Source: Psammoneis japonica (taxonomy: Eukaryota). Taken from it: a DNA stretch of 64,000 bases. The translations under genes were made by a program, and so were the position numbers. Below the pieces are notes generated by a model. The model saw only the letters and a list, made by a program, of their open reading frames with translations. It did not search any database and was not told the DNA's origin. Below, in pieces: positions 1 through 64,000 of the stretch. Location: assembly GCA_008632985.1 (NCBI GenBank), contig QPGO01000179.1, forward strand, positions 62,001 through 126,000, written 5' to 3'. Position 1 is the first letter of the stretch. Every line of letters starts with the position of its first letter.

Positions 1-1192
1 CAAATGTGTTTCGCCAAACCATGCACGCACTTGCACAGCACACACCTTGGTCCACCAAGGGCCCTTTGGAGCCATGTGCAACAACACCTGCTCCATCCAG
101 ACGACCGCAGACCGCAACAAACAAAAGGGGCAAGACATGCAATGGCATGTTCGAGTCCATTTTATGATGGCAATTGTTGGTCAATCATGACACAAGTCAG
201 CGCAGTTGATGCCATTGATTGAATGTCATCTGCATCATAAAAGACAAGGTGAGATGTGGCAGCTCATGTGCAGAACACTTGTGCAACAGATCGGTTGTCA
301 TGGAAGCACTGTTCTTGTGTCGTTTCATCACAAGCGCGGATCACAAAAGGCAGCAAGAGTGGTGTCTGGGGCAAAAGTGGAGCCTCACATGGCCAACAAA
401 AATGTGGCAGATTGAATGTTCATGTTGTTTCCTCCCTTTGTTGCATCTCATGTGAAGAGTGCTGCAATCGCATTGTCATGCTTTTGTTGTGTGGTCACAA
501 ATGCATGCCGCAAGGCATCTGTCGCAAAGGCTGAGGCCACAGCAGAGCCGCACAGCACCAATGTTGACATGGAGAATTCAGTGGAAAAATTCATTCCTCC
601 TCATTCTTCCAGAAGGGGCCACATTGCGTTGATGTGTCGATGCATCATCATCGTGCACAAGGGACAATGTGTCAGCCAAGACCACAGGCTCACGCCAGTT
701 GCATGCTGTGGGTGTTCATTTTTGTGAGTCGTGACGTGTCGTGGCATGATGTGTCATGTGGTGTCTTGTCATGTCGTGTCATGTGCGACAAATTTTGTCA
801 TGTGTGCGACAAATTTTGTTGTTCAAATTTTGTGGCAGAGAAAGTTTTTGCGATGACAAAGATTGCCAAATTTTGTCAAATGCAGCACTCAGTGAAAGGA
901 CATCACCAAAGCACATGTTGTGCATGAATGACATCAAACATTTTGTCGCTGAATTTTACAATGTTTTTGTTGCATTTGTCGCAAACAATTTCAGTTTGTC
1001 ACAATTGCATCTTTTCAAGACAAAACATTGATCCATTTGAGAAAATGTTGCCAAGTGCGACAAAATGCCATGTGTCCCTGATGCACAATCAGGGTGCACA
1101 ATCAGCGCTGAGTTGGCTGAGGGAGCTCATGACGACACACGTCCCATGAGGACTTGCATGCCAACAAAAAAACCAATTGAATGTTCACACTT

Positions 1193-1584
1193 GATGCACT
1201 CCAGGTCCAGGTGGGACCTGGCACTGCTGAGCTGTGACCTCAACAGTTTTTTGAATCGTGCTGCATGTTGCGCATGTGGATTTCTACGTGACTTTGGCAA
1301 CGTTTTGCTTCATTTTGTGGCACACTTGTCGAGCAATCTGCCCAACAACTTTTGACATTTTTTGTTGCAGCACCACTCTGTGATGTCTCAAGAATTGCAC
1401 GGGGCAGGCAAATTTGCAAAAAGGTCAAGTGGCAAGAGGCACAATTGTGCCACAAACTTGGCCACTCATTTGATGTTGAAGATGAACACATCCATTGATT
1501 AAATTCTTGCACTGTGGAGCTCATGTGCAGAATTCTGTGGGCCCAATGTCACGTGGAGTCCCACCTGCGGGGCTGGAACGTGTC
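1193..1584 (+). mobile_element. ~390-bp MITE, copy A (heavily TpA-converted)
   Basis: Colinear with 10033-10421; degenerate TIRs gatgcactccaggtccaggtgggac / gtcccacctgcggggctggaacgtgtc; flanks actt/actc; only 2 TA left. Confidence 0.9.
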
Positions 1585-2129
1585 ACTCCAGACACCTGTG
1601 AAAGCACATCCACTCAAGTGTTTTGTGCGCAAATGCTGCACACACAAGAGACACATGATTTGCGCTCAAAATTGATTGTTGTTTTGTGCATCACCTGGGG
1701 CTGGAACATGTCTTGGGCATGAAACGAGATGGGCTCATGGGGGTGATTCTCTCCACAACATCTGTGCAAAGATTGGTGCACAGTCTGCACCCGGCTCCCT
1801 TTTCACTGGGGTTTTGCTGCAGGCTGCCAGGGTTGGGGTTGGGGTCAGGGTTGGGGCTTGAGCGGACTGAAGAATTTGCCATGTGTGCAATCAAAAACAG
1901 TTTTGTGTGCTTTGGCATTGGCGACAGAGCATTGCATCAACCATGGCCCCCGGTGCTTGGTCTCACTTCTGGAGTTGGCAGCACAATGTCACAACCTTTC
2001 TTTTGGTCTTTCCCTGGTGCACACAACTGCAGGGTTGTTTGTTGCCTTTGACAAGGATGGAAAAAGCAAAGTGCAAAAGGCTGCCAACAGCGTGGAGCAA
2101 ATTCCTTGAAATGGCAAAGACTCCATGAC

Positions 2130-3960
2130 AAAGAGAGAAAGTCACTTTTCAACTGCAGTGCTGGATTGATTTCATTCAGTCTGCAAAATGATTGCCAAGA
2201 CAAGAAATTGACAGCCGTGTGCATGAAGAAACTTTGCGCGCAGGCACCACACCCGGATTTGTTTCATTCAAGGGCTGTTGCTGAGACAAGAAATTGACAG
2301 CGATGCACATGCAAACAAATTGCAGCCAGGCATCACATGTGCGCACCATTGTGCTCCATTTGTGCACCAACACATTTGACAAGAGCTGCAACATCTGGGC
2401 CGCATGCCCTTGTTGATGTGACCAAATGTTTCGAGCCATTGCTGTTTGTCGCTGCTGAGAGTTTGGGGTCTGAAAAGCAATGTGGCTCAATCTTCTTTCT
2501 GTTCAACCCCAAAAAAATTGGTTTGAACCCAGTCAGCTGCATTTCCTGTTGGCTCTGGTTCTAGACAGCTCAGAGCAGGTGGAAACGTGACTTCAGAGGA
2601 CAACAGAGGTGCCGGCTTTGACTGCTCTTCATTCACTTCTGACACCCATGGAGAAAGTGCATCATGGAGTGGGGGTGCTTTGGCCTCCAGCTTTGCTGAC
2701 TCTTGTGCCACCGCAAATGGAGCACCCAGCAGCTTTGGTGTTTCTTGCTCCAAATCTTGGACTTGAGAAGACTTGTGCTGTTTGACCAACACAGACGCAG
2801 CTGCTGCCAGTTCCAAATGTTTTTGCTCTGAGCTCTGAAGCATCTGGGATTCTGGGTGACAAAGCTTGCGGCTCTGATGGCTTTTCTGCTGCCAGTTTTG
2901 CCAACTCTTGTGCCACCACAAATGAAGCACAACCTGGTTTCAACAGCCCTTTTTCTGAATCTTGGACTTGAAAATGTTCCAACTTTTTCACAAAAGCTGA
3001 CAGAGCTGCCAGTTTTGATGGCTCCTCCTTGCCAAACTTGCAGTCACACCCCAGGTGTGGATGGTTTCTCAGAGGCCCTTGCACAGTGGGTTCTTGATCA
3101 AGTTTTGTTGGGCACAACTGCTGAGAACTCTTTGTCTTGGGAGAGACATTGATGGCATGTGACAATTTGAATCTCTTGCCAAACAAGAGCACACAGCAGT
3201 TGACATGGCTGCAGATGAACCGAGAGTGGCGGCATCAGAGTTGGGTCAAATCACTGGTGCTGTTGAGTGGAAGATGTCCTCAATGTGCTTTTTGTGGATT
3301 TCTGTGTTGGAAAGCAATCACCTGCAAGTCCAGAGAAATTCCACTGGTGGAAAGGTCCAAACCATGAATCCCTCCATTGCAAGCAGGGTCTCTTTGTTGA
3401 TGGCCAGCACAAAAAATGACAGTTGCATTGGGCGCTTGTTGGGATTGTTGCTGGAGCATTTACAAGCACACAGACGGAGAGATTTTTGTGCCACAAAATC
3501 AAGCCAAAAGACTGCCAACAACACATTCCTGGCACAATGCTTGAGACTTGTTGACAAAAAGAAGGTCAGTTTTCAATTGCGGCACAGATTGATTTCATTT
3601 GATGCACAGAGAAGGGCAATTGCCATGACAAGAAATCAACAATGTGCAGGAAGGCACCACATCCAGAGGACCATCGCTGCAACAAATAATTGACAGCAAC
3701 AAGTGCAAAGAAAGCACACACCGTCAGCCACACACCAGTGCACTCAACAAGAGAGTCAACATCCGGACCACACTCTTCTTGATGTGACCAAACATTTTCA
3801 AACCTTTGCACTGCAGAAATGTTGTTGTTTGCAATGTCCAAGACAGCTGCCACTGAGAGCTTGGGGTGTGAAGAGCACTTTGACTCAACCTTTTTTCTCT
3901 TTGGCCTTGAAAGAATCAGTTTGAACGTTGTCAGCTGCATGTCCTTCTGGATCTGGTTTC
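2130..3960. repeat. Diverged internal duplication (~2130-2560 resembles ~3565-3960)
   Basis: Shared ordered blocks: ttttcaa..gattgatttcatt, aattgacagc, tgatgtgaccaaa, ctgagag.ttggggt.tgaa, gtttgaac..gtcagctgcat. Confidence 0.55.
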
Positions 3961-6186
3961 ACTGACTCTTGCGCTGCAACAAACAGAGCACCATCTAGTT
4001 TCAACATTTCATGCTCCAAACCTTGGACTTGAGAAGATTTGGACTCGTTTGCCGATGCTGACAGAGCTGCTGCCAGTTTTGGTGTTGCTTCTTCTGAAGC
4101 ATTTGGGGCTTCTCTTGGTGACACAGCCACCGGCTTTGATGGCTCCTTCCAGCCAAACTTGCAGTTGCACCCTTGATGCATCATCAATGTGAACAGCTTT
4201 GTTGGAGGTTTCAAAAACGCTTCCACAGCTGGGACGGAAAAAGCCTGTGGATGCAACAACAGCATGGAAAAGCATTGGCAACATCATTGGCAGCATTTGG
4301 GGGAGAAATCACAGCAGAACTCACATTTCCAATCAAGTGCTTGGCACAATCATTCGCATGGAACCAAACAACATTGGTTTTGCCCTTTGTGGGTGGCGCC
4401 AACTTGAGTGTGACAAAGGACGAGTCATTGAGAGGGTTGCATCTGTGACAATCAATGACACAAAGGTTGTGACATTTCCCTTTGAAAGTGTGGCACTTTG
4501 CATCCAACTCAGCCCTCCACTGGGGGCCTTTGAAGATCTGATGGAGGATGCCAAACAAAACTTTGACTGAGCTGCATTGAAAGATTCAATTGTTTCAAAC
4601 AAGTCTCAAGTGAGATGGCATGGTGTCATCAAACCAGCTAAAAAACTAACCTGGCCCTTCAACATGGGTTTCTGGGAAACCCATGAACTTTTCTTGCTCC
4701 GCCAGCACAGTCAGGGCCCTTCAATGGTGTCGTCCAGTTTGGTCTTTCTGCTTTTTTAAAATGTGCATCCAGAGGGTGTCTGGATCATCAATTTGCACGT
4801 GAGATGCCATCATGCAATTGCACTTGACAACAGTTTCCTTGCACACAATCTGGGCTGGCAAACAGAGCCCTTCTTCCAGACAGCACTCTCAGGTCCCTGG
4901 AGTGGAAAAACAAATGGAACAATCATTTGTGAGTCCACTGAAAGCACAGCAAACAAAAACATGCGACAATCTCAACTCTTTCACTCACCACTTCACTTGC
5001 TGCAGATGCACAGTGGAGATTCTCACATGGGAGGTTTGTCCAAAAGCTCCGATTTCTCCTGGCAGGAGACACGCACATGGAATCAAACTCAACTGGATCA
5101 AAGCATGTGAATCCAAAGGCTTGGCCAATTGCTTCTTGGTCGTCCTTCCCAGTGATGACAATGTTTTCAGCCAGATGCTTGGCTGAATGCATCACAGTTG
5201 CATTGTCAAAGTCTTCAAAAATGTTCATCTGGTCAATGCCATTGATCAAATGGGTTTGACAATGTGACAACGACGTTGGATTTGTCGATGTGTGCTCATG
5301 CCAGGCGAGACAGTGAGAGCTGGCTGCGCCGGCAAGAAAGTTGAGTGAGACAACAAGTGGCGAGCCTTGGATGCACTGATGATGCCATTTTGATTTTCAA
5401 CTCACTTGCCTTTTAATGAACTTGGACCTTAAATCAGTGGGTGCCGAAAATCCGGCAAATGGTGAGTTGATGCGTCGTCTGCATGCAACGTGGTGTCACA
5501 ACAAAGCAAAACGGTGTGTTTCAACATTTCTTGCCAAACTGCACGTCTCCAAATGGATGATTGCAGTGGTGCGTTGATGAGGGTCCAAAGGAGCTTCTGT
5601 TGCAATGGTCCAAAAAATGACGAATGTTTGGACACCTCATCTGCCGCGCCAATGTCATCGTCGGCTCCGGCGGTTTTTTGACAACAAGTTCTCCTGTCCG
5701 TGCCATGTTGTCACTGCGGCGATGGTCTGTGCGCTCATCCGGATCGCGCCTGGGTCACACGGCAGTGCTGGGATCACCTTTCACCAGGTGGAAGGTCCTG
5801 TTGTTTCACATGTCCAAACATCCAATGTCCAATGTGTCTTTTGATTTTTGCCAAATTGTCATCTCACAAACATGGCATCAAACCCTACGATGTAAAACGT
5901 CAAATCTCCCTGTGTGTTGATTGTCAAGACTCAAATTGTCAATGATGTGCGATGCAATGCACTGGCTGTGCGGCATGGCATTTTTGATGCTGAGTGTGTT
6001 CTCTGGTTTCTCCTGAGAGCAGTCCACTGGTCGGAGGCAGACCAGCGTAAAGTGTCATGGGCTGTCTCCGGAACAAATGTGACGATGGAAGGAAAGCGAT
6101 TCATGACATTGTGCATCGGCAGCACGGTCCCGTCACTCACCTCTGCCACTCTTGCAACGGACTGACAAAATGTTGCCACAGCAGCA

Positions 6187-7875
6187 GTGAGTTGCTGGGT
6201 TTCGAGGGCAAAACCCTCCGCAACAGGAGTGCACCGCGGTTCCTGCTGGCAACATCTCGTGCCTCGAGTCTCCGCAGCGCCACACTGCCATCCGCAATTC
6301 TCTCCTCTGCCTGCCCCGCCACTTGTGCACTGTCCCCCCCTGGCATGGGTGGAGACATCCAAACAGCTTCCACGGCCCAAGAAGAGAAAACCCCGTGGGA
6401 AGAAAAAATCCTTCGGAGAACTGCACAAAAAGCTGGAACAGTTTGCAGCTCATCACAGACACTGCCAGGTTCCCAGAGAAGGCGCGGAGGACCCCGAATT
6501 GGCGCGGTGGGACACTGCTCTCAGGAACAAGAGCTTCAAAATTAACAGCAACCAATGCAAGCAGCTAAAGAGTCTTGGATTTGCCTTTGAAAACGCAAAG
6601 CTCGAAACAGATTTCGCAAAGTGGGACACTCGTTTTGAGCAGCTCAGACAATTTAAGGCCTCACATGGCCACCCACACATCACCACTGAGTGGGACCAGG
6701 ACCAACAGTTGACAAATTGGGTCTGCAATCAGAAGGCGGCGCTCAAGAGAAACGAATTGGGTGACCAACGACTGTGGGCACTGCAACAGATTGGATTGTT
6801 GCCATGGCCGTGGGAAGAGGGCAAAGGTGGTGCACTCCCACCAACAGGTCCCAGTGCGCAAATTCCTGAGGGAAGAAGCGGGAACCACAAGCTCACTTCG
6901 ACTCTGGTTGAAGAGCTTTCAGAAGAACTGACAAGTGCAGTTTGCGAGTTGCGCTTTGTGCACAACAAAAGAAAGGACAACTCATTCTGTCCATTCAAAA
7001 CAGCAGACCAACTCAGGGACCACATCAAAAAAGAAGTGGATGATCAGTTTCAAGATCTCTGCAAGAAACTGCACAACACACCGCACACCATGAAATTGCA
7101 CGACATTCCTGCAACAGAGTTTGTTTTGTTGGACACTTCTGCCTTTCAAGAGGACTGTGATTTTTTGGACCCCTCCAATCCTGTTGCCAGGGCCATCTCC
7201 TCCTTTCACAATGAATTAAAAACATGCAAAAGAAATGTCAAGTTGGCTGGACTGAACATGGAACAGATGAGTGCCAATGCAAGCGATGTGTTTCGTGCGA
7301 CATTGGAGCGTGGCTGCCATGGCAAAGAGTGTGACATGGATGACAAGCCAATTCACCAATTCTGCCCTGCCTTCCGATCAACTCAACGAGTGGGTGCTCT
7401 TTTGCTGCAATCGCTGTTGAGCAAAAGTGGAGAGTCCACAGAACTGTTGAGAGATGGAGGCTTGCATTGCTGCAAGCACAACTTGTTTGTCACTCACTCG
7501 GAGAGTTTGCAGGGTGCACACCGTGACAGCAAAGGAATCCCGGGGCCATGGACAGCAGATTTCCCATTGCAGAAAGGAGGAATGAAGCTCAGTCTCTGGC
7601 ACAATTGTGACAAGGAATGCAAGTTTAGCAGCAAACGAGAGCCACCACCAGAAAATGAGGCTGTCGTGTTGGAAATCCCACTGAAGTTCGTTGGGTTCTG
7701 GAGCTCGGCGCAGGTTCATGGCGGTGGTCACGACAGCAGGCTTGGCAACGGTGCTCCTCGGATCCAGCTCTGTTTGCCCTTGACAAAGAGTCAGTGTGGT
7801 TCAATCTTCGGGGACACAACAGGGACCATCTTTGGTGAACGACGAGTTTGCTGTTGCAACTTTGATGGCAGCTGA
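6187..7875 (+). pseudogene. Helicase-associated (HA) domain protein with a possible C-terminal 2OG-Fe(II)-like domain, TpA-converted
   Basis: Two HA-like repeats (KLEQFAAHHRHCQVP..LARW..LKSLGF; WDTRFEQLRQFKASHGH..LTNWVCNQK..LQQIG); later HRD...VHGGG...R; no Tyr in 562 aa. Confidence 0.6.
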
Positions 7876-8126
7876 CACCACAGTCTTAAACACCAGTCGA
7901 GATGCAGTCCTACAACGTGGCATTCACAGGGCGGACAAGACGTTGGAGGTTGGCAGCAACATGAACAGCAACACAGCAAACAGACGCTTGATGAAAGTCG
8001 TTGTCTAAAAATTATGATGAAAGGTCGTTGTTGTGTTTTGAATCCGATTTGTGCACTTGGGCAGTGCGCAGGACCTTGTCAATGAGACCAGGTTGAGCGA
8101 GCAGAAATCAACCCTTGGAAAGCTTT

Positions 8127-8340
8127 TCAGATCTTGACATCAAGAAAGTTGCCAACTTCTCCTTTGTCTCTCAATTCAAATGAGTGGCAATGCTTGTTCT
8201 TGGAGACTCCCAGCTTGCAAATCTCCTCCTCCAGAGCTTCAGCTGATGCACCAGCAAATGCCGTGTTGTCAATGTGCAGGACACACATCATGCCTTCCTT
8301 GAAGTGCAGGCATGGGTCCATGGCTGACACAATGCATGCA
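8127..8340 (-). mobile_element. Ty1/Copia (CoDi-like) reverse transcriptase fragment
   Basis: DPCLHFKEGMMCVLHIDNTAFAG...FELRDKGEVGNFLDVKI matches the Copia DPCLF..YVDD..GE..FLG motif, with Y->H. Confidence 0.75.
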
Positions 8341-8399
8341 ACGGAGGCGGGCATCATCCTCAATCAAGAGTGCATTTGTGGAAGAGTCGCGAGCCAAAG

Positions 8400-9200
8400 C
8401 AAGACCAAGCGGTTGTCTTGCAACTGCCACGTGCCCTCTCACCTTTCTGATGATCCCCTCCGTGCTTGCCAATTCTCGCTGTTGCTGCATTGGGTCTGGA
8501 TCCCAAGGATGACAACAGCCATTGGCACCAGAGCATGTTGAAAGCATTTCCCAGAAGCAAATGACTGTGTGCTCCAAAAATGTTCAGGAAAGTGTTTGGA
8601 CAGCACGCAGTGGACAATGCTTGCTTTCCACTTGACATGGGCGACAACCCACACAGTGCATTTGGTGCAGCCATTGCTGACACACAATGCATGTGTTGGA
8701 AGTGGGTTCCCTCAAATGATGGAGGTGACAGTTGGAGAGATGTCTGCCAAACAGAAAGAAGAATGTGACCGGATTGCATCGGAGTTGTTCCGCACAGCCC
8801 GGTGTCATCCAGGTCAGAGATGTGACTGTCCGCGAATTCGAGCCAACTGGGGAATTTCCACACTTGGTCAACTTGCATGTGATGAGATGGGCAAGCTTCT
8901 TGCACTTGCCATCATTGGTCGCACACCTGCTGGCAGAAATCTGCTGGAAAAGAGGTGCAATCCATCCTTTGACAGCAAAAAGAAAAAAACTGCTGACGGC
9001 TTCAAAGGAAAGAAGCAACAAGAAGAGCAGTTGGCCAAATCATCAGAGAGTGAACCCAAGGAAGAGGACCCTGATTTTGTTGAACCATCCAATGAACAGA
9101 CAGGTGAAACACACACCACCCCTGTTGATGAGAATGTGCCTGACATGCACTGCCCAAAAGAGACATGGTCTGATGTCCCCTGCGATCCATCCGACTGCCA
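8400..9200 (+). mobile_element. Degenerate DNA-transposon-like coding remnant (possibly Plavaka-like)
   Basis: Frameshifted pieces HAVDNACFPLDMGDNPHSAFGA and CPRIRANWGISTLGQL..GKLLAL; family assignment is tentative. Confidence 0.3.
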
Positions 9201-9289
9201 CCTCACTTTGCAATGGCTCCCTGGCCCAGCCCATCAAGGTGCGTGCCTTGTCTGAGTCTTCAATCATTTCCATGTGCTTTGATCTGCAT

Positions 9290-11500
9290 GTCACCACAAC
9301 AGGGTGACATGTGACAGCCAGCAACTGATCATCCATTGGCTCGGCAAGGCACAGATCCATTTCTGAGAGAATCCTCTGGCACAGTTTCCATCCAAAAGCA
9401 GAGAGAGGGTGGCGCACCTTGGGAAGATCACTGCAGGAGGTGTTGGCACTTGGCCAGAACTTGTTGCCTCCACTGAGGTCAACAATCTTCAGTTTGGACA
9501 CATTGGCAATGCAAGCCCATGCAGTCATGCAGTCCATGAGTGACACTGCAATGGCAGCAAGTGTGCCGGCTTGAACTGACATGAAACAATCATGAAGAGG
9601 GCGCAACAAAGCAGCTTTCTCTGCAATGCAGAGCCAGCCCTCCTCCTTCTCAAGAACCTTGCTGTTTGAAGCAGGTCTGTCACCTGCCAACAAAGTGCAA
9701 AGAGTTTGATCTTGTGATGTGACACAAGCAGCTGCTTGCACAGCAGTGACACACCTGCCACTCAAGTGTTGCCAGGCAAAGACACAGCAGTGAGATCCTT
9801 GCGGCTGCCGTGTGCATGCTGAACTGTGACGTCCACAAACTTGTGGTGGCGCACTTTGTTCCTCTTGCCAAACATCCCATCAACTGGCTTCTTGGCTGAA
9901 TTTAGAATCTGCATCGACTCATCAAATGAATCAACCACCACACAGTTCTGTGTCCGCTTGGCAATGCCGGCAGAATGCTTGATGACAAGTTCAATGACAT
10001 GCATCTGCAACAAACGGGACAGCAGCAAACAAGACGCGTTCCAGGTCTAGGTGGGACCTCGTACTACTGAACTGTGACATCGATAGTTTTTTGAATCTCG
10101 TCGTATGTCGCGCACGTAGAATTCTACGTGATTTTTTTATATTTTGTGTCATTTTACGGTACACTTATTGAGCGATCCGTCCAAAAACTTTTGACATTTT
10201 TTGTTACAGCGCGATTCTATAATGTCTTAAGAATCGCGTAGGGCAGGTGCATTTGCAAAAACGTCGAGTGGTAAGAGGCATAATTGTACCACAAACTTGG
10301 CCGTTTATTTGATGTTGAAGATAAATATATCCATTAATTAAATTCTCGTACTACGGACCTCGCACGTAGAATTCTACGGGCCCAATGTCACACGGAGTCC
10401 CACCTAGGGCTGGAACGCGTCACAAGTTAGAGTTGGAACACTGTTGAAACAAGCAGCGCACATTGATGGGCTGCGTGCCTGGCATGTGCCTTTGGTGTCT
10501 TCATCATCTGATGCTGTGACAATGAGGCTGCCAAGAGAAATGGCAGACCAAACAGCACAAGTCGTCCTCTGCAATTCCCAAACAACTGCCTGGCTCCCTT
10601 TTGACAATGTCAGACACAGGCGCTGCTTTGTGAGCAGTGACATCCTCAAGCAGAATGCAGACATGATGATGGGCAAAATTCTCAGGGTCAACAAACGCGA
10701 TGGAAAGTCCGAGCTTGGCTTTGCCATCCTTTCCCCAACAGCCATGCATGACTGAGACAAATGATTTGGGTGCCCCCGTGGCGCGAATGCAGTGAGCACG
10801 GATTTGGTCAAGCATGGCACGAGTCACCTCCACAGCAGCTGCAAAATGACAAAGCATGACATTGTTGTGTCGCACTTGGCCAATTTGATGATCCTTGGTG
10901 TCTTTTAAATCTTTGGCATGATCAATGGCACATGTCATGAGGTTGCAAAACTGCTCACTTCATGCTGCCCGTGCAGAGACATCACTGTCATTGAAGAATG
11001 CAACAACATGGTTCTCATGTTCGTGAATGACCCATGCCTTCTTTTGGCAATGACCTTTGCATTTTGTTGTCAGAGCAGAAGCAGAAGACAATCCTGTGAG
11101 CCCACTCAGTGGAAAAGTTGCTGCCAATGTTGACCCAAATCCAGATGACACATCTGCCATTGTTGGCATGGATGACAGAAGCTTGTGTGTCTTTTTCTGT
11201 TTTCTTTCTTCAAGAAGGATGCTGATTTCAGGATGCTCCTTGTGATTGTTTGTCAAGTGCACCCATGCATTTGCAGTGGCCAGGTTTTTGTTGAGACTGA
11301 CAAGCGCCTGTGCCAAAGGGATGCGTGGGTTCTCAAAGCTCAGCGCACAAATGCATGCATTCTTGCCAGTGTCTTGCATCCTGGAGTGACTTTGTGTCTT
11401 CTTTTGCCCTTCCTGGTCCTCATCAATGAGCTTGCAATGGCGAGCACATTTCCACCATGTCAGATGTTGACTTCTTTCCTGTTGGGGGACCAAGATCCAT
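9290..11500 (-). mobile_element. Degenerate hAT-like transposase interrupted by a MITE
   Basis: N-terminal CICAL..NAWVHL..H (BED-like); SVMHGCWGKDGK..LGLSIAFVDP (D-x-W region); MHVIEL (CxxH region); LPGNT*VAG (TR motif, CGA->TGA). Confidence 0.5.
10033..10421 (+). mobile_element. ~390-bp MITE, copy B (essentially unmutated)
   Basis: TIRs GACGCGTTCCAGGTCTAGGTGGGAC / GTCCCACCTAGGGCTGGAACGCGTC (23/25 match); 4-bp TSD ACAA; internal palindrome CACGTAGAATTCTACGTG; about 31 TA retained. Confidence 0.95.
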
Positions 11501-11759
11501 CACCAACAACTTTTCCTGATTCGCGCGTTGCAGATGAGCATCATCCTGTGCGCAAAACTGCTCTGACAGTTGCTGCATTCATGCCTGGCACTCCCTGCTT
11601 TGCTCATCTTGCTGTTGCTGAGTGGAGGGGGGTTCTGGGTTGTCTGCGCCATTTGGATCCCCATGATTTGAACCGGTTGTCGTTGGTGTTGACATCCCAA
11701 GCGTTGTCACATTGGCTTTGTCATTGTCACGGCAGCACCAACGGACATCGGCGATTGAT

Positions 11760-12045
11760 CGGCATGTGATGACCGAAACTTTTGTGCCAGTGTTTTCCTC
11801 CACACCTGAAGATGTTTCTTTTGTTTCCATCAACAGACATGTCAAACATTCGTGTCTTGATGTGATGACCAAAACTTTTGTGGAAGTGTTTTCCTCCACA
11901 CCTGAAGATGTTTCTTTTGTTTCCATCAACAGACATGTCAAACATTCGTGTCTCAATGTGATGACCAAAACTTTTGCGCCAGTGTTTTTCTCCACACCTG
12001 AAGATTTTTCTTTTGTTTCCATCAACAGACACGCCAAACATTCAC
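11760..12045. repeat. 96-bp tandem repeat, ~3 units
   Basis: The unit atgtgatgaccaaaacttttgtgccagtgttttcctccacacctgaagat... recurs at about 11764, 11860 and 11956. Confidence 0.9.
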
Positions 12046-12529
12046 AGACAGTCAATGACGTTTGACAGCCATGGCTCTAAAACAAAAAACTGTGCTGTCA
12101 ACAATGTTCACTCAACACAGGTGTGTCACAAAAATTGTGACATCAATCTTGCATTTTGCACACAGAGGCGCTTCATCAGATTTGGACAACATTTGTCATG
12201 CAGCCAAGGAACAAACAATTTCTGATGTCAATCAATCGAAACCAATGAAAACACTGGATTAAACCAATGTGTCACCCCCATGATTCCACATGTCCTGCTG
12301 GCTGTTTGTCTCACCAGTTGCTTCCATCAATGCCAAAGCTGATGCATCACCATCAAGAATCTCTTTCAAGGTCTCACTGGCATGTGTGTCTTCTGGAAGA
12401 ATGATTTTGGCACTTTTCAAGAGAGTTTCTTTGTCTGTCTTAGGAGCAAAAATTGTGACATTGTCCATGCGCCACTTGCGGTTCTTGGCATTCATGACGT
12501 GCAGCTCGAATGTTTCATCACCCATCATG

Positions 12530-13005
12530 TCAAACATCCATGTCTCAATGTGATGACTGAAAGTTTTGTGCCAGTGTTTTCCTCCACACCTGAAGATTTT
12601 TCTTTTGTTTCTGTCAACAGAAATGTCAAACATTTGTGTCTTGATGTGATGACCAAAACTTTTGTGCCAGTGTTTTCCCCCACACCTGAAGATTTTTCTT
12701 TTTGTTTCTGTCAACAGACATGCCAAACATTCGTGTCTTGATGTGATGACTGAAAGTTTTTGACCATTGTTTGCCTTCACACCTGAAAATGTTTCTTTTG
12801 TTTCCGTCAACAGACATGTCAAACATTCGTGCCTCACTGTGATGACTGAAACTTTTGTGCCAGTGTTTTCCTCCACACCTGTGGATTTTTCTTTTGTTTC
12901 CATCAACAGACATGCCAAACATTCATGTTTTACTGTGATGAATAAAACTTTTGTGCCAGTGTTTTTCTCCACACCTGAAGATTTTTCGTTTGTCTCCGTC
13001 AATGG
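12530..13005. repeat. 96-bp tandem repeat, ~5 units (same family as 11760-12045)
   Basis: The same unit recurs at about 12548, 12644, 12741, 12837 and 12933. Confidence 0.9.
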
Positions 13006-13648
13006 ACACGGTTGTTGGCGCCCCAGACACGAGGAATCTCTTCGAGAATCTTCTTCTTGTGGTGACAAACATGTGCCGGACAAAAACTCTTAATTGCTTC
13101 ATTGTCCCACCAATCAAAGAAGAGAGACTGCACACAGATGTCCAGAAACACCACTGGTTGTGCTCTTGCTTGGTGGCGGCCCCAGCTGCTGTGCACAACT
13201 TGCCGTGTTCTGCAACAAGTTGCCGTGCAGCAGAGCAACCTCCTCTTGTCAAAAGTTTTAAAATGAAAAAGTGCAGGGCCAGGTCTGACGATGAGTCATT
13301 GACAAACGAATGTCAGCTTCCCCAAAGCGCCTCTCTCTAGAGCAGCAGCAGTGAGAGAGTGTGGATGGCATCAGAAAGACGCGGAGACTGGAGAGGAGGT
13401 TGGCGGTCGTGGATTTTGTGGTGGCGGATCAACAGTTTCCCACGCATTTGAGTCTTGTGAACGCAACGTGCTGACACACACACTGAAAGAGGAAAGAGCA
13501 AGCGGCATGCAGCGAGAGGATGACGATGCTTTCGCAGTTCTCCAGCTCGCTGGACGGGAAGCGAAGTACGAAGCAGCTTCTGTTGCCAAAGATCCTCTTG
13601 ATTGTATTGCTTTTCTTTGAAAAAGCCTCTGCACTTGCGTCTGACAAC

Positions 13649-14571
13649 ATGGCATCTACAAGTTCGGCTGCAGCAGAGGTAGCAAAGAACTGGAGTAAAA
13701 CAGCCTCCTCGTATGTCAAGTACTTTGAGCCGACCACCTTGGCAGTGGGGCGCTTCATGCTCAACTGTATGAAGCTGCAGTTTCAAGATCATCCGCTTAA
13801 AGTCATTGAAGCAGGTGCAGGTGCTGGAGGACTTGCAAAAGAGTTATGCGGACTCAATGGGCTCGAGTTGGAGCAACTGCATGTCACGGATATCGCAGAC
13901 GGCATGCTCGAGAATGCACAAGAGAAGCTTCAAGGCATCGAATAAATCAAAGTCGAGACGGCAAACTTCTGCAAGCTTCAATACGATGATTCAACTTTTG
14001 ATCGATGCTATGCTAACATGTGTGTGAGTTGGACGGTACTGTAAATTGGTTTGTTCTTTCGAGGTCTGTAGCTCAACTCTGAATCTGCTCACTTGTGATA
14101 CCGAAGCTTCATTATGCTGAAGATCCTGATCCCGTCATTACCGAGGCGAGCCGTATTCTCAAAACGGGAGGCATCGCGGGCTTCACCATTTGGGGTCGAT
14201 CCAATGACAGTGAACTAATGACTATTGTACCAGACGTGTTGGATGAATTCGGCTTGGATCCCAAGGACCCAAACAAGCGAACCAGTTTTCATCTCGGCGA
14301 AGATGACGTCGCCTTGAGGACGAAATTTCTTGATTTAGGCTTTAGCAAATGTGTGGTAATGCATTACCCTGGTGTCATTGAGTGCTTTGATCCGGCGGCC
14401 TACGTTGAATGCATTATTGATGGAGCTGCGTCGACCAAAAAGCAAGTCGAGTCGTACTCTAAGGAGGATCAGAGAAGAATTCGCGAAGAAGTATATCAAC
14501 ACGCAAAGAGAATCTTGGACCAAGGTAAGCCACTGATGCTCGACATGGGTGTCATTGTGGCGCAGAAGTAG
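13649..14571 (+). pseudogene. Class I SAM-dependent methyltransferase (UbiE/Methyltransf_11-like) with an in-frame stop
   Basis: Motif I VIEAGAGAGG; TDIADGML; YDDSTFDRCYANMC|LHYAEDP; intron 14024-14106 (GT..AG); in-frame TAA at 13943-13945, with homology continuing in frame. Confidence 0.8.
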
Positions 14572-15045
14572 AAATAATGAAGACTGTATTATGGTACGAA
14601 GCAAGACGCACGCGGGTCCCATGTGGTACGAGAAAAGCAAAACCGCATTGCCATCGCTTTTTCTTGTGCCCAAAACTTACATAGCTAGAAGTAGTTTGAA
14701 AGCCTAGGCCCTACACTTTTTGTTTCAGATACGTCTGTACAGTAGAGATCAGAGAAGGCCGAAAAGTATGTCGCCGTTTGGTTGTCCTTACTACATGATG
14801 CTCGTATGTACGAGAGAGAGAGAGAGAGAGCAACAGTGCATCTGCAGCGACTTTGCGCAGAACAACAAACGAGGACGGAAGCTTTTCTTTTGCTTTAATC
14901 CCTCTTTCGCCGAATCTCTACCTACTGTATACTCTCTACTAGAGACACTTCTACATCACCAAGTACCAACTCTAGAATATAATAACACCGGATCCGCTAT
15001 GATTATCTCTACTATATAACTACACCTTTTTCAAAACAAAAATAG

Positions 15046-15140
15046 CAGTGTTCCCTACGCACGAACTACCGTGTTCAGGTTCAGACGGTATAATCTCAGC
15101 GCCATTCTATTGTATATTGAATGGTGCACCCGTACATCTG
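15046..15140 (-). promoter_or_regulatory. TPP (THI-box) riboswitch aptamer in the thiC 3' UTR
   Basis: Minus strand reads cagatgtACGGGTGC-accattc..gaatggc-GCTGAGAttATACCGTcTGAACCTGAacacggtagttcgtGCGTAGGGAAcactg. It has the canonical GCUGAGA, AUACC, UGAACCUGA and CGUAGGGAA elements with pairable P1-P5, about 200 nt after the thiC stop. Confidence 0.92.
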
Positions 15141-15337
15141 CATGACTTCCGCCCAATCTGAGGATAATGTTGATAGTAACACAATACATACCGGTACACG
15201 TCAAGGCGGAACAAGCAAGGGACGTCGTTTTCGCCAAATAATACTACCAAAACAACACACATCCTCCTTCTCGTTCTTACCCCATACACACTACACCCAA
15301 ACACACTAAATCAACAGACAAATACCTCCATCATTGT

Positions 15338-16896
<1,559 letters not shown>

Positions 16897-18409
16897 AACA
16901 ACCGTGCCGTCTCGTCGCCGATCCTCTTTTCCTTCAAGGTATTAATATAAGTTACAATGTGACAATGAAGGCATCAATCCAACCGATCGGAGAGCAACCT
17001 TTTGGCTCTCGCTGACAGCCGAGGCGCAACATAGAAAAGTGATTGCGGAGTAAACGAGTCGCAAAAGCGTCCAGGGAGAGAGCGTACATCATTTCGATAC
17101 GCCAAACAGTCAACGACAGTCAATTGACGATAGACAACAAGCATTCATTGCCATCACGTTATTGAGCGGTAGTCGAACGCGAATGCAGAGAACGCAGCGC
17201 CGCAAACACCATGGCGACGCCTGGTTTTATTTTGCAAAGTTGGTGCGTGACGCGTGACACTGCGTATGTAGAAATGATACGAGCTTCTCTAGTAGTATAC
17301 GTCAGGCGTGATTGAAGATGACGTACGAACTGTTTGTTAACAAAATATTCAGTACTCAAAAGTGTTTCAAATGAAGCTGACAGGTTCGCGGACGGACCGC
17401 TTCCAACCATTCAACGAATGTGTTCTCAAAAATTGCAGCCAACCTGACAGGGGGGTCTACTCTCTCATCATTCTTGAAAGAAAACCATAAATAAAGAAGG
17501 TTATTCCTTGTTGATTTGGTTGCTGCTAGTGTTACCCCTCATCTCTGCTGTGCATGAGCTAGCCTGCAGCATCATTTGTTCAATGACAAGACAGCCATTT
17601 CTCATCAAAGCAGGTTGGCTTTTGTCATTGCTCCAGTTTTTTGCTGGTGTCAAGACTTTGTTTTGGTTGTTGCTGCTCTCTCAAGAAGAAAATGAGTTGG
17701 CCTGTTTTTGACATGGGCCAAATTGCTCTGTGACGCAACCAGTCTTTCAATTTTGACAGTTTTGCACAAGGTTTTCATGTCAAAGTTGCTTGGTCGGGTT
17801 TTGTGGTTTCTGTTGTTAAAGGAGGAGGAGATGTGTCACACAAGTGTCTTTTTTGGATGAAATGTTAAATGCTGCTCATGTGCCATGTAATTCCATGTTT
17901 TGCCCACCAACAAACAATGGAAAACATGTCACCACCTCTGCCACATTTGCACAGCATCAACGACAATGCTGCCACCACCGCTGCAGACAAAGGCTTTTGA
18001 TGCAAGCATGGCAACTGGATTGTCAAACTCCCCAGACAAACCCGTCATTTAAAAATTGGATTGAAGCAACGTTTCAGCAAATGGTTGTGCAACAATCACA
18101 TCATGCAAAACAGTTGTCCCCAACATCACCACTGTTGCCGACTCCACCACCTCAATTCTTGCCAACTTTTGCAACCTGAGGAGGCATTGAACCAAGAACA
18201 CTGGCAGAACTGTGAAAAAGCCAAAGCAAGCAGAATGAATGTGAACATTGTAGCTGAATGCCGCAGCCTGGATGGTTGTTGACTGCAGTGCCTAGCCTCA
18301 TGTCCACGAACTCCTCATTGCCACACACACTTCAAGAGGGGACAGACCTCGCATGGACCAAATTGCAGCAATAAAATGCTGCAGGCAAAACCCAATGGCA
18401 TCCGCTCAA

Positions 18410-18660
18410 GTGACACATGAAAAGGAATGTTGATTGTCACATTCCATTCAACTCAGTCTGTTTTGCCCCTCAAATGTCCTCAACACAAACTCAGAACCCA
18501 CATGTGAACAGGAACATTGGCTGTCACATTCCACTCACTCAGTCGTTCTGCCTCCTCAAACATCCTCAAGACAAACTCAGAACCCACATGTGAACAGGAA
18601 TGTTGATTGTCACATTCTGTTCAACTCAGTCCATTCTGCCTCCTCAAATGTCCTCAGCAG
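18410..18660. repeat. ~86-bp tandem repeat, ~3 units
   Basis: cacatgtgaacaggaatgttgattgtcacattc..caactcagtc recurs at about 18413, 18499 and 18585. Confidence 0.8.
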
Positions 18661-21600
18661 CAATTCAGAAACTGTGCTTTCTCTGATGCCATCTCTGACA
18701 TGGAGGGCTGCTTCCAATGCCAACAGCAGCAGCCAGCTGCTGCCACTGTCTTTAGGAAGATTGGGCTCAGCAGATTAACTCGGCACAGCAAAAGATTGAC
18801 TTTGGAATCTGGACTCCACTGCCAAATCCATTTGCAAACACCACCCATCCTTGCGTGCATCCTTGTGGGCCCGCCAGAGCAGTCATCAATTCCCGATTCC
18901 CATGTCAAAAGTGATCACATGACACACAAGTTGACATGACAATGAGACCCCACAGCGACGCGGCACGATGCATGGAGAAGAAACAGCAGCCGAGCACAAC
19001 AATGATGGCCCATGACAGCGTCCAATTTTAACTTCACGACAACCAAAGTGACGCCATTCGAACCGCCATGTCACTGTCAGTCTGTGTGCATTGTTTCTCT
19101 TTTGTTCACAGCAATCAACATAAACTCACAGAGCCATTTCACCTTGCAACAATTGACAACATTTTGAACACACTTCTCATGCCATTTCGACCCCTTGAAC
19201 TTAAATCAAACCACACAACAACAGGATGATTGAGTTTGTCACACCCAAATTGGTCAAGTTGGTTCTTGACGTGTTGCAAGGGGCAATCTCTGCCACCTTG
19301 TGCATTGAGTTTGTATGATGAACAAAAACAGAAAGATTTTGGAATGCAGCAGGTCTGTTGCATCAAGAGCTGCACTGCATGGCACCGTTTCCAACACGGT
19401 CGTGTCACACACACTTCATTTTGTTGATTCACGCTGCTTGTGCTGTCGCAAGTTTGATCAAGTCACCAAAAACAACCGCAGATCGCCATGGCGAGTTGCA
19501 CAGGCGGCTGTCATGTGGTTGCATGTAGAAATCTACGTGAGACATGGCATGTGACGCACTGAGAATGCGGCACGGCATTCTGTGGAATCTCAATGATTGA
19601 GCCAAGGCTGTGATGCCCGCAGTCACAGCATGGAAAAAGAATCAGGAGTGTTTGGATCGTGGATTCCCCATTTTTGAGTTGATCCTGCAGACCTGACAGT
19701 TGATCCTCTGAGCACATTTTTCCCTGTCTTTGCCTTCACCACTGCTGCCATCACCACCACCACCTCCACCGCCTGACACTGCCAATTTTTCCAACACAAC
19801 AGCAGTCCACCCCAGGGCGTTTGCTTTCAATTTTGATTTTTGAACAGCATCTGATGCCACCACTTCCACTGCTTCCACCCCCCGGGGCACCACTGGAGGC
19901 GCTTCCTCATTTTGGAGAAATTTGTTGGTTCTGACATTGCTGCTCAATCAGCGCAGTTGTGCCTCATCTCCTTGTTCAAACTGGGTCACAAAGAAACAGA
20001 AGAGAGAGGTTGTTGCATCATTTGTTTTGTCAGCTGCTGTTTTCATGATTGTCCCTTTTGAGCATGCTGCCGTGAATTTGGAGTGCAGTGCTGTTGACAA
20101 TGCTGAAAAGCTGCGTGTCAAACATGATGCTGCTGCAAAGTCTGGAGCTTGCTGCAAAAAATCAAGGTGTCAGAAAATTGATCTGTTTTGGTGCCGGCGT
20201 GATCCCAGATTTGCCAGCTCTTTTGCCTTGAGACAGGAGTTCCACAGCGTCAATGACAGAGACAAAACAAGGCCAGAGAAGACCATTTGATCTGCAGCAG
20301 TGGTCCTGGAGAACTCATGTGCTGCTCCCAGTCTTGGCTGTGGTTTGAGAAGGTGCGGCATTGTTTGAGCAGGCGTGTGCAAGTGACAAGTCCCTGGCGA
20401 AGACACCACAACACAGCATTTGTGTCGGTGGACAGTGTGCAGAAATGAGAATCCACTTGGACACCTCCTGTGGTGGAGGAACACAGGAGGTGCAGGTCCA
20501 AATGCATGAGAGGCACGTGTTTGCGCTCTTCTCCATCATCACCATTGTTCTGTTGGCACCATTTGTTCTGTCAGCGCCCCCTTCAGATCCGTCTCCACCA
20601 GATCCATCCATTCTGTTCAGACTGGAATCTTTGCCTCTTTCTCCCCACCTGTCCAATGTTGCCATCCTTTCCATCAACACCTCCCATTTCATCAGCAATG
20701 GAAACTGCCTTTGCCAACACAGAGAAATTTGAAACATGCAAAATGACAATTGCAGAAACTGCAGCTGCTCCTGCCAGAAGCCACACTCACAGGGATCACT
20801 TGATCCTCACCAAGGATTGCTTGATCTGATGCGTGCAGCCTCTCAGTTCCACATCTTCAGCTGCAATTGAGCCAGCATTGTTCATGAGCCAGCATTGTTC
20901 CTGAGACACCAAAAAATGAAGTTGGCGTTGCTGTTTGGACCCAACAGAATGAGTGGCCAAAGTGAAACCGGCCCATCCTTGTCTTGACGCATCAGCCCAA
21001 CTCATCTGGCAGCAACAATTCATCTCATCTTGATCTTCAATTCTGGGCATGTCCACTTCTTTGAATGTGTGCAAAGCTTCTCTGATTTCTCTGGGTGAAA
21101 TTGTCAGGTTGGTTGGAACAATCTGTCAACCGCAGATGCTCTAGACATGGCAGTGCCAGAACCCCTTTTGGAACTTTGATCAATGCTGCTCTGTCTTGGG
21201 GCACGCATCAGACACTCTGATGGTGTTTTTCCAAATGGATTGTTGCAGTGTTGCCAATGCATCAATGCATTTGAAAATTGCACACATGTTGAAGTTTGAC
21301 AAAAATCAGACCAGGCAAGAAACCAGTGCAGCCACCACCAACACACATTCTTCTTGCCGTGAACTGACCTGCACCAAGGTGGATTCCAAACACATTTGCC
21401 CAGCATGCTGTTGGAATCCAAGCCCTTTGCCTTGGCCTCATCCTCATTCCTTGTGGATGAGGATGCTTTCTTGGTGCTCAGAAGCGCCTTGAAAGCATCC
21501 CACACTGGCGTGCTCCGTGCTGGGTGTGATTCCTTGTTGGGCAAATGCCTGATTCCGGGTGCACAGGCAGGCAATCACTTGCTGGCACAGTGTTTCATTT

Positions 21601-23499
21601 TGCACATTTGTGCACAAATTCTCCTGTCAGTTGCAGCAGGGAAAATGCTCCGACTGCCTAAAACCAAAACAGAGGGTGCTGCACAAAGCAATTTGCATTT
21701 TTCCCAAGCACAAAAATCATGTGTTCACTGCAAGTTGACCATGGCAACGCCAATTGCTCCAGATCTGTCCACCAACCCCTGACTTGGGCCCATCAATGTG
21801 GACATCGTAGCGTCCACTGGAACAAGCAATGTGCTTGTCAATGGAGAGCTTTTGCATTGGCGTTCAATGCACACTTTGACCAGCAAAATTGCACATTTTT
21901 TGGGCTTTTCTGCTGCTTTCTGATGCAGGTTCTGGCTCACCAAATGACATGTTTCTGCCAGATCCCATTGCTCAATCCTCTGTCATCAATGTTTCAGTTG
22001 CTGTGTTTGCAAACGCCCTTTTGCTTGCCAGAGAGCAAGGTGGGGTCCAGCATCCTTGTTTCAGTGCAGAAGAAAAACCCATTGTCTGCAGCTTGTTTGC
22101 TCTGCTAAAACTTTCAAAACAGGTGGCAAAGAGCAGACAAAGCCCCTTTGTCCAGCCTGCAAAGCTGCAACTCCTGCTTCTTTGAGAGCTTGGCTGTGCC
22201 AGACCTGCACAGAAACTCACACAACTCCCCCCCCCCTCTGCTGTCCAGTGCGTGTGCAATCAAACTCGCTCATCATGCTGCACATCAGTCAAATGGCTGG
22301 ATTTTATGTGCAACTCCACATGAAATCGTGTGATCAGGACAAAGCAGCTTTGCCCGCCTGTTTCACCTGTGCAACTCTTCTGCGCATGCTGGCATGAATT
22401 CAAGACAAAGCAGAAATCCATCTTTGCCACCTGTTTTGATGTTTTGCGATGTTGTTTGCATTCATCTGTGTGCTGACGTGCTCACAGTCAGTCCCCTTTT
22501 GCCCTTCATTCAGATCAGTGTGGAAAAATCATGCAACAAGCTCTGCAACACCAAGAAACAGACCTGCTGGGATTGGATTTCCAAACAATTCAAGCAAAAC
22601 AATTTTTGGAGATGATGAACAGGCTGCCAAAGCAAGTGAATTGCACGGTGTTTTGTTCAGGTTAACTCCGCTGATTGTTCCCAACGATGTGTTGATCAAT
22701 CTTTTTCTGCACATTTCTTTGGCGCCAATTCTCAGCGCGCTGGACAACTTGACGACAACTCAACAACAGCTCAATTTGAACACAAGAGCCCAGCAGCACA
22801 AGTTCCTCACCCACTTCATGACAACTCAAAAATGACTCAAGATGCACAGGTGGGCCTGCTCAACAACAACTCAAGACACGCATGAGAGCGCACTGTCCAT
22901 GCACGATGCTCACGACAACAACTCGTTGCCTCTGCTGCAGGCAGCAGCTCAAAAAAGGCCAACTCATTGACAGAACTGCACGATTGTGACTCTGGAGGCA
23001 CACTTTAGAGAAACACAGTCTTGACCAGCAGAGTTGCATGATCGTGACTTTGGAGGCAGCCTGCACAGATGCACAAACCAGTGGTTTTGAAGACTGCATT
23101 CTTCAGGCAACAGAGATGATCATTCTTGTGCAACAAACCACATGGTTTTTTTGTTGTTCTCACCTTTGTGGCTCAGAAGCTTTTTCTTTTCCCAGCAAAT
23201 CTTGTGACATGGCTTGTTTGGCCATGCATGATGGAGCAGGTTCAAGATGCTGACACGTGGCTGTTGTACAGCATGGAGCTGTCTGGGGACACCCACACAG
23301 ATGCTCCATCATGTGAGGATCTGGGTGGGAGACAGATTCAAATGAAATGCTCCAGCGGATGCTGCCGCATTGATGTGTGCCCCCCCAGATCAAGCCAACC
23401 TTGAACTGCGGCCCTTTGCCATGGAACATGCCGCCCATTTTTGGAGTCACTTGCCTCAGCAACTTTCTCGCCTTGCTCCTGTCTGGGTCTTCTTGGGTC

Positions 23500-25110
23500 A
23501 ACGTTTTGATTCTTGTGATCACTTGCACCACCTCCACATGTGGGGTTGCCCTGCTTCTTACGTTCTTGACCCAAATTGCAAGACAACAAGAAGATCCCAA
23601 AATTGAGCTCACAATCTTGTTGTGGACATTGTCTGGGCATTGCTCCAGATCACTCCAACAACATCGGACAACAGATCCTGAACCTCAACACTGGCTTCAT
23701 GAGTTCACAACACCATGTGGTCCATGACGACCATTTTGCTTTGGCACCTGATGCTGATTCCAGAGACGTCTTGGCGATGCCCTGTTTGATGCTGAAACAT
23801 GGCGCTCCATCCTTGACACCAGACCCTTCTGATGATCCAAGACATGGTTCACCCTGCCTCCGCGATGATTGGTTTACGGCGCACCAGCGCGCGCACCGCA
23901 CCTGCCACCGCCAGTCCCGAAAAGTGACCAAACCTGCTTCCACAAACACCCCACCCGCCACCCAGGACATTTCTGGCTCCTCTTCCATCTCTGCTCCAGA
24001 GGGAGCAACTGCGCCCCCAAAACATCCAACTGACAATGATGCAGTGGACCTGGGAGCATTCACTCCAGAGGGAGCCAAACCTCCAGAGGGAGGGGCGCAA
24101 TCTCCACCTCCGCCGGAGCCACCGGACAACAGTGGTTTGTTGCTCGTAGATCATTTGATCTCCCAGATGACGACAACACAGTTGCATCTGATGACACGCC
24201 ACAGCCATCACCTCTCCACCTCAAGATGTGAAACCTGAAATGACCACTTGGAGTGGCCGTGCAATTTGGAACAAACCTTCACCCTCATTGACTGGATGAC
24301 AGCTCATGTGTCCTTCTCAAACACCAAGTCTCCACAAGCTCAAAAAAAGCTCAAACGGACTGTCAAGGCTGAATCTTTGAATCAGCAGTTCTTGATGTCC
24401 CCACAATCATGGGAAAAGATCACTCATGCTCCTCTCCAATCTCGTGACCTCAATGCCATGTTTGACATCTTGCGTGCCAATGCCAACACAGACCACAACA
24501 CAGTCAAAGAATTTCACCCTTTGGTCTTTGCAGCCAAGGCAAACTGGGCTGACAACCCCACTTGGGACCAAGCAATGAATGGGCCAGACACCAGACCATG
24601 CAGCCCATCTGAAGGCTTGCGACGTCAAACTGGATGCTCCAGCAAAATGCAAAGATTCTTGGGATGTTGTGGACTGCGTGAAGATTGGATGAACGTCCTG
24701 CCATCTGCTTCTTGGGCGTTCAAATGCAAGCGATTTCAATTGGTCGCATCAAGAAGAAACACAAGGCTTGCTTTTGTGTTCTTGGCGACAAGCAGCTTGA
24801 AGGCATTGATTGTTTTGACACCTTTGCTCCAGCAGCAAATTGGGCGACTGTGCGCTTTGCATGCTTGTTTTGTCTCAAATCTTGCAACTTTCAATGAAAC
24901 AGGTTGACTGTGTTGCAGCCTTTACACACACTCCAGTCCACAAGGACCCTGATTTTGACAAGTTTTTGCCAGAGAAACAAGCACGTTCCACGTTCCACCG
25001 TCATTGTTGAGACACCCCGTGGCTTCAAGCAACCTGGCAAGGTCCCACAGCTCAAGAAGTCTGTCCATGGACTCAAACAGGAAAACTTCTTTTTGCACCT
25101 CAAGGATCCA
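23500..25110 (+). mobile_element. Ty1/Copia (CoDi-like) pol remnant: integrase C-terminal region and RT N-terminus
   Basis: HMWGCPASYVLDP, QDNKKIPK, ILNLNTGFMSSQHHVVHDDHF (QYHVVYDD with Y->H), DNPTWDQAMNGPD, WAFKCKRF, GDKQLEGIDCFDTFAP, LKKSVHGLKQ (LYGLKQ). Confidence 0.88.
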
Positions 25111-27103
25111 CTCCATCACTTCCACGGATGTCAAAAAGGACATGTGCGAGATTGCGGCCAAGCTCTGTGGCTTGGACCCAAATGACGAGAAGGACAAGCA
25201 GTCTCCTCATTCCCCCGCAGTCAATGGCAGCCATCATCAACTCCACTGCCTCAAAAAAACCCGCGACCAACTGGCAAGCTCACCTTGGGCCTTTGGGTAG
25301 ATGCAGACTTTGCTGAACTCACTGCAATGTGATGAGATTCAAGCGCCACTCAAACGGACCATTGACAATCAAGTGGGATGCTTTCAACCCAGCAAAGAAG
25401 AGCAACTTTTCTTTCACAAGGAGGAAACCGCAAATGCCACCGTCACATGCTGGCAATTGGAAGGACCCATCAATTTCACGTCATTGACGATTTGATGCAC
25501 CGCATTCAAGAACGCAGTGTCAAAGAAAACAGCACTGTGTTGGACATGCAGCACGTGACCACGGTGAATGCAGCTGTCTTTTGATCCCCAATGTGGCTCA
25601 AAGCAATGAGGTTCATTCTTTGAAGAGCACAAGACCAATGGGTTTTGTTGGAATTCACACATCCTCTGTCAAACATGAAGACTTCTTCTGCAATTTGAGC
25701 TTGGACAAGAAGACATCTGATGTCAATCAGTTTGAGAAAGTTGCCTGCACGGTGCAGCAAAACTTGCTGAAACATGTTCAACTGAAGTGTGCACGCAACT
25801 TCAGCAAATGCTGCTGAAACATGAGTCCTGTTTGCTTCAGCAAAGCTGGCACTTTGATGTGCTCCACATGCAAAATGACCAAAACGCTCAGCCCCATTTT
25901 GCCCTTTGCCGGCGGAGTCAATTTGAGACAACACGGACACTGGAAATGGCTCTTGTCTGTCAAAAAAAAGGAAACATGACCATTGTGCTTCACACCAAGA
26001 AGGAGTTGGTCAACTTTTCCAAGACAAGGAGTGCCCCAACACCACCTCCACTTGCATCTCTTCTGAGTCAAGTTTGAGTGGCTTTAAGATTTTGTGGGCC
26101 ATGAGGTGATTCGCATGTTTGCTTCTTTTCAAAAACTTGAAATTTGTGCACTGGTTGATCATTTTGCTCAAACCAATGGCCCCTGTTGCCATCTGCAAAA
26201 AGTCCCCCACATCCTTTAGATGGGTGTCCACCGCACAACAACGTGTGCTTGCTCTGGACATTGAGCCATCTGTGAGCAAACTTCAACCTGCTTGGTTCAT
26301 GTTTTTTCTGCATGTTGTCCATGCAAAAAACAATGTGCACAATCATGCATGCCATGTGTGCAGTGCACTGCTGCGTCCCTGCTCAATTTTCAGCACGAGC
26401 TCGAATTTTCACAGAAGCGCGCTGAGAGTTTCTGTGCATTCGCGCAGATTTTGCACCAGTTGCATCGTAGATTGATGTTGATCACCAGCCCAGACAAGCT
26501 CTCAGTTGGACACAAAACATTTTTCAAGACTGCCAGCTTGGTTGACAGGTTTCGAGGTTGGTTTTGTGCGGCGCAAACACGCGGCTTTCTGCACAGATGG
26601 CTCAGGAACGCGCCCCATTCCTGAGCCATTGCAGGTGCTCAGGAGTGCACTGCGCACTTCTGTGCCAAAGCAGGGGCATGCAATTCTTCAGTGTCAGGTC
26701 TTCCAAACAGCTTGAAGATTAGAGTGCTCAACAAATGGCGGCTGTGGTGAAAAACAAATTGAGCTTGGATCTGCCTGCTGCATGCGTCGACCATCAACCA
26801 GCCGCTGATTCTCATGTGAGTTGCAGTTGCATCAAGAAATTTGCACAAAGCACCTGACACTGGGGGCACAATCAATGGCAAGCACCAAATTTCCTCTCAT
26901 TGCACATTGCTGTGTTTCTCAGCGCCCTCTTCCTGGCAGCAGAAAAAGTGGGAAGAAGCGTCACAAGAAGCCCATTCCAGTGGCCCAAGACTGGCTCACA
27001 TGAATTGCACATGCCTGTGTTAGATTTGACAAAAAGAAAACATGAAAAACATGAGGAAAGCATGAGTTGTGGGTGATGTTTCATCATTGCAAATGACACT
27101 GCT

Positions 27104-27500
27104 GACGGGTTCCAGTCCCAGGCGGGACTCCGTGTGACACTGGGCCCGCAGAATTCTGCGTGCGAGCTCCGCAGCAAATTCACACTGCAATGAAAACACA
27201 AATGATCGCCAACAGAAAAAGAGGCAATTTTACGAACGTGTCTCCTCCTTCACACTTGGAGCACATCATTGACAGTTTGCCCGGGCACATTCTGCAGACA
27301 TTGAAGAACACACCCAGCGCATTTTTGTTCTCACAAATGTTGAAAATGGAAAGCCTTTGGCTTCGCAAAATGGGGAGCATGAAACAATTTTGTAGAACAC
27401 AACACGTAGAAATGCACGTGTGCGACATGCAACGCGATCCAAAAAACTGTTGATGTCACAGTGCAGCAGTGCGAGGTCCCACCCAGAGCTGGAACGCGAC
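27104..27500 (-). mobile_element. MITE copy C (inverted, diverged interior)
   Basis: TIRs gacgggttccagtcccaggcgggactcc / ggtcccacccagagctggaacgcgac; flanks TGCT / TGCC(A); about 3 TA left. Confidence 0.85.
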
Positions 27501-27932
27501 TGCCAACGGATGATGCTCACTTGCTTGGTGGAGTGTTGGCATCCATTTCCCCACCGCAACTTTGCAACCTGGTCCAGTCAAAGTCAGGCAGAGGTGACAG
27601 AAGGTAAAAATTCAGCCTGCACAAAAAGTGGAAGGCTTGCAAAAAAACGACATCTTTGTTGCTTGGGTTCGTCGTCTGTTGTGCGTCGGATCACTGATTC
27701 CACATGACAGACGACAGACGAGCTGAGACGAGCTGAGACGCCCACGACGCTCGCGGAGCGGCCACCGCTGCGTAGAAATGGCATTTTGTACTGTGACGTC
27801 ATCTTGCACGTAGATTCTACGGCAGTACTGTACTGTAAAGCCGCTCCTTCCTTCTTTTTTTGGGCCGAAATTCAGATCTGCCTCCAACAATTCTCAGTAC
27901 AAAAAATACGTAAAAGTTACTGAACGAAAATG

Positions 27933-28069
27933 GTGAGTCGCCGTTCATCGGTAAAAACGTTGTTGCTTGCGTTCTTGCATCAAAAGTAACGATGTTTTGC
28001 TTTGATCTCATTATTGACTCATGTATCTAACATGTTGTGCTAAAACATCGCTACTTTTGCCACTTGCAG
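27933..28069 (+). other. Putative spliceosomal intron directly after an ATG, with internal hairpin
   Basis: AAAATG|GTGAGT...CTAAC...TTGCAG; agtaacgatgttttgc pairs with gctaaaacatcgctact; paralogous to 29858-29988. Confidence 0.5.
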
Positions 28070-29857
28070 AGCGAAAAAGACTTTTTTACTGTCGCCAACA
28101 TGTTTCACCCGTTGTTGCTGCTTCCGACAACTTCAGGCGACGTTCTCAAGGTCCAACATTGAAGGTGTGGCATAGAAGAACGTTCACTTGTCGATATTTA
28201 TGATCGAGATGAAGGGTAAAATATCCCGACTGTTGTGGGAGGTGATTCTGAGCCGAAAACAAGAGCTCATGCAAAAGTTCATCCGTCGACTTGGTCCTGT
28301 GGCAACCGCCTGATCGACTCAGAACGTGGGGAAATCCTGGAGGATGTGTTGTTCAATAATTATATAGCACCTTTAGGCAATGAAGGAAGCGACTTTAGGC
28401 AAGGCAAGGAAGCAAAAGAGCAATTCAAGGACGCGAGGACCCACAAGCTGGTGGACCCACAATTCTGCGAATCTACCGCTGGAGACAATTTGCAAGATGG
28501 GAGACGACTCCTAGCTGTAACTTGCAATTAAAAGCATTAGTGCATGCTAATTTATCATATCACGCATTAAAAATCTATTCTCATCATTGCAGTGATGATT
28601 TCTAGCGCTTGGAGCCTTTAGGAGAGAACTGCTTGCGCTCACCAAGATCCGGATCAAACCCACTTTGGGGCTTCAATGGCACTTATTGTGTTTGTTGACT
28701 CTTGCCATTGCTCACATTAAATGTCCTTCTATACATTAGATGCTTCCTAGACTATTGTAAAGCTTTCAATCTGTGTTATTAACAATCTATGCATCCTTCC
28801 GTGTAAGCAAATAATGAAAATGGGTGTCCCACAGAAGGGTTCCGGCCAGCTGTCGTCATTTACCTGTCACTGGCAGCATTTTCTACAGTCTGATCCCGAT
28901 CGTAAGAATCATTGTTCACAAAAAAAGCCTCTTTCAAGTCAACATGATCAATTTAAGCCGTGCACCGAGTCGATTTGGTTGGAGCTGGTGTGTTCAAAGG
29001 ATCCGAGGTCCAACTGCTTGCGGCTCCTCAGGAACTCGCACAAAATTTTGACACCTGATAACTATCCAGACTCGTCTCATACATCCATAGAGGGTGGCGT
29101 TTGAGCCATTGATTGAAACTTTTGGAACGATTAACGTAGACATTGAGTCGATTGATTGTCGCAAACGATCTTGAAAGCAAGGATTGCCGCGTTTGCTTTT
29201 TTTTTTGACACGGAGAACACTGCCAAAGAAAGAGCTTGTGCTTTTCTATGTCATCTTTATCGAATATATCGTCCAAGTCATGGGTACCTGTATAATACAT
29301 TCCACTTTAGACCTTCAAAACATTTGCTGTCGTGTCGGATGCAGAAGAAACAAAGAAATTGAGTGAAAAGTTCAGATGACGATTAAAGGCATCAAATGAA
29401 GATGCCTTGCTTTAGTGCCCTTACCTTATGATCATAATGAGGTTTTAATATACTATCCAGGTGCTTCTTACACTTGGTGTTAAAGATTGCCGCCGCCGCA
29501 ACCGATCCCATTGTCGACTTGAGTTGCGTCGCGTGTCTGCGTTTTGGATGAAAAAACATTGATTTTATGGGTTATGAGCGTTTTGTCGAAAATCACAGCT
29601 ATTGCCGCGCGGACGTGGCCCAAAAGCGTCGTGGCGCCACGCAGAGGTGCATAAATCGTCTGTTGTCGTTCGCACACGCGCATTCGCACACTCAGCGCGC
29701 GCACGAACACCTCTGACCTGATGAGACGAGCAGAGACCACGTCACCCGTTACTCCACATCATGGTATTCATGATTATATAATATATTACATTGCTTCGAA
29801 ACCCGGGAATTTCAAATTGCAATTTTTTCTCACACTTCACCGCGACAGAAGAAAATG

Positions 29858-29988
29858 GTGAGTGCCGCTGCTTGGGACGATACCGCTTTTCAAAAGCAAT
29901 GAGTTCAACGGCGATGTTTTGACGCATTATTATTATTTTATCACTATGCTAACATTCTGTGCAAGAACATCGCTATCATCTCCATCAG
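29858..29988 (+). other. Putative intron directly after an ATG, with internal hairpin
   Basis: AAAATG|GTGAGT...CTAAC...CATCAG; gcgatgtt pairs with aacatcgc. Confidence 0.5.
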
Positions 29989-30079
29989 AACAGGGAAAAT
30001 AAGAACCCCATTTTGGGTGCCGTGGCAGGCCTGTCGATATGGGTGTCGCTTTGTCAACAATGTTGTTTTGTCAGAAATG

Positions 30080-30169
30080 GTGAGTATGAGAGATATGTTC
30101 TGGTGCAACGCCGCAATATGAAGTCCATACTAACATAATTTACAAAAACATATCTCTCGTACTCATCAG
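30080..30169 (+). other. Putative 90-nt intron whose ends form a 22-bp hairpin
   Basis: GTGAGT...CTAAC...CATCAG; 30078-30099 is the reverse complement of 30147-30168 at 20/22 positions, and both mismatches are G-U compatible. Confidence 0.6.
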
Positions 30170-30661
30170 AATATCATTCGTGACGATCATACTGTTGGTG
30201 GCGGTGAAGCTGTAAGACCGGCTCTGTCGCCGACGATCTCGAAGCACTCTAGAGGGATATGGTGACTCGCCCCCAAGTCTTTGCATCTTTATTGATATAG
30301 AAAAACTCCGTTAAGCCAACGGATAACCAGGAACTGCCAATCAAAGGTGGGCAACTATTCCATACAAAATGTAAGTGGGTGATTTGGATGTTTTTTTCTT
30401 GCACTGCCATCGACTAAAATTGTTGCGCTCCTTTCGAATGTGCTTTCGTAGAAAAAAAGCACCGTGACATCATCTCTCCCTCTCTTGCAAATCATCATAA
30501 ATCGTCGTTCCGCCCCAACCAACACTCCTCTGTAAATAAAATGGGTCTAAAGCGTAAAGCCCAGCAAGTGGTGATATGGTATCGGTAGCAGACAATGCAG
30601 CGCAGATGATTCTACAGAGAGTTGGTGCCGAATAGGCCGAGGAGGAAACCACCACCAGATA

Positions 30662-33600
30662 TGGCTCTGGTGTTGGCTTGAGCACTGTTGGAGCTGGTGT
30701 AGCCGGTGGGCTTGGAGATGGCGACGGTGGCTTTGGTGACAGGTGGGTGAAGGCGACGGTGATGGGAGCTTTGGCGCTTTCGTTAGAGCCTGGGATGCCG
30801 GAGTCGGTGGCGCTCCTCCTTTGCTCGGAGTTTTGGTGACAGCGATGGTGGGTGAAGGCGACGGTGCTGCTACTGGTAGCTTGGGTGACGGCGCTGGAGG
30901 TTTTGGTGGGTAAGGACAGGAGGCGTAGTGGAAGGGGTTGGAGGCTTTGGCATGTGACGGCGAAGTCGTAGGAGCAGGAGTAGTAGCATGTTGCGGTGGT
31001 TGGAGCGGGGGTTGGTGGTTTGTTTGGGCACAAACCAAGTTCACATTCCACACCAAATCCCTGAAACTCGCCCTCATGGTTGGTACACTGCTTCTTGAAT
31101 GTTTTCTCGCATCCATCCTCCAAGCAGCAAGCTCCTTTGGTTGGGCAATCAACTTTTGGGTTGTCGCACTCGTATCCGGGCTTCGTAAAAGTACCGCCTT
31201 GCAACTTGCACGTTTCCTGCAAAAGCTTCCTACATCCGTAAAACAAGGTGCAGCACGCGCCAGGGGAGTCGCCAAAGGGAGCTGGTGACGGGGTAGGTTT
31301 TGCGGTAGGAAACGGCGTGGTTGGGGCCAGGGTAGGAGCTGGAGTAGTGGGAGCTGAGGTGGGAGCCGGGGTGGGAGAAGTCGTAGGAGGGAGGTCGGGC
31401 ACATGGTGTCACTACAGAGAACACCGTTGCCTTGGAATGTTCCACCATTTAGAGAGCATTCTTCTTCTGTCCCCTTGAAACAATAGTTGTTGGATCCTGC
31501 TGGTGGGCAGCAAGCGCCCTTTCGCACAGTTGGCGACGGTGTCGGACTCGGGGTAGGAGAAGGAGTTGGTGACGTCGGGCTCGGCGTAGGACTAGGACTA
31601 GGAGGTGGTGTTGGGCTCTGGGTAGGAGATGGAGTTGGCAGCGGCGTAGGACTCGGGGTAGGCGCAGGAGTTGAAGACTGCGTAGGAGCATGTAGTGGCG
31701 AAGTCGTAGGAGGAGGAGGAGTGGCTTGTGTCGGTGCAGGGGTGGGCGCTCCTGTTGGCTCTGGTGTTGGCTTGAGCACTGTTGGAGCTGGTGTAGCCGG
31801 TGGGCTTGGAGATGGCGACTGTGGCTTTGGTGACAGGTGGGTGAAGGCGACGGTGATGGGAGCTTTGGCGCTTTCGTTAGAGCCTGGGATGCCGGAGTCG
31901 GTGGCGCTCCTCCTTTGCTCGGAGTTTTGGTGACAGCGATGGTGGGTGAAGGCGACGGTGCTGCTACTGGTAGCTTGGGTGACGGCGCTGGAGGTTTTGG
32001 TGGGTAAGGACAGGAGGCGTAGTGGAAGGGGTTGGAGGCTTTGGCATGTGACGGCGAAGTCGTAGGAGCAGGAGTAGTAGCATGTTGCGGTGGTTGGAGC
32101 GGGGGTTGGTGGTTTGTTTGGGCACAAACCAAGTTCACATTCCACACCAAATCCCTGAAACTCGCCCTCATGGTTGGTACACTGCTTCTTGAATGTTTTC
32201 TCGCATCCATCCTCCAAGCAGCAAGCTCCTTTGGTTGGGCAATCAACTTTTGGGTTGTCGCACTCGTATCCGGGCTTCGTAAAAGTACCGCCTTGCAACT
32301 TGCACGTTTCCTGCAAAAGCTTCCTACATCCGTAAAACAAGGTGCAGCACGCGCCAGGGGAGTCGCCAAAGGGAGCTGGTGACGGGGTAGGTTTTGCGGT
32401 AGGAAACGGCGTGGTTGGGGCCAGGGTAGGAGCTGGAGTAGTGGGAGCTGAGGTGGGAGCCGGGGTGGGAGAAGTCGTAGGAGGGAGGTCGGGCACATGG
32501 TGTCACTACAGAGAACACCGTTGCCTTGGAATGTTCCACCATTTAGAGAGCATTCTTCTTCTGTCCCCTTGAAACAATAGTTGTTGGATCCTGCTGGTGG
32601 GCAGCAAGCGCCCTTTCGCACAGTTGGCGACGGTGTCGGACTCGGGGTAGGAGAAGGAGTTGGTGACGTCGGGCTCGGCGTAGGACTAGGACTAGGAGGT
32701 GGTGTTGGGCTCTGGGTAGGAGATGGAGTTGGCAGCGGCGTAGGACTCGGGGTAGGCGCAGGAGTTGAAGACTGCGTAGGAGCATGTAGTGGCGAAGTCG
32801 TAGGAGGAGGAGGAGTGGCTTGTGTCGGTGCAGGGGTGGGCGCTCCTGTTGGCTCTGGTGTTGGCTTGAGCACTGTTGGAGCTGGTGTAGCCGGTGGGCT
32901 TGGAGATGGCGATGGTGGCTTTGGTGACAGGTGGGTGAAGGCGACGGTGATGGGAGCTTTGGCGCTTTCGTTAGAGCCTGGGATGCCGGAGTCGGTGGCG
33001 CTCCTCCTTTGCTCGGAGTTTTGGTGACAGCGATGGTGGGTGAAGGCGACGGTGCTGCTACTGGTAGCTTGGGTGACGGCGCTGGAGGTTTTGGTGGGTA
33101 AGGACAGGAGGCGTAGTGGAAGGGGTTGGAGGCTTTGGCATGTGACGGCGAAGTCGTAGGAGCAGGAGTAGTAGCATGTTGCGGTGGTTGGAGCGGGGGT
33201 TGGTGGTTTGTTTGGGCACAAACCAAGTTCACATTCCACACCAAATCCCTGAAACTCGCCCTCATGGTTGGTACACTGCTTCTTGAATGTTTCTCGCATC
33301 CATCCTCCAAGCAGCAAGCTCCTTTGGTTGGGCAATCAACTTTTGGGTTGTCGCACTCGTATCCGGGCTTCGTAAAAGTACCGCCTTGCAACTTGCACGT
33401 TTCCTGCAAAAGCTTCCTACATCCGTAAAACAAGGTGCAGCACGCGCCAGGGGAGTCGCCAAAGGGAGCTGGTGACGGGGTAGGTTTTGCGGTAGGAAAC
33501 GGCGTGGTTGGGGCCAGGGTAGGAGCTGGAGTAGTGGGAGCTGAGGTGGGAGCCGGGGTGGGAGAAGTCGTAGGAGGGAGGTCGGGCACATGGTGTCACT

Positions 33601-34013
33601 ACAGAGAACACCGTTGCCTTGGAATGTTCCACCATTTAGAGAGCATTCTTCTTCTGTCCCCTTGAAACAATAGTTGTTGGATCCTGCTGGTGGGCAGCAA
33701 GCGCCCTTTCGCACAGTTGGCGACGGTGTCGGACTCGGGGTAGGAGAAGGAGTTGGTGACGTCGGGCTCGGCGTAGGACTAGGACTAGGAGGTGGTGTTG
33801 GGCTCTGGGTAGGAGATGGAGTTGGCAGCGGCGTAGGACTCGGGTAGGCGCAGGAGTTGAAGACTGCGTAGGAGCATGTAGTGGCGAAGTCGTAGGAGGA
33901 GGAGGAGTGGCTTGTGTCGGTGCAGGGGTGGGCGCTCCTGTTGGCTCTGGTGTTGGCTTGAGCACTGTTGGAGCTGGTGTAGCCTAGCCGGTGGGTTTGG
34001 AGATGGCGACGGC
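30662..34013 (-). repeat. Three near-identical tandem 1094-bp units encoding a frameshifted Pro/Thr-rich protein with Cys-rich GACC modules
   Basis: Unit starts at 30662, 31756, 32850 and 33942; PTPAPT/PTPSPT linkers with GACC...C...GGTF.G.G..C modules; the frame shifts within every unit. Confidence 0.9.
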
Positions 34014-34182
34014 AGCTCGGAGATATGGTTGGCAAAGGAGAGATAATCGGTTAGGGCGGCTTAGTCGGGGGCTCCACTGCATTTTGCAACCTACTGTAGT
34101 CCGTAAAAGAAACTTGATAAGAAAAAGCACGCTAAAGTCCTGTTACTCTGCAACTACAAATAGATTCTTGACTATATATGCG

Positions 34183-35092
34183 TTAGTTCCAAGCTTGAAG
34201 CCTTTTCATGTGGTCCACTACCGCTGCGAGTTTTTCTTTCATCTCAGGGATCTTGACAGGATGCACGCTTTGCCCAGGTGTATTGGAGCCCCTCCTCTCA
34301 ACAATGGCGTGCAGACGAACACTTGCAAAGTGGTGGATAGAACCAAAGTGGGGTTGGAACGCATCCAACCAGGCGAAGCACCCCTTGGGTATCACTTCGT
34401 TGCGGAAGGCAACACCTCCTTGGTGCCGAAATGTGCGTTCTCCATCAGTACCTTTCAAATCACTCGATAGATCGCCAAAATAAGCTACGCCAATCTTGCA
34501 GTCAGCTTCCTCTGTGTCGTCCTGCAGATTGTAAATCAGGGTGCCGGACTGAATGCCTCCTCGTTCCATTTGTGTTTTATCTGCTTCAGGTCAGTGTGAA
34601 CGACTTGATCCTGGGTTCCGTAGCCAATGAGAGACATTTCTCGGACTTCGAACTCGCTCGATGTATTGGTGCCAAAGGCTGCCTCAAAGTCTTTCATGAC
34701 AGCATCTAGTGTATTTTTAATCATTCCTTTGTGCAAATCAGCAGAGCCCTTCTTCATTCCCACCGACCCCGGAAACTTCTGTTTCTCATCATCACCCCGA
34801 CAATCGTAAATGAGGCGAAAGGGCCTGTGGTCAATACCAAACTCTGCTCGAATGGAGTGCGAGAGGTTGTTTTCCTTGAACTGAATCAAATTGTCTGGGC
34901 GTTTTTTCTTTTAGGATTGTTGCGCTTCCCAAATTGTTTGGCGTACGTTGAGAGGACCCTGTTTTTTGCAACTTCACTCACGGACTTTTGGATGCTAAAG
35001 CCCTCTTGGGCGATGAGTGATCCCATCCTGCTTCTTGCGCTGATTGAAGATGCCTGTTGGGACTGAGCCTTTCTCTTGTTCAGTCGAGGCAT
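34183..35092 (-). pseudogene. Fragmented unknown gene (possible HxD dioxygenase-like)
   Basis: Three consecutive ORF pieces (34886-35092, 34536-34889, 34183-34569) in shifting frames; DQVVHTD motif. Confidence 0.35.
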
Positions 35093-35288
35093 GCTCCCAC
35101 GGCGACCTGTAACATCTGATGCAGCAATAGAAGCCGCGTTTGTTCTTCGATTGTGTTGTTCATGTGGTTCATGAATTGAGAATCATGGAAAGAAACCAAT
35201 AGACCTTTTTTGGCGGATGACGGACGGACCATCGTGATAGCGCTAACTAACTTCTGACCGCAGAATAAACGCTTTCAGTCGATCAAAT

Positions 35289-35827
35289 GGGGGACTGCAG
35301 TAGAACCTGGTATGAATTTACGTACGTACTTCACCGTGTTATAAAATTGATGGTACGACGAAAGCACGGTGGAAAGCCACAACTGCTTCTGACAACATTT
35401 AACAATTGGAGGAACACTCCACTAAATGACAGTTGTGCTGTGACATATCTTACAGTACAATAAGTTGTGCTAGTTCGATGTCGGAATGGAAGTTATTCGT
35501 TGATTTTAAAGCTCTATAAAGTATCGCTAGATAATTGCCAGCGATTTGCGCGGCAATTTGGCGAGTGATTTCCCGTGCTTCACCGTGGTGAACTTGGGAA
35601 TTGTCCAAAACATTTGTTTTTTAACAAGTTTCTGAACGAAAGTTTCTATTTACACAGGATAACATGTGTCTAGGACAAGCTCGATAACGTTACTTTCCTT
35701 CCAATTAGCATTTGGACGTTCTCCGCCACTTGTCAGTTTCACCGTGCTTTCACCACGCGATTTCGATTTACAACACGGCGAAGTACGATAAGTAGAATTC
35801 TACGCTGTTTCAGTACCGCAGTCCCCC
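35289..35827. mobile_element. Foldback/MITE-like element with ~120-bp imperfect inverted repeats
   Basis: gggggactgc.gta..cgtacttc.ccgtgtt.taaa..gaaagcacggtg.aa..aattgga at 35289-35412 is mirrored at about 35698-35827. Confidence 0.65.
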
Positions 35828-36030
35828 AACTGCCCGATTTCGAAAAACTGAAAGCCACGCAAAACTTCAGAATCAGTCGCACCGACGATGCGATGATGCC
35901 CCGGCTCACGCTGCTGACCTTACAATGTTTTTTTTTCATGATTTACACACTGCCTAGGAAGTATCCGGGTTCTTGATGTTTATGTATAGCAACCTTATAT
36001 GTCGTGGAGCTGCTTGAGGGGGAAGACTCG

Positions 36031-37200
36031 ATGCAAGCGCAAGGAGGCGAAAGCACAAAAAGTGAGAACAAAAGCAGATCCTCCCACCAACAAGTTATGT
36101 ATGAGCACGGCGTTCCAGTCATTGATTTATCGAATCCCAACGAATCGGAATTGATCAACCAAGTCGCAGTGGCCTGTAGTACTTTTGGTTTCTTTCAAGA
36201 TACAAACCATGGACCATGGCATCCCTCTGTCTCTCTTGCATAAGTTCAGGAAGCAATCCGAGCTATGTTTCGATTTACCGTATAAAACGAAAAAGAAATG
36301 GAAATGCAACAAGGGCAATGCTCGAGGCTTTTTGACAATGAATTGACAAAGCAGCGCCGGGATTGGAAAGAGTGCATCGGTGTAGGCATTCCAGGATCTC
36401 GTAACTGGTCATTCCTGGATGATGACAAGCGCAACAAGTGCTTGGACGGCATGAACCAACTTCCTAGTGCAAATTGGCAGACTTTCGGCCTGTAACTGTC
36501 AAGTACTTTGAAGCATGTTCAAAGTTGTCGGATCAAATTGCTTCTCTTATGGCCAACGGGCTTTTTGTTGTAGACCAAATACTTGATCTAAGTGAAGAGG
36601 TCAGCAGCGAGAAACCCGTCGCGTGGGTTGAGTTGGAGGCTACCGCTAGCGAATTCTTGGAGGCAATGAGGAAGAATCACACCTCTTATCTGAGAATCAT
36701 TTACTGTCCACCGTGCCCCGAGATGGAATCTCCACCTTCATTGGCTCCTTTGGGTATTTCGCCTCACAAGGATGCCGGATTTCTTACAGTCTTTGCACAA
36801 GATGACGGGTGTCATTCACTGCAGGTGGCACGTCACGAGCCTTGTCTTGCTGATTGCAGCATGGTGGATTGTAACAAGCTGGACTGGGTCATGGTGAAAC
36901 CCATCGAGGGAGCGCTCACAATTAATACAGGAGACTTGGCCATGATTTAGTATAATGGGCGGTATTGTGCCCCACTTCATCGTGTTGGAACCGATCCTGT
37001 CAAACGAGAATATTCTTCGCCATTCTTCTACAACCCCCGGGTATGACACACTTGTCTTGCCCGTACTGGTTGGCAAAGAGGAAGAGCTACAGTAGCATGC
37101 TTGTCTGTGGGGTTATTTCCGTGCAGTGCGATTTGCCGGAGACTTGACTGACTTGGGAGTTGAGATTCAGGAGTTGAGATCCAGGCCGCGGATTATCGTG
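36031..37200 (+). pseudogene. 2-oxoglutarate/Fe(II) dioxygenase (IPNS/DIOX_N-like) pseudogene
   Basis: VPVIDLS, ACSTFGFFQ, RDWKE, HKDAGFLTVFAQD, INTGDLAMI*YNGRYCAPLHRV, YSSPFFYNP; several stops (e.g. 36241, 36948) and frameshifts. Confidence 0.85.
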
Positions 37201-37499
37201 TGAAGAAAGACAAGAACGACGAGTTGCTGCATTTGAAGAATGAGAGATGGAGCACAGTGCAAATCTATTCTATGTATACGAAACTTGGAATCTCATACGA
37301 AGCAATGGAGCCTTTGGTTGGCGTGTCGAAATAGGCGACGAGAAGCTGCGAGTCGGGCACACGAAGCATGTAGTGTGTAAGCCATAAGCTGTTGTTGTCG
37401 TTACTATCTAAATTACCCTCTAGGACTCCCACAATAGTTTGAATAGATCTTTGATTGCGGCACGATCACTACGAAAGCGAGCTTCATATAGCATTTTCT

Positions 37500-39053
37500 C
37501 GCGTTTCGCGTTCCTCAACAATGCCTTGTGTCTCGGTACGGGACGGAACAAGCCGTGCCAACCACCCACACGACCACGTCCACACACCACCAAACGCCAA
37601 GGCCATTTGCGTCAGATTGCCAATGCTTGCCAATCCCAACACGGTCATGCCGCTCAGCAGCAAGGACACTGTTGATTTCCCCAAGCGCCCGCCAAACAGC
37701 CCAATGGTTTCTTTCCCCAAATAGCTCAAAGCCCAGCGGCTGGTAGACCAAAATGTACGAGACACTCCGAAAGGCATAATCCGTGAGTTTGGTGACGAAA
37801 AATGCCGCCGCCAGCATGGAGAGCCGCGACGAAAAGACAATTTGCAGCACACAAAACACCAAGGGCAGGATGGGTGTGACTCTCCAAATGGTCGATTGCT
37901 CGGCTCGTTTCAAGACAAACGGCGTGAGGAAGAATTGAATCGCAGTCGACACGGCATTAATGAGCAAATAGAATCGTCCCGTAAAGGCCGATCGAGCAAT
38001 GTCGTTTGTAATTGTTTCTTGTAGCACCTCACAAACGCCATGTTTAGAATGGTCAACAGGCACTGGTAGGAGATAGCTTCCATCAACAAGGCTTGCAAGG
38101 TTGGAGTTCGGTTGTCCTCGTTCTTTTCATCGCTGGTACTAGTCTTGACGTGCTCATCTGGATGAAAAACATATTATTGTTCCGACAATTTATACGCTCG
38201 GTCTCCGCACACGAGCGATCCGGATAAGAAGACTGCCGCAAGCACCATGAGTCCCAACAGTCCGGTTTGGGGCACGACAAAGTGAATGGAACTGCCCACA
38301 ATGCTGCAAAAGAGACTAATGCAACCATTCAATACTGAAAACCAGTTGTTTCCCTCTTGGGGTGTCACAATGGAACTCGCAAAGCTCAAGTGTTGTGTGT
38401 AGAGCAAATGTTGATAGGTGTTTTGAAACAAAAAGGCCAATCCAATCACCAACTGGGATAGCATATGCCACTGGTATTGCTGTTGTGACGCCTACAAAAC
38501 AGTCACAGTGGCCAGCACAAAGACCACACTGCCCAAACTCGATTGTCGCAACGCGGCACGGGGACCGGAATTTTCCAATAGTTTCGAATTGAGCAAGGGA
38601 AAGACGGCGGGATACGAAACAATGCCCAAGGTTTCGCTCGTCAAGAGGCTGAGACAGGAATTGCGCATAAATTCATACCCGCCAAAGTGAAGCATCATGG
38701 CACCACCCATGTTGGCCACCAATGGCTGAGTTTCCAATATTCTAAGTAAGTAGTAGAAAAAGAGGGTGAGTATTAGAAATGCATACTGTACGAGCACTCA
38801 AACAAGAGCAACGTGATGAAAACAAATAGTAGCAACAAAAACTCACAGCATTGATTTTGACTTTAAACATGCGTCCAATAATCTGAGGCTCAGTTGAAAA
38901 AAGGTGTAAGTTGTTACTGTGTAATACCACCAATAATACACACTCGATAGCGGCAAAAATCACATTACCTGATGCAGCAGAGTCATTGTGGACACCGCCA
39001 ATAGGCGCCGCATCGTGGGAAGGCGTTGACGACGAATCGCTCGACATCATCAT
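37500..39053 (-). pseudogene. MFS/nucleotide-transporter (NTT/TLC-like) membrane protein pseudogene
   Basis: Hydrophobic ORF pieces LHFGGYEFMRNS, QHLSFASSI, FTGRFYLLIN, DYAFRSV..VYQPLGFE, YLGKETIGLFGGRLGKS in several frames. Confidence 0.6.
38721..38892 (-). pseudogene. thiC: Second thiC fragment (exon-intron-exon) embedded in the transporter pseudogene
   Basis: EPQIIGRMFKVKINA|gtgagt..cttag|NIGNSA, homologous to 16544-16730; exons near-identical, intron diverged. Confidence 0.88.
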
Positions 39054-40545
39054 GGTGGACTTCTGTTGACGCGTGCTTTTTGTGTGTTGGCGCGAGAGGT
39101 GAAAAATGGTCAAGTGCTACCCTCACAGTCAGTGTTTGGTGGTCAGAGAATTATATATAGGGGTGCTATGGGTTGGGAGTTATTACTTAACGACATATAA
39201 TTATTAGTGCGTATGTGAATATATGCAACTCAACGCATGTGGTGATGTCATCACACACCACACCCAGCCACCTGCATCCCATAGCAGCCCTTGCACAGGG
39301 GTGCGTCATTCTAGCTCTAGAGTAGCAGCACTAGTAGTGCAACAACAATTTTGCTTTTACGACTTCAGTATATCCGGCTAATAAGAAGACTGATTGGACC
39401 TTGCGATTTTCATACCTAGCACCACTTGGACAATTGTTATTTCAATGCAGCTGCCAGCGCAACACGGGATTGAGCGACGCGCTATTCTGTCAACTACTGT
39501 GGGACTGTTTGTTTATTGTACAGCATGGGATGAGACTTGCTGGCAAATTTGATAAGGAAACACACGCTCTAGAGTGTGTTTGCATGATATAGAATCAATT
39601 TTTACTATGTAGATGTGGTTTCCCCTCCCGTCACGATAGTCACCGAGAGCAAGGACGGCCACCGTTGCAACCGAGGCACCAATTCCAATGTACTTTACGC
39701 GCGTCGCTTAATGTTGCGCCTCTGATTCCGCCAATCGGACAAGATGTCATCGATCGGAGCCCTCGATGCGGACATAGCCGTCAATCGAGTAGCGGCAGCC
39801 GTCGTTGAGCTCGATGCCCCAAAAGGCAAAGAATTCAGCTAGTTCCGCATCAGGAGAATCTCGTCCATCTATGGCAATGCCAGAATCACCAGAACTGGCA
39901 CGAGGATCAAGACGCCCATGAACATCAAGGTGTGGACCCATCCCAAATTCATTTCATTTTTCCCTCCCACCTTGCCACAAAAACCGCTGCTAGCATCGTG
40001 CCAGTGCTTCCCACTTTTGCATCATCCTTTGGGGAATGATGACCGGCTAGGTTACTTGTTGGGAATCGTCCGCTTCGAGTCCAGGTTATTGTTGTAACAG
40101 TGGTGGTGGGTGGATATCTGCTTTCATTCTCTGTTGGAACAGACGCAGTTGTCATTTCCTCGGCAGCAAGGCTTTCACCTTGAGGTTCCATGTGTAGTTC
40201 CAAGGTTTTGGGATCTTTGTTTTGCTACCGGAAGAGACATAATGGTTTGGGATCTTTGTTTCTACCGGAAGAGACAATGCTGATGTTGTTCTCCTCCGGG
40301 GCGGCTTCTTCATCGGAGTAGGTACCACACAAGAAAATGAACTGGTCATGCTCGTAGTACTTAGTGCCTTTTAAAGTGTATCTTGCAGGCGTATTTGCTT
40401 CTTAAAAGAGTTGGTTTGATGAGGCAAATCCGTACTACTACTTGGATAGGGCGGCGGAGGAGGAGGTTTGGGGCGTTCCCACGTCGCGTGACCTTGTTCT
40501 GGTGATCAACATAATACGTAGAAGGACCTACAAGAGCCTCCCATT

Positions 40546-40746
40546 TTGATGGAAAATGTCAGCGATCTCTCACTTGTAAAGCAATCGTACAAAAAGCTGT
40601 CATTTGAACTTCACCCGGATAGACTCTTGGGTCAGAATCTCGGTGATCAAGAACTTAAGGATGCGTCAAAACGATATGCGCAAGACAAGCTTGCTTATAA
40701 AACGTTAATATCTGATGGCGTTCGAAGAAATGGAGATTCGTCTTAG
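40546..40746 (+). pseudogene. DnaJ J-domain fragment
   Basis: VKQSYKKLSFELHPDR...LAYKTL..RR; HPD motif; truncated. Confidence 0.6.
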
Positions 40747-41092
40747 TCGTTGGGAGGGAGAGCCCGGACAGAATTTTTTGGTCCGATTCCTCACATGACA
40801 AGAGAATTGGCGCAAAGTTGGATTAAACAAAACAACGTTGATTTTGCGGTTGTAGGGCTTGATCCAGAGATCACAACACCGTTTTTGCTGCGAATTCAAG
40901 CTAGTTTATAAGGAGTGCCAGTTGAGCAGAATGCCGTTTGAGTTATTGACGTGTCTGAAGGGTTATTGTGGAGTAGTTTGACGAGAATAATAATGTTGTT
41001 GATTCGGTAAGATGAGAGATACTAGCTACCATCGAAAGCGCCAAGAGACTGGCGTGCTATTTCTAGTCATTCGTGGAAATGAAGCAGTCAAC

Positions 41093-41692
41093 GAATGGGA
41101 AGGAAAAAGAACTCGCCAAAGTCTCATTAAATGTAGGCTCTAGAGGTAGGGTAGCTTGCAGCGGTCGAGATGTGTGGCCCCGCCTTTCTGGGTCGGCCAT
41201 CAACAAACCACCTGTGCTCGAGTCGCATTTCGTACTCTCTCTTTCTCCTCTCAAACAAGCGAGTAGAGGTAGCGACCTGCAGGCTCTAGAGAGTAGACGG
41301 CCTATGGTCGGTACCAGCACGGACTCTCTACTCTCCACTAGCTAGCCACTACTACGGTACTAGCTACAGCTCTAGAGTAGAGAGTAGAGTAATGAATGGG
41401 AAGGAAAAAGAACTCGCCAAAGTCTCATTAAATGTAGGCTCTAGAGGTAGGGTAGCTTGCAGCGGTCGAGATGTGTGGCCCCGCCTTTCTGGGTCGGCCA
41501 TCAACAAACCACCTGTGCTCGAGTCGCATTTCGTACTCTCTCTTTCTCCTCTCAAACAAGCGAGTAGAGGTAGCGACCTGCAGGCTCTAGAGAGTAGACG
41601 GCCTATGGTCGGTACCAGCACGGACTCTCTACTCTCCACTAGCTAGCCACTACTACGGTACTCTAGCTACAGCTCTAGAGTAGAGAGTAGAG
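41093..41692. repeat. Near-perfect 301-bp tandem duplication rich in CTAG/TAGAG
   Basis: gaatgggaaggaaaaagaactcgcc... at 41093 and 41394; duplicated ORFs in the track. Confidence 0.92.
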
Positions 41693-41896
41693 CAGTCTCT
41701 AGAGAGCGAGCGAGGAGGTTAGAAGGCGGCCTGCATGGGCAGAAGCAGGATCAAATAATGTACTAAAAATAAACCAGACTGGTGCTACAAAAAGGAATCC
41801 CAAAGCGCAAAACTCGTGCACTGCACCATTCGAAAAGGGGTACGCCCCCACCTACCGCCCTCAACAACGGCTCTTTTCACTGCAACCAGGATGGCT

Positions 41897-44800
41897 TCAC
41901 CAGAGAGAGACACCCGGGTTTTCACGGCCAAACTTGCCCTTTAGGGCTTCAAAGAGGGTCGAAATAATGAGGGGTTTCTTGGTTCTATCGGTCATGCGCG
42001 AAGTCTCGTCTCCTTTTCCAAGAGCCACCAAGATACGTTTTGCGTCTTCCTTCGTCAGAAAATTGTAAATGAGGCCACTCTCCGCAAACATGGCATCGCG
42101 TTGGGCACGGTCCATGTCCACCCACACCACTGCAACAATCAATCGTAACACCTCCGCTTTGTTGGGCACCGCGTGCCACGCTTTTTGAATCATGCGAATG
42201 CGCTTGCGCCGCATCTTCTTGGCGACCTGGGCGGCCTTGGCGGCGACCTGGGCGGCGGCCTGCGCTTCGACAACCTGCGCCTCTTGAGTCAGAACCAGTT
42301 TATCCAGTTCGTCCTTCAACTGGGTATCACGAAAAATGGTCGCCACAATGGAACTGGTCGAAGCGCTCTCACCAACAAAGTTTATCAAAAGCTTCCGGTG
42401 CAGAGGGTCAAGCTTTACCGATACGTGGGCGATATCATCAATCACCGGCCGGATGAACTCGGACAGGTACCAAGCCTCTTCGATGACATTGGTGCCATCC
42501 TCGCGATCCTTGAACGCCTCTGCCAAGACCGCCTTGTTGCCCAAGAGCTGGGACTGAGGCGAATTCGCGTTTTCGCCAATGGGCTTGGGTTCAAGCTGGG
42601 GCTCGGGTTTGGGCTGGGGCTGGCTTGCCTCCAACACAACGGACTGCCCCTCACCAATGACGAGCCGGGGCGAAGCCTTTTCCGATGTTGTGGGTGATCC
42701 CTTGGTGCTGCTACCGCTGCGCACATGGGGCGAGTCGCCGGATCCGGCGGGCGTAGAAAAAGAAACGGTCTTGGGCGGTGACTTAGCGGTGCCGTCGGCC
42801 GGTTTCTCCACATTGCCAAGCTCCGAAGAGGTGGAGGATTTGAAAGTGCTTGGCGTACCATCATGAAAAAAGAAGCTTCCAGAACCGTCAGAAGAAGCTC
42901 TGGAGAAAGGCGTGTCCAACTCCACACCATTGCACAAGGCCCTGATACGATCGGCTTGAGGCGCGTTCTTCTCCAGACCATTGCCTTCCATGTTGAGCCG
43001 AGCCACCGTGACATCGTTGAGGAATGACTCCAATTTTTCGAAACCATCACCGTCCAGATCATTCGACGCAACATTCAGATATTCCATACCTGTAATTCCG
43101 GCTTCGCGGAGTCCGCACAGAACGTGTCCGAGACCCTCATTTCCGAGCTCCGTCTCGGCAACGTTCAGCTTGGTGATAGAAGGCTGGAGCTTCAGAAGTG
43201 CTCGAAAATGCTTGGCTCCCTCTGGGCCGAGCTCGTTGCCTTCAAAGCTGCACCCTACCAACCGATCACGCCCTGTGTACCCCATAGATTCAAAGAGTTG
43301 TTTGAAGTCTTGGGGGCCAAGGCCTACACCCGAAAGATTCAAATATTCGATTTGGCTTTTGCTGAGAACATATGAGAGATCGTTCACTTGATCGACACCC
43401 AAGTTAGCATCTGAAACGTCAATGGCCGTAATTTTGTTGGACGACCCACATTTGCTCGTCATCATGGCTAGCGCTTGAGTCATATAAGCCCAAACTTCCA
43501 TAGTATTCGACCCCCTGAGATTATGGAGATCGAGTTTCTCCAGATTTACCGCGTTCTCGACTACATTGGCAACGGCTTGGATGAAGGTACCATCAGCCTG
43601 GTCTTCCGCAGCCGCAATTTCGCCGACAGCCAACGACTTGAGGGACCCCGAAGTAACCTTTCCGAACACACGCGCAGCACTCGAACTGTGCAGACCCGCG
43701 TCCGTGAGTGACAAGACTTCGACTTTGTCTTTGGGTAAACGACCGAAGAACTTGGCAACATGCTTTGCCGCTTTGGGAGAGAGTGCGTTTCTCTCCAGAA
43801 AAACAGCTCTGAGCTTGGGTGCCTTGTCCAAGGCCCACAAAAGAATCTGCATAACTTGCGGACCCGTAGTCTCATTGGTGTGAGTCAAAGAAGCACTCAA
43901 GTCCACACTCTTGACAAACGGCCGCACATTCTCTTTCAAGAATTTCGCAATAATCTTGGCTCCTTCGGGAGTAACGGGGCAGCCAGAAAGAGTCAATGCG
44001 ACGACGACTAGCTTGTCCTTCTTTCCTTGTTCAACCTGCTCCGTCCATTGATCAAGTAGCTCATTTGCACCACTCTTGTCCACTGTACGACGGTCCGAAA
44101 GTCCTTCGAGGGTGATGCCGTTGGAGTAGTGCTCGGCATAACGGACATCGAAGGGCATGTCTCGGGCTTCATAGTATGCCGATACTTGCGAGCGCGCGGA
44201 TGTTTCCGAAGGTGCAGCAACTGGTTCAGCACTGGGGTCAATGAACAAACGAGGACGGTCGGACGGACCCGCAAACCGCTGGAATTGCTCCGCAAACTCG
44301 TCGCCCGGCTGTTCTTGACGACGACCCGAGGCTCCAAGCTGCTCAGGACGAGGCAAAACGCTTGGCTTGTAGCAGTTGTCGGGAATCAAGGCGGGAGGGC
44401 GGTCTTCGGATTCGTCACTAGGCTGCAATCGGAGGGCTTCTTGCCCCGACTTCGGATGGATAGAACGAGGCAAAGCGCTTGGTACGCCGCTCCCATGGCC
44501 ACCCGCTCTGGAACTTCCATGGAAAGGATCACAGGCTAGGGCGTCTTGCTGGAGTCGCATGGCAAGCTGGTAGTCCGACTCTTCTTGATTGGTGATAGGG
44601 CGGGTCCCGCCACCAAACGGCAATCCTGCTCGTCCTAGAGCAGTGGGACTCTCGTCGTAGCTTGACACAAGTCGGGCAAAAGGGTCACCAGAAGAGTGAG
44701 AATAGCCGTAGTTGTGGTTGAGCGTCTTGCCCACACTTCGGTCGTTGCGGCTGTAGTCATTACGGTTATCGTTCCGATTGTCATTACGGCGGTTATCGTT

Positions 44801-45229
44801 CCGATTGATTGAGCCGCCGAAGGCAACGCCGCTGACATTTAGACTGCCGCCATCTCGTACCTGGAAGACGTAAGGAGGTTGATCTTGATTCGAGGTCATC
44901 TCGTTTGCCGGTGCTACCCGAACTGCTGTCGGCACCACCACCGCTGGAGGTTGCTGCGCTGGCTGATTCGGCGCGTTCCGGAGACTCTCAAGCTTTTTCT
45001 TATCACGATGAGTACCGTACCATTCTGAGACCTTTTTCTTGTTTTTGGCGTGGTTTGGCTTGTCTTCGCGAGTAAAAGCCCGAACAGCCTCGAATCGGTC
45101 TCGGTTATCGTCCAAGATTTTGGTAATCCCGTAGTGACTCGGTTTGTTGTAATTCTCAGAAACCATTAGCGTGAGTTCCTTTAAAACATCATCAGTCCAC
45201 TCGTCTGCCTTGTCTGCGGTGTCGCTCAT
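41897..45229 (-). CDS. 1110-aa protein with a low-complexity N-terminus and an RNI-like leucine-rich repeat domain
   Basis: Uninterrupted ORF from MSDTADK; LRRs such as IEYLNLSGVGLGPQD, FEGNELGPEGAKHF, ITKLNVAETELGNEG, MEYLNVASNDLDGDG. Confidence 0.85.
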   Translation of the reverse strand: MSDTADKADEWTDDVLKELTLMVSENYNKPSHYGITKILDDNRDRFEAVRAFTREDKPNHAKNKKKVSEWYGTHRDKKKLESLRNAPNQPAQQPPAVVVPTAVRVAPANEMTSNQDQPPYVFQVRDGGSLNVSGVAFGGSINRNDNRRNDNRNDNRNDYSRNDRSVGKTLNHNYGYSHSSGDPFARLVSSYDESPTALGRAGLPFGGGTRPITNQEESDYQLAMRLQQDALACDPFHGSSRAGGHGSGVPSALPRSIHPKSGQEALRLQPSDESEDRPPALIPDNCYKPSVLPRPEQLGASGRRQEQPGDEFAEQFQRFAGPSDRPRLFIDPSAEPVAAPSETSARSQVSAYYEARDMPFDVRYAEHYSNGITLEGLSDRRTVDKSGANELLDQWTEQVEQGKKDKLVVVALTLSGCPVTPEGAKIIAKFLKENVRPFVKSVDLSASLTHTNETTGPQVMQILLWALDKAPKLRAVFLERNALSPKAAKHVAKFFGRLPKDKVEVLSLTDAGLHSSSAARVFGKVTSGSLKSLAVGEIAAAEDQADGTFIQAVANVVENAVNLEKLDLHNLRGSNTMEVWAYMTQALAMMTSKCGSSNKITAIDVSDANLGVDQVNDLSYVLSKSQIEYLNLSGVGLGPQDFKQLFESMGYTGRDRLVGCSFEGNELGPEGAKHFRALLKLQPSITKLNVAETELGNEGLGHVLCGLREAGITGMEYLNVASNDLDGDGFEKLESFLNDVTVARLNMEGNGLEKNAPQADRIRALCNGVELDTPFSRASSDGSGSFFFHDGTPSTFKSSTSSELGNVEKPADGTAKSPPKTVSFSTPAGSGDSPHVRSGSSTKGSPTTSEKASPRLVIGEGQSVVLEASQPQPKPEPQLEPKPIGENANSPQSQLLGNKAVLAEAFKDREDGTNVIEEAWYLSEFIRPVIDDIAHVSVKLDPLHRKLLINFVGESASTSSIVATIFRDTQLKDELDKLVLTQEAQVVEAQAAAQVAAKAAQVAKKMRRKRIRMIQKAWHAVPNKAEVLRLIVAVVWVDMDRAQRDAMFAESGLIYNFLTKEDAKRILVALGKGDETSRMTDRTKKPLIISTLFEALKGKFGRENPGVSLW

Positions 45230-47112
45230 CTTGAAGATAGATACAGTGATAGTAGTCGTAGGAGTAGGAACCGAAAGCAACAACAACGCGAGATTATGAT
45301 TGTGTTCAGCAATGGCGGCGCTGTCGCTGCAAAGCACACAAACGGTCGGAGTTGTTTGGGTGCAAGACTAGATGGTCTTGGGAGGCGCTTCGTAAGAGTG
45401 GGTATTGGACGGAGTAGCCCAAAATAGTCCGAACGGAAAAAAATTGGAGGGAAAATCTGTTGCCTCTCCTATGTAATTTCCGTTGGTTCGCATTGAAATG
45501 ATTCAAATTGAATCGGATAATTCCTCCACACGACCAATCTGAGTTTGAACGGACTTATGAGACGCCGAGTATCAGACGAGGAAGGGCAAATTTTTCCGAA
45601 CGGAAAGAAAATGGAGGGAAATCTCTAAGAGATTGAGCACTCCGAAGATGCGATCAAAATGCAAATTGTCCTGCGGACGTATGTCGACGTAGCTGCGGTA
45701 GACGGAGCAACCCAGACTCAAACATTTATGAGGTCTTGTTTTGAAACGAAATACTTGAATATGTGTATGTAAATTGAGTATGAGATAATAAGAGAGATTT
45801 GTTTGTGTGGATGACGCAGAATCATCTAAACACAAGCGAACATAAAATTATTCAGATCATAGTTGATCAATAGAAAAATTTTGGTGGAACCGCCAAAACG
45901 GTCAAACATATAAATATCAAAAGAAATGAATAAAATAATGTTTGATGAAAACCCCTCATGGCGGTGCGCGCGTACGTACCGCACGTACGTGGAATCGTCG
46001 TCCGTCGTGCGCTACTATCGCTCGCGCGGTGACACTCCAAGAGCACGGCCGCCCACAAGATATCCTCTTATTGTGCTTGGCCCATCGTCTTGGCTACATA
46101 CTTCTACAAGTAAAACGAATGTCATGAATGAAGGACACTCATGTTGTAAAGCTTTAACGGGCCGGCTCACGATTGTGTGAAACATGTTAAACAAAACGTT
46201 TGGAGTAACTTTGTTGGGCGATGACTATTTTGGAAGGCTAAAGGACAAACCATCAAGTCCCATTTTGCCGTCGATTTGTCCAACCGCGAGAAGGAGCACG
46301 GTTTGACCTACACCATTGGATGAGTCGACGGCATCACGCAAGATCGACTTTGTAAGAAGGTGCGCAAGCACAAGAAGATGCAGAAACGTCTGCAGCATGA
46401 GAGACGTCTAGAAGCTTCACTGGGAACGACCATCCAAGACTTTCAACAACCTCACTTTAGATCAATTGAATCCCGCTATTTTGTCATTCCATCCTACCCA
46501 TCCGTTGACAACAACCAATCAAATCATTCCATCTAGCCACATTCCCATTAAAAAAAAACAATCACCACCTTTGAGGGCAGGCGAACCCTAACTAACAGAG
46601 ATTCGGGTCATAGCACGTCGAGTGGCACCCCCTTCCTTGGAGATGCCACTCTCAGTCTCACCGGGGAACCACCCCTTGGCTCTCGTAGGCCGTCTTGCAG
46701 AAAAAAAACCGAGGCGCTGCTGCAGTCAGCCACCTCGATGGTTGCTCGTAATTGTTAGAGGCGAGAGCAACCTCGTCTACCCTTGATATCGGGACTTTTC
46801 CCAAAAGTGGTAGAACAAGAGAGAAGGTTCTCCAATGGAATAGCGAAGGTAACGACTTGCGTGTAGTGCTGTGTGGCACGATGGAGTTACCAAGTTAAGT
46901 TTTGTAACCCAGCAAACAGCAACTGTCCCATGGTTCCGACATGTCGTACTTGTTGGTAGGAATTGAAAGGACTCTCTTGTCCATTCTAAAGAATGGGACA
47001 CCCACAATGAGTCCGACAAACAATCTTGCTTACCGTGCTCGTGCAACACACAGTAATATTCACAGAGGCTGCCTTTTTTACTTGACGGGAGCTTCTTCAC
47101 GGCCCAACTAGG

Positions 47113-48052
47113 TTCTATCATCATTAATGTCAAAAAGACCTGATTGTTTGATCACCGAAGGAGATACTTTTAAATGGATCTTTCAGGCTTTCAAACACAG
47201 CCCTGGGTTGTTGATTCAAACGAAAGACGCCCATGATCGGTTTGTCAACTATCACGTAGCCTGAGCACCTATGGATGCAACTTCCAATGTAAAAATACAA
47301 TGGAAACGCCACGAAGAAATGTTGTAAACAGAACTTCAGGACAAAAGCTACCGAGTCGTACCAACACCGTTCACAGCCGCTATTGTTGTTTCTGTTTTCT
47401 GTAACGTTCATCGAAGCAGTTCCGCTAAAGTTCTTACGCGTCCTATAGAACACGTTATCAATGACTATGTCAATGACACTGCCGCAAAGATATAATCTTT
47501 CAGGCAAAAGCAACTGGCGTAATACAACGACAACGCAACGCAACGAAACAAAAGCAATAACAACAATAGCAATGTCGTCTCCAAATTCTTTCCACAGCAC
47601 CTGCCTTCTATCATCTTTAATGTCAAAAGACCTGACGCCGAAGGAGATACTTTTAAATGGATCTTTCGGGGTTTCAAACACAGCCCTGGGTTGTTGATTC
47701 AAACGAAAGACGCCCATGATCGGTTTGTCAACTATCACGTAGCCTGAGCACCTATGGATGAAACTTCCAATGTAAAAATACAATGGAAACGCCACGAAGT
47801 AATGTTGTAAACAGAACTTCAGGACGAAAGCTACCAAGTCGTACCAACACCGTTCACTGCCGCTATTTTTGTTTCTGTTTTCTGTAACGTTCATCGAAGC
47901 AGTTCCGCTAAAGTTCTTACGCGTCCTATAGAACACGTTATCAATGACTATGTCAATGACACTGCCGCAAAGATATAATCTTTCAGGCAAAAGCAACTGG
48001 CGTAATACAACGACAACGCAACGAAACAAAAACATAACAACAACAGCAATGC
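47113..48052. repeat. ~490-bp tandem duplication, highly similar copies
   Basis: tctatcatc.ttaatgtcaaaa..gaaggagatactttt... at about 47113 and 47607. Confidence 0.9.
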
Positions 48053-48461
48053 CAAGTACAAAGTACGTGGGATCGTTACTTCAGAAATAAAGAGTGAACC
48101 TGCGAGAGAGTTTCAAGATCCACAACAAGTATTTCGCAACAACGATTGCCATCTAACCATTAGAGGCGTTCAGCAGTCCTTTTAAGATCACTTTTTGAAA
48201 TTCGCTGTCGTGGAAGGTCATTCGTTAAATGCCATGCCTCTGTGTGCGACATTTTACCACACCGCACATGCGGTAGAGGACATAAGGGCTAAAAATGTTA
48301 TACCGCACATAGAGACGAGTCCATTATATTTAGCAGACCGCCCGGTCCGGACCGGCCCCGGACCGGTCTGGTGACGTAGGGCCTTAAGTAATTTTGTAGA
48401 AATAATCCTATTATTTTACAAAAGACCTGTATAAACAATTAAAGTTATTTCACTAGGCTCA

Positions 48462-51400
48462 GCACGTGACGTCAACATTGCACACCACGCAGCGCCGGAC
48501 ATCGGGATTCCATCTCAGGATTCCCTTTCAAGTGGCTTCGCTGCAAACCACGCTCGAGAAGAACAACCACAACAACAACAGCACCGCCGTCGTTGTCGGC
48601 GTCGTCAGCCTGTTCTGCATTGCATCATAACGACCGGTCCAAAATGCCGAGTGCCCCTGTTGTCAATTCCACAGAGCCACTCTTGGGATGGCTGCAATGG
48701 GGGCTTCCAATGAGCTCACCTCTGACGCTTTTGCTCAGCAGTCAAGATTGGTGCGTGGCATGCACGATGACCTTGGCGACAAAGACTGCAACACGAAGAA
48801 AGCAATGAAGGTGTAAGTTTTAATTAAACCCTTGTCACACCTGCATTTTGATGATGTGTTTTAATTAAAGTTTTTGTCTGACCCCCCCCCCTGTTTCAAC
48901 CAAATTGTTCTGGCAGACATGAGAGCCAGTTCTGCGCAATGTGCGACCACAAGCATGCCTCATTGGGAGACACCAAGCGTTTGATTGATGAGCAAAAAGC
49001 CTTCATTCACCTGTTCCATTGTGCCTTTTGCCCACAAAAGAAGAGGGGCAGGGCAAACAAGGGAGAGACCAGGCCAATCTTTGATGCGGAGCTGTTTGAA
49101 AGGGTGATGGCCAGCAATCCCTTGACTGATGCAGTGGACATTCCAAACGAGACTGAATTGCTTGACCAGATGGAAGCTGGTGTCAGTGAACCCAACAAGC
49201 TGTGCCAGTGGGATGTCATCAACCAGGCTTGTGCATCTCTCAGACGACTCTTTGTTTGTCAACTTGAAACGCACGGCAGAAATCCTGCTGTGTTGCTTCG
49301 TTGTGAAAATTCCAGCCACATCAAACATCTTAAGAGGCTTGTCAAGTCCAGGAAAGCACAAGAGAAATGGAAACGGATGGATGAGAAGGCGAGTCTTAAT
49401 TGAGGTGTGTTTCGAAGTTTTGTTTGAAACCGCTGACCTGTGCTGTGTTGTCCACCTCAAACCCGGTCAGGTTTCTGGCGACGTGTCACCCTGCCTGGCC
49501 CATGAGCGTTTCCCAGAGTTGGAGGAGGGTTGCTGGGAACATTCTTCTGGGACATTGCTGAATGGAACAGGCCTGCCTGATGCTCATCATGCAGATGTTC
49601 ACAGGCAAAACCAATGGTGAAAGCACGCTTTTTGGCCATGTCATGCGACACAGAGATGTGAGAATGGACTCCATTGGTGCATTGGGTCTTTATCTGCTCG
49701 GTGCGCATCCAACCATGTCTGATTGTTTTTGCTTTACAAAACGTTTTAATTGAACAAACTGTTGCTGCAATCCTTTTGAACACAGGATGCTTTGAGATCA
49801 GCAAGGAATGGGAGAAGATTGATCTCAAATGGAAGGAAACATGGTGGAACATCAAGCTCCTTGTGGATGTTCATGAGGCTGGCACATCCTCTGGAGACAG
49901 TGCCGATTCACCCAACACGCAGCGCATGTCTCAATCATCTTACACTGCTTGGTTTGATCATTTGAAAGAACGGCTTGACCTGCTCATCAACTGCAGTTTG
50001 CACTTTGGACGTGTTGGAGGCACAGTTGAGTTAGAGTTGGAGGAGCTGGAGTCTCATCTCATTGAAGCTCTTGGAAATTGGGACCCAAGTGTGTTTGATG
50101 CTTGCTGCTCCACAAAGCTGCCCTTGAAGGTGAGTCGTTGCACTTGTGGTGTGGCCCGTTTCACTTTTAATTAAAACTCACATTTTGTTTCAACCAAACA
50201 TTTCCAGGCAATGAGGGTTGCAGCTGGCTTTGCAAAGGAGCCTGGAACCCACTTTGTTTCGCGTGCCCTCTGTCAGCCTTCAGATGAATTGCAGAAGGAG
50301 ATCTTTCCTTGGCTGGAAGGCATGGCGGAAGGAGTGAATTGCCGGGAGCACCCCACGGCACATGCCTTTGTTGGACTCTTGAAACAGTTGCGTGTTGTCA
50401 TCCTCCAAGATGTGGCTGCGTTGATGCTGCTGGGCCGCACCCACGCCTTGTTTGAGCTTCCTGTTTTCATGTCAGCTGGATTTTTGTCATTTAAGGATCA
50501 AATGAAGGTTTGCTTGGAAAAGGCACCCCCTTGCCCTGATGCTGGAGAGATCCGTGGGGTCTCGGAGCAGATTCAAAACTTGCACCAGGACAACCGATGC
50601 AGCCACCAGGAGTTGTTGTCCGCAGTCAATGGGTCCATTGACTGCCATGGAATGATGATGAACAATTTTGCCTTTGCCATTAGAAATTTGCTGCGTGCAG
50701 CTGGAAACGAGTTCAATGATTTGACCCTGGAGCGGTCTCCTCCACTGACTGGGCAGCCATCACAGCAGTCAGCAATTGGTGAGTGCTGAGTGTCATGCTG
50801 TTTTGATTGAACATCATTTTAAATGTTGTTTCAATTGAACATTGTTGTGACGAATTTGCATGTTTTGTTGAAATCATTTGCAGCCAAAGGCATGGTGCCA
50901 GCAGCAGGTGCACAGTCTCCCAGCACACAGTCTCCCAGTGCACAGTCTCCCAGCCCCGGTGTGATTGGCTTTCGACCCCCCAAGTCAAAGGACACAGATT
51001 TGGTTCAGATGTTTGACTTCTTTGAGGGAAATGCTCCTCCTTTCACTTCTGGCAATGGAGCCAGGCATTTGGAGGAGGACACATCATGGCATTCAGCATG
51101 GGAGGAGAAGGACAAAAGGGCCCTTCGTGTTGGAAGCAGCTGATGGACATTGTGAACAAAGTGCCAGTTGAGAACTCAGCACACCCTCAAGTTCCAGTCA
51201 TTGCCAAGTTGAGTGCTTTTTGTGTCAAAGATTGCAACAAGGCATTGACAACAGCTTTGAAGAAGTTCCCTGAACAACAGCGGCACTTCGCTTGCCCTTG
51301 CCCGCCTTGGCGCTGCTTGCAGCAGTGCCAGTGGCAGTGCTTTTGCTGCCCTTGCCCTTGCCAGCCTTGGCACTGCTTGCAGCAGCACTGGTGGCAGCAC

Positions 51401-52282
51401 CCTTGCCCTTCCCAGCCTTGGCGCTGCTTGCAGCAGCACTGGTGGCAGTGTTTTTGCCGCCCTTGCCCTTGCCAGCCTTGGCACTGCTTGCAGCAGCGCC
51501 AGCGGCAGTGTTTTTGCCGCCCTTGCCCTTGCCAGCCTTGGCGCTGCTTGCAGCAGTGCCAGTGGCAGCATTTTTGCCACCCTTGCCCTTGCCAGCCTTG
51601 GCGCTGCTTGCAGCAGCACCAGTGGCAGCATTTTTGCCTCCCTTGCCCTTGCCAGCCTTGGCACTGCTTGCAGCAGCACCAGTGGCAACATTTTTGCCGC
51701 CCTTGCCCTTGTCAGCCTTGGCACTGCTTGCAGCAGCAAAGGCGGTGGTGTTTTTGCCACCCTTGCCCTTGCCAGCCTTGGCGGAATCCTTGTTGGCCTT
51801 GAGGGGTGTGGCATTGCGGGCGCTCTTCCTTGTGGGCTCAACGGCAGCATTGACAGGGGTGGCCTTCCTCTGTGCACGCAGAGAGAGCAAAGGTTTTAAT
51901 TAAAGAAGATTCACTTAAAACAGGTCACCGGGCATTTCATTTAAAACAGGTCACCGCGCTTGTGTCACCACGTGACACAAGCAAGACAGGAAACAGACCG
52001 GCCCAATTAAGACGGACACACACACAACAGACACACCTTGCCGTCCGGCTTGTTGCTGCCATCAGGAGCAGCACCCGTCATCGTGGAGTCCCTTGGTGCT
52101 TCTTCAGAACTCTCTTTTTCTTTTGACAGGTGTGGTCCGGTGTTGGCAGAGGGCGACAACAAGAGAGATGGTGAGAGGGAGGTGATGTTGTGTCTTTGAT
52201 GGTTTGATTGGTGTGAGCATTGGATGCACGAGAACAGAATCTTCAAGTCGTGGTTGCGTGGGCGCACGATGACGTCACGTGC
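48462..52282 (+). mobile_element. Crypton-like tyrosine-recombinase element (Ndc10 domain II-like), intron-containing, TpA-converted
   Basis: GKTN..RHRDV..IGALGLYLL; HFGR..LGNW..FDACCSTKLP (expected catalytic Tyr is Cys); AMRVAAGF..IFPWLE..AFVGLLKQLRVVILQD; introns such as 50130-50207; inverted repeat gcacgtgacgtca at 48462 and 52270-52282. Confidence 0.75.
51292..51781 (-). repeat. 60-bp minisatellite (~8 units) encoding a Lys/Ala/Gly repeat on the minus strand
   Basis: Unit ccttgcccttgccagccttggc.ctgcttgcagcag..; translates as AAASSAKAGKGKGGKNAATG repeats in ORF 51225-51890. Confidence 0.9.
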
Positions 52283-55200
52283 AATGAAATGCTGTCTGCG
52301 CGGAGGGGGTGTTGTTCAGTCAGACGGGCCAGTCCGGACTGGGGCGCGCAGTGCCCACGTGGGAAGTGCACCGGACTGAACCGGTCCACACAGTGGGGGG
52401 TGATAAAACAACTGACATCATTTGCAGCACTCAGTTTATGAGGCAATTTAAAGAGTCATGACACATTGCCCCTTTGTCATTTTAATCAAGCCAGTCAAAC
52501 ACAGCTTCAAACTGCAGTTGTGCAGCACGCACGGAGACGACAGATCTTGTGGCACAAATGTCACCAGTCTAACACAAGCAACAAGGACAGCGAACATAGA
52601 AAATGTGAGGGCATTCCAAGCAGAAAGAATTGCCATTGTCAGCTGTTGCTTGTTTCCTGTCTCTTTGTTGTCACTTCTTCTTTTGCAGCGCGGCTGCTTC
52701 GCGCTTGTCTCACCTGCTTCCTTCCTGCCACACCATGCTGCACACATTGATCAAAGCATTTTGCTTTTCAACTTCTGCACAAAGTGTTCTGAGTTGGCAG
52801 TGCAAGAGACCAAGCTCTTGCAGTTGGGAGCCAGCCAGCACAGCTGCTGCTCTTTGTGCCTTGGAAGAGCAGCAGTGCGGCTGGCCGCGCATGTGATCAT
52901 GATGTGCACTCTTGAGCCACCACCTGATGCCAAGGCCACACAAAGTTGGATTGCTTTTCTTCGTGCAGCTTCTTGACGTTGCTCATGCCATCCTCACAAA
53001 TGCAAGTCTTCATTTTCTCTCACAAAAGCAAGCGCCTTCATTTTCTTGCCCTGCTTGTGTTGCTTCTGCTGCTGCTCCTGGCTGCTGCCCTCCTTGTGCT
53101 GCTGTCAAATCATGATGTGCTGGAGATCATTTTTGACCACCTCAGAGGCTGCACACCTGCGAACTTCTGCTGTTTTTAATTTCTTTGTTGTTGCTCTGAC
53201 TGACCACTGCTCCAATGCACAGAGCTGCTTTCTGCTTTCTGCGGCTGCTCTTGCTCATGATCTTGATGCTTCTGCAAAGCAGCAGCACTGTGCTGGAAGC
53301 TTTGCACCAGAGCTGGAAAGATGATGATTTCCCAGCTCTGTGAAGAGTTCATGGAGCTTGTGCTTGTGCTCTCATTTGACAGAAGCAGCACACCGCAACA
53401 GAGAAACATCTTCAGCAAGCTTTGGCCCTTTCACGCAGTGCTTGGAGATTCAGTGACAAGCACTGAAGAAGCAGCAGTTTTTTGTGAGGCAGCTCTTAAC
53501 AACAGCTGGGTTGCACCCCAAAACAGTGCTGACAACACTTTGCAGGGTGCTGCTTGGTCATGGAAAACATGCAAGAATTCTTGGCTGGCCTGCAGGGGCA
53601 GCAATGTGCTCTTGCTGGGTTGTGCTGCAGAGCATCTGAGCTGCGTGCTTTTGGCACCCAAAACAGTTTCACAGTTTTCCTTTTTGGCATTTTGTTCATC
53701 ACTTCTGCCTGTTTCTTCAAGAGGGAGAGCACACAGAGCTCTCTGCAACAAGAGCCGGCATGTGGCGCCACCCTGACATCTTTTGCTCTGCCTCCCTGCA
53801 GCCGTTGGCACTGTGGCTGGACACACCGCTTCTTCACAAACTCCTTGTCTGTGCACCACAATTTGCTTCACAAATTGTTGTTCCTTGTCCTTGAGTGCAG
53901 CTGCCTTTGGTGATGGTGCTTGTGAAAAATCATCAGCTCACCCAGCTTTAAAATCCACACTGCTTCTTTTGTGCTGTGGTTGGTGCCTCACAGGCAACTG
54001 TGTGCATCCTTGAGCGGCCGCCCTGGCCAAGACTTTGCTTGTGTCATCATCACAAAAAATGAGCCTTGAAAGATCATTTCTCTGGCCACCTCAGAGCAAT
54101 GCTGCACCTTTCCAAGCTTTTTGCCAACACAAAATGCCTGGATTTTGTTGTTTCTGGCTGTTCCTCTTTTCTTTTTTTGTTGCTCTGGCTGCTTGCTGCT
54201 CCAATGCACAGAGTTCTGCCTTTGATGATGGGTGCTTGTGCAGTTGTCAGTTCTCCACACTTTGACATCTGGGTTCCTTTTGCAAGCTGATGACTCTTGC
54301 TTCACTCAAGTCAAGTCAATCAAAACCTGCTGCCCACACCAGGTGAAAAAGTGCCAACTCAACACAGACACTGATCAAAGAAACTCCCTGATGCCACAAC
54401 CAAATGACTCATTCTCACAAGATGACAAGCACATCACCCCCATGCTGTGAGAAAAAGATGACTGCTGCGCTGCCCACCATTTGACTTTTGCACACAAACC
54501 ATCCTCCAGGAGATGAATGTTTCAATGACGTGTGCATCAAGTTGGGTCAAGTCAGAATTGAACAGAGGATGACAAAGACCCACAACCTTTTCTGCCCTTT
54601 GTTTCAGGGTTTTCTCAAAAGTGACAAGTTGCAGATTAAAAAAAGAAGAGTGCTCGCCATCTTTGGACCACTCCTTGCATCATTCAATGTTGGCATCTGC
54701 TTGAGCCAACCCACACAACATGATGTGGTGCATTTGAGCCACCCTGTTTGACATGATGGTGTCAAATGCATCCACCACACATGTGATGTGATGTCAACTT
54801 GAGCCACCTCACATGATGCAGCATTTTCCCACAGAAATGTGGACAAAGATTGAAGCAAAACAAGAAGTTGAGATGACAAAAGAATGCATTTGATCAGCAG
54901 ACAGTCCACCACTGTTGCAAATGCTGGGTGCCAACCTGCATGCACTCACTGAGAATGTGAGAATGAAGAACACAATGTGAGCTCAGAGAACATTTTCATT
55001 GGCTCTCATTGTGAGTCAGATTTTGGGTTGACAACAGCAGTTCCAATGGTGTCAGCACATTGTCAACAATGCTCATTTTCAGCAGCGACAGCCATGATCA
55101 CTGACATTCTAGTGTTGATGTTGTTGCGATCTCATTTGCAGACTGTTTCTGCATCAAACAAGCCCTTCGGGGGAGGGGTGCTGACCACGGCAAATGTGCT

Positions 55201-55817
55201 GTTTTGGTGCAGGGGTCTGCGCAGTGGTGCAGCGTGTGTGTGGGGAGGTTGGTGGATGGAAGGCGGGGGAAGAGGGTGGTGGCTGGCTGGCAATGCGGTG
55301 TGTGTGAGTTGTGGGCATGGTGGTGCGCAGGTGATGGGGTGTGGGGTGTTCGTGCAGGGTGTTGGTGTGTGGATTTTTTGTGCAGGGTGTTGGTGTGTGG
55401 ATTTGCGTGATGGAGTGTGGATTTGCATGAGTGGTGAGTGTCGCAGCATGCAGTGGGGCAATCTTCTTTTGACATGTCACAAGGGCCATTGCATGAGCTC
55501 CCAGCCCCCCTCACAACTCTCACACAAGTCGACAAAGGAGCAGCAAAAACCATTGCAGTTCACTGTCATTTCTTTCCAGCATCTTGTCAATGGTCAAGAT
55601 CCATGCTTCTGCAGCCCCACATGTTGTGCTGCAGCAGAGTCATTTAACACATCAGGAGGGCAATTTTGCACATGGTCCCAACCCTGTCACAACTCTCACA
55701 TGTTGATGCCACATGTGTCCTGCATTGCAATGTACAAACTGACATCACAACCTGGATGACCTGCACCAACCTGCTGCGCTGCTGCAACAGATCTTGGCAC
55801 TTGGTCACTCACTTCGC

Positions 55818-55873
55818 TCACTCACTCACTCACTCACTCACTCACTCACTCACTCACTCACTCACTCACTCAC
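55818..55873. repeat. (CACT)n microsatellite, ~14 units
   Basis: Direct reading of the sequence. Confidence 0.95.
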
Positions 55874-56308
55874 CAACTGACTCACTTGCTTGCCAACTTG
55901 CTCTCAAAAGCAAAACACTTTCATGTCACTTGCCCAGGGTGGTCAGTGAAACATGTGACAAAGGATTCAACTTGCAGTGCAGACTGAAGATGCAGAATCA
56001 TCAGACTTTCCTCCAGGTGGTCCCTGGTGTGAAACTCACGCAGGTGTTGAGTGATGCATTGGAGAATTTGTGGTGCCATGCATTGCGCGTTGCTGGCATG
56101 GTGAGTGGGGAGAACAAGGCAGTGTTGGGAAAATTTGCAAACCTGATGGCTGACAGATGTGGCAAGAATTTGGTGAGAATCTCCGCGGCACTGCAACACT
56201 GTGACTTGACTGATTGCTGTCAGACAAGATGATGACTGCAACTGTGACTGTTCACCGCAGCCTGCACTGTTTCTTTGAAATGACTTTGACTGCGACTTTA
56301 GTTGCCCC

Positions 56309-56698
56309 GACGCGTTCCAGGTCCAGGTGGGACCTCGCACTGCTGAACCCTGTGACATCGACAGTTTTGTGAATCACGTCGTATGTCGCACACGTAGATT
56401 TCTACGTGATTTTTTCGACATTTTGTGTCATTTTACGGCACACTTGTTGAGCGATCCGTCCAACATTTTTTGACATTTTTTGTTACAGCGCAATTCTACA
56501 ATGTCTTAAGAATCGCGTGGGGCAGGCGCATTTGCAAAAATGTCAAGTGGCGATGGGCACAATTGCACCACAAACTTGGCCGTTCATTTGACATTGACTG
56601 CAAATGTGTCCATTGATTAAATTCTCGCACTGCGGAGCTCGCACGTAGAATTCTGCGGGCCCAATGTCACACACGGAGTCCCACCCAGGACTGGAACC
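56309..56698 (+). mobile_element. MITE copy D (partly converted); right TIR split by the Gypsy insertion and completed at 62360-62368
   Basis: gacgcgttccaggtccaggtgggac...gtcccacccaggactggaacc|Gypsy|gaacccgtc; TSD CCCC/CCCC; about 9 TA left. Confidence 0.92.
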
Positions 56699-56885
56699 TG
56701 CAAGATCCAGCTTGAGATGACTTGACAAAAGTTGTGGGAGAACCAAGAAGAGACCCGATCAGCACAATCGCTGATCAGAGAACTGACTTCCAATGGCTTC
56801 CTGAATGTCTGGTGCGTCAGTCAACACACACATCATGTCAGAGAGGGCACACTTGGTCATAAAGTGCATGCGCCCATCTCATTCA
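56699..56885 (-). repeat. 3' LTR
   Basis: Direct repeat of 62176-62359; adjacent to the PPT. Confidence 0.95.
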
Positions 56886-56992
56886 CTCTTCCCCTCCATG
56901 GTGCAAGGAACACGCACACCATTGGAACCACTTGACTAAAATTCAAACCCAATGCGCACGGAGAAGGGAACCCAGACATTGGGAAGAAACCC

Positions 56993-59900
56993 TCAACTCC
57001 GATGCGGCACCATGCGGCGAATGTTAATTTGCTCAATGACGTGTGGTGCTCGCAGTGCTGAAACAGTCCCGTTGGCGTGGACTTGTGAAATTCGAAACGG
57101 GCCACAGGCTTGTTCTTCCAACTTTGAAGGATCCACCGACTTGACCAATGCATCTTGACCAACCAGATGATCGCAGGAGTGGCGCTTCGCATTCTGGCGT
57201 CGCAGATTCTCGTCGACCAATGCTTGTTGGTTGGCTTGCATTGCAGCAAGGCCGGAGATGACTGGTGAGTCCAAAATCACATCACCAGAGCTCCACTTGA
57301 AACACCCACAGACCTTGAGTGGGAGCATCGCAAAGCACAAGAGGCTGTGGCAAGGGTGTCGTCCACAATCTGCTCAGCCTGTTGAACATTTAAAGGTGGG
57401 TTGGCGACAACCACAGTGCGCATGATGTTGGCTGTTGTCTGGTGCATTCGTTCACAAATGGAGTTGGCTGCAGGATTTCAAGACGTTGTTGGCGCATCAG
57501 CAACACCTGCTTGATTTGGTGGCATTTGGAACTCCCAACCAATGAATTCTCCACCATTGTCATGGATGCATCGATTCGGTCTGGGACAACGAGCTGGCCA
57601 AAGGTTGCGAAACTTGTCAGTCACATGCTGAGAAGTTTTGTTGTAAGTGCGCACGAGTTCAGTCAATCCAGTGACAGTGTCAATGCAAGTGAGAGCGCTG
57701 AATTCAATCTCTTGGTCTTGAATCGGCATTTTCCACGGTCCAATGAGATCAGCCACTGCTTCTGTCCATGGAGCCAAAGGTGCTTGACGTTGAGGCAATT
57801 CTCCACATCCAGGACCCAGTTGTTTAAATCGTTGACATGCATCGCAAACAAATTTGTTGCAACGTCGACGCAATGCAGGATGACACACATGAGTCCGAAT
57901 GCTTTCATGCAATCGCACGACTCCACAATGGCCCAATGCGCGATGGTGCCATGCAATGGCATCTGGCAACAACGCAGCAGGAATGCAAATTTTCCAGGCT
58001 CCAGGCGGATCATTCAGATGCAAACGATGACAAATCAGGGGGCGACGATTCACAATCTCAGCCACGAACTGCTGCGGATTTTGTTGTCTTTGCTGGCTCA
58101 GTTGAAGATCTTCGAACTGGAGCTGTTGTGTCCTCAGTGTCTCAGCAGGATTTGGCATTTCATCCAGCGTTGGGCAATTCAAAAAGCACTCAAACAGTTC
58201 AGGCTCATCAAGCAGAGAGAAAAAGGAGGTGTGAGACTCATCAGAAGGATCAACCGGAGCACGGCAACACTTGAACCTGCAAGCACCCAACTCCAAATCG
58301 TCCTCTTCCTCGGCTTTGTTCAGTTCCTTGGAATCCAACTTTTTAAAATGAATGATTTTTCCTTTGCATTTGCTGCTTGGCCCAAGGCTCTTCCCCTTCG
58401 AAGGCGGATCCATGTGCGGGAGTCAAGAAAAACAATCGGTGAGCACGCTGTCCTTGCCTTCAACATGCTTAAAGGCAGGCACGAAATCTTCGAGGAACAG
58501 TCGCCAATGAAGGACGCGCTGCATGTTCAAAGTGCGAAAGGTGAGATTTTTGTGATCAGCATGAACAGTGACATCAGCACCAAGCAACATGGAGCAAAAT
58601 TCCTTGAAGCACATGACGATGGCCAGGAGTTCTTTTTCCATTGTTGAGCAATTTCGTTGAGCCGCCGAGAGCTTCTTAGACCAATGCGCCACAGGTTTGC
58701 CATCTTGAACAATGGCGGCGCCCATCTGGCAGTCTGATGCATCGGTGCAGACATGGAATGGCAGGTTGTGGTTAGGATGGGCCATCAATGCTTCTGCCGC
58801 AATTGCTGCCTTCATCTCCTTGAGTGCTTTCTGGCATGATTCTGTCCATTGGAACTGACTCTTGCCTGTCAATTCAGTCAGAGGTGCAAGCAGGTGAGAA
58901 CAGCGAGGCCACACAGTGCGACAACAGGTCACTGCACTGAGAAATGACCGGAGCTGAGCAGTGTCCCGCGGAGGTTGCATTCGCAGGATCGCCTTGACCT
59001 TCTTTTTCCACGGTTCAATTCCAGTTGGAGTGAGCCAATGCCCTGGAAAATTGGTTTCTTGAACACACCACTCGCATTTCAACGGGTTGACTTTCAAGCC
59101 ATTCTCCTCAAGATGATGCAACACCTTGTCAAGACAAGAGAGATGGCAATCAAAGTCAGCATCAAATGCGCCAACATCATCAATGTGAGTTTCAACATCC
59201 AAACCATGTGGGATCTTTTCAATGATGGACTGAGCAATGTCTGGAGCTGGCTTCAATCCCACAGCCATGCGACAATGCTGGAACTTCCTGCACGGAGTTG
59301 CAATCGTAGCGAGCTCCTTGCTTTCATCGTCCAATTCCAAATTGCCACAGAACATCATGAGATCTAATTTTGTGAAGAACTTGCAGCCCACTCTCCACTG
59401 CAGCACATCTTGAACAACTGGCAGAGGATGCACTTTTCGTTTAAGGACCTTGTTGAGCTCTCAAAAATCGGACACCCATCGCACTCGGCCGTCCTTCTTC
59501 GGAGTGACAAAGGCACCGGCTGCCCATTCCGCAGGCCCACATGGTCGAAGTGCACCGAGATTCACCAAATGCTTCAATTCCTTTTTGAATGATTCTTCAT
59601 TGACTCGAGCAACAGGAAACGGTTTTGAGTGATGTGGAACAGCATTTTCATCCACTTCGAGGTGCACCTTTTCATGAGGACAGTGCCCCAAAGTTCCGTC
59701 AAACAAGGTTGAATGTTTTTCCAATGCCGCCAACAGCTTCTTCGTTTGCTCCTCCATGAGATGATCCAAGTTCCGAACCACTTCTGCTGGATCCGTTGCT
59801 TCGTGCTTGGCGTCGAGCACATGGTTGTCATGTCCATCATCGCATCCACAGTCCAACTCGTCTTCACAATCTTCATCAAATTCATCTATTCGACCTAAAG

Positions 59901-60462
59901 CCACGTGCCAATTGCAGGATTTGGACCAATGACGAGGTTCCTTCATTGGGATCACACGGTCCAGCCATCGCAGTGTCCTTGTTTCACAGTTCAGGTTGAG
60001 ACCAATCTTGTCCAAGAAATCTCGACCCAAAATGATGTCATGCACACACGGAGCATCAAATGCATGAGCCACACAGCTGTCAATCCTCCTGGCTTTGTCA
60101 AATTCCGGCAACACGATGTTGCTCAAGGCTGCCCAATGACCTGATTGGAAAGGACCTGCCACAGTTTGAAAAGCTTGGACTCCATGTTCGTCAACAGATG
60201 GCGCGGCTCTTCGAGGCAAATCTTGGGACAAAATCACAGTGTGAGAACCACCCGAATCAAACAAAACACGCATCACACGATTTGACTCATGCCGTTGCAT
60301 TGATTTTGCAACAAGCAGTGCAGATGGAACCAGTGCAGTGCGCGAGACTTGCGAACTCATTTTTGGGAGAGGAATGTTGCATTTGAGTGCATCTTGATCA
60401 AACACATCCCCCTCTTCATTCACGCAATTTTCTGCAGTGTTTTCAAATTCAACAGGTGACAA
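56993..60462 (-). pseudogene. pol: Gypsy pol (protease, RT, RNase H, integrase)
   Basis: LFDSGGSH; ETHIDD; CTDASDCQMGA; EKELLA; DHKNL; ADLIGPW; HDNGGEFIG; three in-frame TGA stops (59461, 58423, 57478) at expected Arg (CGA) positions. Confidence 0.93.
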
Positions 60463-60638
60463 TTCATCAGGATTTTCAAAACAATCAAAAGCAAAACATT
60501 CATCATTTCATTCAGGCAAAACACAATCATTTCCTTCAACAAATGCTTCTCTCACAGGCAGTTGGGAGTGCTCAGCTCCGGAGCATTCAGCTCCTTCTTC
60601 TCAGAACTGCCAAGGAAACTGCCCATCTGGCTGAAACC

Positions 60639-61871
60639 TCACCACACCTCCACAACGTGGAGGGGGCCTCGTCCGATCACATCGAAATGGTGCACATCAC
60701 CACGAGGAGCTTCTTGAGCCTGGTTGTCATTGTTCACATTGTCTGCTTGAGCAGCACATCCGTCGGCCTGTCCTTGGCCTCCACGGTTGTTGTTTTCATT
60801 GCGACAATGTTGACCACCACCTTGGTTGCCATTGTCACTTTGATTTCCGTTGTTGTTGTTGTTGCGATGGGCACCACGACCTCCTTGGTTCTGGTTGCCA
60901 TGACCACCAAAGCATCCACCGCCTCCACGGCCTTGGCCACGGACTCCTTGGAAACGACCTCCGCCTCGACCTCCACCGCCATGGCCTCCTCCTCGACCGC
61001 CACGGTTTTGAGGCCCATGATGGTTGGGGTTGTTTGGATTGTCATGACATTGGCCCCACGTGTGCCTTCCATGGTGCCATGGGACCGGACATGGATCACC
61101 TGCCTTCAGTTGGCCCTTGCCATCCTTCTTGTCACGGTTCCCCTTTTCATCACTGGAGCTCCCTCCATTGCCATTGCTGGACTTGCGCTTCTTGTCATCT
61201 TGACCATCGGCAAACACCTTCTTGTTGCTCATGCAGGCTTGGACATCCACCACAGAATCCGCAACAAGGTTCTTGCCCGCACGAATGCAGGGCTGCTGCC
61301 AGGTCAAAGGGAAGGCACAAAAGATGATGTTCTTCTGCTCCTGCTCTGCAAGTGCAGGAACGGCACCAGGCAGATGGTTGGCACAACGAAACAACGTCTC
61401 CATGCGATCAATGTGAGTTTCAGATTCCGCTGAGTGAGGCTTTTTGCAAGCAGGCAAATGCATCTTCATCGTGTCACGAGCTGTCGGTTTCACGCAGCGC
61501 AGATGACAGGATGAGATGGCCTGATCAAATTGAGCTGCCATCCGTTGGTTCTGTGGAATGCCCGCGGCAATGTTCTGCCATTTTGCCTCCGCAGTTCCTT
61601 GGAGACAATCCTCGAAAGCATCAAACAACTCTGTTCCGGCATCATAATTCAGCTGTCTTGCCACCTTCCGGAACCTGTCCTCCACGTGCAACAATGATTC
61701 AATTCCATGCTCTCCTGTGAAAATGGGACACATTTTTGAAAGTTTAGCACCATCAATGAAGGTTTGAGTGAGCTTCACTTCCTGTGGCTCAGAATCCACG
61801 AATTTGGTTTTACACTCAATGCATGCTTTCTCCAAGGCTTCTTGACACATGGCGATGCACAATTTCAGCAA
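60639..61871 (-). pseudogene. gag: Gypsy gag-like ORF
   Basis: Upstream of pol; CPVPWHHGRHTWGQC knuckle-like motif; Gly/Asn/Arg-rich tail. Confidence 0.75.
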
Positions 61872-62175
61872 TCAAACAATCAACAATCCACAAGACAAAC
61901 GAAATGAAATGTTCCCAATTGATCCACACCATGAGAACAATCAACAACCAAACAACAACAAATTCAAGAACAGCAATGCGAGACTCGAGGTCGAACAAAC
62001 GCTGCTCCGAATCGCCAATTTCACGAGCACAATTGCGCTGTGGTTCTGATTGACTTCAAATGAAATTTTCTGCATGAGCTCGCAAACAAATTTTCTCTCT
62101 TCTCGACAACACTCTTTGCGTTGTCACAAAGTTGACAATGCAGTGAACAAGCCATGACAACGACTGTGATTACAG

Positions 62176-62359
62176 TGCAAGATCTGGCTTGAGATGACTT
62201 GACAAATGTTGTGGGAGAACCAAGAAGAGACCCAATCAGCGCAATCGCTGATCGGGGAACTGACTTCTGATGGCTTCCTGAATGTCTGATGCGTCAGTCA
62301 ACACACACACATCAGAGAGGGCACACTTGGTCACAAAGCACATGTGCCTGTCTCATTCA
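62176..62359 (-). repeat. 5' LTR
   Basis: Direct repeat of 56699-56885. Confidence 0.95.
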
Positions 62360-62869
62360 GAACCCGTCCCCCATGAAATGACTTGTTGGTTGACTGTCAA
62401 TGACTGTCAACATGACTGATGACTGCTTCAACTCACACACAATTGTTCTTGGAGCAAGCTTGCAGAATTTTGCAAAAAAAACACCGGCGTCTTTGATCTT
62501 CCATCAATGCATCAGGATGACAAATTGGTTCGAAAGTCAATGTTTTAGTTGTCAGCCTCAATTGATGAAGAACAAGCACTGCTCAAATTGGGTGCAGTGC
62601 ATCTGTGTTCAAAAAGAAGATTGGTGCTGCAATTTTTGTGACACCTGCATTGAAAGAAGATTGACATCATCACAGCTTTTGTTTGAGAGCCATGGCTGTG
62701 CATCACAAGGCTGTTCATGCACAGCTGTTGCCAGAGCAGTTGCTTGACACCACAAAAAGGGCATGACAAGAGCCCCCAAGCTGACAGGGAAAGATTTCGG
62801 TGAGTGCACCAACCAAATCAAAAATCCTCCACAGCCAAAGGAGACCATGAAGACACTTGCAAGGCTCTG

Positions 62870-63200
62870 CCCTGGCTCAGCTGTGGCTCCATGTCACAGC
62901 TGAGCCAGGGTCAGAGTGAGCCTTAAACTCCCAAATTCTGCTGCAGAAGGACACTGTGAATGCCCCCACCAGCCAAACAACTGCTGTCAAAAGGCGCTGA
63001 CTTTCTTTGGTGGACCCCAGACAACATTTGAAGAAAGCCACCCTGGCTCAGCTGTGGCTCCATGCCACAGCTGAGCCAGGGTCAGGGCGAGCCTTGAATT
63101 CCCAAATTCTGCTGCAGAAGGACACCATGGATGCCCCCACCAACAAAGCAGCTGCTGTCAAAAGGCATTTGGTGCCTTTGGCAGATCCCAGGCAACACTT
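62870..63200. repeat. 171-bp tandem duplication, each unit starting with a GC-rich hairpin
   Basis: ccctggctcagctgtggc-tccat-gccacagctgagccaggg at 63041-63081, with a one-mismatch copy at 62870-62910. Confidence 0.85.
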
Positions 63201-63518
63201 TAAATGAGAAACATGGTTGGGAGTTGAAATGCTGCCCTCACTTGGCTGTGGCTCCATGTCACTTCACACCACTGTTGAAGGGTGAGCCAATGTGTTCCAG
63301 CTGCACGCGAACCGCACATGAACCAAAATGTGCACAAAAACAACATTTGTGCAATTTTTGCGTGGTCTCTGACTTGCAAACAAGCTTTCACCACCAAAAG
63401 CACAGATTTGTTTAAATTTTGGCATTTTTTGTCATTGTTTTGGTGCAGTCAATTTTTTTTTCATTGCAGAGGGCTGGCTGCATGGATGACAACAACAAAC
63501 AAGAGAGCATCGCTCCAA

Positions 63519-63863
63519 GACGCGTTCCAGGTCTAGGTGGGGCCTCGCACTGCTGAACTGTGACATCGACAGTTTTTTGAATCGCGTCGCATGTCGCGCA
63601 CGCACATTTCTACGTGATTTTGGCGAAATTTTGCATCATTTTGTGGTGCAATTGTCAGGCGATCCATTCAACAACTTTTGACATTTTTTTCTTCTGCACC
63701 ATTCTCGAGTGTCTTGAGAACGGCGCAGGGCAGGCGCATTGTCCAAAACTGCAAGTGCAAACAGAGACTCATGTGCTGCAAACTTGGCCGTTCATTTTGT
63801 GTCGAAGACAAACATGTCCATTGACCAGAGTGCAAAAAGTCCCACCTGGGGCTGGAACCCATC
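63519..63863 (+). mobile_element. MITE copy E (internally shortened)
   Basis: gacgcgttccaggtctaggtggg...gtcccacctggggctggaacccatc; TSD CCAA/CCAA; 2 TA left. Confidence 0.9.
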
Positions 63864-64000
63864 CCAAAACCAAATGCAAAAATTGGGAGGACCCACAAAA
63901 GAAGGCACCTGTTTGTGAGACGGCATTCCCCTCCCCTTTGTCACTTCACCTTTTGTGTGCATTCGTCTTCTCACACATCCACATTTTGTCCTGTTGTTTC

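Follow-up and report, generated by a model that had tools for sequence, protein, structure and literature searches.

Nearly two thirds of the 64-kb stretch of diatom DNA analysed here (the window) has lost almost all of its TA dinucleotides. The probable explanation, held with some confidence, is a post-integration hypermutation at TpA of the same kind as that reported for Bigelowiella natans (bioRxiv 10.64898/2026.01.13.699255), most likely caused by a TadA/ADAT-like deaminase targeted to silenced elements.

Across the whole window there are 1219 TA, an observed/expected ratio (o/e) of 0.29; the ratios for CA, TG and CG are 1.52, 1.48 and 0.62. Based on a two-state HMM applied to TA positions, the window was divided into TA-poor DNA and the remainder, referred to as normal. 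The TA-poor DNA totals 38,943 bp (61% of the window) in three blocks and contains 144 TA (o/e 0.06; CG 0.43, CA 1.72, TG 1.73), versus 1072 TA in 25,057 bp of normal DNA (o/e 0.65; CG 0.93, CA 1.17, TG 1.13). The Fisher odds ratio for this comparison is 0.083 (p = 8e-283), and 200 mononucleotide shuffles of the TA-poor DNA gave 2558 +/- 41 TA, with a minimum of 2465. The preliminary description, which had placed about 39 kb of nearly TA-free DNA in three domains beside gene islands of normal TA content, was thus confirmed. The edges of the spared islands are sharp, each boundary being step-like, with 1 TA on the TA-poor side and at least 10 on the normal side within 300 bp. The segments are as follows.

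1-10047 (no strand): TA-poor block 1a; 27 TA, o/e 0.041; CG o/e 0.39; CA and TG 1.76
10048-10428 (no strand): normal 381-bp island inside TA-poor DNA (HMM); TA o/e 0.96, CG o/e 1.59
10429-13566 (no strand): TA-poor block 1b; 9 TA, o/e 0.040; 96-bp tandem repeats at 11764-13002 (TRF)
13567-17560 (no strand): spared gene island; TA o/e 0.67, CG 1.03
15035-15143 (minus strand): TPP riboswitch 3' of ThiC; Rfam RF00059, 59.8 bits
15341-16564 (minus strand): ThiC, in the spared island; Pfam E 7e-156
17561-27772 (no strand): TA-poor block 2; 37 TA, o/e 0.054
27773-48454 (no strand): spared gene island; TA o/e 0.64, CG 0.91; contains near-identical tandem repeats at 30662-34010
48455-64000 (no strand): TA-poor block 3; 71 TA, o/e 0.072

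The content of the TA-poor DNA was investigated by Pfam searches and by comparison of repeat copies. The recognisable components are restricted to a Gypsy element, a Crypton-like remnant, MITEs and one helicase-associated (HA) open frame, the rest being without a Pfam domain.

1194-1586 (plus strand): MITE copy c1k, heavily converted
6166-7872 (plus strand): HA open frame in TA-poor DNA, 569 codons; Pfam PF03457, E 1.6e-20
10033-10421 (plus strand): MITE copy c10k, unmutated, nested in TA-poor DNA; terminal inverted repeats of ~25 bp; 31 TA
27102-27498 (inverted): MITE relic in block 2, detected after YR recoding
50175-50786 (plus strand): Crypton-like tyrosine-recombinase remnant; NDC10_II, Pfam PF16787, E 1.1e-10; Tyr 0.0%
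56309-56698 (plus strand): MITE copy c56k, partly converted, with the Gypsy inserted 4 bp before its end
56699-62359 (minus strand): Gypsy LTR retrotransposon; LTRs 56699-56885 and 62176-62359; 5-bp target-site duplication GAACC
57478-60507 (minus strand): Gypsy pol frame, 1010 codons, 2 internal in-frame stops
63516-63827 (plus strand): MITE copy c63k, converted; 17 of 26 aligned TA sites are CA or TG and 2 are still TA

No protein domain was recognised by the Pfam search of ORFs in block 2. Copia and hAT-like elements, which the preliminary description had listed among those affected, gave no Pfam match among TA-poor ORFs of at least 60 aa up to 25.8 kb and ORFs of at least 110 aa elsewhere; its Gypsy, Crypton and MITE assignments stood. 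Since about two thirds of the TA-poor DNA is without a recognisable TE domain, the proposed restriction to transposons is shown in part only, namely for the Gypsy, the Crypton-like remnant and the MITEs. The HA frame lacks Tyr altogether (0.0%; His 4.9%, Cys 4.2%), and its summed depth in the public run X1 (58-116) is consistent with a single copy.

The Gypsy element contains 19 TA in 5,661 bp, against an expectation of about 265 by our own estimate at o/e 0.75; the earlier figure, counted by eye, was 15-20. Its pol frame encodes protease, RT, RNase H and integrase zinc finger domains (Pfam RVP, RVT_1, RT_RNaseH and Integrase_H2C2), with one Tyr in total, and the RT motif YxDD reads HIDD. None of 25 conserved Tyr columns (Tyr in at least 60% of 40 homologues) has kept its residue; they now hold 11 His, 11 Cys, 2 Phe and 1 Gly. 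Other residues were largely kept (Trp 15/15, Leu 59/66, Lys 36/40). Six database Gypsy proteins (NCBI, ENA and JGI records) are likewise without Tyr, with His or Cys at the conserved Tyr columns; the signature is not confined to the 64-kb window.

The MITE copies gave the same direction of change as the Tyr columns, TA to CA or TG, and both bear out the direction originally proposed from Tyr residues now read as His or Cys. Relative to the unmutated copy c10k, c1k is changed at 29 of 31 TA sites (26 to CA or TG; 2 kept), versus 25 of 263 positions that are neither TpA nor CpG; at its 26 CpG sites there are 13 C>T and 8 G>A changes. In c56k, 22 of the 31 TA sites (71%) are changed and 9 kept, with changes at 18 of the 263 other positions. 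The summed X1 depth of c10k is ~122,000, and this MITE family must therefore be very abundant. Conversion is uneven within a block, being 0% in c10k and 71% in c56k, and nested neighbours differ in degree. The remaining end of c56k lies past the Gypsy (62365-62368). The MITE is older than the element nested in it, yet less completely converted.

Both DNA strands were affected, as had been suggested, and about equally. The TA-poor DNA contains 4297 CA and 4094 TG, and the equal numbers of His and Cys in the Gypsy pol frame reveal no coding-strand bias. Runs of CA or TG along one strand were looked for in the TA-poor DNA and none was found (sd of z 1.35, lag-1 autocorrelation -0.11). The two Gypsy LTRs are 89.8% identical (96.3% after YR recoding) and differ as CA versus TG at 5 sites and as TA versus CA at 1, and DNA transposons (the MITEs and the Crypton-like element) are affected as well; mutation therefore took place at the DNA level, after integration.

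The order of conversion by context was TAC/TAT > TAG > TAA. Taking gene-island composition as the ancestral baseline, per-strand survival was 0.85 for TAA, 0.29 for TAG, 0.13 for TAC and 0.064 for TAT, and a four-parameter model in which the strands multiply reproduced all 16 xTAy counts; the two strands of each TA were changed independently. The position at +2 also matters (TACC 0.008 and TACT 0.004 versus TACA 0.086 and TACG 0.077). TTAA survives because TAA is the slowest context, and makes up 54 of 144 surviving TA in TA-poor DNA versus 45 of 1041 in the gene islands. The protection of TAA is probably overstated, since only 3 of the 31 TA in c10k lie in TTAA; in the mutated copies 6 of 9 TTAA sites are converted. 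Among 58 directly inferred events in which the 3' neighbours of the two A's differ, the base after the changed A was C over G in 13:2, C over T in 8:0, T over G in 8:2, C over A in 5:1, T over A in 11:6 and G over A in 1:1. These events are few, and common ancestry of the MITE copies is possible.

Decay of 5-methylcytosine (CpG to TpG or CpA) occupies the same blocks, as the CG ratios indicate, and leaves the same products, but takes CpG and not TpA. By mass balance, calculated from both-strand tetranucleotide counts with the gene islands as baseline, a TA loss of 2991 and a CG loss of 2295 stand against a CA plus TG gain of 5568, and CpG decay accounts for ~43% of the excess. The two processes are separable in c56k, which has just 4 changes at its 26 CpG sites. 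TA conversion is much faster than CpG decay.

The comparison with fungal RIP made in the preliminary description ("reverse-RIP") holds in so far as both are in situ, dinucleotide-specific transition hypermutations of TE DNA that leave skewed blocks beside normal genes. The direction is opposite (CpA>TpA in RIP, TpA>CpA/TpG here), RIP makes stop codons, which the TpA process cannot, and the kilobase-scale strand runs of RIP are absent from the TA-poor DNA. RIP is triggered by duplication. Here the analogy fails on the trigger, because three tandem 1.09-kb copies in the gene island (30662-34010), 99.2-99.5% identical, have normal TA, whereas the mutated DNA includes sequence that is single-copy in X1.

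TA is self-complementary, so that an A>G change at 5'-TAY is formally equivalent to a T>C change at 5'-RTA read from the opposite strand. It is therefore conceivable, if rather unlikely, that thymine is the mutated base: a TET/JBP-type dioxygenase or other T-modifier would mark 5'-RTA-3' in silenced elements, and 5hmU, oxidised to 5fU or a derivative, would give T>C by mispairing with G or by faulty repair. The loss of TA would then record an epigenetic mark in the way that CpG loss records 5mC. This fits all the results equally, and the low CG of the same blocks indicates that they are epigenetically marked; 5fU mispairs with G, and dinoflagellate 5hmU favours TpA. Against it, the enzyme and the modified base are both hypothetical here, and the disparity between TA and CpG changes in c56k is hard to square with passive decay of a mark. 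The bursts in only some lines described in the B. natans preprint also look like a switched-on enzyme (bioRxiv 10.64898/2026.01.13.699255).

If N6-methyladenine or a different adenine modification sat at heterochromatic TA and decayed slowly and passively, with no role in defence, the effect would be domain-restricted, strand-symmetric and co-located with CpG decay, as observed. We consider this route improbable: the Gypsy is near-saturated though its LTRs are 96.3% identical outside YR steps, an unmutated MITE lies within a block, nested neighbours are unequally converted, and known eukaryotic 6mA is found at ApT, not TpA.

ADAR-like A-to-I editing of TE dsRNA, fixed by reverse transcription, would suit the retroelements among the targets and the 5' U favoured by ADARs (review table, PMC10661471), but the CA-versus-TG differences between LTRs of one insertion, the effect on MITEs, the Crypton-like element and non-coding DNA, and a 3' preference for C/T over the G of ADARs (PMC10661471) make it very improbable, as are GC-biased conversion and selection against TA, from which neither TA-confined change nor step-like boundaries are expected.

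A sequencing or assembly artefact, in which a modified base at TA was miscalled and the real DNA is TA, has a similarly slight probability. Long-read platforms can miscall modified bases systematically, and X1, whose platform is not on record, is the sole run containing the stretch and may be the source sample of the assembly. However, X1 contigs (k-mer depth ~55-68 or 110-116) match the TA-poor DNA at 2742-3308, 3285-3932, 4317-5239, 5655-7008 and 7037-7972 with 0-2 differences over 567-1354 bp, and the sequence is therefore no long-read base-calling artefact. A 389-bp MITE of normal TA content with very sharp edges lies within a TA-poor block, and Gypsy proteins without Tyr occur in NCBI, ENA and JGI records. 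According to the preprint, Illumina-sequenced B. natans lines gain the same signature de novo (bioRxiv 10.64898/2026.01.13.699255).

The leading guess for the causal enzyme remains a TadA/ADAT-like DNA adenine deaminase. In tRNA, U33 directly precedes the edited A34. A review table gives the motif of TadA/ADAT2 as 5'-ACG and that of ADAR as 5'-UAG (PMC10661471), so that C follows the edited A as in the TAC preference seen here; the tRNA motif UACG differs from the preferred TACY in having G, not a pyrimidine, at +2. TadA/ADAT2 and the adenine base editors derived from it deaminate A, and the resulting I is read as G, but their natural substrates are tRNA anticodon loops. We know of no natural member of this family established as a chromatin-targeted DNA mutator. 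APOBEC3 and ADAR resemble the proposed enzyme as deaminases that restrict mobile elements with a short context preference, ADAR too favouring a 5' U. APOBEC changes C>U during reverse transcription and ADAR acts on dsRNA with a preferred 3' G, whereas here A:T>G:C changes lie on both strands of integrated DNA, DNA transposons included.

The preliminary description knew of no described system with this signature; one is reported in B. natans, where two viral inserts took 231 of 302 de novo mutations; almost all of these were A>G or T>C changes, and every such change lay at TpA (bioRxiv 10.64898/2026.01.13.699255). As described in that preprint, the mutations came in bursts in some lines only, gave TpG or CpA by strand, were regionally limited to foreign or silent DNA that could be single-copy, and left, as a long-term footprint, clusters poor in TpA and rich in CpA+TpG, in which RT and DDE domains are enriched. 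On this comparison the diatom process would be of the same kind and far more extensive. The hosts differ (a chlorarachniophyte of the Rhizaria; here a diatom, Stramenopila), as do the targets (integrated NCLDV/virophage DNA; here LTR, Crypton-like and MITE elements) and the depletion (o/e 0.45 in an NCLDV insert; here a near-saturated 0.04-0.07). De novo occurrence was demonstrated in B. natans, whereas here the process is read from static sequence. Because the window is diatom DNA, the diatom case is new. Strand independence, the context order and the unequal conversion of nested neighbours are also new here; the 3'-context rule, strand independence and LTR-based proof of post-integration action are absent from the main text of the preprint.

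In the proposed mechanism, TEs and adjoining silent DNA would be struck after integration by DNA-level hypermutation, the A of 5'-TA-3' and its partner T being replaced by G:C on either strand independently, so that each TA would become TG or CA. The rate would be set by the bases 3' of the A, fastest at TAC/TAT, especially with a pyrimidine at +2, slower at TAG and slowest at TAA, and would far exceed that of CpG decay, reaching near-saturation in some elements. The most likely chemistry is conversion of adenine to hypoxanthine by a candidate TadA/ADAT-like polynucleotide deaminase, which may be directed to certain silenced, CpG-methylated elements and not to repeats per se. TAA and TAG stops and TA-rich signals would be erased, all Tyr codons would come to read His or Cys, and stop codons would never be created. 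These losses would disable TE proteins, as in the RT motif HIDD. A genome defence that erases TpA is rare, having been reported so far in one 2026 preprint only, from an unrelated alga.

Over the whole window the observed/expected (o/e) ratio of TA was 0.29, and those of CA and TG were approximately 1.5. Based on a two-state segmentation on TA positions, the sequence was divided into TA-poor and normal DNA.

Composition of the two classes of segment (o/e ratios)
TA-poor: 1-10047, 10429-13566, 17561-27772 and 48455-64000; 38,943 bp; 144 TA (o/e 0.06), CG 0.43, CA 1.72, TG 1.73
Normal: 13567-17560, 27773-48454 and the island 10048-10428; 25,057 bp; 1,072 TA (o/e 0.65), CG 0.93, CA 1.17, TG 1.13

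The contrast in TA is far above chance (Fisher p ~1e-282), and in 200 shuffles of the TA-poor DNA the TA count never fell below 2,465, as against 144 observed. The G+C content of the TA-poor and normal classes was equal (0.488 and 0.486). The depletion of TpA, together with the excess of CpA+TpG, forms discrete clusters in the four TA-poor segments, and their edges are steps: within 300 bp of every boundary there was one TA on the TA-poor side and at least 10 on the normal side. These figures agree with the preliminary description, which had reported about 39 kb with almost no TA, normal TA in gene islands and, by eye, 15-20 TA in a 5.7-kb Gypsy element; 19 were counted in its 5,661 bp. Relative to the gene-island baseline, and counting both strands, CA+TG had gained 5,568 while TA and CG had lost 2,991 and 2,295, respectively. 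Since the gain equals the sum of the two losses to within approximately 5%, CA and TG had two sources, namely TA conversion and ordinary CpG decay.

The following genes and elements were identified:

1194-1586, 27102-27498, 56309-56698 and 63516-63827, four converted MITE copies, TA-poor
6166-7872, HA-domain frame, TA-poor
10033-10421, unmutated MITE reference copy, ~390 bp, terminal inverted repeats of ~25 bp, 31 TA
13487-14568, plus strand, methyltransferase-like frames (weak matches), spared island
15035-15143, minus strand, TPP riboswitch aptamer 3' of the ThiC coding frame (RF00059, 59.8 bits)
15341-16564, minus strand, ThiC, spared island
30662-34010, tandem 1.09-kb unit in three copies, 99.2-99.5% identical, gene island, not hypermutated
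36468-36947, plus strand, 2OG-Fe(II) oxygenase frame (PF03171, E 6e-9), spared island
50175-50786, Crypton-like remnant (NDC10_II), TA-poor
56699-56885 and 62176-62359, LTRs of the Gypsy element, TA-poor, 5-bp target-site duplication GAACC
57478-60507, minus strand, Gypsy pol frame, 1,010 codons, two internal in-frame stops

Besides ThiC, the methyltransferase-like frames and the 2OG-Fe(II) oxygenase frame, the normal islands carry an LRR protein. Diatom ThiC (Nitzschia, Thalassiosira, Cyclotella, Phaeodactylum and others) and the ThiC frame share 88-93% identity, and a TPP riboswitch 3' of ThiC is an arrangement known in diatoms and plants. The window comes from a diatom, none of the named hits being identical to it. 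A contig over ThiC from the public sequencing run X2 had 23 other letters in place of the 150 bp between stop codon and riboswitch (15158-15309) and was ~2% different elsewhere; it may represent another allele, another strain or a processed form. Nothing in the window evidence links the oxygenase or methyltransferase-like frames to hypermutation. The repeats at 30662-34010 have a G+C content of 0.575 and a strong GC skew (+0.26 to +0.33), with minus-strand frames of 350-651 aa showing no Pfam domain.

Stop-free ORFs were scanned against Pfam; for the 257 TA-poor ORFs of 60-109 aa the scan ran through the first 150, reaching 25.8 kb. No transposon domain other than Gypsy, NDC10_II and HA was found in the scanned TA-poor ORFs, and approximately two thirds of the TA-poor DNA had no Pfam match or recognizable domain. 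The Copia and hAT-like elements which the preliminary description had listed as affected were not recovered, neither domain being detected by Pfam in these ORFs. Self-BLAST of the window after YR recoding, in which every pyrimidine-purine step is written as one symbol, revealed no additional repeat families. A motif composed of a T-run, TTAATTAA and an A-run occurs four times near the Crypton-like remnant (48821-48829, 48862-48870, 50168-50176 and 51897-51905); several TTAA sites that survive lie within it, and it may be a marker of element ends. The family of the reference MITE had a summed depth of ~122,000 in the public run X1, against ~110 for single-copy DNA, and is very abundant, probably with a thousand or more copies in the genome, the majority of them apparently unmutated.

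The direction of change was determined from the Gypsy pol frame and the MITE copies. The pol frame contains a single Tyr in 1,010 codons, compared with 3.46% Tyr in 40 homologues, with His and Cys raised, and its RT motif now reads HIDD. Tyr is shared by 60% or more of the 40 homologues at 25 columns; the pol frame kept it at none of these and instead had His at 11, Cys at 11, Phe at 2 and Gly at 1. With 22 of the 25 reading His or Cys, the earlier proposal that such replacements fix the direction was borne out. Other conserved residues were mostly retained (Trp 15/15, Leu 59/66, Lys 36/40). Changes of Ile, Val and Leu were also seen, for example seven Val>Ala and four Leu>Pro.

MITE copies scored against the unmutated copy at 10033-10421 (31 TA, 26 CpG sites)
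1194-1586: 29 of 31 TA sites changed (26 to CA or TG, 2 to CG, 1 to AA); 2 TA kept
56309-56698: 22 of 31 TA sites changed (20 to CA or TG); 9 TA kept
63516-63827: 24 of 26 aligned TA sites changed (17 to CA or TG); 2 TA kept

Base changes at the TA sites of the first copy were 15 A>G, 15 T>C and 1 T>A; at its 26 CpG sites there were 13 C>T and 8 G>A. The second copy showed four changes at 26 CpG sites. Positions outside TpA and CpG changed at 25/263 and 18/263, respectively, against 29/31 and 22/31 at TA. The enrichment at TpA, whose absence the preliminary description had named as grounds for rejecting the idea, is therefore evident in these copies. The change, from TA to CA or TG, shows specificity for TpA, runs far ahead of CpG decay in speed and constitutes a process separate from it. 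Tandem-repeat columns in the TA-poor DNA fitted TA or CG ancestry alike.

That the signature is a modified-base miscall in the long-read assembly is very unlikely. Contigs from X1, a run whose platform is not recorded and which possibly derives from the same sample as the assembly, were compared over 1-20000; X1 contained 74% of the words sampled from 8001-18000. Five stretches of TA-poor sequence within 2742-7972 were reproduced by these contigs with 0-2 differences across 567-1,354 bp, and clean contigs at a k-mer depth of 54-68 imply accurate reads. A miscall is also at odds with the 389-bp MITE of normal TA content embedded in a TA-poor block, with the presence of Tyr-less Gypsy proteins in NCBI, ENA and JGI records, and with the like mutations reported, in the accessible part of a preprint, from Illumina-sequenced lines of another alga, Bigelowiella natans (bioRxiv 10.64898/2026.01.13.699255). 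The sequence feature is real. The k-mer depth of X1 was 54-68 over the 2742-7972 contigs versus ~110-116 over ThiC (15309-16140) and 19203-20000; the half depth over part of the first TA-poor block suggests a diploid genome in which this transposon-bearing stretch is present, or identical, in one haplotype only.

Conversion occurs in DNA after integration. The two Gypsy LTRs differ as CA versus TG at five sites and as TA versus CA at one; as the LTRs of an element are the same when it inserts, each must have been converted on its own afterwards. YR recoding raised the LTR identity from 89.8% to 96.3% and the identity in two MITE comparisons, from 87.7% to 95.6% in one and from 79.7% to 92.9% in the other, showing that most of the divergence is of the pyrimidine-purine kind. 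The targets include DNA transposons (MITEs and the Crypton-like element) as well as non-coding DNA, and on the Gypsy coding strand Tyr codons became His and Cys equally often. Together, the LTR differences, these targets and the equality of the strands exclude RNA editing of the ADAR type fixed by retrotransposition, at least for these sites. Strand-processive action was likewise ruled out, as there were no kilobase runs of one outcome, CA or TG (sd of z 1.35, lag-1 autocorrelation -0.11).

The survival of TA in its 16 xTAy contexts was reproduced by four numbers, on the basis that the A's of the two strands are independent targets and that the base 3' of each A determines how fast it is hit. 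Taking gene-island composition as the ancestral state, per-strand survival was 0.85 for TAA, 0.29 for TAG, 0.13 for TAC and 0.064 for TAT, and observed and modelled counts were 108 and 103 for TTAA, 26 and 27 for CTAA, and 0 and 0.9 for ATAT. TTAA made up 54 of the 144 surviving TA sites in TA-poor DNA, compared with 45 of 1,041 in the pair of large gene islands. TTAA is commoner in the unmutated MITE, and in the mutated copies TTAA was converted at 6 of 9 sites; TAA is therefore slow rather than immune. A pyrimidine at +2 added approximately ten-fold (TACC 0.008 and TACT 0.004 versus TACA 0.086 and TACG 0.077). Protection of TACG by CpG methylation was ruled out, since TACA survives equally.

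Survival alone could reflect either the base 3' of A or the base 5' of T, and the product data decide for the former. Tyr codons, MITE copies and LTRs together gave 96 direct events, which are few and partly non-independent; for 58 of these the A on one strand and the A on the other were followed by different bases.

Preference for the hit A by its 3' neighbour (direct events)
C over G, 13:2
C over T, 8:0
T over G, 8:2
C over A, 5:1
T over A, 11:6
G over A, 1:1

The alternative, in which the base 5' of T governs the context, was rejected, as it predicts the opposite product for ATAA/TTAT and GTAA/TTAC and the opposite strand choice in direct events. The pair CTAA/TTAG was contrary in the composition estimate, though CpG loss dominates there. 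The strands are hit independently, and the rate depends on 3' context. The main text of the B. natans preprint gives no sequence context beyond TpA for comparison with this rule.

With respect to targeting, the Gypsy element, the Crypton-like element, MITEs and the HA-domain frame were hit, while ThiC and the other gene islands were spared. The preliminary description had called the system a "reverse-RIP"; the reversed direction (TA to CA or TG) was upheld, but a RIP-like repeat trigger was not. The tandem 1.09-kb copies, 99.2-99.5% identical, keep a TA o/e of 0.64-0.74, whereas converted TA-poor DNA at 2002-4669, 6004-7337, 10673-13340 and 17343-20000, the HA-domain frame included, has single-copy-like X1 depth. 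Duplication as such is not the trigger. Nor are the blocks uniform, as one MITE (10033-10421) inside TA-poor DNA is untouched. The MITE at 56309-56698 is 71% converted, yet it is older than the Gypsy element, which inserted in its terminal repeat and keeps 19 TA versus ~265 expected at an o/e of 0.75 by our estimate. Such unequal conversion of nested neighbours points to an element-specific history or targeting. From the sequences themselves, this intermediate copy and the unmutated copy may be hints of present-day de novo mutation. Diatom transposons carry CpG methylation, and the CpG depletion suggests that the TA-poor blocks are methylated.

The conversion can make no stop codon and removes TAA and TAG. 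Per kb of strand, TAA and TAG numbered 2.14 and 0.77 in TA-poor DNA versus 9.04 and 10.54 in normal DNA, with TGA reaching 25.3 in the former. With TAA and TAG nearly gone, the TA-poor DNA is crowded with long meaningless frames, those of at least 100 aa from stop to stop numbering 3.72 per kb against 2.00 in gene islands. Long overlapping frames lacking relatives and domains occupy all six frames, for example at 8086-9879, 23570-24904 and 51026-51903. No database relative was found for frame 23570-24235 among proteins of 122-389 aa, and look-ups with frames 9046-9879 and 54953-55756 yielded no usable relative; all three are probably artefacts of stop-codon loss. Proteins are predicted to be inactivated by replacement of Tyr, including that of the RT YxDD motif, and the catalytic tyrosines of recombinases are presumably replaced likewise. 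Gene callers will turn such frames into spurious proteins, and Tyr-less "proteins" are already in public databases. Converted copies also diverge fast and escape standard repeat finders; the MITE comparison at 79.7% identity, for example, rises to 92.9% after YR recoding.

Similar proteins were identified in database searches. Among the matches listed for the RT-RNase H frame, two of 120 relatives (P0228 and P0196) were nearly without Tyr. P0228 kept none of 21 conserved Tyr columns (10 His, 7 Cys) and P0196 kept 3 of 19 (9 Cys, 5 His). Among the best 150 cluster representatives, four, P0228 included, had less than 0.5% Tyr, the next being at 1.97%. His or Cys at conserved Tyr columns was also found in P0253, P0379 and P0255 and in two members of the P0253 cluster (P0392 and P0393), compared with retention of 13/19 and 16/18 in two control proteins. 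The Tyr-poor proteins came from NCBI, ENA and JGI/IMG, and some may be from the same genome as the window. None of 31 metagenome Gypsy loci fetched with P0196 was TA-depleted (o/e 0.48-0.98); they serve as a control only, showing that low TA is no inherent property of the Gypsy lineage.

The preliminary description knew of no system with this signature, a statement superseded by the B. natans preprint (bioRxiv 10.64898/2026.01.13.699255), whose accessible text describes such a process. In the lines studied there, 231 of 302 new mutations fell in integrated giant-virus and virophage regions; nearly all of these were A>G or T>C, all such changes lay at TpA, and rates were ~6e-7 per site per generation, in some lines only. 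The same text reports 124 TpA-poor, CpA+TpG-rich clusters and an enrichment of RT and DDE domains in genes poor in TpA, and proposes as a hypothesis that the agent is an ADAT2-like adenine deaminase (the B. natans ADAT2 homologue). A literature search on TpA loss in diatom transposons returned this preprint alone, and diatoms are absent from its accessible text. As far as that text goes, the two cases share near-exclusive A>G/T>C transitions, confinement to TpA, and clusters of TpA depletion with CpA/TpG excess; the window differs in belonging to another eukaryotic supergroup, in having transposons as targets and in its near-saturation. What the window shows is a further example of a process described only lately and does not amount to a new category of system. 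Fungal RIP converts C:G to T:A and enriches TpA, the opposite direction; it is triggered by duplication, for any repeat longer than a few hundred bp, and makes stop codons, unlike the process seen here. RIP also requires a cytosine methyltransferase of the RID/DIM-2 type and operates before meiosis. APOBEC and ADAR editing, as described in the accessible part of PMC10661471, differ in chemistry, substrate and context.

The evidence very strongly indicates that a directed hypermutation of TpA is real, and the process in the window is likely to be of the same kind as that in B. natans. The most likely chemistry would be deamination of adenine by a TadA/ADAT-like deaminase acting on DNA, one base being attacked per event, although we give adenine deamination about an even chance of being correct; thymine-directed chemistry at RTA is formally equivalent. 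An agent of the TadA/ADAT type would be expected to act on an A with T/U before it and C after it. The 5' T proved obligatory and, among direct events, 3' C came first; at +2, however, a pyrimidine is preferred and not G. The T-A-C preference offers a lead. It may be recruited to particular silenced elements. Taken as a whole, a directed post-integration TpA hypermutation of the B. natans kind, probably by adenine deamination, is favoured to a reasonable degree. More tentatively, and with the balance rather against it, an old SAR-wide defence could be common to diatoms and chlorarachniophytes, in which small RNAs or chromatin marks would direct a natural 5'-TAY DNA adenine deaminase to single invading elements. 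Such a defence would be the first A-to-G DNA "base editor" found in nature as an immune system; it would disable invaders through the loss of tyrosines, stop codons and TA-rich signals and not by making stops.

The near-saturated diatom blocks add to the mutation-accumulation study a preference of TAY over TAG over TAA with a +2 pyrimidine, and they also show strand independence, post-integration action and element-by-element differences in targeting. These features of context, strand and targeting constrain the search for the enzyme, possibly a natural DNA adenine deaminase of value in base editing. If the same process operates in a diatom and a rhizarian alga, TpA hypermutation is not the curiosity of one species, and it would stand beside fungal RIP and vertebrate APOBEC as a widespread eukaryotic means of killing mobile DNA.

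Follow-up and report, generated by a model that had tools for sequence, protein, structure and literature searches.

The window analysed here, 64,000 bp of contig QPGO01000179.1 of the diatom Psammoneis japonica, carries a Ty3/Gypsy LTR retrotransposon on the minus strand at 56699-62359, and also holds gene blocks with ThiC, a 2OG oxygenase and LRR ORFs. The parts of the element are as follows.

62176..62359, minus strand: 5' LTR with TG...CA ends, pairing with 56699-56885 (166 of 184 aligned positions identical)
60639..61871, minus strand: gag-like ORF of 410 aa with one Tyr, in a frame other than that of pol
59461..60507, minus strand: protease segment of pol, 348 aa, no Tyr, terminating at the TGA 59461-59463
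58423..59460, minus strand: RT/RNase H ORF, 345 aa, no Tyr, terminating at the TGA 58423-58425
57277..58422, minus strand: integrase (H2C2 zinc finger and core; Pfam Integrase_H2C2), broken by the TGA 57478-57480
56993..57373, minus strand: C-terminal part of the integrase in a different frame (frameshift), no Tyr
56699..56885, minus strand: 3' LTR, partner of the 5' LTR at 90% identity
56694..56698 and 62360-62364: target-site duplication GAACC, read directly in the sequence

Pol consists of four stop-to-stop ORFs in a single minus-strand frame (59461-60507, 58423-59460, 57478-58422 and 57277-57477), separated by lone TGA codons at 59461-59463, 58423-58425 and 57478-57480. The Pfam search confirmed the domain order of protease, RT, RNase H and integrase, with matches of the RT/RNase H ORF to RVT_1, RT_RNaseH_2 and RT_RNaseH and a weak RVP match of the protease segment (20.1 bits, below the cut-off of 20.7); the gag-like ORF gave no match in Pfam. 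The RT/RNase H ORF, put at 336 aa in the first-pass annotation, measures 345 codons from stop to stop. The translation of the integrase C-terminal part is similar, judged by eye, to the C-termini of relatives, and full-length relatives align to pol residues 54-1075. Named relatives occur in the diatoms Fistulifera solaris, Cylindrotheca closterium, Nitzschia inconspicua, Epithemia clementina and Ditylum brightwellii. The element shares with diatom Ty3/Gypsy the PR-RT-RNase H-IN order and is 45-66% identical to Tyr-bearing relatives, whereas it carries HIDD (59176-59187) in place of YxDD at the RT active site, three premature in-frame TGAs, one frameshift in the integrase and only one Tyr in pol. 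It is a Ty3/Gypsy member by descent, dead and not active.

The three nonsense codons had been attributed to separate CGA to TGA events, and the alignment supports this origin well for all of them. The TGA at 59461-59463 stands where 35 of 38 relatives have Arg, that at 58423-58425 where 40 of 41 have Arg, and that at 57478-57480 where, of 29, 17 have Lys and 7 have Arg. For the last one the CGA could be read directly, as in a DNA run each of the 20 contigs from related copies has the CGA-making letter at position 57480. The stops would thus belong to a second, slower process, the CpG to TpG decay of CGA codons.

Loss of tyrosine and of TpA

Read through its stops, pol comprises 1076 positions (1073 residues) with 51 His, 51 Cys and a single Tyr, and the RT/RNase H ORF is free of Tyr throughout 58423-59460, just as the first-pass annotation had it. 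The surviving Tyr codons lie in the integrase (57643-57645, in a TTAC context) and in gag (61644-61646). All six motifs that had been read as former Tyr sites (HIDD, CC, AHPN, CTDASDC, AHWS and NCST) were located and aligned to 52 Tyr-bearing relatives. The relatives have Tyr in 36 of 42 cases at HIDD (residue 441), in 25 and 39 of 41 at the two CC columns (528/529), in 35 of 43 at AHPN (577), in 25 and 24 of 43 at CTDASDC (587 and 593), and in 37 of 38 at NCST (620); at AHWS (608), Phe is found 25 times and Tyr 19 times.

Twenty-five columns carry Tyr in at least 50% of the relatives. At these the studied copy has His 10 times, Cys 11 times, Phe twice, Gly and Trp once each, and never Tyr. 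At the same columns, 73% of the relatives' cells hold Tyr, 12% Phe, 4.2% His and 0.9% Cys, and no single relative retains less than 0.42 of its Tyr, so that His and Cys are rare there in intact relatives. In control columns of the studied copy, Trp was kept at 12 of 12 and Gly at 23 of 25. The nearly equal numbers of Tyr to His and Tyr to Cys changes, that is, of T>C and A>G on the coding strand, imply that both strands of TpA were hit, which agrees with the earlier reading of the mixed outcomes. Along pol the two outcomes form 10 runs in 21 sites, about 11.5 being expected, and this run count gave no sign of long tracts of His or Cys from one strand. When the copy is compared with its closest intact relatives, the other leading replacements are I>V, T>A, V>A, I>T and M>V, all of them A:T>G:C changes of the kinds given by TpA loss within or across codons. 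The pattern was replicated in P0014 compared with the intact P0004 (69% identical), in which 32 Tyr became His (16), Cys (12), Phe (3) and Val (1). Among RT/RNase H relatives, 6 of 120 have less than 1.5% Tyr, the median being 4.15%, and Tyr-free relatives are present among proteins of other NCBI, ENA, JGI and Logan records. Elsewhere in the window an NDC10_II-like ORF is also Tyr-free. As Tyr codons begin with TA, the destruction of tyrosine recombinases and HUH nucleases would follow as a logical consequence.

The disappearance of Tyr had been ascribed to a general removal of TA, and this holds for the repeat DNA of the window at large. TA counts per 200 bp and dinucleotide odds delimit four erased blocks:

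48600..64000: TpA-erased block with the Gypsy element
1-10000, 10430-13400 (normal again by 13600) and 17600/17800-27600: other TpA-erased blocks

The observed/expected ratio of TpA is 0.06 in the 38,173 bp of erased blocks versus 0.63 in 25,202 bp of gene blocks, with sharp edges resolved within 200 bp and zero TA in some erased 1-kb windows. In the erased blocks CA and TG rise to odds of 1.72 and 1.74 (4218 and 4031 counts), other non-CpG dinucleotides lie at 0.85-1.29, and CpG stands at 0.42; GC content is about the same as in the gene blocks (0.487 vs 0.488). Over 64 one-kb windows, TpA odds and CpG odds are correlated (Spearman 0.81). The sequence between elements is erased like the elements themselves, in contiguous blocks. 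The Gypsy element retains 19 TA, where 1000 shuffles averaged 364 and never fell below 320; against 230-364 expected, about 95% have been lost, while LTR differences of other kinds amount to 3 in 184. This saturation points to a high mutation rate at TpA. Tandem repeats at 30662-34012 in a gene block are 99% identical and keep normal TA, so that duplication alone is not the trigger. Relatives at five metagenome loci, which serve as intact comparators, have ordinary TpA (0.45-0.71).

Over 349-1057 bases, contigs built from the DNA run at a word depth of 43-67 differ from the erased stretches at 0-2 positions. The summed word depth over the Gypsy element (about 1,760-3,070) exceeds that of single contigs on adjoining unique stretches (43-116) by a factor of 20-60, and that over the MITE-like repeat described below is far higher again, which hints at many related Gypsy and MITE copies, summed word depth not being a copy number.

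Repeat copies, LTRs and neighbouring bases

A MITE-like repeat occurs four times in the window, and its intact copy B served as the reference for comparison.

1200..1586, plus strand: copy A, erased (2 TA, 9 CG)
10033..10423, plus strand: copy B, with terminal inverted repeats (31 TA, 28 CG), an unmutated island in an erased block
56309..56700, plus strand: copy C, partly erased (9 TA)
63493..63824, plus strand: copy D, erased (2 TA)

With its terminal inverted repeats, this repeat looks like a DNA transposon, mutated in the same way as the Gypsy element. At the 31 TA sites of copy B, CA or TG is found 20 times in copy C, 26 times in A and 18 times in D. Several sites vary between copies C, A and D (e.g., TA/TG/CA, CA/CA/TG and TG/CA/TG), which shows that the ancestral state was TA and that each copy was hit separately. 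The LTR pair leads to the same view. Its 18 differences in 184 positions comprise 10 in five dinucleotides discordant as CA/TG, one TA/CA, four of CpG type and three others, where CA/TG discordance alone could also derive from an ancestral CpG. Since the LTRs were identical at integration and are now discordant, the changes took place after insertion and on DNA. Taken together, the TpA changes arose independently, in place, on both strands and after insertion.

The Gypsy element inserted within the right terminal inverted repeat of copy C, and this older copy is less erased than the younger Gypsy; moreover, copy B has stayed intact with erased sequence around it. Hence the process cannot be just a continuous regional one, and the pattern would fit an episodic or element-directed action.

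Survival of TA depends on its neighbours. Among 143 surviving TAs, 54 are TTAA (survival 0.79), and not one is in ATAT, where 100 were expected. A two-strand model gave rate x time values of 0.14, 1.22, 2.03 and 2.72 where the target A is followed on its 3' side by A, G, C and T, respectively (likelihood ratio 226, 3 df), its expected tetranucleotide counts being those of the gene blocks, whereas the repeats may originally have had another composition. According to this fit, the target would be T-A-pyrimidine on either strand. The outcome tracks the base on the 5' side in each of two sets of data: at the Tyr columns of pol, His and Cys number 7 and 2 after a purine and 3 and 9 after a pyrimidine (Fisher p=0.03), and in the MITE copies CA and TG number 26 and 10 after a purine and 8 and 20 after a pyrimidine (p=0.0009). 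The model falls short in underpredicting His after 5' G and 5' T, and one TTAA of copy B is, as an exception, mutated in copies A and D. Among nCA/nTG trinucleotides, the gain of TCA in erased over gene blocks (+8.2 per kb) exceeds the rule's prediction, a comparison confounded by CpG decay and by uncertain ancestral composition.

Explanations of the TpA loss

On the whole, these data are probably best explained by TpA hypermutation, in place, of the Gypsy element and of silenced repeat DNA in a diatom, an account that takes up what was observed here, namely changes that run in one direction and are specific to TpA, that hit both strands and follow insertion, that are restricted to blocks and that depend on neighbouring bases. 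The Gypsy element would have entered with a normal TA content and then been mutated at its resident site by a DNA-level process that turns TpA into CpA or TpG (A:T>G:C) on either strand. This process would be limited to silenced repeat DNA, the affected blocks lying sharp-edged beside genes and showing CpG decay as well. Because Tyr codons are T-A-pyrimidine, the best substrate context, Tyr would be wiped out in favour of His or Cys, including that of the RT active site; because the process is unable to make stop codons, the frames would remain open.

The same process and targeting could operate through a chemistry of thymine, in which the T of R-T-A is modified (e.g., by a TET/JBP-type dioxygenase to 5-hydroxymethyl- or 5-formyl-uracil), or through an N6-methylated adenine at TpA that is then deaminated, mispairing leading to T>C. 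Because the signature is strand-symmetric, whether the T or the A of the pair was attacked cannot be read from the sequence alone, and the neighbour rule is equally well written as R-T-A. Dinoflagellate DNA contains 5-hydroxymethyluracil with a preference for TpA and TpC, and thymine, once oxidised, mispairs with G. However, T-A-Y as the preferred target is reminiscent of U33-A34-C35, the substrate of the tRNA adenosine deaminase. The sole experimental precedent, so far as the preprint's available text goes, also proposes adenine deamination, itself without testing it (10.64898/2026.01.13.699255). On balance we regard this chemistry as improbable. We also weighed RNA editing before integration, that is, an ADAR-like A-to-I change in double-stranded retrotransposon RNA that is fixed by reverse transcription. 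ADARs prefer a 5' U, and repeat-derived dsRNA is hyperedited by them. A likeness to ADAR is remarked upon in the available text of the same preprint (10.64898/2026.01.13.699255). Nevertheless, the five LTR sites with different outcomes place the changes after integration, the MITE-like copies and the sequence between elements are equally erased across contiguous blocks, and editing of the sense strand would yield Tyr to Cys only, whereas His 10 and Cys 11 were seen. Moreover, the preferred 3' neighbours are T and C, while ADAR prefers a 3' G. On the LTR discordance, the balance of His and Cys and the affected MITE-like copies, ADAR-type hyperediting fixed by retrotransposition was rejected, and RNA editing in any such form appears very unlikely.

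A sequencing or assembly artefact, such as systematic miscalls at modified TpA in heterochromatin, might be suspected, as the runs containing the window are of unrecorded library type and possibly the assembly's own source. The k-mer contigs, however, agree with the erased stretches at the depth given above, reading frames are preserved over more than 1000 codons, the outcomes are cleanly CA or TG, CpG has become scarcer instead of being formed, and Tyr-free relatives recur in the other records; we hold an artefact to be extremely improbable. Hardly more credible is ordinary decay or selection, a general under-representation of TpA combined with the CpG methylation decay of old repeats. It is true that TpA is already at 0.63 in the gene blocks and that CpG decay is present in the repeats, but a TpA of 0.06 with 1-kb windows void of TA is far outside the gene-block value, the LTRs are too little diverged in other respects for so few TA to remain, and the intact metagenome relatives lie at 0.45-0.71. 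In addition, the MITE copies and the inter-element sequence have been erased too, and pol no longer has an unbroken frame.

Known systems and implications

TpA hypermutation of the kind preferred here has a close counterpart in Bigelowiella natans, where the available text of a preprint reports de novo mutations confined to TpA (A>G/T>C) in integrated viral DNA and TpA-depleted clusters enriched in RT and DDE domains, and offers the enzyme only as an ADAT2 candidate (Mettrop et al., bioRxiv 10.64898/2026.01.13.699255). As in that text, the changes found here are TpA-only, giving TpG or CpA by strand; they are local to foreign or repeat DNA, the rest (here judged on the gene blocks of the window) being normal; over the long term TpA is left low and CpA+TpG high; and the action is apparently episodic, there appearing in some lines only and here leaving copy B intact within an erased block. 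The two cases differ in host (a stramenopile diatom here, a rhizarian chlorarachniophyte there), in targets (an LTR retrotransposon, MITE-like repeats and repeat nests versus giant-virus and virophage inserts as reported) and in degree, with TpA near saturation at 0.06 here and at 0.45 in their NCLDV region. The rate was observed there as de novo mutations, according to the text available, whereas here it is indirect. In addition, erasure coincides here with CpG decay, and the rule of T-A-Y far above T-A-A, the sparing of TTAA and the loss of Tyr are seen here; the terms "TTAA", "context", "trinucleotide", "tyrosine" and "diatom" are all absent from the main text of the preprint in a term search.

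RIP in ascomycete fungi resembles our case as an in-place, dinucleotide-specific transition hypermutation of repeats that inactivates transposons, changes composition block by block and goes along with cytosine methylation. Its polarity is the opposite: RIP converts CpA into TpA, enriches the sequence in AT and in TA and introduces stop codons, whereas here TA is removed, stops are impossible and GC is about unchanged. The TpA excess of fungal RIP is absent from the erased blocks (TpA 0.06, CpA/TpG 1.7), which discards RIP itself, and a pure duplication trigger is unsupported, the near-identical tandem repeats in the gene block being untouched. The ADAR/APOBEC editing of animal retroelements likewise leaves clusters of deaminase-type transitions in mobile elements, with the 5' U preference of ADAR; these enzymes act on RNA or reverse-transcription intermediates, on one strand, before or during integration, unlike the changes here on resident DNA, both strands and after integration.

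By its likeness to B. natans, the window would appear to hold a real further case of a recently described kind of hypermutation, earlier reported only from that one unrelated alga. Literature searches, with most subscription journals outside their coverage, found no diatom report of TpA hypermutation. By the same analogy, we infer that an enzyme-driven genome defence, as reported in B. natans, would be at work. A tRNA-A34-type (TadA/ADAT2) adenine deaminase may tentatively be put forward as the candidate enzyme. Still more speculative, and rather unlikely with all its parts, is the picture of an "inverse RIP" in diatoms, in which an adenine deaminase acting on DNA, directed by chromatin and descended from the tRNA-A34 deaminase, its T-A-Y preference mirroring U33-A34-C35, would remove TpA in episodes from transposons that have just been silenced and from other invading DNA; the system would be the same as in the rhizarian Bigelowiella, and so old in the SAR supergroup, and would disable its targets by missense changes only, including those at the catalytic Tyr of reverse transcriptases and recombinases, with TTAA spared.

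These results also have practical consequences. Erased DNA, with almost no TAA or TAG, presents long spurious ORFs in all six frames, and Tyr-free "proteins" from such regions are already in public protein collections, where gene prediction and family alignments can be led astray by them. For the base-editing field, a natural enzyme that makes A>G in DNA in a defined context would, if true, be relevant. The rule that T-A-pyrimidine is hit and TTAA spared can be tested in vitro and used for screening other genomes, and since some diatoms are genetically tractable, the enzyme could be sought by knock-out. As a signature of genome defence, TpA-aimed A:T>G:C hypermutation is known from one 2026 preprint alone, which concerns one chlorarachniophyte. 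The near saturation of this signature in the transposons of a diatom suggests a widespread system in a major group of marine primary producers.

Tyrosine loss in a dead Gypsy element

The region flagged at first pass contains a minus-strand Ty3/Gypsy LTR retrotransposon, with the following parts:

56694-56698 and 62360-62364, target-site duplication GAACC (5 bp), flanking the LTRs
56699-56885 and 62176-62359, minus strand, LTRs, 166 of 184 aligned positions identical, ends TG...CA
60639-61871, minus strand, gag-like ORF
59461-60507, 58423-59460, 57478-58422 and 57277-57477, minus strand, four pol ORFs in the same frame, split by single TGA codons
56993-57373, minus strand, integrase C-terminus, continuing pol in a different frame
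57394-58647 and 60387-61433, plus strand, long antisense ORFs (417 and 348 aa) opposite integrase and gag

The pol matches Pfam families in the order RVP (a weak match under the cut-off), RVT_1, RT_RNaseH_2/RT_RNaseH and Integrase_H2C2, and both antisense ORFs are probably spurious, owing to the erasure of TAA and TAG.

The first-pass annotation had described the RT/RNase H ORF as free of tyrosine, and indeed none occurs in its 345 codons; reading the whole pol through its stops (X at each), we counted 1073 residues, of which one is Tyr, 51 are His and 51 are Cys. A full HMMER search with this pol yielded 150 representative relatives, 147 with 2-5% Tyr and three with <0.5%. When this copy (P0001) was aligned with 52 Tyr-bearing relatives, 25 columns held at least 50% Tyr; here this copy has His in 10, Cys in 11, Phe in 2, Gly and Trp in one each and no Tyr, and the intact relatives have Tyr 73%, Phe 12%, His 4.2% and Cys 0.9%, the lowest Tyr retention of any single relative being 0.42. 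Control columns were preserved in this copy (Trp 12/12, Gly 23/25). All six motifs singled out earlier, including HIDD at the RT active site, map to columns with at least 50% Tyr or to a Phe/Tyr column. In comparison with the intact relatives nearest to it (55-66% identity), this copy most often shows Y>C, Y>H, I>V, T>A, V>A, I>T and M>V, each an A:T>G:C change as expected from TpA loss within or across codons. The earlier interpretation is supported, and the finding is real.

The TpA process removes TAA and TAG and cannot make stops, and the three TGA codons had been attributed to separate CGA>TGA events. This attribution was borne out: 35 of 38 relatives have Arg at one of them, 40 of 41 have Arg at another, and at the third 29 relatives include 17 with Lys and 7 with Arg; a DNA run has 20 contigs from related copies at position 57480, every one with the letter giving CGA and none with the window's own. 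Together with CpG-transition-type changes in 8 of 25 Arg-majority columns (H 3, C 2, stop 2, Q 1), the alignments argue that the stops came from a second, slower process, CpG decay.

Tyr <1.5% was also seen in 6 of 120 RT/RNase H relatives. Seven Gypsy pol fragments (P0014, P0055, P0069, P0377, P0315, P0386 and P0308) from public predicted proteins (NCBI, ENA, JGI and Logan records) have 0-1.1% Tyr with His and Cys raised, and probably represent translated TpA-erased DNA from other assemblies; at 32 Tyr of P0004, an intact relative, P0014 has His 16, Cys 12, Phe 3 and Val 1. In five metagenome relatives TpA is ordinary.

Erased blocks and gene blocks

The cause of the Tyr loss is the erasure of TpA, nearly all converted to CpA or TpG, which extends far past the gene over four blocks with edges sharp to within 200 bp:

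1-10000, TpA-erased block
10430-13400, TpA-erased block
17800-27600, TpA-erased block
48600-64000, TpA-erased block

Observed/expected ratios in erased blocks (38,173 bp) versus gene blocks, where TpA is normal (25,202 bp), are 0.06 versus 0.63 for TA, 1.72 versus 1.18 for CA, 1.74 versus 1.14 for TG and 0.42 versus 0.92 for CG, and TpA and CpG odds correlate across 64 one-kb windows (Spearman 0.81). GC content is equal in both; arithmetic indicates that the GC gained by TA loss approximately cancels that lost by CpG decay. The Gypsy element retains 19 TA, whereas 1000 shuffles average 364 and never fall below 320. TAA falls to 2.07 per kb versus 9.68 in gene blocks, and TAG to 0.89 versus 12.1, a scarcity that leaves long ORFs in all frames.

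Gene blocks contain ThiC, a 2OG oxygenase and an LRR ORF; the first of these shares 88-93% identity with ThiC proteins of the diatoms Nitzschia, Thalassiosira, Cyclotella and Phaeodactylum, and all named Gypsy relatives come from diatoms. Contigs from the DNA run, which may be the assembly's own source, cover these erased stretches, of 349-1057 bases each, at 0-2 differences:

54400-54748, erased stretch
54941-55803, erased stretch
55924-56336, erased stretch
62304-63360, erased stretch

At 46655-46987, in a gene block, two contigs of the same run show 0 versus 31 differences in ~335 bases and may represent divergent haplotypes or a paralogue.

Within an erased block, an ORF of 569 aa (6166-7872, plus strand) has two Pfam HA (helicase-associated) domain matches and 0 Tyr, so that coding sequence other than that of retroelements is erased too, here a captured gene or a host gene with multiple copies. 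At 49662-50786 (plus strand) lie two same-frame ORFs with one stop between them, the first with 1 Tyr and the second with 0; the second matches NDC10_II (E 1e-10), whose fold is related to that of Crypton tyrosine recombinases, which fits the earlier remark that such enzymes would be destroyed. Tandem arrays of 96-bp and 60-bp units (63-93% identical) occupy 11668-13106 and 51227-51817 inside erased blocks. At 30662-34012 a 1094-bp unit is repeated three times in tandem; the copies, 99% identical and with strong G skew, contain long minus-strand ORFs with no Pfam match; their TpA is normal (0.64-0.74), and thus near-identical local duplication is insufficient to trigger erasure.

Direction, strands and neighbouring bases

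A MITE-like repeat of ~390 bp with terminal inverted repeats occurs four times in the window. Copy B (10033-10423), although surrounded by an erased block, is unmutated and keeps 31 TA and 28 CG; TA number 9 in copy C and 2 each in A and D. The TA sites of B read CA or TG in the other copies, several differing in outcome from copy to copy, which argues that TA is ancestral and that each copy was mutated separately in place. The terminal inverted repeats of B are perfect, with a possible ACAA duplication at the flanks, and the very high summed word depth of the family in the DNA run (54,000-87,000) suggests that it is abundant, perhaps mobile at present.

The Gypsy LTRs differ at 18 positions, 10 of them in five CA/TG discordant dinucleotides, 1 TA/CA, 4 CpG-type and 3 other. 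Since LTRs are identical at integration, the discordance places erasure after integration, on DNA, and ADAR-type RNA editing is contradicted. With ~95% of TA lost versus a non-TpA, non-CpG divergence of 3/184, erasure is, by rough inference, far faster than ordinary substitution. Strand outcomes are balanced, with CA 4218 and TG 4031 in the erased blocks, and near-equal His and Cys outcomes (10 versus 11 at the Tyr columns) uphold the both-strand action proposed earlier. The Gypsy, inserted at the end of copy C, is more erased than this older neighbour; taken with the intactness of copy B, this points to a process that is episodic or directed at elements, not to steady regional decay.

TTAA accounts for 54 of the 143 TAs surviving in erased blocks. 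Relative to counts expected from gene blocks, survival is 0.79 for TTAA, 0.22-0.27 for CTAA/TTAG and 0-0.02 for ATAT, ATAC, GTAT and GTAC. Letting the base 3' of the target A determine its mutation rate on each strand (rate x time: A 0.14, G 1.22, C 2.03, T 2.72) gives a model that fits all 16 contexts (likelihood ratio 226 versus a single rate, 3 df) and the outcome ratios qualitatively only. Independently, a 5' purine favours CA and a 5' pyrimidine TG, with CA:TG-type outcomes of 7:2 versus 3:9 in the pol Tyr columns (p=0.03) and 26:10 versus 8:20 in the MITE copies, which may share some ancestry (p=0.0009). Tyr codons, being T-A-Y, are the best substrate context, and both surviving Tyr codons of the element are preceded by T.

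Mechanism and known systems

The best-supported explanation, which we hold with good confidence, is that silenced mobile DNA undergoes in-place, DNA-level, TpA-directed A:T>G:C hypermutation. The substrate context of tRNA-A34 deaminase is U-A-C, and because this matches T-A-Y, adenine deamination by a relative of that enzyme is an attractive though tentative candidate; the main alternative chemistry is modification of thymine instead. Fungal RIP is a functional analogue of opposite polarity.

In mutation-accumulation lines of Bigelowiella natans, as described in a 2026 preprint (10.64898/2026.01.13.699255), 231 of 302 new nuclear single-nucleotide mutations fell in two integrated viral regions, in some lines only; all but one of these 231 were A>G or T>C, and every such transition was on TpA. 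The same source reports 124 TpA-depleted clusters in the genome, with RT and DDE domains enriched in TpA-depleted coding sequences, and proposes an ADAT2-like DNA adenine deaminase. The signature is the same as in the diatom window, and the two cases differ in lineage, targets, degree of erasure, linkage to CpG decay, the rule for neighbouring bases and the effect on proteins; the preprint's main text has no mention of TTAA, context, trinucleotide, tyrosine or diatom. No report of such TpA hypermutation in a diatom was found in the literature searched, of limited coverage. The diatom case belongs to a very recently described kind of hypermutation, with mechanistic detail added, and DNA erased in this way will mislead ORF-based gene calling.
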